Source of the DNA: Stegostoma tigrinum
Lineage: Eukaryota
Length of the DNA stretch: 64,000 nt
Direction: 5' to 3'
NCBI RefSeq assembly: GCF_030684315.1
Contig: NC_081360.1
Location: forward strand, 43,967,424-44,031,423
In this document: positions 1 through 64,000 of the stretch, piece after piece
Layout: every line of letters begins with the position of its first letter
Position numbering within the stretch: position 1 is the stretch's first letter
Made by a program: the position numbers and the translations under genes
Notes under the pieces: generated by a model
Database searches by the model: none
What the model was told of the DNA's origin: nothing
Seen by the model: only the letters and a program-made list of their open reading frames with translations

Positions 1-21
1 TTCTCTCTGTCTCTCTAACAG

Positions 22-213
22 ACACATGAAGGTGGTGTTAGGGATTTGCTGCTTGAAGCTGACAGAACAGCAGAGGCCCATAAAAACCAAAGTCAACTCT
101 ATGATGAGATGGGAAGAACTCTGGGAGTTAATTGGACAACTCTCAATCAATTGCTTGAAAATCGAAAGAGACTTTTAAAAATGGCCTCCGAATTCTTTGA
201 TCAAGCTTTAGAG
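22..213 (+). CDS. CCDC141: CCDC141 window exon 1 ([18 protein letters not shown]...[10 protein letters not shown])
   Basis: Pyrimidine tract plus aacAG acceptor (20-21); 192 nt open; donor GAG|gtcagt; phase 0/0. Confidence 0.9.
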
Positions 214-3200
214 GTCAGTAATTAACAAAGAAAAAGTGATTACAAAATACAACAGCAGTTTAAACTAATCTTGGAATTAAAGATCTTACAGTGAATTTTG
301 ATAGTGCTGTGTGGTCTTTTAATTAACACAGCAGTTGCAAAGTTGATTCTATTCCTAAGAAATGTATATTTTTTAGTTTGCTATAAAAATTGATGAAGCT
401 GAAGAATTTCTGAACAGTGCCCAAGTATTTGAGGATATGGATTCCTTGAAGCAACTCCTTCATCAGCATCAGGATCTTAAGAAAGGCAAGTACTTCAGCC
501 AAATGTATCATGAGTATTTGTAACTGGGAACTTGAACAGAAAATTATCTTAAGTCTTTTACCCTGACTCTCTGAAACAATGCCCTTTGCGTTATTTTTAG
601 TTTGGGCAGTATCCTAGATAGGGATGAGTAACAAAACCTGTTAATATTTACAGTACGGCTGTGATACTGGTGCCAAATTGTTTCATTTCATGCCAACAGT
701 TATAAGGTAATTGCAGTTTTAAATCCAGATTCAGCACTAGAAATTGACACTAGACTTCTGGAAGAAGAGGTCCTGACTTCACTTAATTCCAAGTCTATTT
801 GGAACCTTCACACCCAATTTACACTGCACACCTTTATTGCTGTTTTTCAGCTATTCAATAAAACTTCCACCTTACCTTGGGTTTTTGCCATTTCAACTTG
901 TCTAACATAAGTAAATGTGACCTTGAGCCTTACCATTTCTAGTCTTGCCATTTGTTCAACTTCTCAAAAAATATAGTCTTGCTTCAGGCCAACACTGAGT
1001 CAAAACCATTTGGGATTTGACTGATAGTGTGATCTACAGTAACCTACTTCCTACATTTTCTCTCATATTTACTTGATCCCGCAGAGAAAATTAATAAACG
1101 CATGTCTGGATTCAATGGTGTAGACAATAGTTTAGCAATAGATTACAATTCAAATTACATTTTAATTTGATTGCAGCATTTGTGTGAGTGGCGTGCAGCT
1201 GTATAATTGCCAAGTAGATAGAATGTGCAGCCAGCATAACTGCTTTCTCGGGTAAAGGAACATTGAACAAGTGAGAATAAAATAGTTGATGGAAGCTAAC
1301 TGCTTTTTGCAGAATCTCAGAATTGTTGCAGCGCAGGAGTCCAATCGACATATTGTGTCAGCTTGGCTCTTTGAGGGGTGCCAAACCCTTGACTTTACCT
1401 TTTAACACTGTATATTCTTTCTTTTCAGATAATTAGCCGATTCCCTCTTGATGCCTCAAATGAACCTGCCTGCAGCGCATGTTCAGGCAATGTACTCCAG
1501 ACCTTTAGTACTTACTGTGTGAAAAGGTTCTGGTTGTTTTTCCTTTGCTACTTTTGCCAAATATCTTAAACCTATACCATTTGGTTTTTGATCCTTTCAC
1601 TGGGAAGTTATTCTCCCTATCTACATTATCTAGGCTGCCCGTGATTTTGAATGCCTCTATTAAAACTCTGTATCTCCTACAAACTGAACAGTCTATCTAC
1701 ATAACTGAAATTGCTTATTCCTGCAACTTGTTAACTAATCTTTTCTGCACTCTCTCTAATGCTTTCACATCTTTCTGATAGTATGGTGCTTAGAACAAAA
1801 TAAAACATTCCAGTTGAGGCCAAAACAGTTAATTTGAGGAGGCTGAGTAAGAATTTCTGAATGGTCATCTTGGTCTGTTCATACATTAGAAGTCAATTTT
1901 TTCCAAGTTATTTTGATGCCTTTGTATCTACATATAATAACCATTGATAATTTCTGATTGCTAGTAAGCCCAGCAGCAAGGCCTTAGCTGTGATTGCGTC
2001 CTATTTGTGACTTGCCAGTTTAGTACTGAACTAGAGAAAAAGGTGACAAACAGAGAGCAGAGATTGATTTACATAGTAAGAGATTATTGGACCTAGCACC
2101 AAATATCCACTGTTTCAATCCCAGAATTGATTTTATTACTTGAATATAATGTATTAGTTCTGTTGCAGTTAAAGTGTTTTTAACATTTGACATTTAAGCA
2201 TTGGGGTGGTGGGGGGTGCAGTGGTGGTGACGGTGGTTAAAGGTAAGTGGATGCCAGTTCCAACATAGAAAAATGTTTTAGTGACTTACAGATAAAGGCT
2301 GATGGTAATAAAGAATGTGATTCCATCTACATCATCCCGCTTATTAAGTGAAAGTTACTTTAGAGGAATTTTTTTCAAAATGTTGAATTTAGGTTACTTC
2401 AAAGAATAGAGAAAGACAAGAAATAAGCAATATTAGAAATTGAGGGAATGCTGATTAAGAGAAGGTAGAATATCTCAAAACGTGCTTGACATTTTCTCCA
2501 AACAATCATCAGATAAAATGCTCTCTGAGGAAATATATTTTTCAAAAAGGAGAAGAGATGAAGAACGAACAATTAACTATAAGCCGGTTAGCTTGACATC
2601 TTGTGATTGAAAAAATGATGGAGTTTATAGTAAAGGATACAATTGCAGAGCATTTAAAACTTTATAAGCAAACAGAGTTAGCATGGCATCATGAAGGGGA
2701 AATACTGCCTGACAATTTTATTAGAATTCTCTGAGGAGTTATCAAACAGTATAGATAAAAGGAAATAGAAGATGTAAAGTAAAATAATGCACACTTAATG
2801 AGAAAAATGCTGTATTGGAGGCACTTTATGAGCAGAGAGAGAGGACTGACCACCAAAAGAAAACAGAGACTTGGAATGAGGGAAGCTATGTCAGGCTAGC
2901 AACCTATGACTAATAGAGTCACATAGGGCTCAGTGCTGGGGCCAGAAAAAAATTGGAGATGATACAAGAAAAGGTACGAGAATGATGCAGTGAGTCTGCA
3001 GAGAGATATAGATAGGTTAAGCAAGTGGGCAAAAATTGGGAAAGTGGGAAATAAAGTGGGTAAATGAGTTTGTCCATTTTGGCAGGAGGAATAGAGAATT
3101 AAATCTAATTTAAACTGAGAAAGCCTGCAGAAAGCTGCAGCAAAGAGGAATTTTGAAGTCCTCATGCTTAATCACAAAAAGCTGGCTTCCAATTTCAGCG

Positions 3201-6200
3201 AGTAAAAAGAGAAGGCACATGGAATGTCACCCTTCAAAGGGAATGGAGTGTAAACATAGGGGAATCTTGCTAAAACTATAGAAGGTGCTAGTTATGTCAC
3301 ACCTGGAATAATGTGATCAGTTTTGATTTGCTTTTATCTAAGAAAAGATATACTGACATTGTCAGCAGCCCAGAAAAGAACTGAGGAGAGATTTGACTTG
3401 TACTCATTAGAATTTAAAAGAATGTGAGACAACCTTATTGAAAGAGACAAGGTTCTTTGGGAGCTTGACAGCATAGTTGTGGAGAGGTTGTTTCACCTTG
3501 TGGGAGAAAATTGGACCAGAGGGGATAACCTCAGAGTAAGGGATCATATGTTTAGAACAGAAATGAGGAGAAATGTCTTCTCTTAGAGATTGTGTCTAAT
3601 TATTTATCTCAGAGAGCTATCGAGGCTGGGTCATTAATTATATTGAAGGCTGAGACAGATTTTATACAATAAGGGAATCTACAGTTATGGGAAAATGATA
3701 GGAAAGTAGATTTGAGGGCTATCAGATCAACCATGATCTCACTGAATGGCAGGGCAAACTTGTTGGTCTGAAGGAACTACTTCTGCTTCTAATACTTATG
3801 GTCTAAGTCTTGGACTAAGTGTGGAACTTGAATGAATTCCGAACAGTTGATTTTGTTTCAGTCCTTTTAACAAGCTCAATGGTCCTTCTCAACAAAAGTC
3901 AAGAACTCCTCAATGTAATCAAAGAGTTCAAAGTCCCTGGGCCGAAAATACATTCTGAACTAACTCATGGGGCTCACAGCAGCTGTGTAAAGATTGAAAG
4001 TCTAATGGAGCTCCTGCAGGACAGGAGGAGACAGCTAGAAGAGCAATCGTATCGTCAAAGGCTGGACCTGGAGCAAATTTTACAGATCTATCAATGGGAC
4101 CAGCAGGTAGATAAGGTACGGACCAAATCTGTGTTATTACCATGAAAATAATGGCTTTGAAATAATGGCATTCACCGGAGAAATAGCGTTATAATCTCAG
4201 AGAAAAACTGTTTGGTTGAGCACGTTACCTATGACCGTTTACTTTTGAAGAATACATAATACTGTCAAAGTAAAGATAGTGGCTAAGAATAGTCTTCAGT
4301 TTTATGCAATACAAGCTGATATCACAATACCAGCAAAAAAACCCATCTATGTTCATGTCCAGAGAATGTTTTTGTTTAAAATGCTGCCGTCATAACTTCA
4401 GTGAGAACTGGGCTTGACATCTTGTCAGAGTGATAAGAACAAACATTGACCTAGATCTTCTGGTTAGCAGCATACTGGGTGCACTGGCACTGACCACAAT
4501 ATTTTCTGTGCCCTGGTGGACCTACCCCTTTATAGTGGGACCTCCAATCCTGACTGAAGCAGAAATGGTGTCGTTTCTCCAAGGTAAGCCCAACGAGCTT
4601 AGCAGGATTGAAAGAAGGAGTGGAGATGGCCCTTTTACTAGCAGTCATATTAAGGTAGGTTTGTCAGGGTCTCAAGTTTTTTTGTGAATAATTTTGTTAG
4701 GGAATGGCTGTGTGCATGGGTGAGTGAATGATTCAGTGGGGGGGGGGTCATGAGTGAGTGATTGTGAAGGAATGAATTGGTGGGTAAATGGGTGAGGAGT
4801 GAGGAACTGGATGAGTCCTTCAGTAAGTGAATAAATTAGTGAGTGAACAGTCAGAGCCGTTGGTCAGACAAGCATGGTGTGTGGGTTCAAGGAGTATTAA
4901 TTTCAGATTGGAGGGTAGGAGACGGGGTATTGGTGAAAGAGAGGGTTCTGTTGGGAGCTTGCTCAGATTGCAGAGGTGATACGGATGGCTATGTGCGTGG
5001 GTGAGTGAATGATTCAGTGAGGGAGTGTGAGTGAGTGATTGTGAAGTGGATTCAGAGAGCGTTCATGAGAATTGTCCCAGGATTGAAGGCCTAACATGTG
5101 AAGAATATTTGAGGACTCTGGGTCTATACTTGATGGAGTTTAGAAGGATGAGGGGAGATCCAATTGAAACTCACAGAATACTGAATGGTCTGGACAGAGT
5201 GGATGTTGGGAAGATGTTTCCATTGGTCGGAGAGACTAGGGCCCAAGGGCACAGCCTTAGAGTAAAGGGAAGACCTTTTAGAACGGAGATAGGAAGAAAC
5301 GTCTTCAGCCAGAGAGTGGTGAGTCTATGGAATTCACTGTCGCAGAAGGCTGTGGAGGCCAGGTCATTGAGTATGTTTAAAATGGAGATAGATAGGTTCT
5401 TGATTGCCAAGGGGATCAAGGCTTACAGGGAGAAAGCGGGAGAATGGGTTTGAGGAACTTATCAGTCATGATTGAATGGTGGAGAAGACTAGATGGGCTG
5501 AATAGCCTCGTTTTTGCTCCTATGTCTTATGGTCTTATGGATGAGTGGTTGTGGTATTTGGTTCAGTTACACTTTCTAATGACTAAGTTAGACCAAACAG
5601 TAACAACATAACATTCTCAAGGTAAGTCCTGCATAAATAAAAACAGAAATAACTGCAGATGCTGTGAATCAGGAACAAAAACAAAGTTGCTAGAAAAGCT
5701 CAGCAGGTCTGGCAGCATCTGTGAAGGAAAAAAACAGAGTTAACGTTTCAGGTCCAGTGACCCTTTTCCTTCTCAGATGCTGCCAGACCTGCTGAGCTTT
5801 TCCAGCAACTTTGTTTTTGTAAGTGCTGCATATCTCAGTCTTGGACCCCGAAGCTGTTTAGGGGATCATGTGTGCAAGGCCCAAGGCTGTGTAAATCAAC
5901 CAAATGGAAGTTTAAACTACCCAGGAAATTATAGGGTATGTGCATATATCAGGATTTCTGCAGGATCTTCACAAATCTGATCCCAGCTCATTTTATTATG
6001 GACAGGTCAGAATCCAGACTGAAACCTGGTTTCATAGATCTTGTTTTGTTCTGCTTTTAATAGTGTGGCCTCTTGGTGAAACAAACACACAATAATGTTG
6101 CAGATTTTGTTTTAAAAATTAAAACAGAAGTTTACTAACCAAAAGATAGACAGTTAGAATGGATAAACCAAAATATTTACTCAACATTAATTTAAGATTT

Positions 6201-9200
6201 TTAAACACTGTAAAAGGATAATCCCATTAATCCCAATACATTTTCTTTATCATGTCCAAAACAATGCATCCCTAATACAGTAGCCAAATGCACCCTTGTA
6301 CAATGTTTTCCTAACACCTTGATAGGCTTAATGCAACTGTGACTATAACTCTTAACTGGAACACTGATAACCTTTGCCTGGAGCTACCAAATACCAAGAT
6401 TAAACTCAGCTTCATATAATTCGTGTAGTTTCTTCAGGGGCGTATCCCAACCCTTCTGGTTTGGCACTATAAATCTAATTTTATGATATCCTCTTCTTCT
6501 CAGGAGCACTGCTCTATATGCAAGCGTCTCCATCTAGTGATTTCACTGAACTGCCCAAAACAACATAAAACTCTTTAGTATCTCTATCTAATCTATGAGT
6601 ATTTCTTCTACGCTTAAAAAAAGCTCAGCCTAGAAATTCATACTGATCTTGTAATCAACTGCTTACATTTCTAAGACATGAAGCATCCTAATATTAACAT
6701 AAACCCTTTAATCTGCTAAAATTGCTATTTCAAACTCTTTTAAAAGAAATCACCATGGCTACTGAAATACGTATTAACTTCAGACATGAAGAAAACTTGT
6801 ATGTCACTCAACACAAAATAAAAACTCAAACTTAACATAGATGATATTAAAAATATAGATAATTCAGATAGATTATATCACTTTATGCAAACACAGATTT
6901 AAATCTAGATATTCATGCTCTAGACCTTGAAAGTTTTGAGCCAAAAGTTTCACATTTGGCTTTAACTGCCAACAGTGAGAGAACTTTTATTAAGTCACCT
7001 TGTTGGTTTCAATCCGGTTCCCAAAGTTTATGACTGCTTCAAAAACAAATTTAAATATGCTAATCTATTTTTAGTTTGTAGCGAAGAAAATACTGAAAAT
7101 AAGTGCATCATTTTTAAGATTTCATACATTTAGAATGACTATTATTCAGTTTTAATTTAACATCTTTCAATTATCAGCAAACCTATTGTTGTATCTTCTT
7201 GTAGTCTTATCGTGAAAGGAAGTTATAAAGTTAACTAAAATACAGTTATAGGCAGAAATTTAAATAATGCCAAATAAGATATAGTTTTTCAGTTTGTTCT
7301 ATTATTTCCTCTTTGAAATCAGGAGCATTAATATACTGAACATCACCTGCCAGCTGAATAAGCTTAATATTTTTATTCCAATGATTCACCATTAATAATC
7401 ATTTATTTATCTGCAAAAGGAACAACATAATTCAATAAGTTGCTAATTTTGTTTGGTATTCAAATGCTCGTATGCTTATGTCTAGGAATTGATAGAAGTG
7501 CTGAGAATGAAAATAGCATAGCTGCCCTCAGTTGTTGTACATTGTACTATGTCTTTCACAACTGACGTTTAATAATTACTCTGTTTTGGATGAAGGTGAA
7601 GCAATGGTTCCAGCACGATGGTGAGACATATTTACGGAATGAAAATTTAGGTTCATCCCTAACCGAAAGTGAATGGCTACTTCAGGAGCACCGTCGTGTT
7701 GGGTGCAAAGCCCAGGTAAGTGTGTATAAGATCCAATCCATACCATCGTTTTGATGAGAACAGTTACTGGAAGATAAGATTTTATGACTTTTTAGCCTCA
7801 GTTGCAAAAGAGGTGAAAACGATGTCACAGATATATGTCCTTGTAATTTCAAGTTGAACAATGCTTCTAGAATCCTGTTGAAAGAAGCTACTAATAAATG
7901 TTATGTTTCTTATATGATTTATTCGTAAGTGAGGTTAGCTCTGTTGGCTGGATGACTGGTTTGTAATGCAGTGAAGCCAACAATGTGGCTTCACTTCCTG
8001 CACTAGCCGAGGTTACTATCAAGGGCTCTGATTCTGAACCTCTTCCCCTCACCTGAGGTGTGGTGACCCTCCGGTTAAACCACCACCACTCATCTCTCTC
8101 TATAATGAAAGCACAACCCTGTGGTTTGGTAAGACTGTGGCGACTTTACATTTACCTTCCCATTTTGTAAGTGATTTATTTTGCAATGTAGTTTTTGCGT
8201 AATGGACAAAATGGAATTGATCACGAAATGGAGTTTATCTTAATGCTGCTCAAACTTAATCTGTACATTTGCTCACAGATTATATGCTTATTCACTCAAC
8301 ATAAACATTTCCACAAATGCAGGATAAATCAAGCAATGTATTATTTGGATTGAGGTGCAATCATATACAACTGCCCTTCCTGGTCTGCCATGGTCATGTG
8401 ATCCTTACCATGAGATTCCTATACTGGAGGTAGCCATTTTGCAAGTCCCTCAGTACAGAGATGGTAAAGGCTGTTCCGCTTCTTTCTGAGCATGGTGTCA
8501 GAAATGGAGCTGAGGTTAAGTTCTGAGGAACTGGAGGAAGAGTACAGCCACTGTCAGAAAGAAACAAGCAATATTCAGAGCTGTGAAAGCTGCTGCATAC
8601 AACTAAAATAATCTGAGAAAAGAACCCGGGAACAGGCTATAGATAATACATTGCATCAGAGACAATAGCGACAACTATTCCTCTCCCAACTTTCGTCAAA
8701 ATGAAAGGGATGTGAAGCAGAACTGGCAGTTTCTCCACACGTAAACACAGAATTACGGTATAGCAATAGATCTATTTAACAAGCTACAGCTGCTATGAGT
8801 AACTACAGTCCAATCATTGCTGGAAAGAGACTGTATTTGAATGTGTATCCCATTCAAAAATATCTGTGATGAATAGAAGAAACAGACTGCAGAAATATCA
8901 AAAGCCTTGAATTAAAGTCACCCCGGTTAATGTACTGCCTTTTTAACATACCCTCATTAACTCCTGATTTATTCTCTGTTCTACAGGCTTTATAGAGCAC
9001 TCCCATCAGTCACTTCCTCCCTTCATCTTTTCATACTTGCACCCATATAGATTCTGCATCACCCAATCCAAGATGATTTGTTGTTATGCCAGCTCGTACA
9101 AATTAAACTGCCCTACCCCCTTACCATTCCCTACCTACTTGTCCTTTTGACAAGTCACATAGCCCTGAATGTTTAGTTCTCATCTTTGATCTTGTAACCA

Positions 9201-11119
9201 TATCTCCACAATAGCTGTAAGTTCACACCCTTATTTGTGTCATTAATTTGTTTATTTTGTTCCAACTACTCTGAATATTTAAACCAAGAGCCATTAATTC
9301 TGCCCTTTTGCTATTTTATAACCATATGAGCCTAATGGCTGCTGGCGTCTTTGAAAATATTTCTCCCTTTTTCTGAATCTGTTGTTCTCATTTGACTAAG
9401 ACTATGTCCCTGTAGAATGCAAAGCCACATCCTTGCCACCATTAACACATTCTGGCTGATAATTGGCAGCCTGAGACTGTTACTTACATGGAGGCTGACT
9501 GCGTAATTCTGAGGCGCAGAGGGACCTTGCTGTTCTGGTGAATGAGTCCCAAAAAGTAGAGTCCAGCTGCAACACATATTCAAGATGGCTAATGGGATGT
9601 TATCCTTTAAAAAGAGAGGAATTAACATAAAAGTAATGATGAGGAGTAGCAACAGAATAAACATTTCTCTGTCCACCGATTTTACCATATCTGCCATGTA
9701 TTTTCATCAATTTCTGTTTTAGTTTCAAATTTCCAGCATCTGCAGTTCTTTGTTTTTTAAAAGTGATGATGTTATGCTTGAGTCAAACCGGAGCAATTCC
9801 TGAATACTACATACAACTTAGATCTCCTTATTTATAATAGGATGTAAATGTAGTGGAGACATTTCAAAGGAGTTTTAGTCAACTGGAATGAGGAAGTTGT
9901 CTGATGAGGATGGGTTGTACAGGCTGAACTTGTTTCTATAGGAGGTTAGAAGACTGAGAGGTGTCTTGAGTGAACTACATAAGATCCTGAATGGATTTTA
10001 TCAGGGGATGTGGAAAAGATGTTTCTTTCAGCGGGTCAGTCCAGAACAAATCGAAATACTCACCCACCCACCAGCACAGTAGTGAGGGGAATTTTTTTTC
10101 AGAGTTTTGCAACTTTGGAGATTTTTGTCTCCATGTGATGGAGGCTGTGTGATTGAACATTTTTAGGACAGATGCCTTCTTTTTAGGCAAAGGGATCCTG
10201 GGTTATCGGGGATGGTTAGGAAAATAGAAATTGAAACATCAACAGATCAGTCATTGTCTTTTTGGAAGGCCAAACCAGCTTGAGATGTCAAATCATCTAC
10301 TTCTGCTCCTATGTACATATGTGTTTTCAAATACACAGAGTTCAGTTAGACATATGAGTATGGTCACATATTAATTGAGAATTTTTCTCTCCCTTGCCAT
10401 CTGATGTTGAATATATTCCATTGATAAGTAGCATAAACATAGGATTCAAGGTGTGTATACCTTGTAAATCTCAAAATGGGATCATAATGCCTAATACTGC
10501 TATGTACTAGCCCCATAATTTATAAAATCAAAATTGAGAGTTGGAGTGATAGCTATTCAAAAAGAGAGTATATTTGATTCGCGTCATTTAAAAATACATT
10601 ACACTTTACATATGTGTTGAATTTCTTCAAGGCATACTTTACACATCATCTGAAAAATATTGCAGACAATCCTTTGTGAAACTGCCTTTTGGATGAGATA
10701 CAAGCTCACTCAGGACACTTTAAATAATATACAATTTAAATGGTTCCCATTTGTATCTGCCTGAATTAGATTGTATAAAATCTCACTTGGTTATATGGTT
10801 GTTCAGATTTGTTCCCACGGATGTTCTATGAGAACTTAGTAATTAGAACCTTAAACTTTTTTATTATAGGAATTCATGTCTGTAGCTGAAAAGTTAAAAG
10901 CTGAGGCTGATGAAATTTTGCTGATTGAAGACTTCACTGATAAAGAACAGATGGCAGTTCAAAATCAGAAACTGAAGCTGATGTGTGAGCAGTTCTGGCT
11001 ACTCATGAAGGAACGAGAATTATTGCTCCAAGAGGCCCATGAATTTTTTAATAGTGCAAATAAGGTTAGTTCCTAAACTACATCAGCATTGAAATTTTAC
11101 TACAAATTATTTTATACAC

Positions 11120-11151
<32 letters not shown>

Positions 11152-14100
11152 TAATCTATATCTTTCTGCACAGCATGTATTTTCTTAGTCTATCATCTTG
11201 AGTGAGGCTGAGATTCCCACTTAGAATTGAAAGAGGCATGCTGTAATAGCTGTTACTACCTCCTTCATAGTGCCTGACGTGGAAAACAAATATCATGCAT
11301 CTAAAATTATTGACATGATTAATGTATCATTCCTGGTGGGATGAGAGAATAATATGTTATTCTTTTCACCTTTGTGAAACACCTCTTCAAGTGTTGTGCT
11401 AGATTGTGGCATGCTACTTTATCTTCACCATGTCCTCCCTTGCTCTGTTTAGAATAAATGTGGAGTATTTCCCATTGTTATACAGGTTGAACAGATGTAG
11501 CTACTCCCCATGCCTCCTAAAATGCAGGACAGCTGGACACTACTTCAAGGAGGAGCCTTAGCCCTTAACAGGCTAAAGGTTGAGTTACACATTTTTCTTC
11601 TCAGGAGAGACATTTAGTTGTTGCAAATGTTCACTTTTGGACCTATTACAGGCATATACGAATCCAAAAACACACATGAACCATTGTGCAGTAGTTGTTC
11701 AAAATGACTTGGATTTGCATGTATTATTAGGTGGAATTTAAAATTTAAATTAAATGAGAAAGAAAACCTGGCCCATGTCAAATTTCACATCCCTCAATAA
11801 GATGATGCTACAGTCTGCATCTCCCAAGGGAGCTAGGACTCTTTTTATCATCCCCCAGAAAACCCCAGAATATGGACCCAGATCGCAAAGTTCTGTTGAG
11901 GCTTTTCTTCATGCTTTCACCAGGATGGAAGCAAGGGTTACAAACTTCAATAGAAACAACAAATTATACTGGATACAAGAAGCGAAAAAGGATGCGTGGC
12001 AAATCTCTCTGACGAAGTGCCTAGGCCCAAAACATCAGCTTTTGTGCTCCTGAGATGCTGCTTGGCCTGTTGTGTTCCTCCAGCTTCACACTTTATTATA
12101 TTGCGTGGCAAATGGATTGGTTCAGCTCTTACTGTGAGCATTAAGAAACACTTAGAGCTGTTTTGTGCCTGAACTAGGAATAATGCAGTCTTGATGCAAG
12201 GTGCCAGAAATGGAAGCAATTTTCTGTATATCCATAGACAAGAATTCTACACATTGATAAACATGAAAATACATAACAAATGACTCATTTCCTTAAAAGT
12301 GTATTGCAGTAGCTGCCTGACAAAGAGAATAAGCCTTAGGGTAGATAGGCAGGAGTTTTATTATGCGCATGTGTTTTGCATTGCAGGATTAGAAACAGAA
12401 GTTTAAATCTACTGATGCAATTTTAGAAGTACTGTGAGCTGTGAGTAGGTCGCAATGAACTTCAGGAGGGCAGAAGTAGGCTGTTGGATTGGGTTGTCAA
12501 GAGACAGATGGAGTTTAATGCAGTGAGATGTGATATGATTTGGTAAGAAAAAAGTGGAGAGGTAAGACAGAATAAGGGATACTGGTTTAAAGAGGTAGGG
12601 GCGGAGGTTCCAAGGGATGTGTCTGCCTGACCATTGGGGTGAAATTTCCTATATGTGTGAAAATCATTAAAAATGGCTGCACAGATTAAGAAAGCAATTA
12701 ATAAAACTAAAGGATCTTGGACTTTAAAATGGGGACATAGAATCCAAACACGAGACAGTTTTGAGAAGCCTGATGAACCATCACTGATGTAGTGTCTCTT
12801 GTTCGGAGTCCATGCAAAAGGAGGCATGTGAAGGCATTAAACAGTGTGCAGGAAACATTCAAGGAAATGGTTGTAGCAATGAAGAGATTCATTAGAGGAA
12901 GATGGGTATGTTGTTGGAGAAGAAATGATTAAGACAAGATTTGATAAAGGTGTTCAGACAGTGACAGAGTGAATGGGAAGAAACAATGCTCCTGGCAGTG
13001 CACAATCCAAAAGTAAAGGATGTCAATTTAGGGTGATTGCTACAAGAAGCAATAACAGATGAGGAAACTTTTATAACTCAGTGAGTGGTTGAGATCTGGA
13101 ATGTGCTTCCGGAGAATGTAGTGGAGGTGGCTTCAACCAAGGCTTTTGAAAGGAGATTGAAACATAATTTAAGGAGAAAGCATTTCCAGAATTTTGATGA
13201 AAAGGTGGGACATGGGACTAGATCTGAATGTCTTGCAGAGAGCTTGCACATGTGTAATAGATGGACTCCTGCACAATCAAACAAGCAAACTTGGATATTG
13301 TTTCTCTACTGCCATCTTGTGGATTTTCATTATAATTATTGAGTTAACAGATATGTGTACAGTGGTTTGCAATCTCATTACAGTGCATCTAGAAACGTTC
13401 CGACTTGGAAGAGTGTGTGATTTTTAATGCAAAATGAGTCCTTCACATAGCCTAATTTACAAGATTACATGATACTTGCAGATGAGAACAAATACTCAGC
13501 CAATTATAGTCCATCCTCTGAAAGAGCTGACAGTTGCATATAATTATATATAACCAATTCAAGGGTTATTTTCAGTACGACTCTATTTGAAAGTTGATCA
13601 TAAATGTTGATTGCTGCCTGCTTAGAGATAACTTTCCTGATACCTGTCCTAAAGTTTTGTTTTACTGTTTTCAATTTATGGTCCTTTACTTATAGACTCA
13701 CATGGTTTAAAATAGAATTTCAGGTTTACTTTTCCAATACCATTTACCATCTTGTATATCCTTTCATTATTCATCTTCAAATCACTTCCTTTTCAAACAA
13801 ACAAGCTCAAGCTTTCCCACTAGGAGGAAAAGGCAAATCAAAGCTGGATAGGCTGGGACTTTGTTCCGCTGGAATGTAGGAGCTTGAGAGTTAACTGTAT
13901 AGAGGTTTATAAAATGCTGAATGGTTTGTCCCTTTTCCCTTGGATGACGGGTTTCAGGAGGAGGGGATACGTTTTTAAGGTGAGAGGAGAGACATTTAAA
14001 AAGGACACGGGGACAAATTGTTTACACACAGGGCGGTTCGCGTGTGGAATGAAGTGGTGGGTGTGGGCACAGTTACAAGGTTTAAAAGACACTTGGATAA

Positions 14101-17100
14101 GTACATGAAGAGGAAAGGTTTGGAGCTTTATGGGCCAGGAGCAGGCAGGTGTGAGTACTTTAGTTTGGGATTGTGTTTCAAATAATCTGATTGGACTGAA
14201 GGGTCTGTTCCCATATTGTGTGACTCTATGACTATGGCTCTGTAAGTTATCTGTAAAGTGGGTTGCCATTTTGCAATTTCAAATATATGACCATAAGACA
14301 TAGACCAGGTGTAGGCTGTTCAGTTTCTCAAACTTGCTCCATCATTAAATAGGATCATAGCTGATCTGACATTCCTCATGTTAACTTTCCTTGCCCCGTA
14401 ACCCTTGATTTCGCCACTGGTCACAAATTATTCCAACTCAGCCTTAAGTATATACAAGAATTATGTTAGCATATGAACAGCGCGTTGGGCTATGCCAGAC
14501 AGCCCTCGAACCAGCTCTGTCATTAACAAGAACATTGCTGATTCAGATTATAATCTCAAATCCATATTTGTGTCTAAATGTGCCAATGAATTGTCTGGAG
14601 TTCGATTTTCCCTTTTCTGACCTGAAATTAAGCAGGACCTGAAAAGCGAAAACATGAGAAAGAGATATGTTCTTGTCTCTGCTCCACAGTAAATGAAAGA
14701 CTGAAAAATTGCCATGGAGTGCAGTGGAGGCCAGGACGTTGGATGCCTTCAAGGCAGAGATCGACAAATTCTTGATCTCAGATGGAATCAAGGGCTACGG
14801 GGAGAGTGTAGGGAAGTGGTGTTGAAATGCCCATCAGCCATGATTTAAATGGCGGAGTGGACTTGATGGGCTGAATGGCCTTACTTCCACTCCTATGTCT
14901 TATGGTCTTATATTTATACTGCATACAGTTCCAGACTTTGGCCATCATGAATATCAAGGAGCATGTCTTTACACACTAAGCCTTTTCAGGTCCTGTACTT
15001 AGAATAATTACTTTTTAATTGTTCCAGTTTGATCTTAGGTATATAAATCCAATGTTAGATGGCAAAAAGAATTTCCAGGCATTATGTGGACCATAGTGTA
15101 ATTTCACAGTTAGGATTGAATCTCATGTTTAAAATGCATGAGGTCAGATATGTTCTGGTTTGGAAAACACTCAGGTCATGCTGCAACTGTGGATGGAGGA
15201 ACTGAGTTAACTACTTTTCACAAGAAAGTTCATCAACCTGAAACACAAACTCTGTTTCTTTTTCTGCAGACACTCTCTGGCCCCCATATTTACAGCATTT
15301 TCTGTATTGTGTCATATTTCCAGTATCTGCAGTATTTTGCTTTGCTGCATTCCAGTTTGACCCGTTTTGCTGATTTTTTTTTACATGGAGCTTACCCATA
15401 AAGGCCCAACAACTCCAATTAAATGACCAGCCAATTTCAGTTTTATAAATGGTTTTTTGAAGGGTATAATTAAAGGGCTGTAGCTCTTGCTTAGTTAGCC
15501 AAGTTGGATCATGGAAGGAAAGGTCAGAATAGCTTTAATCCATTAGAACTTCAAACACTGCTAATGTATCAAATAATCTTTAAATATTAAAGGCCTTCTT
15601 GTTGGTCTCAGTTTTAATCATTGTGACCTTTTCAGAAGTGTCCTTACACACCTCTGAAGCAGGTGGGACTTCAACTTGTGGACTCCTGGCCCAGATGTAG
15701 AGGCACTGCAACTGTGCCATACGAGCTCCATTAGCTACTAAAGCTCATGAATTAATGTAGAGCTTAACAAAACGATCCAACCCCACAGCAAATATATAAA
15801 TATCAAGCAACATTCTGTTATTGTCAACATTAGTTGAGTGCTTTTGGTTTAAAATGTAGTTGTAGGTACAGTCATGATCCAAATTACAAGATGATTAAGA
15901 AATGTTATGTTTTCGTCAACAGGGATTTGATATACTGGGAGGAATAGAAAGTCATCTGAAACACCTTAATTTAAAGTCTCTGTGCTTGACAGAACTCTCT
16001 AAAGAACATGCTTCTGTGTGTCAAGCAATCAAAGATGCAACTTCAGATGCTCTACTGAAGGGACACCTGCTCTTGAGTAAAATTGACCCACAAAGGTAGG
16101 GACTACACACACCAGTGAATATTACTCAAAGAATGCCCAGAAATTCCACCTTGTGAAACCCAGTGACAATTCTTTACAGATGCATAGCAATTTTAACACC
16201 TTTCTTCTAATATGGTAAAATGTTTGCAGGTTCTTTACTAGAGAATTAGCAAACAAAATGTTTGGTACTGAGCTACATGTGATAAGAGGACAGGTGAGTG
16301 AAAACTAAGTCAGAATAGTTATTTTTCTGGTGTATTCCAAAAGAAGAGCGAGATGTAGAATTGCAGATGATCCAGAAAGCAACCTAGACAGCTGAAGACA
16401 TGGCTGTCACTATCTAAATAGCTAACATAGCAGATATACAGGGATCATGAAAACATGGAGGAGGAATAATTGGTTAGTCAGATTTTTGTTTTTCTAATTT
16501 TCATCCTTTATGCCTTTAGCCATGTCACAGACCGTCTAATTATCATCAAGATGAGATTTGTGCTTATGCAATTGGTGGCAAATGTTTTGTTCTCCCACGT
16601 AATTAAATCTGGACATACAATATCGTAAAATCTTTTTGTTTTTGTATTTTTTGAAAATCCTGGACGGAAATGAAAGAGACCCTTTTTATAAAAAAAGTCT
16701 ATTGTTAAGTGTGGTACAGTTCTGAAATTGAAGTGACCTCACACCTATTAGAATCATTGTATAAACCAATATTTGAACCAGCAATTATTGAAATTAAGGT
16801 TGCAAATGATTTGGAGTCAAGGAGGATGTGCAGGTACAGCTTTTGTTGTCAACAAGAAGTTGATTGGTCTATGAACAAATGACCAGTTATCATTGACAGA
16901 ATTTTTTTCCTGCCAACAACCATGTGATTTTTTTTCTCTGGTAACAAGAAATTGGAGCTGGGTACAAATTACAGTGAGAGAGAAGTGTTTAGTTTTTCCC
17001 TAGCTTGGGAGTGGCATCTCTATTCTCTACAGTTACAGCACATAATAAGCATAAGGAAACACTGTTTATCTTTTCTGTAACCATTGTTGTCAGTTGTGAA

Positions 17101-20100
17101 CTGAGAAGTCAGAGACGTTTTGGAAGTGAACAGACCACTCTGTGTTTCCTACCAAGAACCCGGAGGAAGACGGCTGAATGTGCTAACCAGTGGAAGCCTT
17201 ATAACGATTATTTTTAGAACAGAGGATGGATCAAAGACAACCAGATGCCAACTATTTGCCAACTCACTTGGACTCCTTAAAATTATACTCGGTCAAAAGT
17301 TGAAGCAAAGGGTGCTCATTTTCACCTTTGATTTGGAGTTCAACTCTTTTGCCCATGTTTCATCGAGGCTGTACTGAGGTCAGGTGCTGAGTTGCCCTGA
17401 CAGAAACCAAACTGAGCATTGCTGAACAAGTGCCATTTCCAAGCACTGTTGTCACCCCCTTCTATCAGTTTGGTGATGAGACTGTTAGGCAGTAATACAC
17501 TGGGTTGGATTTGACCTCTTGTCGAATGGAATACCCGAACAATTGTTCGCATTGCGAGGTAGATGCCAGAGTTGTCGATATACTGGAATCGCAGTGCTAG
17601 GGCCACGCCTAGTTCTGGAGAACAAGTCTTCAGTTCTGTTGCGAGATTGTTATTTGGGTCCATAGCCTTTGCCTATCCAGTGCCTTCAGCGATTTTGTGA
17701 CAGAAAATGGAGTGAATTGATTTTGTCTCTTGAATTTTAGCTCTGTCTGTCTCATGCAGCTTCAGCTGTTTTGGCATGTAAGTAGTTCTGTGTTGTAACT
17801 TCACCAGGTTTCCACTGACAGAGTACCATGGAATCAGTGCTGAGGCCTCAAGAATGTGTAACCTGTAGTAATGACATGGATAAAGAAACCTGGTCACAGA
17901 TGTTATCACAGACCTCTGGAGCTGGTGAGACTTGAACTCGGGCTTCCTGGCTCAGAGGCACCACAAGTTGAAATGCAGAGAGAGACTGCAGAGTTCTGAC
18001 TGTGCCAGATTGCACAAAGTTAGCCCACAGGTGCTGCAAGTGTTTCAGAAGGTGAATGGAATGATGACGTTTATTGCTTGGGGAATAGAATATTAATTCA
18101 TTAGAAATTAAATATCTGCAGTTGTATAGAGCATTGACGAAGCCACATCTGGAGTACTAGAGATAATGGGAACTGCAGATGCTGGAGATTCCAAGATAAT
18201 AAAATGTGAGGCTGGATGAACACAGCAGGCCAAGCAGCATCTCAGGAGCACAAAAGCTGACGTTTCGGGCCTAGACCCTTCATCAGAGAGGGGGATGGGG
18301 GGAGGGAACTGGAATAAATAGGGAGAGAGGGGGAGGCGGACCGAAGATGGAGAGCAAAGAAGATAGGTGGAGAGGGTGTAGGTGGGGAGGTAGGGAGGGG
18401 ATAGGTCAGTCCAGGGAAGACGGACAGGTCAAGGAGGTGGGATGAGGTTAGTAGGTAGCTGGGGGTGCGGCTGGGGGTGGGAGGAAGGGATGGGTGAGAG
18501 GAAGAACCGGTTAGGGAGGCAGAGACAGGTTGGACTGGTTTTGGGATGCAGTGGGTGGGGGGGAAGAGCTGGGCTGGTTGTGTGGTGCAGTGGGGGGAGG
18601 GGATGAACTGGGCTGGTTTAGGGATGCAGTGGGGGAAGGGGAGATTTTGAAACTGGTGAAGTCCACATTGATACCATATGGCTGCAGGGTTCCCAGGCGG
18701 AATATGAGTTGCTGTTCCTGCAACCTTCGGGTGGCATCATTGTGGCAGTGCAGGAGGCCCATGATGGACATGTCATCAAGAGAATGGGAGGGGGAGTGGA
18801 AATGGTTTGCGACTGGGAGGTGCAGTTGTTTGTTGCGAACTGAGCGGAGGTGTTCTGCAAAGCGGTCCCCAAGCCTCCGCTTGGTTTCCCCAATGTAGAG
18901 AAAGCCGCACCGGGTACAGTGGATGCAGTATACCACATTGGCAGATGTGCAGGTGAACCTCTGCTTAATGTGGAATGTCATCTTGGGGCCTGGGATGGGG
19001 GTGAGGGAGGAGGTGTGGGGACAAGTGTAGCATTTCCTGCGGTTGCAGGGGAAGGTGCCGGGTGTGGTGGGGTTGGAGGGCAGTGTGGAGCGAACAAGGG
19101 AGTCACGGAGAGAGTGGTCTCTCCGGAAAGCAGACAGGGGTGGGGATGGAAAAATGTCTTGGGTGGTGGGGTCGGATTGTAAATGGCGGAAGTGTCGGAG
19201 GATAATGCGTTGTATCCGGAGGTTGGTAGGGTGGTGTGTGAGAACGAGGGGGATCCTCTTGGGGCGGTTGTGGCGGGGGCGGGGTGTGAGGGATGTGTCG
19301 CGGGAAATGCGGGAGACGCGGTCAAGGGCGTTCTCAATCACCGTGGGGGGGAAGTTGCGGTCCTTAAAGAACTTGGACATCTGGGATGTGCGGGAGTGGA
19401 ATGTCTTATCGTGGGAGCAGATGCGGCGGAGGCGGAGGAATTGGGAATAGGGGATGGAGTTTTTGCAGGAGGGTGGGTGGGAGGAGGTGTATTCTAGGTA
19501 GCTGTGGGAGTCGGTGGGCTTGAAATGGACATCAGTTACAAGCTGGTTGCCTGAGATGGAGACTGAGCGGTCCAGGAAGGTGAGGGATGTGCTGGAGATG
19601 GCCCAGGTGAACTGAAGGTTGGGGTGGAAGGTGTTGGTGAAGTGGATGAACTGTTCGAGCTCCTCTGGGGAGCAAGAGGCGGCGCCGATACAGTCATCAA
19701 TGTACCGGAGGAAGAGGTGGGGTTTGGGGCCTGTGTAGGTGCGGAAGATGGACTGTTCCATGTAACCTACAAAGAGGCAGGCATAGCTGGGGCCCATGCG
19801 GGTGCCCATGGCCACCCCCTTAGTCTGTAGGAAGTGGGAGGAGTCAAAAGAGAAGTTGTTGAGTGTGAGGACGAGTTCCGCTAGGCGGATGAGAGTGTCG
19901 GTGGAGGGGGCCTGGTCGGGCCTGCGGGACAGGAAGAAGCGGAGGGCCTTGAGGCCATCTCCATGCGGAATGCAGGTGTACAGGGACTGGACGTCCATGG
20001 TGAATATGAGGTGTTGGGGGCCAGGGAATTGGAAGTCCTGGAGGAGGTGGAGGGCGTGGGTGGTGTCACGGACATAGGTGGGGAGTTCCTGGACCAAAGG

Positions 20101-23100
20101 GGAGAAAATGGAGTCCAGATAGGTGGAGATGAGTTCGGTGGGGCAGGAGCAGGCTGAGACGATGGGTCGACCAGGGCAGGCAGGTTTGTGGATTTTGGGA
20201 AGGAGATAGAAACGGGCTGTGCGGGGTTGGGGAACAATGAGGTTGGAGGCTGTGGGTGGGAGGTCCCCTGAGGTGATGAGGTCATGAATGGTGTTGGAGA
20301 TGATGGTTTGGTGCTCGGGTGTGGGGTCATGATCGAGGAGGCGGTAGGAGGTGGTGTCGGAGAGTTGGCGTCTGGCCTCGGCGATGTAGAGGTCAGTACG
20401 CCATACTACCACTGCGCCACCCTTGTCTGCGGGTTTGATGGTGAGGTTGGGGTTGGAGCGGAGGGAGCGGAGGGCTGCCCGTTCTGCGGGGGAGAGGTTG
20501 GAGTGGGTGAGAGGGGTGGAGAGGTTGAGGCGGTTAATGTCTCGACGGCAGTTGGAGATGAAGAGGTCGAGGGAGGGTAGGAGGCCTGGGGGTGGTGTCC
20601 AGGAGGAGGACTTGTGTTGGAAGCGGGTGAAGGGGTCAGTGGAAGGAGGGTTGGGTTCCCGGTTGAAGAAGTAGGCATGCAGGCGAAGACGGCGGAAAAA
20701 CTGCTCTATGTCCGACCGTGACTGGTATTCGTTGATGTGTGGTTGTAGGGGGACAAAGGTGAGCCCCTTGCTCAGGACTGACCGTTCGTCCTCAGTCAGT
20801 GGGAGGTCTGGGGGGATGGTGAAGATTCGGCAGGGCTCAGGGTGGCTGTCTCCTCTGGGGTTGCAGGCTGTGGAGGTTGTGGGCGGAGCGATGATGTCGT
20901 CGGCCGTGGGCGGGGTTCCGTCGGCGTCGGCCGTGGGCGGGGTTCCGTCGGCGTCTTTGAACTCGTCCTCACACTCAACAACTTCTCTTTTGACTCCTCC
21001 CACTTCCTACAGACTAAGGGGGTGGCCATGGGCACCCGCATGGGCCCCAGCTATGCCTGCCTCTTTGTAGGTTACATGGAACAGTCCATCTTCCGCACCT
21101 ACACAGGCCCCAAACCCCACATCTGGAGTACTACTACTCTTATCAGCCATGAGCTTATTGAATGGCAGAGCAGGTTTGGGATCTAGACCTTAAGTCTTTT
21201 CTCATTGGCCTGACATTGCTATAATCATAAATCTCACATTGTACGTCTGGACCATATTATTGTAGGACATAAATTTGGGGTGATTGGTAGAAGGATTACA
21301 GAGGTTCTTAGGAAAAACATTTTTACCCAGAAAATGTGGGTTCCTGGAATTTGCTGCTTGGCTGTGTAGTGGATGCAGAAGTACTACCTCATATCTTAGA
21401 GGCCACATTTGTAATTGGCTCAAGCAGTTGAACAATCTAGTTGTGTTCCTAATTTGTATTGCCATATCCTTTACAGCTGATGCTTTGCTGACCTGGCATC
21501 TATGCTGCCCTTGTCCCTGATCCAGGTTGCAGGCTGCTTCATGCCCAATAATTACCCCCTCACAACAAGCAAATCCAAACTACGAGCTGAAATAAAATGC
21601 AGTGCTCAAATCTGGGAATGTGGCTGGATGTGAAGTGAGCGACTGTGCTTCTTCTTAGCTGTCTTCCTATCCTTCCATATGGTGATGTTCCTTCACTGAC
21701 TGGCAGCTTTTTGGTATCTGTAAAGAGAAAGAACAAAGTTAGATTGTGGTGTGGAGAAGGGAGGTTGGGGAGTAATGGATGCATATTTACACCATTTGCA
21801 GCCAGGATACTAAAGGAAAAAGTGGGATGAGAGGAAAGTGGGATATGACAATGTGGATAAGGCACAAGGACACAATGACCTTTAATAATTTGTTAACCCC
21901 TGTGCTATCTTCAGTTCCAGTGGTTTGAAGAATGATGAGCACCATCTCCTCCTTGGGGTAAGGACAGGTTTCTGTGCTACTTAGATGGCACTATTTACAG
22001 TCATGCACTACCTTCTTGTGCAAGAAAGGTGCAGCTGTTGTCGGTGAGCATGGTGTGATATAGCCATAGAGTTTGGACAACTGATAGTGCAGTCAGGATG
22101 TGCAGTGTGGGTTTTATGATTATAGTGATGCAAAGTGGATGAGGACAAAATGAAGGTATCCAGTCTCATTACCTTCTGACAGTTTGGACGGCCTCCAGTC
22201 CCCTGAAGGCACAAATCTTCTCCCCCTCTGTCCACCATCAGAACCAAGATAACATCAGGGAATCAACTCTGTGTGCTTTGCCAGTAATTCTGTTAGATGA
22301 TGCTTTTCCTTCTGTCATTGCCGTTCGTTGCCCCTTCCAGCCCTACTGCCACTGGAATGCACCTCCACTTTAAGGCATGGAGGTTCACTTTCAATAATGC
22401 AGGTTAGCTCAGTTTGGTTGCCTCACGTGAACTTAGGGCCTCTTGCTATGGAGTATTGTTACATGAATGAGCAGGCTATATTTCAACAAATAAGCATGGG
22501 CTAATTGTGCATCATGATCTCCTTGACTATTGACATAAGCTTTTTTAAAATTTTGCATACAAAGTTTTTTATAAGTCATTTGAAAAAGAGTCTGTGGTAT
22601 TTTCACTCTCTTTCAGAATACTACAAATGCCAATTTTTCATAAAAATGGGAAGGCTTAAGATATCTGAGTATAAATTATCTACTGATGTTTGGACTAGAA
22701 TGGCTTTGTAACCAAACCAAGATGTGATTATTGGCGTTTGGAAAACCTTTACAGGCAGCAAGTGGTCAAGATCTAGAATGCAGTGCCTGACAATGTGGTG
22801 AAGGGCAGATTCATTTGAAGCACTTGAAGGAATTGGATTATTATCTGAGAAGGAATGCAGGGCAACCAGGAGAAAGTAGTGGAGTGGTACTGCGTAAATT
22901 GCTCCATCAGACACCCAGCATAGGCAGGACTTGCCGAATGGTCTCCTATAATGCAACAATCTATGACCAAGACTTATGCATTCTTTTTAAAATTTAGAGA
23001 AAACAACCATGTTACTAAATTACTTTAATTTCTAAAGTATAGCCACACGGGCATAGGAAATGCAGAATTTTAATGGTGATTTTAATTCCCCCTTTTTGTT

Positions 23101-26100
23101 TTGTAAGCTAATGTGAAGTGAAACCTAACACAGTGACTTATTAGTGCAAAATATGTATGACCATTTCAGCTAATTTAAAGGAAGTTTTAAAAAAACCCTG
23201 AGAAGCAGCTCTTTTGCAAGTGTTTCTATGTGAGAATTTTCAAATGCTAAAACTTGCAAGGTCAGGAAAGTGACTTGCTTTTTGTGGAAGTGGGATACGT
23301 TACTGACTCCTGCCTATTTTTGTTGCGTGTCTATACTGAATTAATTTAGCACTCTGTCAGTCCCTTTATTGGCTTTGGAAATTTATCAGCAGCTGTCTCT
23401 GTATGTTTAATTTCAGAGCTGCAGGAATTCAGGAGATGATTGGTTACATTCAACAGAGAGTAGATCATTTAACTGGACAATGCTTTGCGCATAAGGAGCT
23501 AGCTTTAAAGAAACAGCAATTGATCACATCCTTTGATGAACATTTTGAAAAGGTATAAAATAATCTAATCCAAATAATTTGTTCTGTTTTGCTAAAATCA
23601 TTATGTTAGGTGACGTTATTGAAGAACTTTGCATTTTGTTGAAATGGTATGCTTCTTAATTACAGTTTTAATAAAGTGAAATGGGTTATTGATTTAAAAA
23701 TTTTCTTTCCAACAGTTTTCCTCCTTTTTAAAGGCTAATCCATACTGAACCTTCAAATTAATTTTGTTACAAGAACCTGAAACTGTAGAATAAGAGACTA
23801 TTCAGTGGAACAAGCACACTTCTTCCAAGGGGCAAAACATATTATAGATTCTCCCAAACTAATGCGCTATGTCAAGGATAAAACACTGAAGAAGACAAAA
23901 GATCATACATTTAATAATATAGCCTCTATCATTAATAGTACATTTAACAGTGTACATTTCTGTCATCAGAAACTCAAATGGCAGAGATTTTGTTTTGTGG
24001 CTTGTAGTGCACTTTAATATATATAAAGATTAAATTGGTTAGCACCAATAATATATAAGTGCTTATTTGAAATTTTCTACTCAATGAGAAAAATATAAAA
24101 TATTCTGGCTGCAGGAAATCTGAAAGCAAAATAAAAATGATAGAAATACATACTTGTTAACTCACCTGTGGGTAGATCATTTTAGGTTGATCTTTTCATA
24201 ACAATTGAAGAAAGATAGAAATGTGGTAGGTTTTGAGCCAGTGAAATGGAGTATAATACAGACTGTACCTCCGTTAGTTGATCATCTAACTACAAAAACT
24301 ACGAAATTCTTTGCTAAACCCAAGCATGGAAAGGCCTTTATCATATTTAAATTCACTTATGATTGATTATTTATAATATTTGATTCTATAAATATGAGAA
24401 GCTACATTAAAGACACATTAGGAGACTTTTTTTCAGATTACAGGTTCTAAGTTAGGATCCTCTTAGTTATTGCAAAGAAAAACCTTCTCCACTTCCTGGG
24501 TGATTTCCTCAATGTGGCAACTGAACAGCAGTCAATCATATGTAACTTATATCACAACTTGAATAAATTTGAGATTTGAGCTCTCCAGAATAATATTTCT
24601 TCTTAAGCTGCATGACTGTGGAGCAAAGCAATAAGCGAGACAACTCTTGTAGTTTGCTAGAGGTGTCTTAGACATAATCCAAATAGCTAGACAGAAGTTT
24701 ATTATTTTTTTCAACAGGAAGGAGCCATGATAGTCAAATATAGAACAACTTTTCTTTTCAGTTTTGTAAACTGAACGTTTTATTTTAGATTATTGCAGTA
24801 CATTGGAACAAAACTATTACTTGAATAGAATTACATATTTTAGAACAGTCACTGGCATTTGAAAATGAATGTCAGACGTAAAGCAAGAGCAAGATTGTGT
24901 AATTTATTCAAAAGTTAACTAAGTTAAATAATGCCATCAAATAATATGAAAAAGCTGAGTAGAACAGTAAGAGAAAATAAATTAATCCAACATAAAAATA
25001 CTTTTAAGATGTATTTTACCTTTTCCAAACTTTTGAAGTAACTATTTTAACTTCATCAAATAAATTACATGTCACATAAAATAAGTTACTATGTCGGGTT
25101 GTTTTTTGGGCAGATTCGCAGATGCTAGATTTGACTTTAAATGTGCAATTTCTCAAGGTCACAGGATGTCTCCAAGCATACAGATCACGCCTTTCCAGTA
25201 CATTAGAGCCAGGTTCCTCTCTTGCCGAAACTGAAGACATTCTGAACAAATATCTAGAAATGGCTGATCAGTTCAAGGTAATTTATATTGGCAGATGTCC
25301 ATTTTGTAAAGTTGCTTGTTTGCTCTCGGTGAAATTTATTGTTTTTTCAACTTTATGTATTGTTGTTGCAATGTAACATAGTAAATTTACTGTGGAATAT
25401 TGTGGAATACAGTAAGAAGTATTATACAGTCCTGATCCTTCACAATCAGAAGTGTTTAACAGTGTAACTTTGGGAAATATCATTAGTAACTTGCTGATAG
25501 TTTTTTTTACTATTTAGCAAATATATACTTACTTGTGTATTTCTTTTAAAATATTATTGATACTGGAGAGAATAGTTTTCATGTATCAGATCACATTGTT
25601 CTTGGTTTTGAAGATGATTCCAAGTTAAGAATCTGTGCAGNNNNNNNNNNNNNNNNNNNNNNNNNNNNNNNNNNNNNNNNNNNNNNNNNNNNNNNNNNNN
25701 NNNNNNNNNNNNNNNNNNNNNNNNNNNNNNNNNNNNNNNNNNNNNNNNNNNNNNNNNNNNNNNNNNNNNNNNNNNNNNNNNNNTAATTCTTTCAAGCCTG
25801 AACTGGTATAACGTGAATTCGAAGACCCGCCTTTTCTGGCCAGGCAAGCATCGCACTGGCCTCAAGTCCACCTCCCGCCAGTTTCTTCTTTACTCTGACC
25901 AACTCCTTGTCGTCATCATCATAGTGAGTGTAACTACACTCAATCCTTTTAGACCCTTCTACCGTACCTGCCCCAAACTCTTCATTGATACTGTTACTGC
26001 TGTACATTTGTTATTTACAATTACCATCACTCCATTTTCCTCTCGTTCTTTGATTTAACAACTTCTAAAGATCGAGAACATTCACCATTCCCCCTATACA

Positions 26101-29100
26101 CATCCTGTTTGGACTGGGAAGAATGATAGTTTTTTGGGGAGAAGCCAATTGATGTGGACAGTCTTTCTGATAGACTGAGTTGTATTGTTCTGTCTTGAAC
26201 TTGTTGCCTTTAACTTGTGCAATCCTTCATTTCTGGTTGGCTGATCGGTTTAACCCGGATATGAGTCAGCTCTTATAGATCTTGAGTGTACACTCCTGAC
26301 TTGGAATTTCAGATTTCTGCTGTTCCTGCGTGTCTTCTGTCAGGTCTGAAGTGCTTTCTCTGTCATTCTCTGAAGTATTCTTCTGTGTTGACTGTTGCCA
26401 TGAGGTTTATTGGCATGATCAAGCAACAAGTATCTGTTTGTCTTGAAGTCTTCTGAGTCACCAGCATGTTTTTTGCCCCCCATTTTTCCCCTTGTTTGTT
26501 TTTGCAATTTACTTTCTCTTGGTTGGGTCCATTGAGAATTAGTGCTGGTAGCTGCTGCTAAGGTGTCCAGTCTCTGAGGGCAGGTCACCGATCAAATGCC
26601 ACCAGCTTTCTGGGAGCAGTGGCCTTTGTCTTAACTCGAGATGCCAAGGATGAATAATTGTAACTAGAACCCTGAAGTGCAAGTGTATAAGGTGGGTGAG
26701 AGGAGTCAAAACAAAGGGCAGTGAAATATCTTCCTTCAGGACCCTCCTTTCTAGTAGCAGATACTTTCAGTGAGCAAGACACCCAAGAATGAGGGAATGA
26801 TCTGCCATACACCGGCCCCCACATTCATCTGCATATTCATGGCATTCGTCCAATGGCAGCATCATAAGGCTCTTACTTGACTTTTTAAGTGATCACTTAA
26901 AGGCCTCAACAGGGCTTCAGGCAGGAGGACCATTGTCCAATGTATCAGATCAATGATGCTTCAGCAGAATGGGAGTAAAATGAGAGATCCAACAGGTTTA
27001 AAGCAAGTACAGAGGCCAGGAAATTGCAGAAGAAACAAAGAACAAAATAAAAGGTGTGTGATGAGACGAAAGGCAGGGAAAAATAATGACAAATTGATGT
27101 CAGTCCAAAACAGCAGTGTTTGGTAATGCAATAAATAAAAAGACAAGAGATGTTTTCACATTATAAATAATGAGAAAGCAGAATAATTATTAACAGTTCT
27201 GCATAGTTCCAGGTGTGATCCTGAGCCCCCAGTCAGTTTAATTCTCAGTTCTACTCCCAATTTCTGCCTTTGGCCTGCTACACTGTTCTGTTGAAGTTCA
27301 GAAAAGAGTATCTAATTCATGAATTAGATAAACTAATGCCTTCTGTAATCCAATGAATTGAATTTCAGATTGTAAACTTTGCCCCCATTTTATCCTGCAT
27401 TTTATTGCTTCATTTCTAAATGGAATTTGTTGCTATTGCCATTAATACTTCCTCTACACAGAACTTATCTCTTTTCTTATCCCATTACCACTTGCACTTT
27501 GGCTCTGGTAGCTCAGTTGGTTGGATGGCTGGTTTGTGATGCTCAGCGAAATCCAAAGGGCTGGTATAATTCCTATACCATGTAGGTCCCAACTTCTCAA
27601 CTTGCCCTTGCCTGAAACGTGATGGCCCTTGAGTTAAACCAGTTGTTTCTCTCCACTAAGAGCAGCCCAATGTTCCTCTGGTCCTATGATTATATCAGTG
27701 CTTTTCACCAACATCCCTTTTGCCATTTAATACTCTACAGTTCTCCCTATTACAGACCTTTTTTTGTTATTTTTCCTTTTCAGCTCATTTCCTGTGCATC
27801 TTTTCTTGCTTTAAACCTGTTATATTTGTAACTTTTTCAGTTCTGTTGAGAGGTCATCAGCTTGAAATGTTAACTGTGTTTCTCTCCCACAGATCTGCCA
27901 GACTTGCTGAATGTTTCCATTGCTTTCTCTTTTTTACTTTTGGCTTAGCAAATATTGTTTTTACTGTTTGTTTATGTTACACACTTTACTGAAATTTTAT
28001 TCTGTGTTTCAGGAGGTAGAGAATGAATTAGCACACATTACAGACATCATCAAACAGGCTGAAGTGTTTGATGTCCCAGAAGTAAAATCATTTTCTGAGA
28101 GGTTTGTCGTCCTGAACACTGAATGGAAAACATTGTGTCGGAACCTGAATACACGGGTCGATCATTTGCAATCTTACACGGCCTTTCTGAAACAAGCTGA
28201 AGAGGTGAATAATTCTTTTTTAAAAAATTATTCTATTGAAGTATTTTTGTTGTGCAGAATTCTGCAAAATTCTAATTTCTTAAATTAACAATTCTAGTTC
28301 TGAGATTAGCAAGACATTTTATGTTAAAATCTCACATTGCTTTAAAATTTTCAAAGTTTGAAAGGTTAAAAGCCTAATCCCTAACAAAAAGATTATTTGT
28401 TGACCATTCTGAGAAACATTCACCAGGGTGAGATCAGTAGTCCTTGGGTTTAAAGATAGTTTATTAATCTTGCACATTATGGCGACTCCTGAGGAACTTC
28501 AGCTTTTAACAGAGTCCTGTTTTTCAACAAGACTATATGCAACTTGCAGAATAGAGGACTTATATTGAATATAAAGCAGTGGCAGATTATTACATAGGTC
28601 ACAGCTCAAATGTAATGACCACCAATATGCAAAAAAAAAGTGCTCAGTTGAGTAGCTTTGCAAGTTTATTTGACCACTCGGATAATATTGTCACGACACT
28701 GCATGCTTTGTCATATTCACTGATCCAAATATTGATAAGGAAGGCATTTTTATTTGGTTTTGCCATTATTTACAGTTCAAAAAGTCTCAATATTTAGACA
28801 AATAGTACTCTACTTTTCCTAAAGATCTGCACTGATGAATGTACGTAACATGGCTTGGACAAAATCAGTTGCTATGACCAAAGTCTATTTTTTATATAAT
28901 TTTCCTCAATACTTTTCTCAAATAATTGAGACATAGTCATGATAAAGCACTATTTATCCATACATATTTATAATGTTATATTTTACTAATTTGCCAATAT
29001 TTTAATTGCCCAATAAAATGCTTTCATTTCTCACAGGATCCACTGATGGAGGCCACTCAATGTAATCCTAACTTGTTTCAGATATTGTATCTTATTATGA

Positions 29101-32100
29101 TGTTAACTAGCTCTGAATAATGAATTCCATTAATAATGAATACAAAAACATCATGTAACCAATTAGAATAAGTTAATAATAATTTGTTAATAAAAGAAAT
29201 GACTTTCCAAGATATCATGTGCATATATTTATTGAGAAGCTGGAAATGAGACCACAGAAACTGGAGTCTCTCACTGTGGGATATATACTGTCCCAGGTAT
29301 CGATGCCTCAGTGCTAGGAAGTGCACATGTGCTTGGCACCTTTAGCTATACCAGAACCTGGCAAACTGGTATTGTCATGACAGCAAGCAACCCTAAAAGC
29401 TGATCTGATGCTATACTTACAAACTTGGGCAATGCAGGTACATTCAATATATCTGCTTAACACTCAAAGAACAAAAGCTGCCCAAAGCGGTAGCATTGTT
29501 CTAAGGGCCAGCAAACCGACCTGAAGGTTTCTTTAATTTAAAAAATTGTTTTATGGGGCATGAACAATGCTTAAAAAACCCCATTGTTTGTTGCCCATCC
29601 CTAATTACACCTAAAAGTAGATGGTGATCCTTCTTAAACCGCTACAGTACATGTGACACAGGGGTGTCCACTTTGTCATGAGCGAATGAGTTCCAGGATT
29701 TTGCTTAGCGACAATGAAGTAGCAATATACAGATACAAGTTTAGGTGGTTTGCAGTTTAGACAGGTATTTTCGGGTGGTGGTATATTAGATAATTTCGGG
29801 ACGTTGGATGCCTTCAAGGCAGAGATCAACAAATTCTTGATCTCAGAAGGAATCAAGGGCTACGGGGAAGAGTGCAGGGAAGTGGTGTTGAAATGCCCAT
29901 CAGCCATGATTTAAATGGCAGAGTGGACTTGATGGGGCGAATGGCCTTACTTCCACTCCTATGTCTTATGGTCTTATAATTAGAATAAATTACTCTTTTA
30001 TAAAGTGTCTATGAGTTCAGTGGAGTGCTTTTGGAGATTTTGTGTTATGTTCCCAGATTTTTCAGCCATATAGCTGTATCCTTAGACAGAGGGCACACAA
30101 TTTGGTAACCTGATCATGGAAAACTGCAATTGGCCTGTGGTTCTGCAATGTAGCAGTGAGATGGAGCAAAGGTTATAGAAAGGACAAACGCTGCGTGACT
30201 TTTTCTACCATGCTGGAGTTTGAGTCTTTCGTTATTATTAAACAGTAACAGGAGTATCTAGCAAGCCAGCTGACATAACCCTAACATCTCAGTTTGTACA
30301 TTCTCCTACATGCTACGGCATCAAAGTCCCCATCTGAGTCCATTATAGCCTAATGTGTACGTGACCTTGTTCTGCAGTAAGCTGGAAAACTGAACTGTCC
30401 TTCCACTTAATTTGCTTTCAGTCCAATCCTAGTTGATCAGTCATCACAAATAGAGCCCAATTCCCTACTAGCCTCCAAGTTTCTATATCTGAGCTGGCCA
30501 TTGAGAAATCAAATGCTAGGTGCTCTTCATCAGCTTCGTGTTGTTTGTTTCTTCCTCCAATTGTGCAGTAGCTGGGTGGGCAACAATTTGGGGCATGTCT
30601 GAGAGCAGAAATCAGAAAATCTGGAATGGAGGAAGTGAGCTGTGGTGTAAAGCGAAATATTAACACACATACTATCTGCAGCTTGCTCATCACAGTCAAT
30701 GATATGGTAGCTAGCAGTTGAGAGAGGAAAAAGACAGTATCGTACCTTTGTCCTCAATGTCATCAGTGATACTATGTCCTTTGGGCGCTGTAGCTGTCTG
30801 TTGTATAACGTAGGAAATCAGCTCATTTGTAGCTTTCAGCAATTATAAGTGTCCTCTGCCCCCACCTAATCTGCCATGTAACCAATATAAAATAATGAAA
30901 CAGTTGGAAAAAATATGACTTCCCAGCATATAGTGTACATAAATTTAATGAGAAGCTGGAGACGATACCACAGAAACTGGAGTCACTCCCAGTAGGGTGT
31001 ATACTTTCTCCATTGACACGAGCCACTGTGCTCTATCTCAGTGACTCTGTTGCACTATATTTATGGAGACATTGGCTCAATGGTAATGTCACTGGATGAA
31101 TGATCCAGAATTCCAGGCTGATGTCCTGGGAATTCAAATCTCATCATGGCAATGGTGAAATTTGTATTCAGTGTAATAAAACCAGAACAAGGAGCTAGCC
31201 TAATGGTGACTGTATAACCTCTGTCAATTGTCACAAAAGTCTATCTGGCTCACGAACTGATCTGACTGCAGAGTCACAGCAATGTGGTTCTCTCTTAATT
31301 GCACCCTGAGCCATAAATGTTAGCAGAACCAGCAATGCCTACATCCCATGAATGAATTCTTAAAAATGGCTGAGGGTGGGTGAGTAATTTGAGCTATGTG
31401 GAAGCAAAAGAAATTAGATGTGCATTTTTGACTGTTTGTGGATGAGGCAGAGTAACTGGATTTGATGTCTGAGTCCTGAGAGTCATGGAGAGCTGCTGGA
31501 TGAATGGTGGGAGTCTGATCAATTGAGCAATGCGAGACATTGGTGGAGTGATGTATGGGGCCATTGTGTTTGTTCTGCCATTGCTGCCAAGACTTTGTGT
31601 CCTGAAACTGGGAATTGATATCCCTGAATACATGCTGAGTAATCCTTAAAATCTCCTGGCCCGCTTTGGAAACATTATCTTTCTCCACCTATCTGCCAGC
31701 ATGTCTAAGGCCTCCAGAATTAAAACTGCCCTCCCTTGATCATGGAGTTCTTACTACCGTGTTTTTGAAATAACGTTTTATGAATTTTCAAACAGTAAAT
31801 AGGTGCTTTGAATGTTCTCAGTGTACTTGTTTTTATCAATCATTTAGTTTATGATTTGTAAGCTACATGAAATATTTCAGTTCCCCATGATTTGTAAGCT
31901 ACATGAAATATTTCAGTTCCCCATCAAGATGTTTCAAGATTAAGTTATGCAACATTGTTTTGAAACTAATCTCTATATTACATTTGACATGAATCAGGTC
32001 GAAGCATCTATGCAAAGTTTAGAAGATTGTTTCCAGTCTCATTCAATGAAGGATAATGAAGAAAATGTCAGGTCATTGTTGGAGCTTGCTGATTCCAAAT

Positions 32101-35100
32101 GGCAGTTGGTCCTTATGAGTTTTCTTTCCCTCCAAGATCTGGGGTTCAACTTTAAGAGTGCAGTAAATATGGCAAGTTTTTTTTGTTCAATTAAACTACT
32201 TTAATGCATGTTTCACAATTCATTTGTTAGCTGTAGAATTCAAGGTTGTTTGTGCTTGATAAACTGCTTTGTTGTGCTTGTGCTGTTATGTTGCTGTAAT
32301 TGTTCTCCTTGTACATTCTCAAGTGAAATTTTCCAAATTATGTAGCCTGTATATGCTGGGTCAAAATCCTGGAACTTACTTTCTAAATAGTACGATAGAC
32401 TGCAGTAGTTCGACAATGCAACTCACCACCACCTGCTAAAGGCCACTGAGGGGTAGGCAATAAATATCGGCCTAGCCAGTGATTCCCGCATCTCGTGAAT
32501 CAATAAAGGAAATAATTTTTCAGGGATAAAAGCATCAGAATATAATCAACAATATTATACTCAGTTAATTACAAATTTTGCCCTGAAGAACTTCATGAAA
32601 AACTTTTGATTTCTTTCAAGAAGAAGCATTTTGAATGGGCCAGCCAGGTTAACTATTACTTTAACTAGATGCACACATCAAACAATTATTTTCATAAATC
32701 TCTCATATCTGCAGGGTTGATTGGCACTCGTTCGTCCCCATCATAGGTTTGGCAGCATTGGGCATTTAATTGGGGATGAGGGTGGGAAGTGAGCTGGGTG
32801 AAGACCTCTTCCTAATTCAATACTGATTAAATCTGTAGAGGAAGGGTCTGTGGATGGCTTCCTTCCCTTTGTCAATTGAGGCTGTGAAGTGAATCATTAA
32901 TATGCACTTAAGGACCGTATCTCATTCTAATGATGTTAATTCAGCGGCAGCAGAGGTGACTCAGCACACAAGAAGAAGCCATGCAGATGGCCCACTGGGT
33001 CCCAAGGGGGTCCTTTGTTCTAAGGCACAGTGCCTGGTTTCAGTAACCCAGTTTCAGAAGGGAGGCCCACCAAATGCAACCTACTTGGCATTACAGCCCA
33101 TCTGAAAACCAATACCCCATCACCTCTCCACCCCTGTTATCACTCATCTATGGTCAGGGCCTCTCTAAGTTTTGAGACCTCAGCCATGTATCCTACTGAT
33201 CCAGCCACTGCTGCCAATTGGCACTACAGTTCAATAAATTTGTTGAGCCCTGAGTGGACAGCAGCTCTTAGCAAATGATATTTTGTCTCCAAGATCCTTG
33301 ATCTTTGGGAAAGCTGACATTGTCCAACTCAGTGCTTGAATGATGTTTCACACAGTGGGTCTTCCCTAATAATTGGCTTGACAGCGGGCAAGTAAGATTC
33401 CTTTTCACTCCGTTAAATACCATCCATTAGATTTTAAGATATAGGAGTAGAATTAGACCATTCAGCCCACCAGGTTCACTTTGATCATGACTGATATGTT
33501 TCTAAATCCTAAACCTCTGCCTTTTCCCCATTATGCTTGATCCTCTTACTAAACAAGATCTACATCCATCCTAAAGATAGTCAGTGACTTGGCCTTCACA
33601 TCCTTCTGCAGCAATGAATTCCACAGATTCTCCAACCTCTGGAAGACATTCTGCCTAAAGGGTCTGCCCTTAACTCTGAAGCAGTGCCTTTAGTCCTGGT
33701 CTCTCCTGCTCAAGGAAACATCTTTTCCATGCCTGCTCTATTCAAGCTTCTTAGTATTCTCTAAATTTCAATCGGATCCTCCCTCATCCTTCTAAACCCC
33801 ATTGAGTACAGACCCAGAGTCTTTGCCCACTGTTTTACCTGCATTCTTTGCTCCCCATATGAGCCTGTCCAAGTCCTTCTGCAGTCTCCCCGCCTCCTCA
33901 ACACTACCTGTCCCTCTACCATATCTTTGTGTCATCTGCAAACTTAGCAACAATGCCCTCAGTTCCTTCATTCAGATGGTTAATATATAAGATGAATAGT
34001 TGTGGTGCCAACACTGACCTCTGCAGGACTCCACTAGTCACCAGCTGCTATCCTGAAAAAGATCCCTTTCTCTCCACTCTCTGCCTTCTGTCAATCAGCC
34101 AATTCTCTATCCATACCAGTACCTTGCCCCTAACACCATGAATTCTTGTTTAGCTACTTCCTGCATGTCAGCTTGACAAAGGCTTTCTGGAAATCCAAAC
34201 AGATCACATCTATTGATAACAAAGTGTGGAGCTGGATGAACACAGCAGGCCAAGCAGCATCTCAGGAAGTGCTCCTGAGATGCTGCTTGGCCTGCTGTGT
34301 TCATCCAGCTCCACACTTTGTTATCTTGGATTCTCCAGCATCTGCAGTTCCCATTATCACAGATCACATCTATTGGCTCATTTTTGTCTTGCTCTTTACT
34401 TCCTCAAAGAACTCTAACAGATTTTTCAGTCATGGCCTTCCCTTCATAATACCATACTGACTCAGCCCTATTTGACCATGCACTTCCAAGCACTCCTTCA
34501 TCTCATCGTTAAGAATGGACTCTAAAATCTAACCAACAACACAGGTCAGGCTAACTGGCCTATAGTTCCCTGTCTTCTGCCTCCTTCCCTTCTTCAATGG
34601 GGGTGTTAACGTTAGCCATTTGCCAGTTTTCTGGGACCCTCCCTGACTCCAGTGATTCCTGAAAGATCACTACCAATGCCTCTAGCACTGTCCTCAGCTA
34701 TCTCCTTCAGAACTCTGGGGAGTAGTTCCATCCGGTTTGGATGATGTATTCATCTTAGGACCTTTCACCTTCTCCAGCATCTTCTCCTCAATGATGGCTA
34801 CTATGTTCATCCCCTGACTGTCTTGAAGTTCTGGTATGCTACTGTTATCTTCCAATGGGAAGACTGATGCCAAGTACCTACTCATTTCCTCTGCCATTTC
34901 TTTGTTCCTCATTCCTACTTTTCCAGCCTCATTTTCCAATGGTCCAATGTTCATTTGTGCCTCGGTCTTATATTTTATATATCTAAAAGAACTCTTGAGA
35001 TTTTCCTTTGTAATACCAGTGAACTTACAGTTATATTTCATCCTCCCCTTTATATGCTTTTCTGGTTACCCTTTGCTGTTTTTTAAAGGCTTTTCAATCC

Positions 35101-38100
35101 TTTGGTTTGCCACTGATCTTCACCACATTGCAAGCCTTTTCTTTTGCTTTTATGCTGTCCCCGACTTCCCTTGTCAGCCATGATTGCCTTGTCCTCCCCT
35201 TGGTCAGTTCCTTCTTCCTGGCGATGAACTTCTGCTGTGCCTCCCGAATTATCCCCAGAAACTCTTGTCACTGGTGCTCCACTGTCTTCCCTGCTAGTCT
35301 CCCCTTCCAATCAAGCTCCTCCCTCATGTCTGTGTCGTTACCTTTACTCAAATTTAAACTGTTACGTCTGATTCAGCTTCTCACCCTCAAAATGCAGGAT
35401 GCATTCTATCATATTATAGTCCCCATCCCTAGGAGTTTCTTCATGTTAAGTTCCCTGATCAAGTCTCTCTCATTACATATCAACAAGTCCAGAATTACCT
35501 GTTCGCTAGTGGGATCTGCCACAAGCTGGTTCAAAAAAACTATCTTGTAGACATTTCATGAATTCCTTTCCTTGAGATCTGTTAGCAACCTGATTTTCCC
35601 ATCCACCTGCATACTGAAGATACCCCATGATTATTGCATTAGTGCCTTTCTTACATGACTTTTCTATCTCCTGATTTATTTTCTTCCCCACATCCTGACG
35701 ACTGCTAGGAGACCTGTAAATAACTCCCATCAAGGTTGTTTTTCCTTTGAAGTTTATTAACTTCAGGACGGCACGGTGGCACAGTGGTTAGCAGTACTGT
35801 CTCACAGTGCCAGGGACCTGCGTTAGATTCCAGCCTCGGGTGACTGTCTGTGTGGAGTTTGCACATTCTCCCTGTGTCTGGGTGGGTTTTCTCCCACAGT
35901 CCAAAGATGTGTGGGTTAGGTGGTTAGGCCATGTTAAATTGCCTGTAGTCCTCAGGGATGTATAGATTAGGTGGGTTATAGGGGGTTGTGTCTGAGTGGG
36001 ACACTCTGAGGTTTGGCATGGGTTTGTTGGGCCTGTTTCTTGTAGGGATTCTGTTATCTATGATAACTACACCCACACAGATTCTACACCTTGCAACACT
36101 ATATCACGTCTTGCTATTGATTTATTTTCATTTCCTATTGAAAAGACAACTTCTCCCCTCTGCCTGTCTGCCTGTCCTTTCAATAGAATGTATATCCTTT
36201 GATATTTAGCTCCCAGCCTTGATCCCCTTGCAGCCACATCTCTGTGACCTTTTTTTTTTGCTTAGGTTAACAATCCCTATCTCCATGTTTTAGTGTGTTG
36301 TTGCTGTATTGTAGTGGTAAGCATTGTAATAAAACTATATGGAAAATGTAAGGGTGAGGTCTTGATCCAGTAACCAAAAACTCCTTGCGAGTCCGATGTC
36401 TTGTTCAAAATAAGTGACCTTTTTTGGGCAAGGAGTAGTCACAAATTATTGTACAGTTCTACAGTATCATATTTAAACTAATTGAGCAGCCAATTTAAAC
36501 AGTTACAAGCATTTATCTGACTAGCTCTTTCTCTAATTACAACATCTCCCAGCTTAATCTCTTCCGTGATCTGCTATCTCTTGATTAGGTTATGAGTGTG
36601 CTTCTGTGTGTCACCTAAGTTTTACGTCAAGTATCCTACGATCCTTATCCATCAATCTTCCGTAACTGATATTCTTCTTTGGCCCCTTGATAGCACCTGG
36701 CCCAACTTAGCCATCCCCATAAAATTCTCTGCTCATCAAGTAAGCTTGAGATCCTACCAGTTTTGACCAGCTTCGGATCCTTATCTAGCATTCTCTTATG
36801 ACTTTGCCTGTGTCCTAGTGTCTTAGCTTATTCTAGAATTGAACGTTTGTGTTATAATTTATCATGTATCAAAACAAACTACAACTTGTCTAAAACAGGT
36901 ACTCAAACTAAACTATACTGTGCTCCTAGCTCCATTACTGATGGCCAGACAATAGATTTTCACTGTTTCATTTTCTAATGTTTAATGTTTAACAAGTGCC
37001 CCTCTGGTTTGCTGAGTGCTTTGGTTACCACCCTAGTAATGTAACGGTATGAAATTCGATGAGCAGTCCAGTAGCAACTGGCAATTGTGCCCATCAGTAC
37101 ATTTGAAGCAATTGTATTCGAAGCTGAATATCCACCTGATATCCCACATCCAAGTGTCTGCTGCCACTGTGTACCGTCAACCTTGTCTTTCACTTCCTCA
37201 CTGAGTTGTTTGATCTCCTGTATGATTCACTGATGCTGCTTCATTGCTGCCCAGCCCTCTCCCCTCTTCTTGTAGCTATTCTGCCAGTTTTGGAATTCAC
37301 ATTCCTTTGGAAAGGCAGTAGCTCAGCAAGAGCATAGTTAGATCATTAGCTATGTTCGTCCACTCCCTATGGGAAGACCAGATGTTAGTTTTCACTGAAC
37401 GTCTCATTGTCAGTGATACCCCGGCATGGAATCAGAATCTCAAGTTACTCACGTGGCAGTGGGTATTATCATACTGGTATTGAAGATCACTGGTGGTCCC
37501 CTTTTCCATGGTATGCCACCTATGTCAGTTTGTGGTGGGTGCTGGAAATTTCAAGGGCACAGCTTAGTATAAAACTAATACTATACAAGACTCTCAAATG
37601 TAATCCTATTTGGAAATGTGCAGATCAACATTATTCTCTACAACCAACCAGGAAATCGGTCCTGATCGTGTATTTGGGGCTTGGGGAAGTCCTTTAGTTG
37701 CTTGTTATCTCCCATTCAATCCCTATGTTATTCAGTGTTTTGCAATCATGTTTATTAAATTCAAAACAAGCTTTAAATTCAGGTTGAACATCGGACTCGT
37801 TATCATTTAGATGTCAACAAGCTCATTGTAGCTTACAGAAATAGTAAGAACTGCAGATGTTGGAGTCCGGGATGACGCAGAGAAGTTTCTTTCTGAAGAA
37901 GGGTCCTGACTCGAAATGTCAGCCTTCCTACTCCTCTGATGCTCCCTGGCCTGCTGTGTTCCTCCAACTCCACACTGTGTTATCATTGTGGCTGACAGCT
38001 CTAATTCATTACGAAATGCAGACTGGCTCGCCACAATTATTCCAATTTTTTTCGTTTCAGACTTGGGGTTACAATGAATATGTTGGTGCTTTTTAGTATA

Positions 38101-41081
38101 TATCTAGCCAGTGTGCTCAGGTACATTAAATGGAGTTTAGCAGCTTCCCATGTTCAGGCTAGAAACATTGAACAGATAACCCCAAACGTTAACACTCACA
38201 TTGGCTAGACAATAGAAGAAAAATATGGTGGTGTATTAATTCCAACACAGATAACTTCACGCAGTCGATAATAGTGATTCCAGATACATGTCTCACAACT
38301 TTAAACACAACAGGAATCTTCTTGCTTCTGAAATAATGGGAACTGCAGATGCTGGAGAATCCAAGATAACAAAGTGTGAAGCTGGATGAACACAGCAGGC
38401 CAAGCAGCGTCTCAGGAGCACAAAAGCTGACGTTTCAGGCCTAGACCCTTCATCAGAGAGGGGGATGGGGAGAGGGTTCTGGAATAAATAGGGAGAGAGG
38501 GGGAGGCGGACCGAAGATGGAGAGAAAAGAAGATAAGTGGAGAGGAGAGTACAGGTGGGGAGGGAGGGAGAGGATAGGTCAGCCCAGGGAAGACGGACAG
38601 GTCAGGGAGGCGGGATGAGGTTAGTAGGTAGGAAATGGAAGTGCAGCTTGAGGTGCGAGGAAGGGATGGGTGAGAAGAAGAACAGGTTAGGGAAGCGGGG
38701 TCAGGCTGGGGTGGTTTTGGGATGCAGTGGCGGGTGGGGACGAGCTGGGCTGGTTTTGGGATGTGGTGGGAGAAGGGGAGACTTTGAAGCTTGTGAAGTC
38801 CACATTGATACCATTGGGCTGCAGGATTCCCAAGCGGAATATGAGTTGCTGTTCCTGCAACCTTCGGGTGGCATCATTGTGGCACTGCGGGAGGCCCATG
38901 ATGGACATGTCATCTGAGGAATGGGAGGGGGAGTTAAAATGGTTCGCGACTGGGAGGTGCAGTTGTTTATTGCGAACCGAGCGGAGGTGTTCTGCAAAGC
39001 GGTCCCCAAGCCTCCGATTGGTTTCCCCAGTGTAGAGGAAGCCACACCGGGTACAGTGGATACAGTATACCACATTAGCAGATGTGCAGGTGAACATCTG
39101 CTTAATATGGAAAGTCATCTTGGGGCCTGGGATGGGGGTGAGGGAGGAGGTGTGTGGGCAAGTGTCGCACTTCCTGCGGTTGCAGGGGAAGGTGCCGGGT
39201 GTGGTGGGGTTGGAGGGGAGTGTGGAGCGAACAAGGGAGTCACGGAGAGAGTGGTCTCTCCAGAGGGCAGACAAGGGTGGGGATGGAAAAATGTCTTGGG
39301 TGGTGGGGGCGGATTGTAGATGGCGGAAGTGTTGGAAGATGATGCATTGTATCCGGGGGTTGATGGGGTGGTGTGTGAGATCGAGGGGGATCGTCTTGGG
39401 GTGGTTGTGGCGGGGGCGGGGTGTGAGGGATGTGTTGCGGAAAATGCGGGAGACGCGGTCAAGGGCGTTCTCGACCACTGCAGGGGGAAAGTTGCGGTCC
39501 TTGAAGAAAGTGGACATCTGGGATGTGCAGGAGTGGAATGCCTCATCCTGGGAGCAGATGCAGCGGAGGCGGAGGAATTGGGAATAGGGGATGGAATTTT
39601 TGCAGGAGGGTGGGTGGGAGGAGGTGTATTTTAGGTAGCTGTGGGAGTCGGTGGGCTTGAAATGGACATCAGTTTCTAGCTGGTTGGGAACCCTGCAGCC
39701 CAATGGTATCAATGTGGACTTCACAAGCTTCAAAATCTCCCCTTCCCCCACCGCATCCCAAAACCAGCCCAGCTCGTCCCCTCCCCCCACTGCATCCCAA
39801 AACCAGCCCAGCCTATCCCCGCTTCCCTAACCTGTTCTTCCTCTCACCTATCCCTTCCTCCCACCTCAAGCCGCACCTCCATCTCCTACCTACTAACCTC
39901 ATCCCGCCTCCTTGACCTGTCCGTCTTCCCTGGACTGACCTATCCCCTCCCTACCTCCCCACCTATACTCTCCTCTCCACCTATCTTCTTTTCTCTCCAT
40001 CTTCGGTCCGCCTCCCCCTCTCTCCCTATTTATTCCAGAACCCTCTCGCCATCCCCCTCTCTGATGAAGGGTCTAGGCCTGAAATGTCAGCTTTTGTGCT
40101 CCTGAGATGCTGCTTGACCTGTTGTGTTCATCCAGCTACACACTTTGTTATCAAGGAATCTTCTTGCTGCTCTTTCTAACTTATGGTACTGCTGTTTCCC
40201 ATTCCCAGTTGCCTTGAACTACTCCCTATGTATACTAGATGGTTAACTGTGACAGTTAATATCCTATTCTCCTGATTGTAAGTGGCATCACTCAAGCTGT
40301 ATAGGACAAGCTTTGGGTTCCTTGGTTCTTTCCATGATCATGGTTACCAGCCATCAGCAACACTACAGTAATGTACTTACGTCAGATATGATTTGTCTGG
40401 ATAGCATGGAAAACAATACTTCTAATTATATCTCGAAACATGTGATGTTAATAAATCAAGTCAAGTGATCCTGTAAAGAAAATATATGCCAGACATCAGT
40501 AATCACCAGTTAGTTCTTATTAATCTTTGAGTCTGTATGCCTTGATTTACATCCAGTTTTGCCATCTGCCTTTCCCTTCCATGTACAGAGTCCTTGTCAG
40601 CAAAATGGTAAGCCTGGTTTTAGAAGTAAGACCTAACCATTCTTTAACCCCCTACAATCCATCTTGCAAAGTCATGAAATTTGAGCACACAGATATCATG
40701 CGCACAAAAAAAGTCATTGGTCCCGCATAAAACAGAGTCATACATGCTTTTAAGGAAGAAGACCAAATAAGTAACGACACTCTCAACAACAAATTGCTTT
40801 AAAGCCAGCTATAACACATAACATAGTGTGACACAGGGATAATGGGAACTGCAGATGCTGGAGAATCCAAGATAATAAAATGTGAGGCTGGATGAACACA
40901 GCAGGCCAAGCAGCATCTCAGGAGCACAAAAGCTGACGTTTTGGGCCTAGAAGGGTCTAGGCCCGAAACGTCAGCATTTGTGCTCCTGAGATGCTGCTGG
41001 GCCTGCTGTGTTCATCCAGCCTCACATTTTATTATTATAGTGTGACACAGGTACTGCTTTGCAAACACACTGTTAGAAGAT

Positions 41082-41112
<31 letters not shown>

Positions 41113-44100
41113 CTGCCTCTCAATCCACAACAAAACACATCATTTGTTTCAACACATTGTTATGGAATCGGCAGCAACCTTTCACAGTCAGTTTTTTAGG
41201 GGTGTTCTGAATTAGGGTGATATATATCCACTTTTTTGTGGACTTTAGTTCATGATGCCGGCATGGTCATTTCATCCCAGGTAACTCATGCCTTTCTTCT
41301 CTTTCTCTGGTGGGACTGAGTATGGCCCCCCAGTTTAGGGTAGCCAGCAACAAATCTCTTATTTCTCATCGAACTGTGGTGGCCTCCGATGTGTATGGGA
41401 CAGTAAATTTCTTTTCCAACACTCCAAAAATCCTATCACTTATGCTTGGTACAGAGCCCTTTCTCCCAGTTGGTAGCAAAGCACAACTGATCCCTTGCTT
41501 TTGCAGTAACTTACCTCTGAAGTTACCACTGATTCTGTTACATAAGCGTGGCCTGCTGTTTGGTTATGACTACAAAACTTAGTGGCCGTCCTGCTATCTC
41601 TCTCTCTCCTTGCCTTAGCTTCGTTAAACTATTGCTTCAACCAATCTTGTCTTCCACTCTCTTTTCCCCTTACTCGATATATCCACACAATGTCTTCAGG
41701 AACTCCACTTTCCCAGCCCACCAACCTTCTATATGTTTATGTTATTCTACCCCTCATTTATCCCTTTCCTTCTGTGGAAGTCTGTTTGCCTATCAACTAT
41801 CCCTGTCTTCCTAATTTCTGCAATTCTCATTGCAATTGGCTACACTTTAATCCCCGGTGCTCATTCTTAGACTGATGGGCCAACAGTTCCATATGTTTTC
41901 AGTTCTCTTTCTGGGAGACCCCTTTGTTCACTGTTCTGTCTCACTGACTGGCTTGTTTGAAAATTGTGCAACATGTACCCAGCATAGAAATTCCAATAAC
42001 TTAAACTTTTGTTCTTTTCTCAGAGCTGCTTCTTTTAACTTGCAGCAATTGAAGACAACTTAACTGTTCAGACAAACTTCAAGGACTTTACACTGATCAT
42101 CAAATAAAGCAATTATAACACCAACATGGACTCTCTATAATTCATGTACACACATATACCAGCAATCTAGGCCACTGTGGTGCTTCAAACATAATTCTTA
42201 AGAAATCTAACTTCTCTTTGACTCTGGTCTGAGTTTGTTTTGCCACTGATTCTATGACTGGGTTTTAGTATTGTTTCTGGACTTGTTTTATGAAGTATTA
42301 ATTATAACCATCTCCCTGTTTACCTTGCCCATTTGCTGGGTATCTCACTTGATATTCTGTTTCTCTGGTGACTCTCCAAGATTCCAGGTTTTCTTATCTA
42401 TCAATTTCCTCAGTATTGTCAATCAGGAGCTTTAGTTAATACAACAAAGAACTGCAGTTGTTGGAGATCCGTAACAAAAACAGAAATTGCTGGAGAAACT
42501 TAGCAGACCTGGCAGCATCTGTGGGGAGAAAACAGAGTTAACATTTTGAGTTCAGTGGCACATCCATTCTGGTGATGAACCACTGGACTCAAAATGTTAA
42601 CTAGGAATTTTGGTTGGCCTATTTGGTTCCGAAATAAAGATGCTAGCGATAGACATTGACTTATAGAGTCATAGAGATGTACAGTATGGATATAGACCCT
42701 TTGGTCCAACTTGTCCATGTTGACCAGATATCCTAAATTAACCATAGACAACAAGGTGCAGAGCTGGATGAACACAGCAGGCCAAGCAGCATTTAGAAAG
42801 AAGGGTCTAGACCTGAAATGTCAGCTTTCCTGCTCCTCTGATGCTGCTTGGCCTGCTGTGTTCATCCAGTTCTACACCTTGCTGTCTCAGATTCTCCAGC
42901 ATCAGCATTTCCTACTATGTCTCCTAAATTAATCTAGAATGATTTGCCAGCATTTGCCCCATTGGCCTCAAAACCCTTTCTATTCATATACCCATCCAGA
43001 TGTCTTTTAAGTGCTATGTGGAAAAAATTGCCCTTTAGGCCCCTTTTAAATCTTTCCCCTCACACCTTAAACCTATGCCCTCTAGTTTTGGACTCCCCCC
43101 ATCCCAGGGAATAAAGCCTTGTCTGTATACCTTGTCCATGCCCCTCATGATTTTATAAACCGCTATAAGGTCATCCCTCAGCCTCTGATACTCCAGGGAA
43201 AATAGGCCCAGCTTATTCAGTCTATCACTTTAGGTCAAACCAAACCTGGCAACATTCTTATAAATCTTTTCTGAACCCTTTCAAGTTTCACAACATCCTT
43301 CCTGTAGCAGGAGGACCAGAATTGCATGGAGTATACAGATCTCAATAAAAATATACAATCAAAAAGAACCCACTCGACTGAATATTGTAGATTTACAAAA
43401 TAAAGCAGTAAGGTTACACTTTAAAACTAGCCACTTGGCTGCTTCTCTGCTACAAGCTCCCCTGCACAGTTTTCTCCAAAGTCAGCTATGAACGAAACGT
43501 CAGCGTTTGTGCTCCTGGGATGCTGCTTGGCCTGCTGTGTTCATCCAGCCTCACATTTTATTATCTTGGAATCTCCAGCATCTGCAGTTCCCATTATCTA
43601 TGAATTTTGCTGTCTGTTTTTCTTAGATGACTACGCTGTCTACAGATAATTGAAATCAAACAGCAGAGACAGCCAACCATGCAGACTTACTGCAGGGTCA
43701 GACAGCAGTGCATGTTCCTTTCTCTGTTTGATTCACTTTCCATGGGTCACTCCCTTTGTCTCTCATCCTCCTTTTTAAGGTGCCATTGTTTTGATCTTTT
43801 TTCCAAACCTCCAAATCAATGCAACAGCTTATAAAACAGTTGTTACTTCTCCTAAAATTCAAGGAAATCAGCTCCAACATTGAAAATACTTCAAAAAAGG
43901 TGCAGTTCTTACAGCTACGATGTTTTCTGGTCCTCCATCTTGGATTACCCAGAATCCTCCTTCTGTATGTTTCAACTCATCACTACCTTGAGTTTCTCAA
44001 TGTTATTCTTATGGCAATACTTTGTCCCTGGCCCCTGCCCTTTAATGATTCTGACATCAGTCACAGAATAGCTTGGATCACGCTCACATTCCGATCACTT

Positions 44101-47100
44101 AATCTGAACAATCAACATCCTTTCTCCCCAGGCACGCTACACTCCACCACCCCGCCTCCCTTCCCCCACCTATAGTATAACTGCTACCCTCTCTGTACTT
44201 CACGTCAGCTCTGATGAAGAGTTATCTAGATTCGTCAGCTTGCTGTCTCTCCATGGGTCTCCTGACGCACTGTGATCTCCAACATTTATTGTTTTTAGCT
44301 TGGACGTACCCATCTGGTGATTTTGGCTGACCTGTTGTGCAAAAGTTCATATGTCCCCTGACAGCTGTCAGCTCCATTTCAATACCCCTTATTCCAATCT
44401 GTCTACTGTACAACATTTCTGACCCTGTTTGCAACTCTTTACCCTGGCACATGCTTTGCTCACTCAGCAGGCAAGTCTCCGGACGTTGGTTCTTTGCTGC
44501 CCACTTGAATTACCAGCCCCATGACGCTGAGGTAAGCCTTCCATAATTATGGGTGATAAAACAAACATACTCTCAAGCACTGACTTACTGTCTCCTCACA
44601 CAGTGGTCCCAATGTGGCGTATCCCCCTCTGTCATCATATCTATGGGTTAGGGTTCAGCCCAGTAACCAAAAGCACCTCGAGAGTTGTATGTCTCGTTCA
44701 AAACAAGTGACCTGTATTAGATACAAACATGTAGGGAGACATCCTTGTCTCACGAATGATTGCAGGGGTGCTACAGTAAAATATTCGATTAGTCAATTTA
44801 TACAGTTACAGATGTTCGTTTGCCTTACTATTTTTTAATTACTTCATCTCCCCACTTTATTCTCTTCCCTTATCTGCTTCCTCGTGGTTAGGCTATACAC
44901 CCATTTCTTCGTGTCTCACAGGCAAACTTCAGTCACTTAAGATTTATGCTGGGCATTCTCTGATCCTCTTACACCAGTTTCCCCTCAGAGCTGTCACGTA
45001 CTAAGTAGGTGAATTCGTAGCTTGTATTTGAGGTTTTCAGTGAAATTTTATTGATTCAGTGGTTTAGTGTTTCTGAAGTCTGAATGTCCTATTGAGGGTA
45101 CCTTCTTGAAACATCTATAAAAGCACTATCAAGCTAGTTAGTCATACCTTTTTCCTTTTGATGTTGAAAGTAAAGCCTGACAAATTTATATAATATAGCC
45201 TCCTTAGAGACTACTTGCAGAGAACCAACCGTTGTTTTACCTCACTGTTTTGGAAACAGTATAGCTCACTTGACCAAGGGAAGACAGTATCATAATTAGC
45301 AAGGCATCCAAAATGTAGAGTGTCAGCTGCCAATACTGGGCTCTGCTTTACAAACCTCACACATTGCGCTTGACGACTGATTTTCCTGCTGTTTATTTAT
45401 ATGCTTGAATAATCATCATGGTATCTTCTTAACATGTTGTGTATGGTTGCTTCCATGCTGCTGTATTAAATGTAGCACGCCAAGTTAATGGGAAAAACAC
45501 AGTTATAAAAAGACAATATCCTGGAAAAACTGTGGCAATAACTGTGGAGAGGCAAATGGTTAATATTTCAAGTAGTGGTATAAATGTCATGAGTTTATGC
45601 TGTTTAAGATAGGAGATGGGGTAGAACGAAAGGCAAGATTTAGGATAGAGTAGACAGGAGAGATTAAATAACAAAGATGTCATGGAACAAAAAGCAAAGG
45701 AAATGGTAATGGTTGCAGCAGAAAAGTAAAGTATTGTTTCAGTGTAGATGTTAATGGCTCACTCATATAAGGAACAAGAATGAGAGGGCATAGATTTAAA
45801 GTGATGTGCTAAAGAAGCAAGGGTGATGTAAGAAAAACAGCTTTTCCACTCAGCAAGTATGATGTGGAGGTGAACATCACCTGATGAAGGGGCTATGCTC
45901 TGAAAGCTTGAGATTTCATATAAACGTGTTGGCCTATAACCTGGTGCCATGCGACTTCTGACTCAGCAAGTAGGGTATGGAATACACTGCCTAGAAATGT
46001 GGCAGTCACATTCCTTCGAGCATTCAAGAAAGCACTGGATGATTATTTAGAGTGAGAAATAGCATTCAAGGGTATAGGGGAAAAGCAGGAGATTAGAAAT
46101 AGGTAATGTAGCTAGTTTGAAGAGCTGGTGCAGACCGATGGGCTGAGTGGCCTTCTACACCATAACAATTCTGTGACTTTTTTTCTGCAATAGAGATCAG
46201 CTAAGTATGAGAGCGAAAAAAAAAGAAAACCATGCACACCATTTGGCAAAGAAAAAGGATAAAAATAGGGACAGAATTCATGGCCTAACACTGTTGGATT
46301 CAGTTTTGAATTCAAAAGACTGAAATGTCTAACTGAATGATGATTTGGAATTCCTCGAGCTTCACAGGAACAGTGGTGGATTGGCCATGCTAAGTTGCCC
46401 ATAGTATCCAAGGATGTACAGATTAAGTGGCTTATAGGAGTAGGGGTCTGGGTGGAATGCTCTGAGGGTTGGTGTGGACTTGTTGGGCCAAAGGGCCTGT
46501 CTCCCCGCTGTAGGGATTCTATGATTCTATGAGTGCAGGAAGACAAGGACCGAAATGTAAGAACGAGGGAAAGGTGGTGAATTAAACTGCCAAGGTAAAC
46601 GGACAGTGTAAGATCAGAATCATATCTAGGGACTGACACTACAATTAGTTGTGCAGTTATGCTTGTTACAGAATGTAGGGTGCGATTTGAAATTGAGATT
46701 CAATTCTATGATCAAGTTGCGCTCTCCCAGTTAGAACGGACTTAACTCTAATAATGAAAATTGGCTGCACTGACTCAAAATATTTGTGAGTTCCTCTAAC
46801 ATAAGGATACATTTAAGCCTCGAATAAACTGCGATTTGGTTTTCATACAATGATTTCATGTTGTATGCAGACAGCTGTGGGATATGGGTATGGCTCGCTG
46901 GGCCAGCATTTTGCCCATCCCTAATTACCCTTCGGAAGGTGGTGGTGAGCTGCTTTCTTGAAGCGCTGCACTTCTTTTGTTGCGGGTAGACCCGCAATGC
47001 CATTCGGGAGACGATTTCAGGGTCTCGACCCAGCAACAATGACAGACAATAAAATGTGAGGCTGGATGAACACAGCAGGCCAAGCAGCATCACAGGAGCC

Positions 47101-50100
47101 CATTTATTTCCGAGTTAGGATTGTGGGAGACTTGAAGGGGGCTTGCAGGTTGTGGTGTTCCCGTGTACTATTCAGCTTAAGAATAACATGAGAAGATTGT
47201 TCTGTCGTTGGGTGATGAGGATAAGTCTTGTCAGTTCAAAACTTTTAATCTATTGCTAGAAAATCCGGCTGAATGAAGATTGGACTTGGTTTGATTTATT
47301 GAAGTAGCTCAAAACAGGAAGGTTTGAATTCATAATTCGCATTTCATAGCATTCTGATACCATGCATTAAATTAATGTAAATTCAATTATTCTATTTTTA
47401 TTACCTTTGTCACAAAGCTGATGTATTTAAGCTGCTTGTGAGTACATTCTGTCCCTATTCATGAGTACGCAAACTGAGGCATTACTTGTGAAAATACTGT
47501 TGTAAATGAATGCAATAGCTTCTTGCTGAAATTTCATTCATTGCTTTTTTCAGAGAAATGAAAGCTTGAATTTAAATTTGCAACAGTCAGTAAATATAGT
47601 TGAAAATACGATTGATCAACTAAACAAGAGAAACCTTGCTCTCACTGATCGGTGGACAAATTACCAACTTGATTTAAATCAAATACAATCTGTCAAAAAG
47701 CAATGGAAGAAATTCAAAGAACAACTTAAAAAGGTAAGATATAGCTGAACAAATGATAATTGAAACATCATAATCATTACTTATTAAACTTTTGTTCGCT
47801 TGCACATAGCAGCTTTCTTCAATTATTTTTTTCATTGGCTTGTTCATTAGTGTCTGGAAATGTGTTATCTCTGGAAATATTGTGTAACTGCAGTAAATTA
47901 TAATATTTTATTCATTTGTACATTTGCGCTTGGCCATGCTGGACTCGCACTCCTCACAAGGACTTGATTGTCACAGCTTTGGGCTTGACCTCACTGCTTT
48001 ATCATCCTTTCAATGCCTTGCAGTCTGCTCCTGCTCTCTCCAACACCGCCCCAACCCCCAGCCTCCCCGGGCAGCCTGCTCCCGCTCCTGCTTCCTTCCC
48101 CGCCACCCTCCTCCCTGGGCTGCCTGCTACAACTCTTACATCCGTCCCCACCAGCCTCCCTGGGCAGCCTGCTCCTGCCCTCTCTGCCAGTTGCCCCAGA
48201 CTCCATTTGGAAGCATTGAGAGGGTCTAACAACTGAGTAGAACCTCGTTATACTTTGGCAGAAACACCCTAGAGGATGGTCTTTCCCCATTGCACCTTAG
48301 CAGGTGTTGCCCCACACTTTAGTCTGCCCCTCAGCACGTAGTCCTTGGCTTTGGAAAGTGCCAGTCTGTAACACTCGGTCGAGGTCAATTCTACACTGGA
48401 CGATCCACAAGTTTGATGCAGAGCTTCTTTCACTGAGTTAATGGTCTTCCAGCTGCAGTCAATGTTTATCTTCGTGTGTGTGCCAGGAAACAACCTGGAG
48501 ACAACAGAGTTCTGCATCATGGAGCTGCTCAGGGACACACCTTGACAAAAAACACTGCATCTCTCTCCAAACCTCCTTGGCAAAAGCACATTCCAGCAGG
48601 AGATGTGATCAGTCCCTTCACCAGCACATCAGCTGCGAGGGTAGCATATGGTGGCACACAGAGTCTGCTCGTGCACAAAGACAAACAGTGACCTTCTCAC
48701 CACCATGGCCAAGCTACATCTTGGTGCTTATTGGAACGTTCTGGAGATGATGCATTCTGCCAAATGGCTTTGATAGTCTGCTCAGGGAGCCAGGCAACCG
48801 GATTTATCCTCTCCTTTTCTCACAGGGGCTCAAGGATGCTATGTGCTGACCACTTCCTGATGGACTTGTGGTCAAAGGTGTTTTGTTTGCAAATTTTCCC
48901 ATGAGCAATAGGTGATGCGGAATGTCCCAATTACTTGGAGCGTTCTGCAGCACCAAGGCCAGACCTATCCTTCGCAACACTAGGGAAGGTTGGACCTTGG
49001 TATTTGTGTCAAAAGAGTGACTAGAAACAGTGAAAGAATGTCAGGATGGTGTTTGAGTAAGAGGGAAATTTACAGGTTGTGCTGCTCCTTCCCTTGTCCA
49101 TCTAAGTGATTACTGTTGAGAGTTTAAAAAGTGCTGTTGAAGAAGCCTTGATGAGTTGCTATAGTCCAACTTGCTGTTAGTAGACGCTGCTGCTATTATT
49201 TGCTGCCGATTTGGAATTAGCGGTGATGTGTAAATGTTTAAGGTCGAGGATGGGTGATATGAATGAAGCGGGTTCCATTTTCTTGGATGATGTAGACATT
49301 CTTAAGTGTTGATGGAGTTGCATTCATTAAGACAAATAATGACGACCTTATCATATTCCTGGCCCTATGTAGTGTATATGGTGGACAGGCTTTGGGGAGG
49401 CCAGACATGAATTACTTGCTATAGATTTCCCAGCCACAGTACTGATGTGGCAGGTCCAGTTAAATTTCTGGCTAGTAGCCACCCTTCAAGAGGTTGACAG
49501 TAGGGCATTCAGAAGCAGTAATGTTATTGAAATTCCAGGGGAATTTTTTTTTGTCAGTCTGACTCAACCATGCTGTTATGAATATATATTCATATTTAAC
49601 TTAAAAATCCATTATTGGGGCCACCAATATTGGGGAATAACCTCCTGACCTCATCCTCACCGATCTGCCTATTGATTGATGCATCTGTCCAAGACAATAC
49701 TGGCATTGTCATCATTTCACGATTTCACTAAGTCATTTCACTATTTTCATGGAGTCTAAGTCTTGTCTAAACACTGTATACATCCTCCATTATCTTGTGT
49801 GGCACTACCATACAACTAAATTAAGAACAGATCTGGTAACTCAAAACCCAATATTCATGGGATACTGTGGTCAACACCAGAACTGTGTTTCAGCACAACC
49901 TGTAAACTCACGGCCAGCATATTACTCACTCTTCCATCTCTAACTTTGGTTCAATGAATAATGTGGAAGGATACACTGGAACCAACAGCAGCCAACCTTG
50001 AAAGTAAGCTTGACAACCTAAGCAAAATACATTTGAGGGCTACAGAAATGTCGTACTGGAAAAGTGGCCTATTGCTATATGCAATCTCACTACTACGTTA

Positions 50101-53100
50101 CATTCTAAGAACAAATGGTAAAATAGGCTCTCGGTCCTCCAACTTTATATTAATGACTTAATTGCAAGTTAGTTTCTGGTCATAGGAAGCAACAGATTCA
50201 GCCAGCTTCTTTATTCTGTTTCTTTTTGCCTCATTGCCTTTGTTGTTTTCTATTATGTCTGTTCTGGAAACTTACTAATTGTTCCACAAGCAATTGTAAA
50301 TACATTTTGAGATAGATTTATAGAAGTGAAGTATTGTTCAATTATTAGTGACTTTTAGAAACTAAATGCAAACAAAACTGAAAGACTAATCTGAATTCTT
50401 TTGTTCAGACAATTCACTGTTTGAAGATGCTGGAAGATGACCTTATTCCACAGTTTAGAATTGACCTGGGTTGCAACCTTGGGGCTATTGTGGAGCTGCA
50501 AGATAATTTCAATAAAGCAAAACCTCGGTTACAGGTAAGGACTTCTACAATTCTAATAATTGCAAAGCTAAATTGGGGCAGCACGGTGGCTCAGTGTTTC
50601 GCACTACTGCCTCACAGTGCCAGGGATCTAGGTTTGATTGCACCTTCGGCAACTGTCTGTGTAGAGTTTGCACGTTCTCCCCGTGCACGGGCTACCTGTA
50701 TTGACAGTGCCAAATTACCCTAGTGTTCATAGAAGATCATATTTCATAGAATCCCTATAGTGTGGAAACAGGCCCTTCGGCCCAACAAGCCCCTCAGAGC
50801 ATCCCACCCAGAACCTACGAACTCACCTAACCTACACAACCCGGAACACTATAGGCAGTTGAGCATGGCAAATCCAACTAACCTGCACATCTTTGGACTG
50901 TGGGAGGAAACCAGAGAACCCGGAGGAAACCCACGCAGACCCAGGGAGAATGTGCAAACTCCACACAGACAGTCACCCAAGGGTAGAATCGAACCTGGGT
51001 TCCAGGAGCTGTGAGGCAGCAGTGCTAACCTCTGAGCCACCGTGCTGCTCCAATAGGGCCATGTGCAGATTAGGCAGGTTATGGGGGATGGATCTTGGTG
51101 GGATTTTCTGAGGGTTAGTGTGGACTTGTTGGGCTGAAGGGCCTGTTACCACACTTTAGGGAGCCTATAATTCTATGATCTATGATCTAATGAACATAAT
51201 GATCCTGATGGCTCTGAAAACTACTCTTGTACAATTGAGGAAGGTTGTAGTTTCATCGATCTGTCTGTGTGTTGTTAATTGAGTTGCTAGCTATGGTACT
51301 ATTGGCTTTAGTGCCTGCAGTAGTGTTATAACCAGGCAAAGTTTTCTGATTTTCCTGATTTTCTTCTTTTCCCATGCTTCATTGGACTATAAAAGGTTTT
51401 TGAGTTTTTAAAAGGATTGCTGTTTACCAGTTTATCGAACATGAATTTAATTCTGTGGAGAAAGAAATGAGCCATACAGGTGTTCTTGAATAAAGCATGT
51501 AAGGAGTTATATTCATGACAAAGTTCAGTAAAGTAAAAATATTACCACATGCTGAAATGTATACATGCATCCCACATTGCATCAAGACACATAGAGGCTT
51601 TCCCCAATCATGCAAAATAAGAAACACAACTTATAGAGTGTTGAATGTTGAACTTGGCTGCGAAATGAATATTGAGCATGACAGACATAAGATCAATTTA
51701 AAACAGAAAGGTTTTTTCATTGTGCAGGTATTTGATTTTCAACTGAAGAAGACACTTTCCACAAGTATGACTGATTTCTCTTTTCTCTCGGTGACTGCGA
51801 TGTTGATGTTAAATCTTCCTTTAAAAGTCTGTGTTTGCAGGAAGAAGGCTTTCTGGCTGATTTTTCAAGCTAAAAGCGGGGCTCAAAACTTTGAGAAATG
51901 TTTCAGACAGAAAGGCGTACACTCAGTGACTTTTGTCCTCTCCCTGATACTCCAAACTCAAATGTTCGTGTCAAACATTGCATCACATGACCTCTTTTCA
52001 TGTTGTTCTGACATTTGAAGGAATAAAGAGAACTGATTTGTCTCTCGCATCAGCTATTTTTTCATAGTTGAGATGGTTAGCTTTTGTAATGCCCCAGACA
52101 ATACTCTTGAATGGTCTATCTTCCATCTTGTTGAGTTGGAAGGAGTTGTTCACACCTACAGGGGTGCCATTTCCTTGTTAGTCTGCCTGTGGACTTCCCA
52201 TTGCCACTTCCAAATTGGCATCTACATAGATTCAGCATCCTTTGTTTAGCAGAAGTGTCTTTTTAAAAAAAAGTTCTATATGTGACCAGTGGAAGAAATT
52301 ACAAATTAATATTGCAAGTAACAGATTTTTGTGACACTGTGAAGAGAAAAATTATGCAGAGTTCCATTCCTACTTGCTAGAAACTCATTTGAACAGGGCA
52401 TGTTTACACAATTTTTCACAGTTTGGAGTAGTGTCTAAGCTCAAATATAAAGAATGGTTACAATGACAAAGCACAGCAGGATATCAGGAGAGGCATGGTG
52501 AAAGTGCTGCAGACTGTAATTCTTGTCCCTCGTATTAGAGTACGAAATATGAGAAAAGATGTGTTGTAACGTGAAATGTGGATAAATGTACCCTGACCAA
52601 CCTTGACCAGTTTCCAGTTATCCTTTTTAACTCAAGAGAGAGACAGGGGGGACAAAAGTCAGTGAAAGGTCCAGCACAGTCTTATCAAAAACTTTATTAA
52701 GGAAAATCAACACTTACCAGACTCTGAAAACAAAACATGCTGGAAATCCTTGTGGCTCAGGCAGCATCCATGGAGAAAGAGCAAGCGACCGCTTCAAGCC
52801 GAGATGACTCTTCATCAGAGCAAGATTCCAGCATCTGCAGTAATTTGCTCCTACTGCTCTACTACCGTACTTTAATTGAACTCTATCAATTGCAGGATTC
52901 TCCAGGAAAAGGTCTTAAATCTACACTTGCCATCTGCTTCTGATACGCGCTTCTGAGGATTTTCTGCATCCTATCCACATGTCCTTATCACTGTGTTTGA
53001 ACTGTTTGCCTGAAAGGGACTGGTCATTTGCACTCAATAAGCCTGGGACAATGAGGGTTGGCTAATATTTCAGGATCTGCAGTTGTTGATTAGGGTTTCC

Positions 53101-56100
53101 CCTCTCATCTAGGGGGCTGGTTCTGGTCTTTGGGTCATCTCACAAAGGCTTGTCACTCTGAGTCTGATCTTTCTGACGATGTCTGCCATGAGGTACAGGA
53201 AGCTGGTGATGCTCTGCAGCTTGGTTCCTAGTCGAAGGTTCCCTCTGGAGACTCCTTTGAAGGAGGTGCAAGGGCAGAGTGAGCTATCACTCCGGGTTGT
53301 CCCTTTTATCCCCATTTTATCATCCTTCCTGAAGAATTCAAGTGAGAGCAATAAGATCCAATGAAGGTCATAGAACATGGTTATGAACCTCCAACTATCA
53401 AGTGCTGTCATTTTCATGCTGTGCCTCTGGCCTCCCACTGAGCTGGGAGTCACAGGCCTGCGTGATATTTTTCTTAAAAAGCAGGTTTACTGGACATGTA
53501 AATAGCAGGTCATTCTGAAACAATGGGGCCATTAGCTCTGGGCCAGGAAGTTCCAGGCCTATATGGTTTTGATGGGAACTTGATTGTCCAAGGCCTGGCT
53601 GCCTGAACCCTGTTTGTTCTGACTCAGCAGTTTACAAATTGCAGATTCCACTAGCTTTAAAATTGGCTTGCATATTTTGAGCTTTTACCCATGCTTATGA
53701 AAAAAAACCAATATTTATGTAACAATCCTGGAAGTCATGGCTCACCTGACCACAAATGCCAGAAATTGCAATGAAATAAGTGACCAAAGAACCTGTCTTA
53801 GTAATGGTAGCTGAGGTACAAATGGAAATATATCAACCAGGATACCTAGGAAAATTTGATGCTCTTCTTCAGATAGGAAGGTGGGATTTTTTTTATGGCT
53901 AACCCAGAAGGACAATCAGGGTCATAGTTTAACATTTCTTTGTACAAGCCGAAAGCAATTTTAAACAGCAAGTTTTTCTTCATAGAATGTGTGATCGATT
54001 CATGGAATGAATTCCTAGGGCAAATGATGGAGATGAAAACTCTGAAATCATTGAATTGGATCCTGTAAATGGGGAGTTTTAAGGCCTTTTATGGAGGATA
54101 AACTGAGATGGATTGAATTATCTTCCTCCTCCATAAATATCTTGTAATCAATTTTCGAGATTATTCCAGATGATTAGTAGTCAACACAGAAGTATTTTCA
54201 TACATTTGTATTTATCATTTATATACAGGGTTTGTCACAAATGTTTCGACTCATTTTGAATAAATACTGAAGTAAAATTTGATCTGATCTCACCATGTGC
54301 ATCTCATATAAATTCTAAGAAATATTATACATATTTAGTGAAACATAGTTTGAATATAATAATCATAAGATTAAAACACATCATGAAATTATCATCAGAG
54401 GTTAGTTTTGAGCTGTAACGTGGTAACTTACTGCAAGGTGGCATGAATTATTAACTCCACTTTGGTGCTTTTTTTTATCTCTAGCAGTTGAATGCTGAAG
54501 TGGAATACAGAATAGCAATAGCTGAACTTTTGGCGTTGAAAGGTGTTTCCCTAAAAGAAAGAAATGAAAAAGTCATGGAGTTACAAAATCTTCATCAACA
54601 AGTTAAGAATAAAATAAAAGAATATGAAATAATTTTTCTTAAGACAGTTAAATTTCATAAGACTACTGAAGAGGTATGTGCTCAAACTTTTAAAAATTTG
54701 AAGTGTTCTTGAAGACGTTTGCATGCTTCTTGCTTCAGCCATTTTATCCTGTGTGTCTAATTTTGATGAATTCAAATGATATCAGTTGACTACCCCATTT
54801 CTAAATCTTTCATGTGACATATTCTATTGTAAACTGTCACCACATTTCTAATTTGGCTTTTATGTTACGATTGTTTTGTTCTTTTCCAGATTAGTATAGT
54901 TGCATTGACATTTTGGTGAAATAATGCTCACAGTAATAGGAAAAAGAGAACAATTGAGCTAAACTTTTCCATTTGAGAACTCTACCAAAATGTAAATTAG
55001 TGAGTTTTGAGAAGATTTGTAGCTCAGGTTGAGGTTCTGGATGTGAGTTTGCCCGCTGAGCTGGAAGGTTCGTTTTCAGACGTTTTGTCACCATTCTAGG
55101 TAACATCATCAGGTGATGGAAAAGAACAGGAAATGACATCACCAACACAGGAAATGACATCACCAACCCAAGGAAACCTAAACAGATAAATAGAAAGCGG
55201 GACATAACATCAGCGCTTCGTCGGAGGCTCACTGATGATGTTACCTAGAATGGTGACGAAATGTCTGAAAACTAACCTTCCAGCTCAGCGAGCAAACTCA
55301 CATCCAAAATGTAAATTATTGTCAGATGGAGTGAAAACATGGGAATGGTCTACTTCTGCTCCTAATTTGTATGTTCATATGTATTCTTCCATGTGATCAG
55401 TTACCTATCCTATTTGGTGGCATAATTGTTGGTGATCCTCTGAAGATCTCCTCAGGCTCAAAAAAACAGCAAAAACTGTACAATCCATATAATATGGCTG
55501 GCTACATATTTCTGGGTGTCTTAGAGGTCAGTAGCAAATGCTGTTGCTTTGCCACTGTCTGCAACATTCAGGCCTATGAGAATAAGCACCGCATTCCTAT
55601 GGTGAGACAACATTTCTAATTTGGGGTCATCAAGCTTGCCACAGTTTCGTGAGGAAGAGCAAAATTTAAAGACTTATAAAAATATAGAATGTGCGACATA
55701 TCTATAACCAATGGTATGTTTAAGACACTCATTACCCAAAAGAGAGCAGGCTGTGCTGAGATCAGATGCTTACTTAGTCAACATTTAGGGTCTGAAAACA
55801 ATGCTTTAGTCCTTGGATTAGGCAAGGACAGCTTGATATTGTGGCTGAGAGTGGGTCAGAAAAATTATATTAGTATTTTGCCTGCTTAACAATCTCATCA
55901 TGGACAACAACAAAATACTCTGTTTCCTTCAAATATGATTTTTCCAACAATATCCTAGCCATCCTCCCAAGTTCCACTCTCTGTAACTCTGCTGTTAGTA
56001 TCCCAATTTGTCCAAAGTGTCATTGACCGACTTTAGAATTCCTTTTCCTTTCCAATCCTTCCTTGGCCTCAGCTCTCTTACACTCTGTAATGTATCTCAT

Positions 56101-59100
56101 TCCTACAATGCTACTGGATCTTTTTACCCGACAGTCTCAGCTCCAATTTTTAATTGTACTTTCAACTGTTCGAGGCCTAAGTTCTGGATATCCTGCCTTC
56201 TCCCACTTATTCTGTCTCTCTGGATAGTTCTGAGGAAGGGTCACCCAACCTGAAACATTAACTCTGATTTTTCTTGACAGGTGCTACCAGACCTGCTGAT
56301 CTTTTCCAGAAACTTCTGTTTTTGTTATCTGCCTCTCCCCCGCTTTAAGATACTACTTTAAACCTATGTTGTTCATCAAGCTTTTGGTCATCTGCCCTAA
56401 TATCTCCTTCATGGCCTTGATGTCAAAGTTTGTTAGTTAATGCCTTTGCAAAAACAGTTTAGAATATTTTACTGCATTAAGGGTGCTGTATGGATGCAAG
56501 TTGTTACTGTTCAATTAGGCTTTTAGTTTGGATTTGGGAATATTTACACAGAACTGCAAGTTTGTTTTCCTGTCTATATTTTGTAGTGACAGGTTGCATA
56601 GATTCTGAAACCATCATATTTACACCACCTTCTGTGGGAAATTACATTTACAGATATATATTGTATTATATATTACAGAGACATATTAAAACATAGGAAA
56701 ATTATTTTACTTTATTCGGAGCTGGGTTTTGCAGGGTTTTGTGGAAGGTTGCAGGCAACACCCAGTACCATTTATCTTTCTGAATCTTCTTGGGTTCAGC
56801 TCATAGCACAAGCACGGGTTAAAACAGGAATTCTAAAGCTGTGCATCTGTCACATATTGCTTCACCATAGGCTGCTCTGTATGACAACTCCCCTCTCCTA
56901 CTTGTCCAACTCCTGTTCAACTGGGTAACTGGGCTTTTAATGGACATTTAACTAATAGCTGCAGCTGAACATAAGGATATATAATTTTGTATTTGTGGAG
57001 TGTTACTAAATGTTGCTATTAAGATTATTACTAAATTTTTGAAAGCAAATTCTGAAAAAATCTTTGTTTTCTTATGATACTTCAGCCTTTACATTCACAG
57101 CGTACGGAAGTCTTAATCTTTATATTCCTGTATGTTTTTTTTTGAGTGAGCTTATTTTAGTGCTGTGCATTTCCTGGCCAGCTGTTCGTGAAAATTCTCT
57201 AATGCAAATGGCTACTTGGAGCGCTTGACACCAAAGCTTCACACTGACAACCCCTATTAAACAGCTCCACAATCAATTGCACAGTGAGATTGTTAGCAAG
57301 GTTTTCTTCAGGATTAGCAGTTAAGAATTGATGTTTCACCATAGACTGCAAAATCAGGCCACCTCTGGTAAAGAAACTGTCACCAATCTTTGGCGGTCCA
57401 AGGAAGCAGGAAGATTGATTGAATGCAGAATATGTATCTGCAAAAATTTTGCAACAGTGACGATATGTCTTTTGCTGGAGTTGCTTTAGTCTTACTACTA
57501 TAATTTAAGAGCATGCATGTTGCCATTTGTGCAAGATCAAGTGATGCCACAGATTTTCATTTACATTATAGCCTGTTGGCTGCTAGCATTTTGGTGCACT
57601 CGTGCCATTCTCACTTGGTCTACTGAACCTAAAAGAGCTTTGCAATGTTTCCTGTGGAATGTAATCCAAACAACCATTCCTGCATGATCTGATTTATGAG
57701 CGATGACTTTACATAGGAGGGTATTACATTCCCAAGCCTTCTGGAGAGCATCTACCACACTTGTCCTGACAAATTGAAAGCTACTCTGTGTTGATGGGTA
57801 TTCATGGCAAATGTATTACAAGTATATATCTGTTAAAAGACAGTATAATGCTTGACATGCTGCTAACACACTGCTGATTTTATCTCTGAATCTCAACCAT
57901 TCATTGAGAGATCAAAATTTGTCGTCCTGCTTAATTAAAGCAATCCACCTTTTTGAAACCCCATAAAACTCCATGTCCCACTGCTAACATCTCAAATGTC
58001 CCCACTAGGAGTCATCTTTCATAACGCCTTTTACAATACAGAGAAGAGAGGAAGGGTCACTGACCCTAAACGTTAACTCTGTTTTCTCCTCCACAGATGC
58101 TGCCAGACTTGCTGAGCTTTTGCAGCAACTTTGTTTTTGTTGTTGTTGTTGGTGGTGTAAAGAGAACCACCTGAGTCTGCAAGTTAAGCCAAGTTGTACA
58201 GAATAGCCAGTAAAACACAAGACACTAACATAAGCGTTCAAGAAAGAGTGAATATGAATTCTTCCTCAATACAAAATGCCCCTAATTCCCTTATAATCAC
58301 TAATATGTGCCAACCAGGAGATATGTCAGTAGACTGATCTCTCTGTCTAAGCAAGTCTCACTGAATAAGGGTGATGCACACGTGAGTAAAGTGAAAACAA
58401 TCGGAAATATCTCCAAACGCAATTCAAATTTGAAAAGCCCCGGTGTCACCTTGAGATAGTAAGAACTACCAATGCTGGACTCTGAGATAACACAGTGTGG
58501 AGCTGAAGGAACACAGCAGGCCAGGCAGTATCAGAGGAGCAGGAAAGCTGATGTTTCGGGTGAGGACCCTTCTTCAGAAATGGCTCTGAGCCCCATCGGA
58601 GGAAAGATTCTTTCAACATCCAGGTGCTCATGTCTCTGCAGGATCTGCTGCATTGTCGGCTGATGGTGCATTTCCACTGAAAAGGTATCCTCACTGTGAG
58701 ATCATCATAGTCTCTCATACACATTGCTGGCATTTTACATTTTAATTGGAATCTCTTGGAAGTGAATAAGAAGAAAGAAGGCAAAAATGGCAGCCACTTT
58801 CTGTTCCATCATTGCCATGGTTAAAATTCCTCCTTGTGGCAGACAGGTGCCCGATCTCTTCCAACTGTTGGCTGATTCTTCCAAATGCAGTTGATTGATG
58901 ATGGACTGAATGGAGGTAGCAAGGCACTTACAAAAAAAAAGGCACCAGTAAAGCCCTATTTTACCAGGTATTTACAATCCTTCCAGGAGCACACAGGAAG
59001 CATGGAGTGATGGAGGGTATGCAAAAGCAATGCAGTGAAAAATTGGCCATTAGATTCAGAAGGTAAAATGTCAGGTCTGTGATCCTGTCTGCAACATGTA

Positions 59101-62100
59101 TCCCTAGACAATCCAGACTGTCAGATCTGGTGGCTCTGCAGAGGGCGAGTCTGAGGTGGTTTGCTGGAAAAGTATCTCCCAAGACCTAAGCTACTCAAAG
59201 TTGGACAAAGATTAATCAGAGCCTCAAAGCAGTTGAGATTTCATCCGGTGACAGGCTAAACTTTGTCAAGCTTGGACTCACTCAGTGAGGAGGACAGGAG
59301 TCCATAGTAGGGGTTGCAGCTGTAGGGTGCAGCTATATAGCAGCCAGAGAAAGCCACTGGAGCTGAATGACTTGTCACCTGGGGCAGCCTGTCAGCAGAA
59401 GGTGCTACCCAGTTCAATAGGTACAGCAGGGGTTGGGCTACGTGGGGATGTTTGAGCACCAGTGTCTGCACAGACTGCACTTTTTCATCGAGGTTCTGGT
59501 AGAACTAGGGGCAATAATGGATCAAGAATTGAGGCTACTGGGGAGTGGCAGCTACCCAGAGCCTTTTGCCTTACAGACAAGATTGGCTGTCAAATTCTGT
59601 GCCAGCGGATTGTCCCAGGAAACAGCTGTGGCCTATCTTAGTCAGCAGTCTATTTGCATAAATGAGGTCATGGATACCATGGCATTTGGATGGATCAACA
59701 CATCAACTTTTCAATATACTATGGTAATCAAGTGCAGTCCACTTCAGGGCCGAGGCTGGATTTTCTCAAGTGCAGGAGTCCATTAATTACACTCAACATA
59801 CCATCAAGGTTCCCTCCTCCCAGTAGCCTTTGAGAATAGGAAGTATTTTCAGTTTATAACTGATTGTGTGTGACCACAGTGATCCCTGCCGGCATGTGGA
59901 AGGTTAGCAGAAAACTGCTATAGCACCCATGTCCTTAAAAGATCCCAACTGAACTGCCTCAGCTCTTCAAACTACCCAAATATCTTTGTGCCTGGATCCT
60001 GGGGACAAGGGGTAATCAGTAAAGTCGTGACGTTTGAGCTCTGTATACAACCCCACACGCGGGCAAAAGCCGTATATAACTGCTGTTATATAGGCCTGCT
60101 AACGATGCCTCAGTAGTTTTGGGCGCCTTGAGGTATTTTCCTGGGATTATCAGCTGCCGAGCACTCTACAACCTGGCATTCCGGTGGGAAATAACACTGG
60201 ATCCAGAGGAAAACACCAAGTGAACCACATCTAGAAATATGGAGTCACACATGTCATGGATGAACTCCTCCATTGCCTTTACATGGAATTACATTTTCTC
60301 TGGAAATAGAGACGGGTCCTCACAAATGTTTTATATCACCTGGAGTTTCTGCTACCTTGCAGATGGGACCTAAGCCTCACTATCTATAAGGAGTGGAGCA
60401 GCATTGGGCCTCTCCTATGTTCTCTAAAGTTTGTGGTTAACACGGCCTACCCATCTTTTTTATTGACACAGTGCTCACCAAATTGTGCCGACCATTCTAA
60501 ACACATAACAGACCGACCGATACGTGTTGTGTCTATCTGTACTTCTGAAGAGTGCACACGAATGATGTGACAATGTCTTCCATTGTTGTTCCATCCCCTG
60601 AGCTTTCTAGTGTGTCTGTATCACTGGTCTTTCCCTCATTTGCTGTTAGAACAAATGGGAATATTCATCCAGTATCTTATTAAGGAGGGGCGTGCAGTGG
60701 TGTTGAAGGTCTGAGTGATGGAACAAAGTCTTCAGGAAATCTTTATACTTTGCACCTACCTCACTCTGTAACATGCTGTCCTGCAGTGGCTTCAGTGATG
60801 CCTCCCATGACAGTCCTTTTCTTCCTTTATTAGTGTCACTGTGGTGATAACAGTTGGCTGTTGATGTACCCTGACATTCTGAGAATGTTTATCCTGCAAG
60901 CAGGAACATAGGCAAAACCAAGCTGCCTCATGGTGCCTATGTGCTGTTCACTCTAAGGCAGTGTAAATGTATAGTGTGGAGCTTATGGCATGCCATGGTG
61001 TGGAAGCCATTCAGCCATCATAATGTAGGATTCGTCCATGTCTGAGCATGGGTCTTGGATGCAACTTAACTGAATGCCTCCATGCTAACACTCGTGCTTG
61101 ATATAGCCCTATTTATGGGCTGCAAGCTTGCCGCTGATTTCAATGGACACTTTTCATTCAACTGATGATTCCCAAATGCCAGCTTCTACCACCATTAACT
61201 GTTTCAGGTCGCACCATGTCATTCAATAACCTTCTGCACTAAATGTAGGCTTTGTCGCCAACTCATTGGCTACTTTGTTTCTTCCATTTATAGCCATAAC
61301 TTCTTGATTATGACTGAGGATCCCTTTCCCATTCTTCTGAAGAAAAGACCTGTCTCAGCCTGCTTCCACAGGACTGTCATGGGAGGCATCACTGAAGCTT
61401 GAGGTGACCTTTTCATGCATCTCAGGATTTCCTCATCTTTCCACCTCCCTCATAAGAATTTAATTGATTCTGAATTAAAGAGCTTTTCCTGTCCATATCA
61501 AAATAGTTTGTCTATTGGGCAAAGGGTGATGCCAAGGTATGAAACACATCAGGTCTCACTCCTTGAGCTATTGGTGGCAAATCAATGTTACTTCTATGGG
61601 AGGCTCCCACCCCAAGGTGCCTCTCTCTGGTTCTCTTTCTCTCTCTCTCTCTGTTCACCCATCACCTTGTGAATATCATACATCAACTCAAATTTCAGTC
61701 TTCAATTTGACTTTCTGGGTATTAGCATCATAACAATTAGTTTAATTATATTTCTAAGTTATTAATACTAATATTCCTTGGTTTTTGTATTCTCCATAGA
61801 TTTGATGTTATCTAAAGTTCTATTGCCCAAATCTCCATTCAATCAAGTCTGTTCATTCATCTTGTGCTCACTAACTTATAGTGGTTCCAATTAAGCAGAG
61901 TTTAATTTTAGTATTCTCATATTTAATTTCAAATCCCTCTTTGGCCTCTCCAGTTGTTGCTGCAAGTTCCTCCAGGCAAATATTCCTCCAAAATATTCAC
62001 AGACCTCTAATTCTAGCCTCTAGAGCATCCCTTAGTTTTGTTACTTCATTACTGGGAACCTGCTTTCAACTGGCCATTCTGTAATCTCTGGAATCCCTTC

Positions 62101-62771
62101 CATACATCCCTCGGTCCCTCTGCCTTTGTTCCTACTCGAAGAAATTCTTAAAATCTACCTAGCTGACCAAACATTTCAGTCATTTGCAATAACATTTCCT
62201 TATGCGATTTTACTTGGTTTTTGGAGCTGCTCCAGTGAATCGACTTTGGTATCTTTTATTACATTATAGAGATTGTTTATATATAGATTGTTATTGTAGT
62301 GACTTTTGTTATCACTTAGAAATTCATGGGCTTCATTTCAGGTTGAGGTCATGAAGAAGACTGGCGAACTAGAATATCCAGAACTGTTCACAAAGTCGGA
62401 CAGTAGCAGAGAAGCAAAGATGCAACTTAGACACCATCAAGAAAAGCAGTCACATGTGAGCCATTTGTACAAATTGTCCCTCACGCTGGCAATGGATATC
62501 ATCTCCATTACTCAGCAATCTGTAAGTTATTTTTAGATTGTACAGAAAATTTTCCGTTGTGACACATAGAGGTGTATCTTATCTCTAGCCGGCTTACCTT
62601 TGATCATTTTCTTTTGAGTAGAAATTCATTGAGGCTTCAGTGGATTCTCTACAGCAAAAACTGAAAGCTTTAGAGACTGAGAGTGTACAATGGAGTGCAA
62701 AGGCAGATCAATATGGAGAAAAACTGGAAACAAATTTGCATTATTGTACCATGAAAGAAGAAATAAATGAG
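22..62771 (+). CDS. CCDC141: CCDC141 (coiled-coil domain-containing 141 / CAMDI), internal part of a multi-exon gene; 15 exons in window, gene continues beyond both ends
   Basis: Exons 22-213, 377-485, 3862-4115, 7596-7715, 10870-11064, 15923-16095, 23417-23552, 25158-25277, 28013-28204, 31998-32171, 47554-47733, 50409-50534, 54485-54673, 62342-62521, 62622-62771 splice into one open frame of 830 codons. Peptides such as [45 protein letters not shown] and ALKKQQL match human CCDC141 as I recall it (approximately human exons 3-17). Confidence 0.93.
377..485 (+). CDS. CCDC141: CCDC141 window exon 2 ([36 protein letters not shown])
   Basis: ttttAG acceptor; 109 nt; donor AAG|GCAAGT (GC donor) gives the phase 1 required by the next exon. 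Confidence 0.88.
1380..1830 (-). mobile_element. Degenerate CR1-type LINE 3' fragment
   Basis: Reverse-strand CR1 3' region pattern; boundaries approximate. Confidence 0.5.
2400..3810 (+). mobile_element. Degenerate CR1/HER1-like LINE (RT region to 3' tail)
   Basis: aactataagccggttagcttgacatct (NYKPVSLTS), cagcatggc...gggaaa region, HLE motif, 3' tail cttctgcttctaatacttatggtct ending about 50 bp before exon 3. Confidence 0.75.
3862..4115 (+). CDS. CCDC141: CCDC141 window exon 3 ([17 protein letters not shown]...QWDQQVDK)
   Basis: tttcAG acceptor; lies in ORF 3819..4145; donor AAG|gtacgg, with an in-frame alternative CAG|gtagat 9 nt upstream. Confidence 0.9.
4704..5047 (+). repeat. Diverged ~63-bp direct repeat (about 4704-4768 and 4985-5047) in a GAGT-rich tract
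   Basis: atggctgtgtgcatgggtgagtgaatgattcagtg...gagtgagtgattgtgaag occurs twice about 280 bp apart. Confidence 0.7.
5060..5540 (+). mobile_element. CR1/HER1-like LINE 3' end, fairly young
   Basis: ORF 5031..5453 ends with RRMRGDPIE...[12 protein letters not shown]...FKMEIDRFL, a typical CR1 ORF2 C-terminus; tail tatgtcttatggtcttatgg. Confidence 0.9.
5647..5820. mobile_element. Fold-back Penelope-tail mini-element (family B)
   Basis: 47-bp inverted arms 5675-5721 and 5774-5820 (1 mismatch), actgcagatgctg tail, partial hammerhead (GAAACGTT on - strand) in the loop. Confidence 0.8.
7596..7715 (+). CDS. CCDC141: CCDC141 window exon 4 ([40 protein letters not shown])
   Basis: aAG acceptor, 120 nt open, donor CAG|gtaagt; spectrin-like W...LGSSL motif. 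Confidence 0.88.
7931..8155 (+). mobile_element. tRNA-derived SINE; related copies at about 27500-27710 (+) and 63625-63815 (-)
   Basis: A-box-like tagctcagttggc head, ggttcanttcc B-box-like motif and a gttaaaccacca core shared by three copies. Confidence 0.65.
8390..8930 (+). mobile_element. Gypsy-type LTR retrotransposon 5' relic (LTR end, PBS, gag start)
   Basis: ...gagCA followed directly by TGGTGTCAGAAATGG (8493; tRNA-Leu-type PBS); downstream decayed gag-like text ([11 protein letters not shown]...NYGIAIDL). Confidence 0.6.
9580..10320 (+). mobile_element. Degenerate CR1 3' fragment interrupted by an old Penelope-tail insertion (about 9640-9755)
   Basis: CR1 C-terminal motifs and ctacttctgctcctatgt tail; the insert ends ccagcatctgcagttct and is flanked by aaagtaatgatg/aaagtgatgatg. 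Confidence 0.6.
10870..11064 (+). CDS. CCDC141: CCDC141 window exon 5 ([13 protein letters not shown]...EFFNSANK)
   Basis: tatAG acceptor, 195 nt, donor AAG|gttagt; overlaps ORF 10876..11076. Confidence 0.92.
11121..11150. repeat. (TA)n microsatellite
   Basis: Direct reading. Confidence 0.95.
12005..12100 (+). mobile_element. Short Penelope tail (family A) with an inactivated hammerhead
   Basis: ctctCTGACGAagtgcctaggcccAAAAcatcagcttttgtgctcctgagatg...; homologous to 18160-18290. Confidence 0.85.
12450..14240 (+). mobile_element. Two degenerate CR1 3' fragments (about 12450-13280 and 13840-14240)
   Basis: [18 protein letters not shown] and IEVYKMLNG motifs; tail tgactctatgactat. Confidence 0.7.
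14703..14910 (+). mobile_element. Young CR1 3' end; near-identical copy at about 29797-29977
   Basis: ggacgttggatgccttcaaggcagagat...cctatgtcttatggtcttat present at both loci with few differences. Confidence 0.88.
15923..16095 (+). CDS. CCDC141: CCDC141 window exon 6 ([13 protein letters not shown]...LLSKIDPQ)
   Basis: aacAG acceptor, 173 nt, donor AG|gtaggg, phase 2. Confidence 0.9.
17300..17830 (-). mobile_element. Non-LTR retrotransposon RT fragment (CR1/L2 group)
   Basis: ORF 17340..17663 with LKTCSPEL...SGIY...[14 protein letters not shown], an RT N-terminal region. Confidence 0.75.
18257..18288 (-). ncRNA. Minimal type I hammerhead ribozyme motif in the Penelope pLTR
   Basis: - strand cuCUGAUGAagggucuaggcccGAAAcgUCag: intact core boxes, helix II, palindromic ACGU in place of helix III. 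Confidence 0.8.
18511..20958 (-). CDS. Penelope-like RT-GIY-YIG endonuclease polyprotein (N-terminally truncated, uninterrupted)
   Basis: [49 protein letters not shown]; Cys-rich linker CNRRKCYTC...FTC; VVYCIHC..C...YIGET.R.L..R..EH GIY-YIG motif. Confidence 0.93.
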   Translation of the reverse strand, partial: KDADGTPPTADADGTPPTADDIIAPPTTSTACNPRGDSHPEPCRIFTIPPDLPLTEDERSVLSKGLTFVPLQPHINEYQSRSDIEQFFRRLRLHAYFFNREPNPPSTDPFTRFQHKSSSWTPPPGLLPSLDLFISNCRRDINRLNLSTPLTHSNLSPAERAALRSLRSNPNLTIKPADKGGAVVVWRTDLYIAEARRQLSDTTSYRLLDHDPTPEHQTIISNTIHDLITSGDLPPTASNLIVPQPRTARFYLLPKIHKPACPGRPIVSACSCPTELISTYLDSIFSPLVQELPTYVRDTTHALHLLQDFQFPGPQHLIFTMDVQSLYTCIPHGDGLKALRFFLSRRPDQAPSTDTLIRLAELVLTLNNFSFDSSHFLQTKGVAMGTRMGPSYACLFVGYMEQSIFRTYTGPKPHLFLRYIDDCIGAASCSPEELEQFIHFTNTFHPNLQFTWAISSTSLTFLDRSVSISGNQLVTDVHFKPTDSHSYLEYTSSHPPSCKNSIPYSQFLRLRRICSHDKTFHSRTSQMSKFFKDRNFPPTVIENALDRVSRISRDTSLTPRPRHNRPKRIPLVLTHHPTNLRIQRIILRHFRHLQSDPTTQDIFPSPPLSAFRRDHSLRDSLVRSTLPSNPTTPGTFPCNRRKCYTCPHTSSLTPIPGPKMTFHIKQRFTCTSANVVYCIHCTRCGFLYIGETKRRLGDRFAEHLRSVRNKQLHLPVANHFHSPSHSLDDMSIMGLLHCHNDATRRLQEQQLIFRLGTLQPYGINVDFTSFKISPSPTASLNQPSSSPPPTAPHNQPSSSPPPTASQNQSNLSLPP
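23417..23552 (+). CDS. CCDC141: CCDC141 window exon 7 ([22 protein letters not shown]...FDEHFEK)
   Basis: tttcAG acceptor, phase-2 entry matches exon 6, 136 nt, donor AAG|gtataa; not in the supplied ORF track. Confidence 0.9.
25158..25277 (+). CDS. CCDC141: CCDC141 window exon 8 ([40 protein letters not shown])
   Basis: tcaAG acceptor, 120 nt, donor AAG|gtaatt. Confidence 0.9.
25641..25783. other. Assembly gap (143 N)
   Basis: Run of n. Confidence 1.
28013..28204 (+). CDS. CCDC141: CCDC141 window exon 9 ([13 protein letters not shown]...AFLKQAEE)
   Basis: tttcAG acceptor, 192 nt, donor GAG|gtgaat. Confidence 0.9.
31065..31366 (+). mobile_element. tRNA-headed SINE (SacSINE1/Deu-like, degenerate)
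   Basis: tggctcaatggtaatgtcactgg head, ttcaaatctca B-box-like motif, tail catcccatgaatgaat related to LINE-type ends at about 32360-32510 and 46870-47160. Confidence 0.55.
31851..31924 (+). repeat. Perfect 36-bp tandem duplication
   Basis: atgatttgtaagctacatgaaatatttcagttcccc x2 (31851-31886, 31887-31922). Confidence 0.97.
31998..32171 (+). CDS. CCDC141: CCDC141 window exon 10 ([12 protein letters not shown]...[13 protein letters not shown])
   Basis: atcAG acceptor, 174 nt; best donor is ATG|GCAAGT (GC, phase 0); a weaker in-frame GT donor GCA|gtaaat lies 9 nt upstream. Confidence 0.83.
34216..34358. mobile_element. Fold-back Penelope mini-element (family A), 17-bp TSD
   Basis: Perfect 53-bp arms 34215-34267 and 34273-34325, 5-nt loop, 33-nt tail; TSD acagatcacatctattg at 34199-34215 and 34359-34375. 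Confidence 0.93.
35767..36062 (+). mobile_element. HE1-like (V-SINE) tRNA-derived SINE
   Basis: ggcacggtggcacagtggttagc head, ctgtgtggagtttgcacattctccc V-domain, CR1-type tail gggattctgttatctatga. Confidence 0.88.
37836..37985. mobile_element. Short fold-back Penelope tail (family C) with + strand hammerhead motif
   Basis: aagaactgcagatgttggagtc tail, then CTGAAGAagggtcctgactcGAAAtgtc...gtgttatc. Confidence 0.75.
38427..38458 (-). ncRNA. Minimal hammerhead motif
   Basis: CUGAUGAagggucuaggccuGAAAcgUC on - strand. Confidence 0.75.
40059..40090 (+). ncRNA. Minimal hammerhead motif on the host sense strand
   Basis: ctCTGATGAagggtctaggcctGAAAtgTCag. Confidence 0.7.
40838..41036. mobile_element. 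Fold-back Penelope mini-element (family A), 15-bp TSD
   Basis: 80-bp arms 40872-40951 and 40956-41035 (3 mismatches), 4-nt loop inside hammerhead helix II; TSD atagtgtgacacagg at 40823-40837 and 41037-41051. Confidence 0.93.
41086..41110. repeat. (GT)n microsatellite
   Basis: Direct reading. Confidence 0.95.
42445..42602. mobile_element. Penelope tail (family B) with a short inverted hammerhead segment
   Basis: agaactgcagttgttggaga...agttaacattttgagttcagtgg / ccactggactcaaaatgttaact. Confidence 0.7.
42660..43330 (-). mobile_element. CR1 3' end with a nested fold-back Penelope tail (about 42747-42921)
   Basis: tagagtcatagag tail; the insert has inverted arms and flanking tcctaaattaa at 42731-42741 and 42922-42932. 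Confidence 0.8.
43493..43597 (+). mobile_element. 105-bp Penelope tail insertion (family A), 7-bp TSD
   Basis: cGAAAcgtcag...gcagttcccattat; ctatgaa at 43486-43492 and 43598-43604. Confidence 0.85.
44150..44297 (+). mobile_element. Penelope tail (family D) with a hammerhead remnant lacking GAAA
   Basis: agctCTGATGAagagttatctagattc-GTCagct...; related copy at about 52725-52850. Confidence 0.6.
45860..45960 (+). mobile_element. 101-bp hammerhead-bearing mini-insertion (family E) inside a CR1 fragment (about 45770-46180)
   Basis: cacCTGATGAaggggctatgctctGAAAgcttg; TSD actcagcaagta at 45848-45859 and 45961-45972. Confidence 0.8.
46375..46532 (+). mobile_element. 3' half of HE1-like SINE
   Basis: ggattggccatgctaagttgccc...gggattctatgattctatga. 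Confidence 0.75.
47554..47733 (+). CDS. CCDC141: CCDC141 window exon 11 ([11 protein letters not shown]...[12 protein letters not shown])
   Basis: ttttttcAG acceptor, 180 nt, donor AAG|gtaaga. Confidence 0.9.
48255..49000 (-). mobile_element. Degenerate L1/Tx1-clade LINE ORF2 C-terminal fragment; adjacent GC-rich imperfect repeats at 48020-48200
   Basis: ORF 48269..48589 with LFPGTHT..NI...W..INSVKEAL...ECYRLA.SK..DYVLR..LK.G...AK.QWGKT; similar material at about 53060-53620. Confidence 0.6.
50409..50534 (+). CDS. CCDC141: CCDC141 window exon 12 ([14 protein letters not shown]...KAKPRLQ)
   Basis: gttcAG acceptor, 126 nt, donor CAG|gtaagg. Confidence 0.9.
50575..51189. mobile_element. HE1-like SINE (+) with a full HE1-like SINE (-, about 50740-51050) nested in it
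   Basis: ggggcagcacggtggctcagtg head at 50575; inverse head gagccaccgtgctgctcc at about 51050; outer tail resumes to ctatgatctatgatcta. Confidence 0.85.
54485..54673 (+). CDS. CCDC141: CCDC141 window exon 13 ([12 protein letters not shown]...VKFHKTTEE)
   Basis: Tandem acceptor cTAG-CAG, 189 nt from the first AG, donor GAG|gtatgt. Confidence 0.9.
55000..55303. mobile_element. Fold-back pLTR of a second Penelope lineage (family F), 15-bp TSD, two hammerhead motifs
   Basis: 74-bp arms 55039-55112 and 55232-55305; 39-nt tail; internal 21-bp tandem acaggaaatgacatcaccaac; TSD ccaaaatgtaaatta at 54985-54999 and 55304-55318. Confidence 0.88.
55230..55267 (+). ncRNA. Hammerhead motif on the host sense strand
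   Basis: caCTGATGAtgttacctagaatggtgacGAAAtgTCtg; 6-bp helix II gttacc/ggtgac. Confidence 0.75.
55930..56510 (+). mobile_element. L2-like 3' end with nested Penelope tail (about 56227-56326); another L2-like end at about 61800-62300
   Basis: cttttggtcatctgccctaa...aagggtgctgtatggatgcaagttgtt tail; insert gttCTGAGGAagggtcacccaacctGAAAcattaac. Confidence 0.6.
58047..58150 (+). mobile_element. Penelope tail (family B)
   Basis: gaggaagggtcactgaccctaaacgttaactctg...cagcaactttgtttttgtt. Confidence 0.8.
58452..58580 (-). mobile_element. Penelope tail (family C) ending at the 5' edge of its hammerhead
   Basis: - strand tttCTGAAGAagggtcctcacccGAAAcatcagc...ttactatctc. Confidence 0.8.
60789..61398. 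repeat. Perfect 29-bp inverted repeat, 552-bp spacer
   Basis: gcttcagtgatgcctcccatgacagtcct (60789-60817) and its exact reverse complement (61370-61398). Confidence 0.95.
62342..62521 (+). CDS. CCDC141: CCDC141 window exon 14 ([12 protein letters not shown]...[10 protein letters not shown])
   Basis: tttcAG acceptor, 180 nt, donor TCT|gtaagt. Confidence 0.9.
62622..62771 (+). CDS. CCDC141: CCDC141 window exon 15 ([14 protein letters not shown]...[10 protein letters not shown])
   Basis: Follows a 100-bp intron; gtAG acceptor, 150 nt open, donor GAG|gttagt; not in the ORF track. Confidence 0.88.
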
Positions 62772-64000
62772 GTTAGTTAAAAAAAAAGTTTTGAAAAATA
62801 AAATCAGTTGGTTTAAGACATTGGTGTGTTGGATGAGGAATGTGCAGATTGCCAAATCTTGCGAATTTTCACTTTAATTAAATATGCAAACTCTCACCAC
62901 TAAAGTTAATGTCCTGGAGTGCTCTTTTTTCCATATTCTGATATTTGAATTGTGCTGCCAGCTGAAGACTGTTTTTACAATTATAGATAAAGCCTTGGAA
63001 AAGGAAATACATGATATTGACTAAAGAATGATTTTAAAAGTGGCCTTTATTATTTTAACATTAATGGGGAGAAATTAGTCCTTGCAGAGCCCATTTCTGG
63101 GTGGAAAACCAGCAAATGGAAGCAGTTTAAGGACCAACATGCCATACTTGATTTGTGCAATTGCAAGAGCTAAACCATGCAAGTATCCTCGATGGCTACT
63201 TGAAGTTGAAATTAGACCCCTTAGGTATATGAGTATAGAGGCTTAATTCCTGATTAAGAACCTTTTAAGGAACTTCAGGGGCACTGAAACACTCATTGTT
63301 TTGGCTCCAAATGGTGCTCATCCATTCATTCTTAAAAGGACTGCTGAGAACTGTTAACCACCAAGGTAAGTATGTTTTTTTGAAGTTTACTTTTCTATGG
63401 AGCCAGCGGGATTACAAGTACATGCTTTCGATCCACAGCTGTATTTAGCGAACTGGCAGCTGGTTCTTGATCATAACACTGCCCCTCTCCCGGATCCCAT
63501 CCTACTTCTGACCTGGGTATCAGGCTGCATTCCCTACCTCTCTCCTGCCTGCATATTGGTCTGTGCACCCACTCCCCACCCCAACTGGTTATATGTGAAT
63601 GCCCAAATTAAAACAGTCGCCATAGTCTGACCAGGCCACAGGCCTACTTTCTCATCAGAGAGAGACAAGTGGTGGAGATTTAACCTGACGGTCACTACAC
63701 CACAGGCGAGGGGAAAGATTGAGAAGGAGAGTCCTTCATGGTAACTTTAGCTGGTGTGGGGATTGAACCTGTTCTGTCAGCCTCATACTGCTTCACAAAC
63801 CAACTGTCCAGCCCATAGAATACCCACTAGAATAGAATGGGAAACCAACTGTCTATAGAATAGGCCCCGATGAATTGAAATGGTGGAGTATACATCCTTG
63901 ATATTTTGCAGGCTTCAGTTCGCAGATTTTGATGGTGGCCATCTTTATTCTTCCCTTTGGATAAGCATGTCGTTTTCCCAAACACTGTATTAATGAGGGA

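Follow-up and report, generated by a model that had tools for sequence, protein, structure and literature searches.

Miniature Penelope-like insertions end preferentially just before the hammerhead core, probably through run-off at a predicted capped RNA 5' end

Penelope-like element (PLE) insertions in the window, the 64,000-nucleotide (64 kb) stretch of DNA analysed here, have 5' ends that cluster about 1–5 nt before the hammerhead core and outside its helices (7 of 30 arms). These loci are probably separate truncated insertions of ordinary EN-bearing PLEs, their length likely being set by reverse transcriptase (RT) running off the RNA at a predicted capped end.

Self-BLAST and alignments identified 21 PLE-end loci, 19 short and two long (18160–21116 and 38327–40153). 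They fall into six groups, A–F, with E (45860) and F (55000) represented by one locus each. The first-pass annotation had recognized at least 14 insertions of Penelope 3' pLTR sequence from about six families; its view of their origin, a PLE pLTR with a minimal hammerhead, is supported, and the parent ORF lies in the window. Ten of the 21 loci are head-to-head (inverted) pairs, and at ten the target duplication outscores every one of 150 random pairs. The hairpins reported at 34216, 40838, 42747, 55000 and 5647 are all real, with arms 94–100% identical (34215–34325, 100%; 40872–41035, 96%; 42746–42887, 94%; 55035–55309, 94%; 5675–5820, 96%). That at 5647, described as lacking a duplication, has one of 14 bp with one mismatch (5622–5635/5819–5832). 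Both long insertions have the same layout as the short ones, with junctions 410–2670 nt from the ribozyme, and locus lengths span 60 nt to 3 kb under this single layout. Stub density is about 300 per Mb, most copies being end-only miniatures. The loci are given below on a scale in which C3 of CUGAUGA is +1; about 8 of the 30 arm offsets, in diverged copies, were placed by eye.

5636..5820, strand by arm: family B hairpin, tailed (−) from about +7, tail-less (+) from +39
9665..9757, +: old family B single tailed arm, 5' end placed by eye near +38
12005..12101, +: family A, lone tail-less arm beginning exactly at −4, 12-bp duplication, without extra G
15225..15343 (start 15225/15234), +: old family B single tailed arm, 5' end ambiguous, about +17
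18160..20958, −: family A parent, 5'-truncated, with ORF, 3' pLTR with hammerhead, and tail (18160–18193)
20950..21124, +: second arm of the 18160 insertion, an inverted copy of ORF part 19713–19878
27839..27935, +: family B single tail-less arm from −4
34216..34358, strand by arm: family A hairpin, tail-less (−) from +40, tailed (+) from +36; one extra junction base, 17-bp duplication
37839..37984, strand by arm: family C head-to-head pair, tailed (−) only from +83, tail-less (+) from −4/−3; 16-bp duplication with two mismatches
38327..40153, strand by arm: long head-to-head insertion, tailed (−) from −1263, tail-less (+) from −410; 3-nt junction overlap, 15-bp duplication
40838..41036, strand by arm: family A hairpin, tailed (−) from +12, tail-less (+) from +6; 2-nt overlap, 15-bp duplication
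42438..42602, strand by arm: family B pair, tailed (−) from about +10, second arm ribozyme only (about +4 to +34); duplication within chance range
42742..42921, strand by arm: family C hairpin, tail-less (−) from about +47, tailed (+) from about +4; 11-bp duplication
43493..43599, +: family A, lone arm with tail, beginning at +20; its 7-bp duplication does not exceed chance
44150..44298, +: family D arm extending past the ribozyme in the upstream direction, its left edge unfixed; bases −40 to −30 are TATA-like
45860..45960, +: family E insertion with a 12-bp duplication; hammerhead core at 45881, initial 20 bases unassigned
47044..47102, −: family A, lone tail-less arm beginning at about +36
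52724..52857, strand by arm: family D head-to-head pair, tail-less (−) from −3, second arm (+) tail only; arms without overlap
55000..55303, strand by arm: family F pair, tailed (−) from +1, tail-less (+) from −119; 15-bp duplication, tail 35–41 nt
56226..56327, +: family B, lone tail-less arm beginning at −4; as many as 5 more bases unassigned
58048..58141, +: family B, lone tail-less arm beginning at +3
58453..58580, −: family C, lone arm with tail, beginning at −3/−4; no target duplication found

The parent ORF is an 815-codon frame (18511–20958, minus strand) comprising RT, a Cys linker and GIY-YIG. Its Pfam matches to RVT_1 (E 2.5e-5) and GIY-YIG (E 5e-4) are both under the curated cut-offs; it has DKG and YIDD motifs, and a pair of Cys separates the GIY position from the YIG position. 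A C-x4-C-x2-C linker precedes the GIY-YIG domain. A CX2-5CxxC linker between RT and EN is a criterion for the Neptune clade and is common to Nematis too (PMC8557442). By this linker, which Nematis also has, the parent would be classed as a Neptune-type element. The parent protein has 49 relatives in our search, the best (73–75%) in Chiloscyllium punctatum, with no full-length shark copy among them. In the parent's hammerhead, C3 is 18286 and the predicted cut, expected after C17 in a minimal type I hammerhead, lies between 18259 and 18258; the pLTR also has a TATA-like box whose first base, at −34, is 30 nt ahead of −4. The core and helix II are present at 18286, 38456 and 40061 and in families B, C, E and F. 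Since an Rfam search of the window found no hammerhead, only microRNA-shaped hairpin matches below gathering scores, the hammerhead call rests on the pattern and on PMC4209133. Features of EN+ PLEs found here are RT plus GIY-YIG at the C terminus in a single ORF, a pLTR with a minimal hammerhead (by pattern match), and an inverted 5'-truncated copy with a one-sided tail and target duplication. The second arm of the 18160 insertion ends in 7 of 8 bases common to the duplication (18143–18159/21117–21133), and this insertion looks like a product of twin priming. Its junction at 20950–20958 has a possible 9-nt overlap.

Arm 3' ends point outward, adjoining target duplications of 11–17 bp. Tail-less arms end at +91..+93 and tailed arms at +125..+127, the tail being 33–35 nt. 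The fixed end of the inverted arm and the unpaired tail, pointed out previously, are real; as a regularity they are not new, the one-sided tail and its two ends having been published (PMC8557442, PMC11167929).

Realignment placed the breakpoints named in the first-pass annotation within a few bases of where it had put them (40951, +12; 55112, +1; 12005, −4; 37889/90, −4/−3; 56226, −4; 58580, −3; 43493, +20; 34269, +36). The hazard of ending per nucleotide is 10% in −6..+1 (7 ends), 1.9% in +2..+25 (9), zero around the cleavage site at +26..+31 (0/132 nt at risk), 1.5% in +32..+47 (6) and 0.13% upstream (6). Uniform truncation was rejected on these values. The excess at −6..+1 has P = 1e-4 for a fixed window, P = 0.027 allowing any 7-nt window, and P = 0.021 with only families of known upstream sequence. 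Plotting the ends of the 30 window arms against the hammerhead yields a peak. Of the prior claim that truncation falls in or beside the hammerhead, the excess in the region holds, but the peak lies just 5' of the core rather than in the helices. None of the seven arms ending at −4..+1, one of them from family A, has an extra G. Half of the ends (15/30) fall in +2..+47, and a share of those at +2..+25 and +36..+47 could reflect the ribozyme fold or its cut.

The same region stands out in whole-genome contigs. Sets X1 and X3 carry the same species label; a single study produced both, and the window may itself derive from them. X12 is from another organism. At 80% likeness, 18287 (−1) heads the listed 5'-side loose ends, with 889 of 12,198 partly aligned contigs in X1, 905 of 12,204 in X3 and 233 of 2,148 in X12. 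Its flanks are mixed (agreement 0.37, median 255 letters), whereas at the other listed 5'-side rows the element continues (agreement 0.63–0.84). At 92% likeness the listed 5'-side rows are 18287 (164), 18290, or −4 (76), 18291 (44) and 18293 (11) of 1,209. These are among the six best-supported rows per run; 147 further rows exist at 92%, and some ends are uncounted. Position 18287 itself is where C-type copies are clipped when aligned to an A-type reference, so the true ends of those copies lie a few bases farther on. The consensus beyond the 18290 loose end begins with C. Among the 12 listed of 43 rows of joints, the inserted sequence begins with C in all four from 18290 and also in those from 18288 and 18284; the listing gives rows and not an overall share of C, and a first loose letter cannot be G in it. 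In these contigs family A thus ends at −4, 30 nt behind the TATA-like box, and its cDNA strand bears one additional C there. Head-to-tail joints of 125–133 nt units occur elsewhere in the genome: 18286/18289/18292 join the tail end in 12+15+5 contigs of X1 and 14+14+5 of X3. Contigs under-count hairpins; of the head-to-head joints listed in the ribozyme region of X1, the best supported occurs in 4 contigs and has single-copy depth. C-type tails are partly clipped at the 3'-side loose end 18194 (927 and 942 contigs), which serves as support only. Summed X1 depth is 31 M at 18230 and about 9.5 M from 18320 to 18420, which fits a step at the ribozyme; summed contig depth cannot rank element parts and was not counted as evidence. 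Exact-pattern scans for further copies gave 0 and 0 matches in viral contigs and 0 and 1 in metagenome contigs, the single match lying in coding-like DNA and being attributed to chance, as were 19 matches to a degenerate pattern in prokaryote genomes.

We propose that the protein would cut and extend both target strands, extrapolating to Neptune-type elements from Poseidon in vitro (PMC11167929). Initiation would occur inside the RNA, at the two tail-bounding sites on the pLTR copy ahead of the ORF. RT would likely start at one of these, about 95 or 130 nt from the capped 5' end, and fall off at that end, predicted about 4 nt before the hammerhead core. On this view transcription would start at the peak (−1..−5), and the cap would template a C on the cDNA. 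One primed strand would give a single arm and two primed strands a head-to-head pair, the two cDNA ends being trimmed and then end-joined so that hairpin junctions spread over +1..+47. If RT jumped from the run-off end to a different start site, head-to-tail units would result, or long copies where the jump was made on the 3' pLTR. RNA cut by the ribozyme may account for a minority of ends. Being without the upstream TATA-like box and ORF, the stubs have probably reached a dead end. Formation via RNA as stereotyped abortive insertions, suggested in the earlier annotation, is supported. For L1, an extra G at full-length 5' junctions is a cap mark (PMC11702581), and in Penelope and Chlamys-3 the start site is within the pLTR (PMC8557442). 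Internal initiation has been shown only for a Poseidon element in vitro, at two sites 111–118 nt into the ORF (PMC11167929). Against run-off, only 7 of 30 window arms are at the peak, none of them with the extra G, and the 15 at +2..+47 would have to be put down to trimming. In addition, position −4, a C bordering a C-run, is not the usual purine start.

Because of that C-run edge, a sequence barrier fits family A too. RT from the 3' pLTR might stall at the core hairpin (+1..+6 paired with +25..+30) or at the C-rich tract that family A has upstream of −4, stubs then being ordinary premature stops. RNAfold of −4..+127 pairs the core with bases before the cut, the long stem beginning near +41, and the ends in +2..+47 suit such stops. 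We nevertheless regard a barrier as unlikely: the peak lies behind the hairpin, not before it; families B, C and D also end at −3/−4 despite other upstream bases; and neither the inserted C nor the TATA spacing is predicted. The previous proposal that the ribozyme fold guides RT stalling or template switching is likewise not supported, given a sharp peak just 5' of the core with the hairpin already passed. It is quite improbable that hammerhead self-cleavage sets the template end, stubs being run-offs from cut RNA that were then trimmed. Six of 30 window ends lie 7–18 nt behind the predicted cut, inserted-letter rows start at 18258, the first base after it (4 of 12 listed at 92%, 2 of 12 at 80%), and a joint of 18259 to 18160 is found in 3 contigs in X1 and X3. 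But no window end falls in +26..+31, the cut site is absent from the listed loose ends of both the 80% and 92% runs, 22 of 30 window arms extend across it, and cleavage is unnecessary for insertion in vitro (PMC11167929). Self-cleavage can hold as a minor route beside run-off.

The hairpins themselves could have arisen from a single cDNA folding back and copying itself, or self-priming on an antisense template as proposed for rotifer Penelope (PMC3846280). Both arms of a pair have common subfamily letters, those at 34216 are identical, and in 4 of 8 pairs (5636, 34216, 38327, 42742) the tailed arm includes everything that the tail-less arm has. In the other four (37839, 40838, 52724, 55000) it reaches further and holds sequence missing from the tailed arm, so it is not a fold-back copy of it. 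Arms hardly overlap at 37839 and 52724, and single arms end at either 3' site. Pure fold-back copying was rejected on the four outreaching arms, and we consider fold-back very unlikely. A MITE carries terminal inverted repeats at each of its outer ends and occurs as numerous copies with a single fixed structure. An independently mobilised hairpin family, MITE-like or retrozyme-like, might be sought in the high density of 19 short loci in 64 kb, in non-autonomous PLE derivatives already described (MRC1, PMC8557442; retrozymes, 10.64898/2026.07.22.740005), and in bisulfite reads (X21), of which 351 and 229 cover two head-to-head joints. These joints (18269/18275–18285) pool different junctions, since C-to-T change clips the alignment there and distorts depth as well, and they were left out as recurrent junctions; the listed contig joints in the ribozyme region are at single-copy depth. 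All ten head-to-head junctions in the window differ, with overlaps of 0–3 nt or a few extra bases, and no loop junction recurs at several loci. Hairpins come from different subfamilies, outer ends differ by the tail, duplications vary (11–17 bp), and no head-to-tail array with a whole hammerhead per unit occurs in the window. As all ten junctions differ and long versions exist, no MITE-like family is seen, contrary to one option raised before, and such a mobile class is extremely improbable.

With hundreds of stubs per Mb, a shark-like genome offers a large natural record of reaction ends. Run-off, if true, is a testable clue to how PLEs copy themselves; should the peak be the cap, 5'-RACE and the in vitro assay that already exists would have a prediction exact to the base. 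The origin of PLE pseudo-LTRs, inverted arms and tails, and hammerhead cutting in vivo, are open questions (PMC8557442, PMC11167929). We tentatively suggest, at somewhat less than even odds, that PLEs copy by an LTR-like strong-stop, in which RT would start in the front pLTR, reach the cap after about 95 or 130 nt and be obliged to jump. Stubs, partial tandems (the pLTR), inverted arms and the tail would be its outcomes, RNA ends made by the hammerhead in vivo a minor class, and frequent tail-to-tail joints an undescribed intermediate. No start-site peak, cap G, strong-stop or twin priming was found described for Penelope in the open-licence literature.

Described EN+ PLEs, including Pen2a_Av of Adineta, likewise have an inverted 5'-truncated copy and a one-sided 30–40 bp tail (PMC8557442, PMC3846280), together with target duplication, strong 5' truncation, and a hammerhead and TATA-like box in the pLTR (PMC8557442). 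The insertions here differ in being mostly end-only miniatures, at the density given above, with 5' ends peaking at one place, a peak for which the excerpts of those two papers hold no description. Poseidon_Ac (PAc) of Anolis has two fixed 3' ends bounding the tail in vitro, where both target strands are cut and extended and ribozyme cleavage is not needed; it is a Poseidon, whereas the parent here has the Neptune/Nematis Cys linker, and the excerpted text treats neither 5' ends of genomic copies nor caps nor inverted pairs (PMC11167929). Minimal hammerheads of metazoan PLEs share the core, the unpaired base before helix II, the G-C first pair and the palindromic 15.2–16.2; pairs of opposite-strand motifs 100–700 bp apart were already noted in Schistosoma, with no breakpoint mapping in the excerpts (PMC4209133). 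In LINE-1 twin priming, too, the second target strand primes a second cDNA and inversion junctions have small overlaps, but the second primer uses variable internal sites and the arms abut (PMC11702581). Here it mostly uses a fixed site 33–35 nt from the first, and therefore the arms duplicate each other. Non-LTR retrozymes are, like these stubs, non-coding derivatives of PLE pLTRs with hammerheads in vertebrates, but form head-to-tail arrays with a whole ribozyme per unit (10.64898/2026.07.22.740005), whereas arms in the window stand singly or as inverted pairs, and at many of these loci the ribozyme is broken. As elements they are ordinary, and no new mobile class is represented.

Penelope-like element (PLE) end sequence lies at 21 loci in the window, 19 short and 2 long, which self-comparison and alignments sort into six groups (families A–F). 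These ends are pseudo-LTRs (pLTRs) that carry a minimal hammerhead ribozyme, and the coordinates in the first-pass annotation were correct within a few bases. The window, vertebrate-like in its DNA, also contains a parent element.

18160–20958, minus strand: parent PLE, an uninterrupted 815-codon frame with reverse transcriptase (RT) and GIY-YIG matches, both below the Pfam curated cut-offs

The frame carries the Cys linker typical of the Neptune and Nematis clades, a trait set out in passages of PMC8557442, and its protein has its nearest named relatives in the bamboo shark Chiloscyllium punctatum (73–75%). The parent end is 94–98% identical to the hairpin arms of family A; the short stubs are therefore PLE ends. 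Since a full element has a pLTR at both ends, stub sequence cannot distinguish a back-pLTR from a front-pLTR template. The stretch 18160–21133 is a young Neptune-type PLE whose ORF-internal inverted arm duplicates sequence present in the long arm, and its junction at 20950–20958 could be a 9-nt self-complementary overlap. An AUG inside the hammerhead core (18283–18281, minus strand), 7 nt past the inferred start, opens 13 codons followed by a stop.

Head-to-head pairs make up 10 of the 21 loci. Target duplications score above the best of 150 random pairs at 10/21 loci, among them the 5647 hairpin, which had been described as lacking one. In families A and C, tail-less arms end at +91 to +93 and tailed arms at +125 to +127 (offsets are counted from the hammerhead C3 as +1, position 18286 on the minus strand of the reference copy); both 3′ end types are found in single arms. 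The pair layout extends beyond miniatures to the two long insertions: 38327–40153, whose junctions lie at −1263 and −410, and 18160–21116, in which a 2.8-kb tailed arm is joined to a 166-nt inverted arm derived from the ORF interior. Target sequence beside the tail-less or second arm (38312–38326/40154–40168, 55304–55309, 21117–21124 and 37983–37984) often appears to resemble the template just past the arm end over 2–7 bases, as if the second primer had paired with the RNA. The fixed end of the inverted arm and its one-sided tail, pointed out in the first-pass annotation, are real in the window yet published already: passages of PMC8557442 and PMC3846280 give an inverted truncated copy, a one-sided 30–40 bp tail and a duplication as a PLE signature, and those of PMC11167929 trace the tail's two ends to a pair of in vitro RT start sites and describe cutting and extension of both target strands. 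Neither the elements nor their layout is new.

The 5′ ends of 30 arms fall unevenly, with 7 at −4 to +1, 9 at +2 to +25, none at +26 to +31 and 6 at +32 to +47; 2 lie further 3′ than +47 and 6 upstream (about 8 of the 30 offsets were placed by eye, and arms shorter than about 30 nt would escape detection). Per base at risk, the ending rate is 10% at the peak, 1.9% at +2 to +25, 0 at +26 to +31, 1.5% at +32 to +47 and 0.13% upstream. The excess at −6 to +1 over the rate at +2 to +47 has P = 1e-4, or P = 0.027 once a 7-nt window may be placed anywhere. Six ends fall within two bases (P = 0.007), and families with upstream sequence in the window, taken by themselves, have 3/8 ends at the peak (P = 0.021). 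Clustering of 5′ ends near the hammerhead thus stands for these 30 arms, but the strongest excess, −6 to +1, is at the 5′ edge of the core and not in the helices.

We also located ends in contigs from sequencing runs, four of which cover 95–97% of a 9-kb stretch of the window. Runs X1 and X3 share a species label, come from one study and are possibly the window's own source; X12 is from another organism. Among the rows listed for contigs on 18160–18459, the one 5′-side loose end with mixed flanks is 18287, found in 889/12,198 partly aligned contigs (X1), 905/12,204 (X3) and 233/2,148 (X12). The first letters there fit C-type copies clipped on the A-type reference, so the true ends of such copies lie a few bases beyond 18287. 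At 92% likeness over 18201–18320, the 5′-side ends among the best rows are 18287 (at least 164), 18290 (at least 76), 18291 (at least 44) and 18293 (at least 11) of 1,209, with 147 more rows beyond and not every loose end counted. If these rows are ranked by count, helix II positions and the cut site each have at most 11 contigs. Position 18290 is −4, the starting base of copy 12005. On the cDNA strand its loose end opens with C, which is also the first inserted letter in all four joints listed from it (best 12 of 43 rows). A TATA-like box begins 30 nt before −4.

The stubs are probably run-off products, RT having started on the front pLTR and fallen off a putative capped 5′ end near −4. Synthesis would begin at either of two front-pLTR sites, about 95 and 130 nt from the cap, and end where the RNA does. 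Priming by one target strand would leave a single stub, and priming by both a head-to-head pair once the far cDNA ends were trimmed and joined; a jump to another start site would give tandems. Contig joints that return to the tail end start at 18286, 18289 and 18292; the listed rows give at least 12, 15 and 5 contigs for them in X1 and at least 14, 14 and 5 in X3. That 5′ ends gather at the ribozyme would then chiefly reflect its location in the extreme 5′ part of the RNA. Geometry, end positions and the inserted C in contigs are observed; the start site, cap, trimming and jump are what we infer. The base at −4 is C, which counts against a start site there; a pyrimidine-start motif would suit it. 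No extra G is found in the 7 window arms ending at the peak, and the listing gives no share of C among ends at −4, which counts against a cap. In L1 insertions of full length, an extra sense-strand G is the sign of a cap, according to passages of PMC11702581.

Other origins for the ends and pairs were weighed against run-off from the front pLTR. A barrier, RNA fold or C-tract, that stops RT is unlikely. The predicted hammerhead cut lies between +28 and +29 (18259/18258), and ribozyme-cut RNA is a quite improbable main template given that 0/30 window ends fall at +26 to +31, although 18258 starts 4/12 and 2/12 listed joint rows in contigs, as a minor route would. Several listed joints in X1 and X3 begin at 18258, the first base past the predicted cut, with the kind of joint stated for few rows; they are a hint of hammerhead cleavage in vivo.

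Copying by fold-back, as first proposed, or by antisense self-priming is very doubtful. In 4/8 tailed/tail-less pairs (37839, 40838, 52724 and 55000) the 5′ end of the tail-less arm lies beyond that of the tailed arm, so the tail-less arm includes additional sequence; at 37839 and 52724 the two arms overlap barely or not at all. In these four pairs neither arm can have been copied from its partner by fold-back. The two arms of a pair have subfamily letters in common: 52/52 in pair 34216, and in pair 38327, compared with the 18160 copy, 28 common sites, with 8 and 19 private. Different pairs have different subfamilies and junctions, which makes an independently mobilised hairpin family highly improbable. 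Junctions show 2–3 nt overlaps or 1–9 extra bases, as end-joining would leave. The pair structure is consistent with two separate cDNAs, one primed from each target strand, whose far ends were joined.

The commonest joints listed in X1 and X3 connect the tail end at 18160/18162 to a tail-less end at 18194–18196 on the opposite strand. Tail-to-tail joints number at least 61, 40 and 25 contigs in X1 (126 in three listed rows) and at least 56, 44 and 29 in X3 (129); none occurs in the window or among the listed joints of X12 or the bisulfite run X21. An older copy whose end was hit by a new insertion could produce them, as could tandem or circular hairpin units. One class of little-converted X21 reads is confined to 18194–18287, the stretch common to both arms. 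Hairpins that refold and thereby escape conversion would leave reads of this kind, and these loci would then seem falsely methylated.

Perfect 29-nt inverted repeats at 60789–60817 and 61370–61398, 552 nt apart with a possible short flanking duplication, may delimit a non-autonomous DNA transposon. The window has these further features:

35771–36064, 46375–46532, 50572–51196: SINE-like repeat family, nested and in opposite orientation at 50572–51196
5114–5543, 14721, 29799, 33421: LINE 3′-end-like repeats
3819–4142, 25080–25373, 27911–28285, plus strand: exon-like frames, perhaps from a host gene for a coiled-coil protein, weak Pfam matches only
25641–25783: assembly gap, 143 N

If the host gene is real, the PLE insertions would be intronic.

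We found no description of a start-site peak, cap mark or strong-stop step for PLEs in the openly licensed literature. The piling up of 5′ ends at the inferred RNA start of a known kind of element is a useful mechanistic clue. Passages of PMC8557442 place the start site within the pLTR in two studied PLEs. Internal initiation and two-strand extension, which the run-off reading would borrow, are known from other systems. The inverted arm of 18160–21116 has a terminal match to the target duplication (7/8 bases shared), and in this it is like the products of L1 twin priming.
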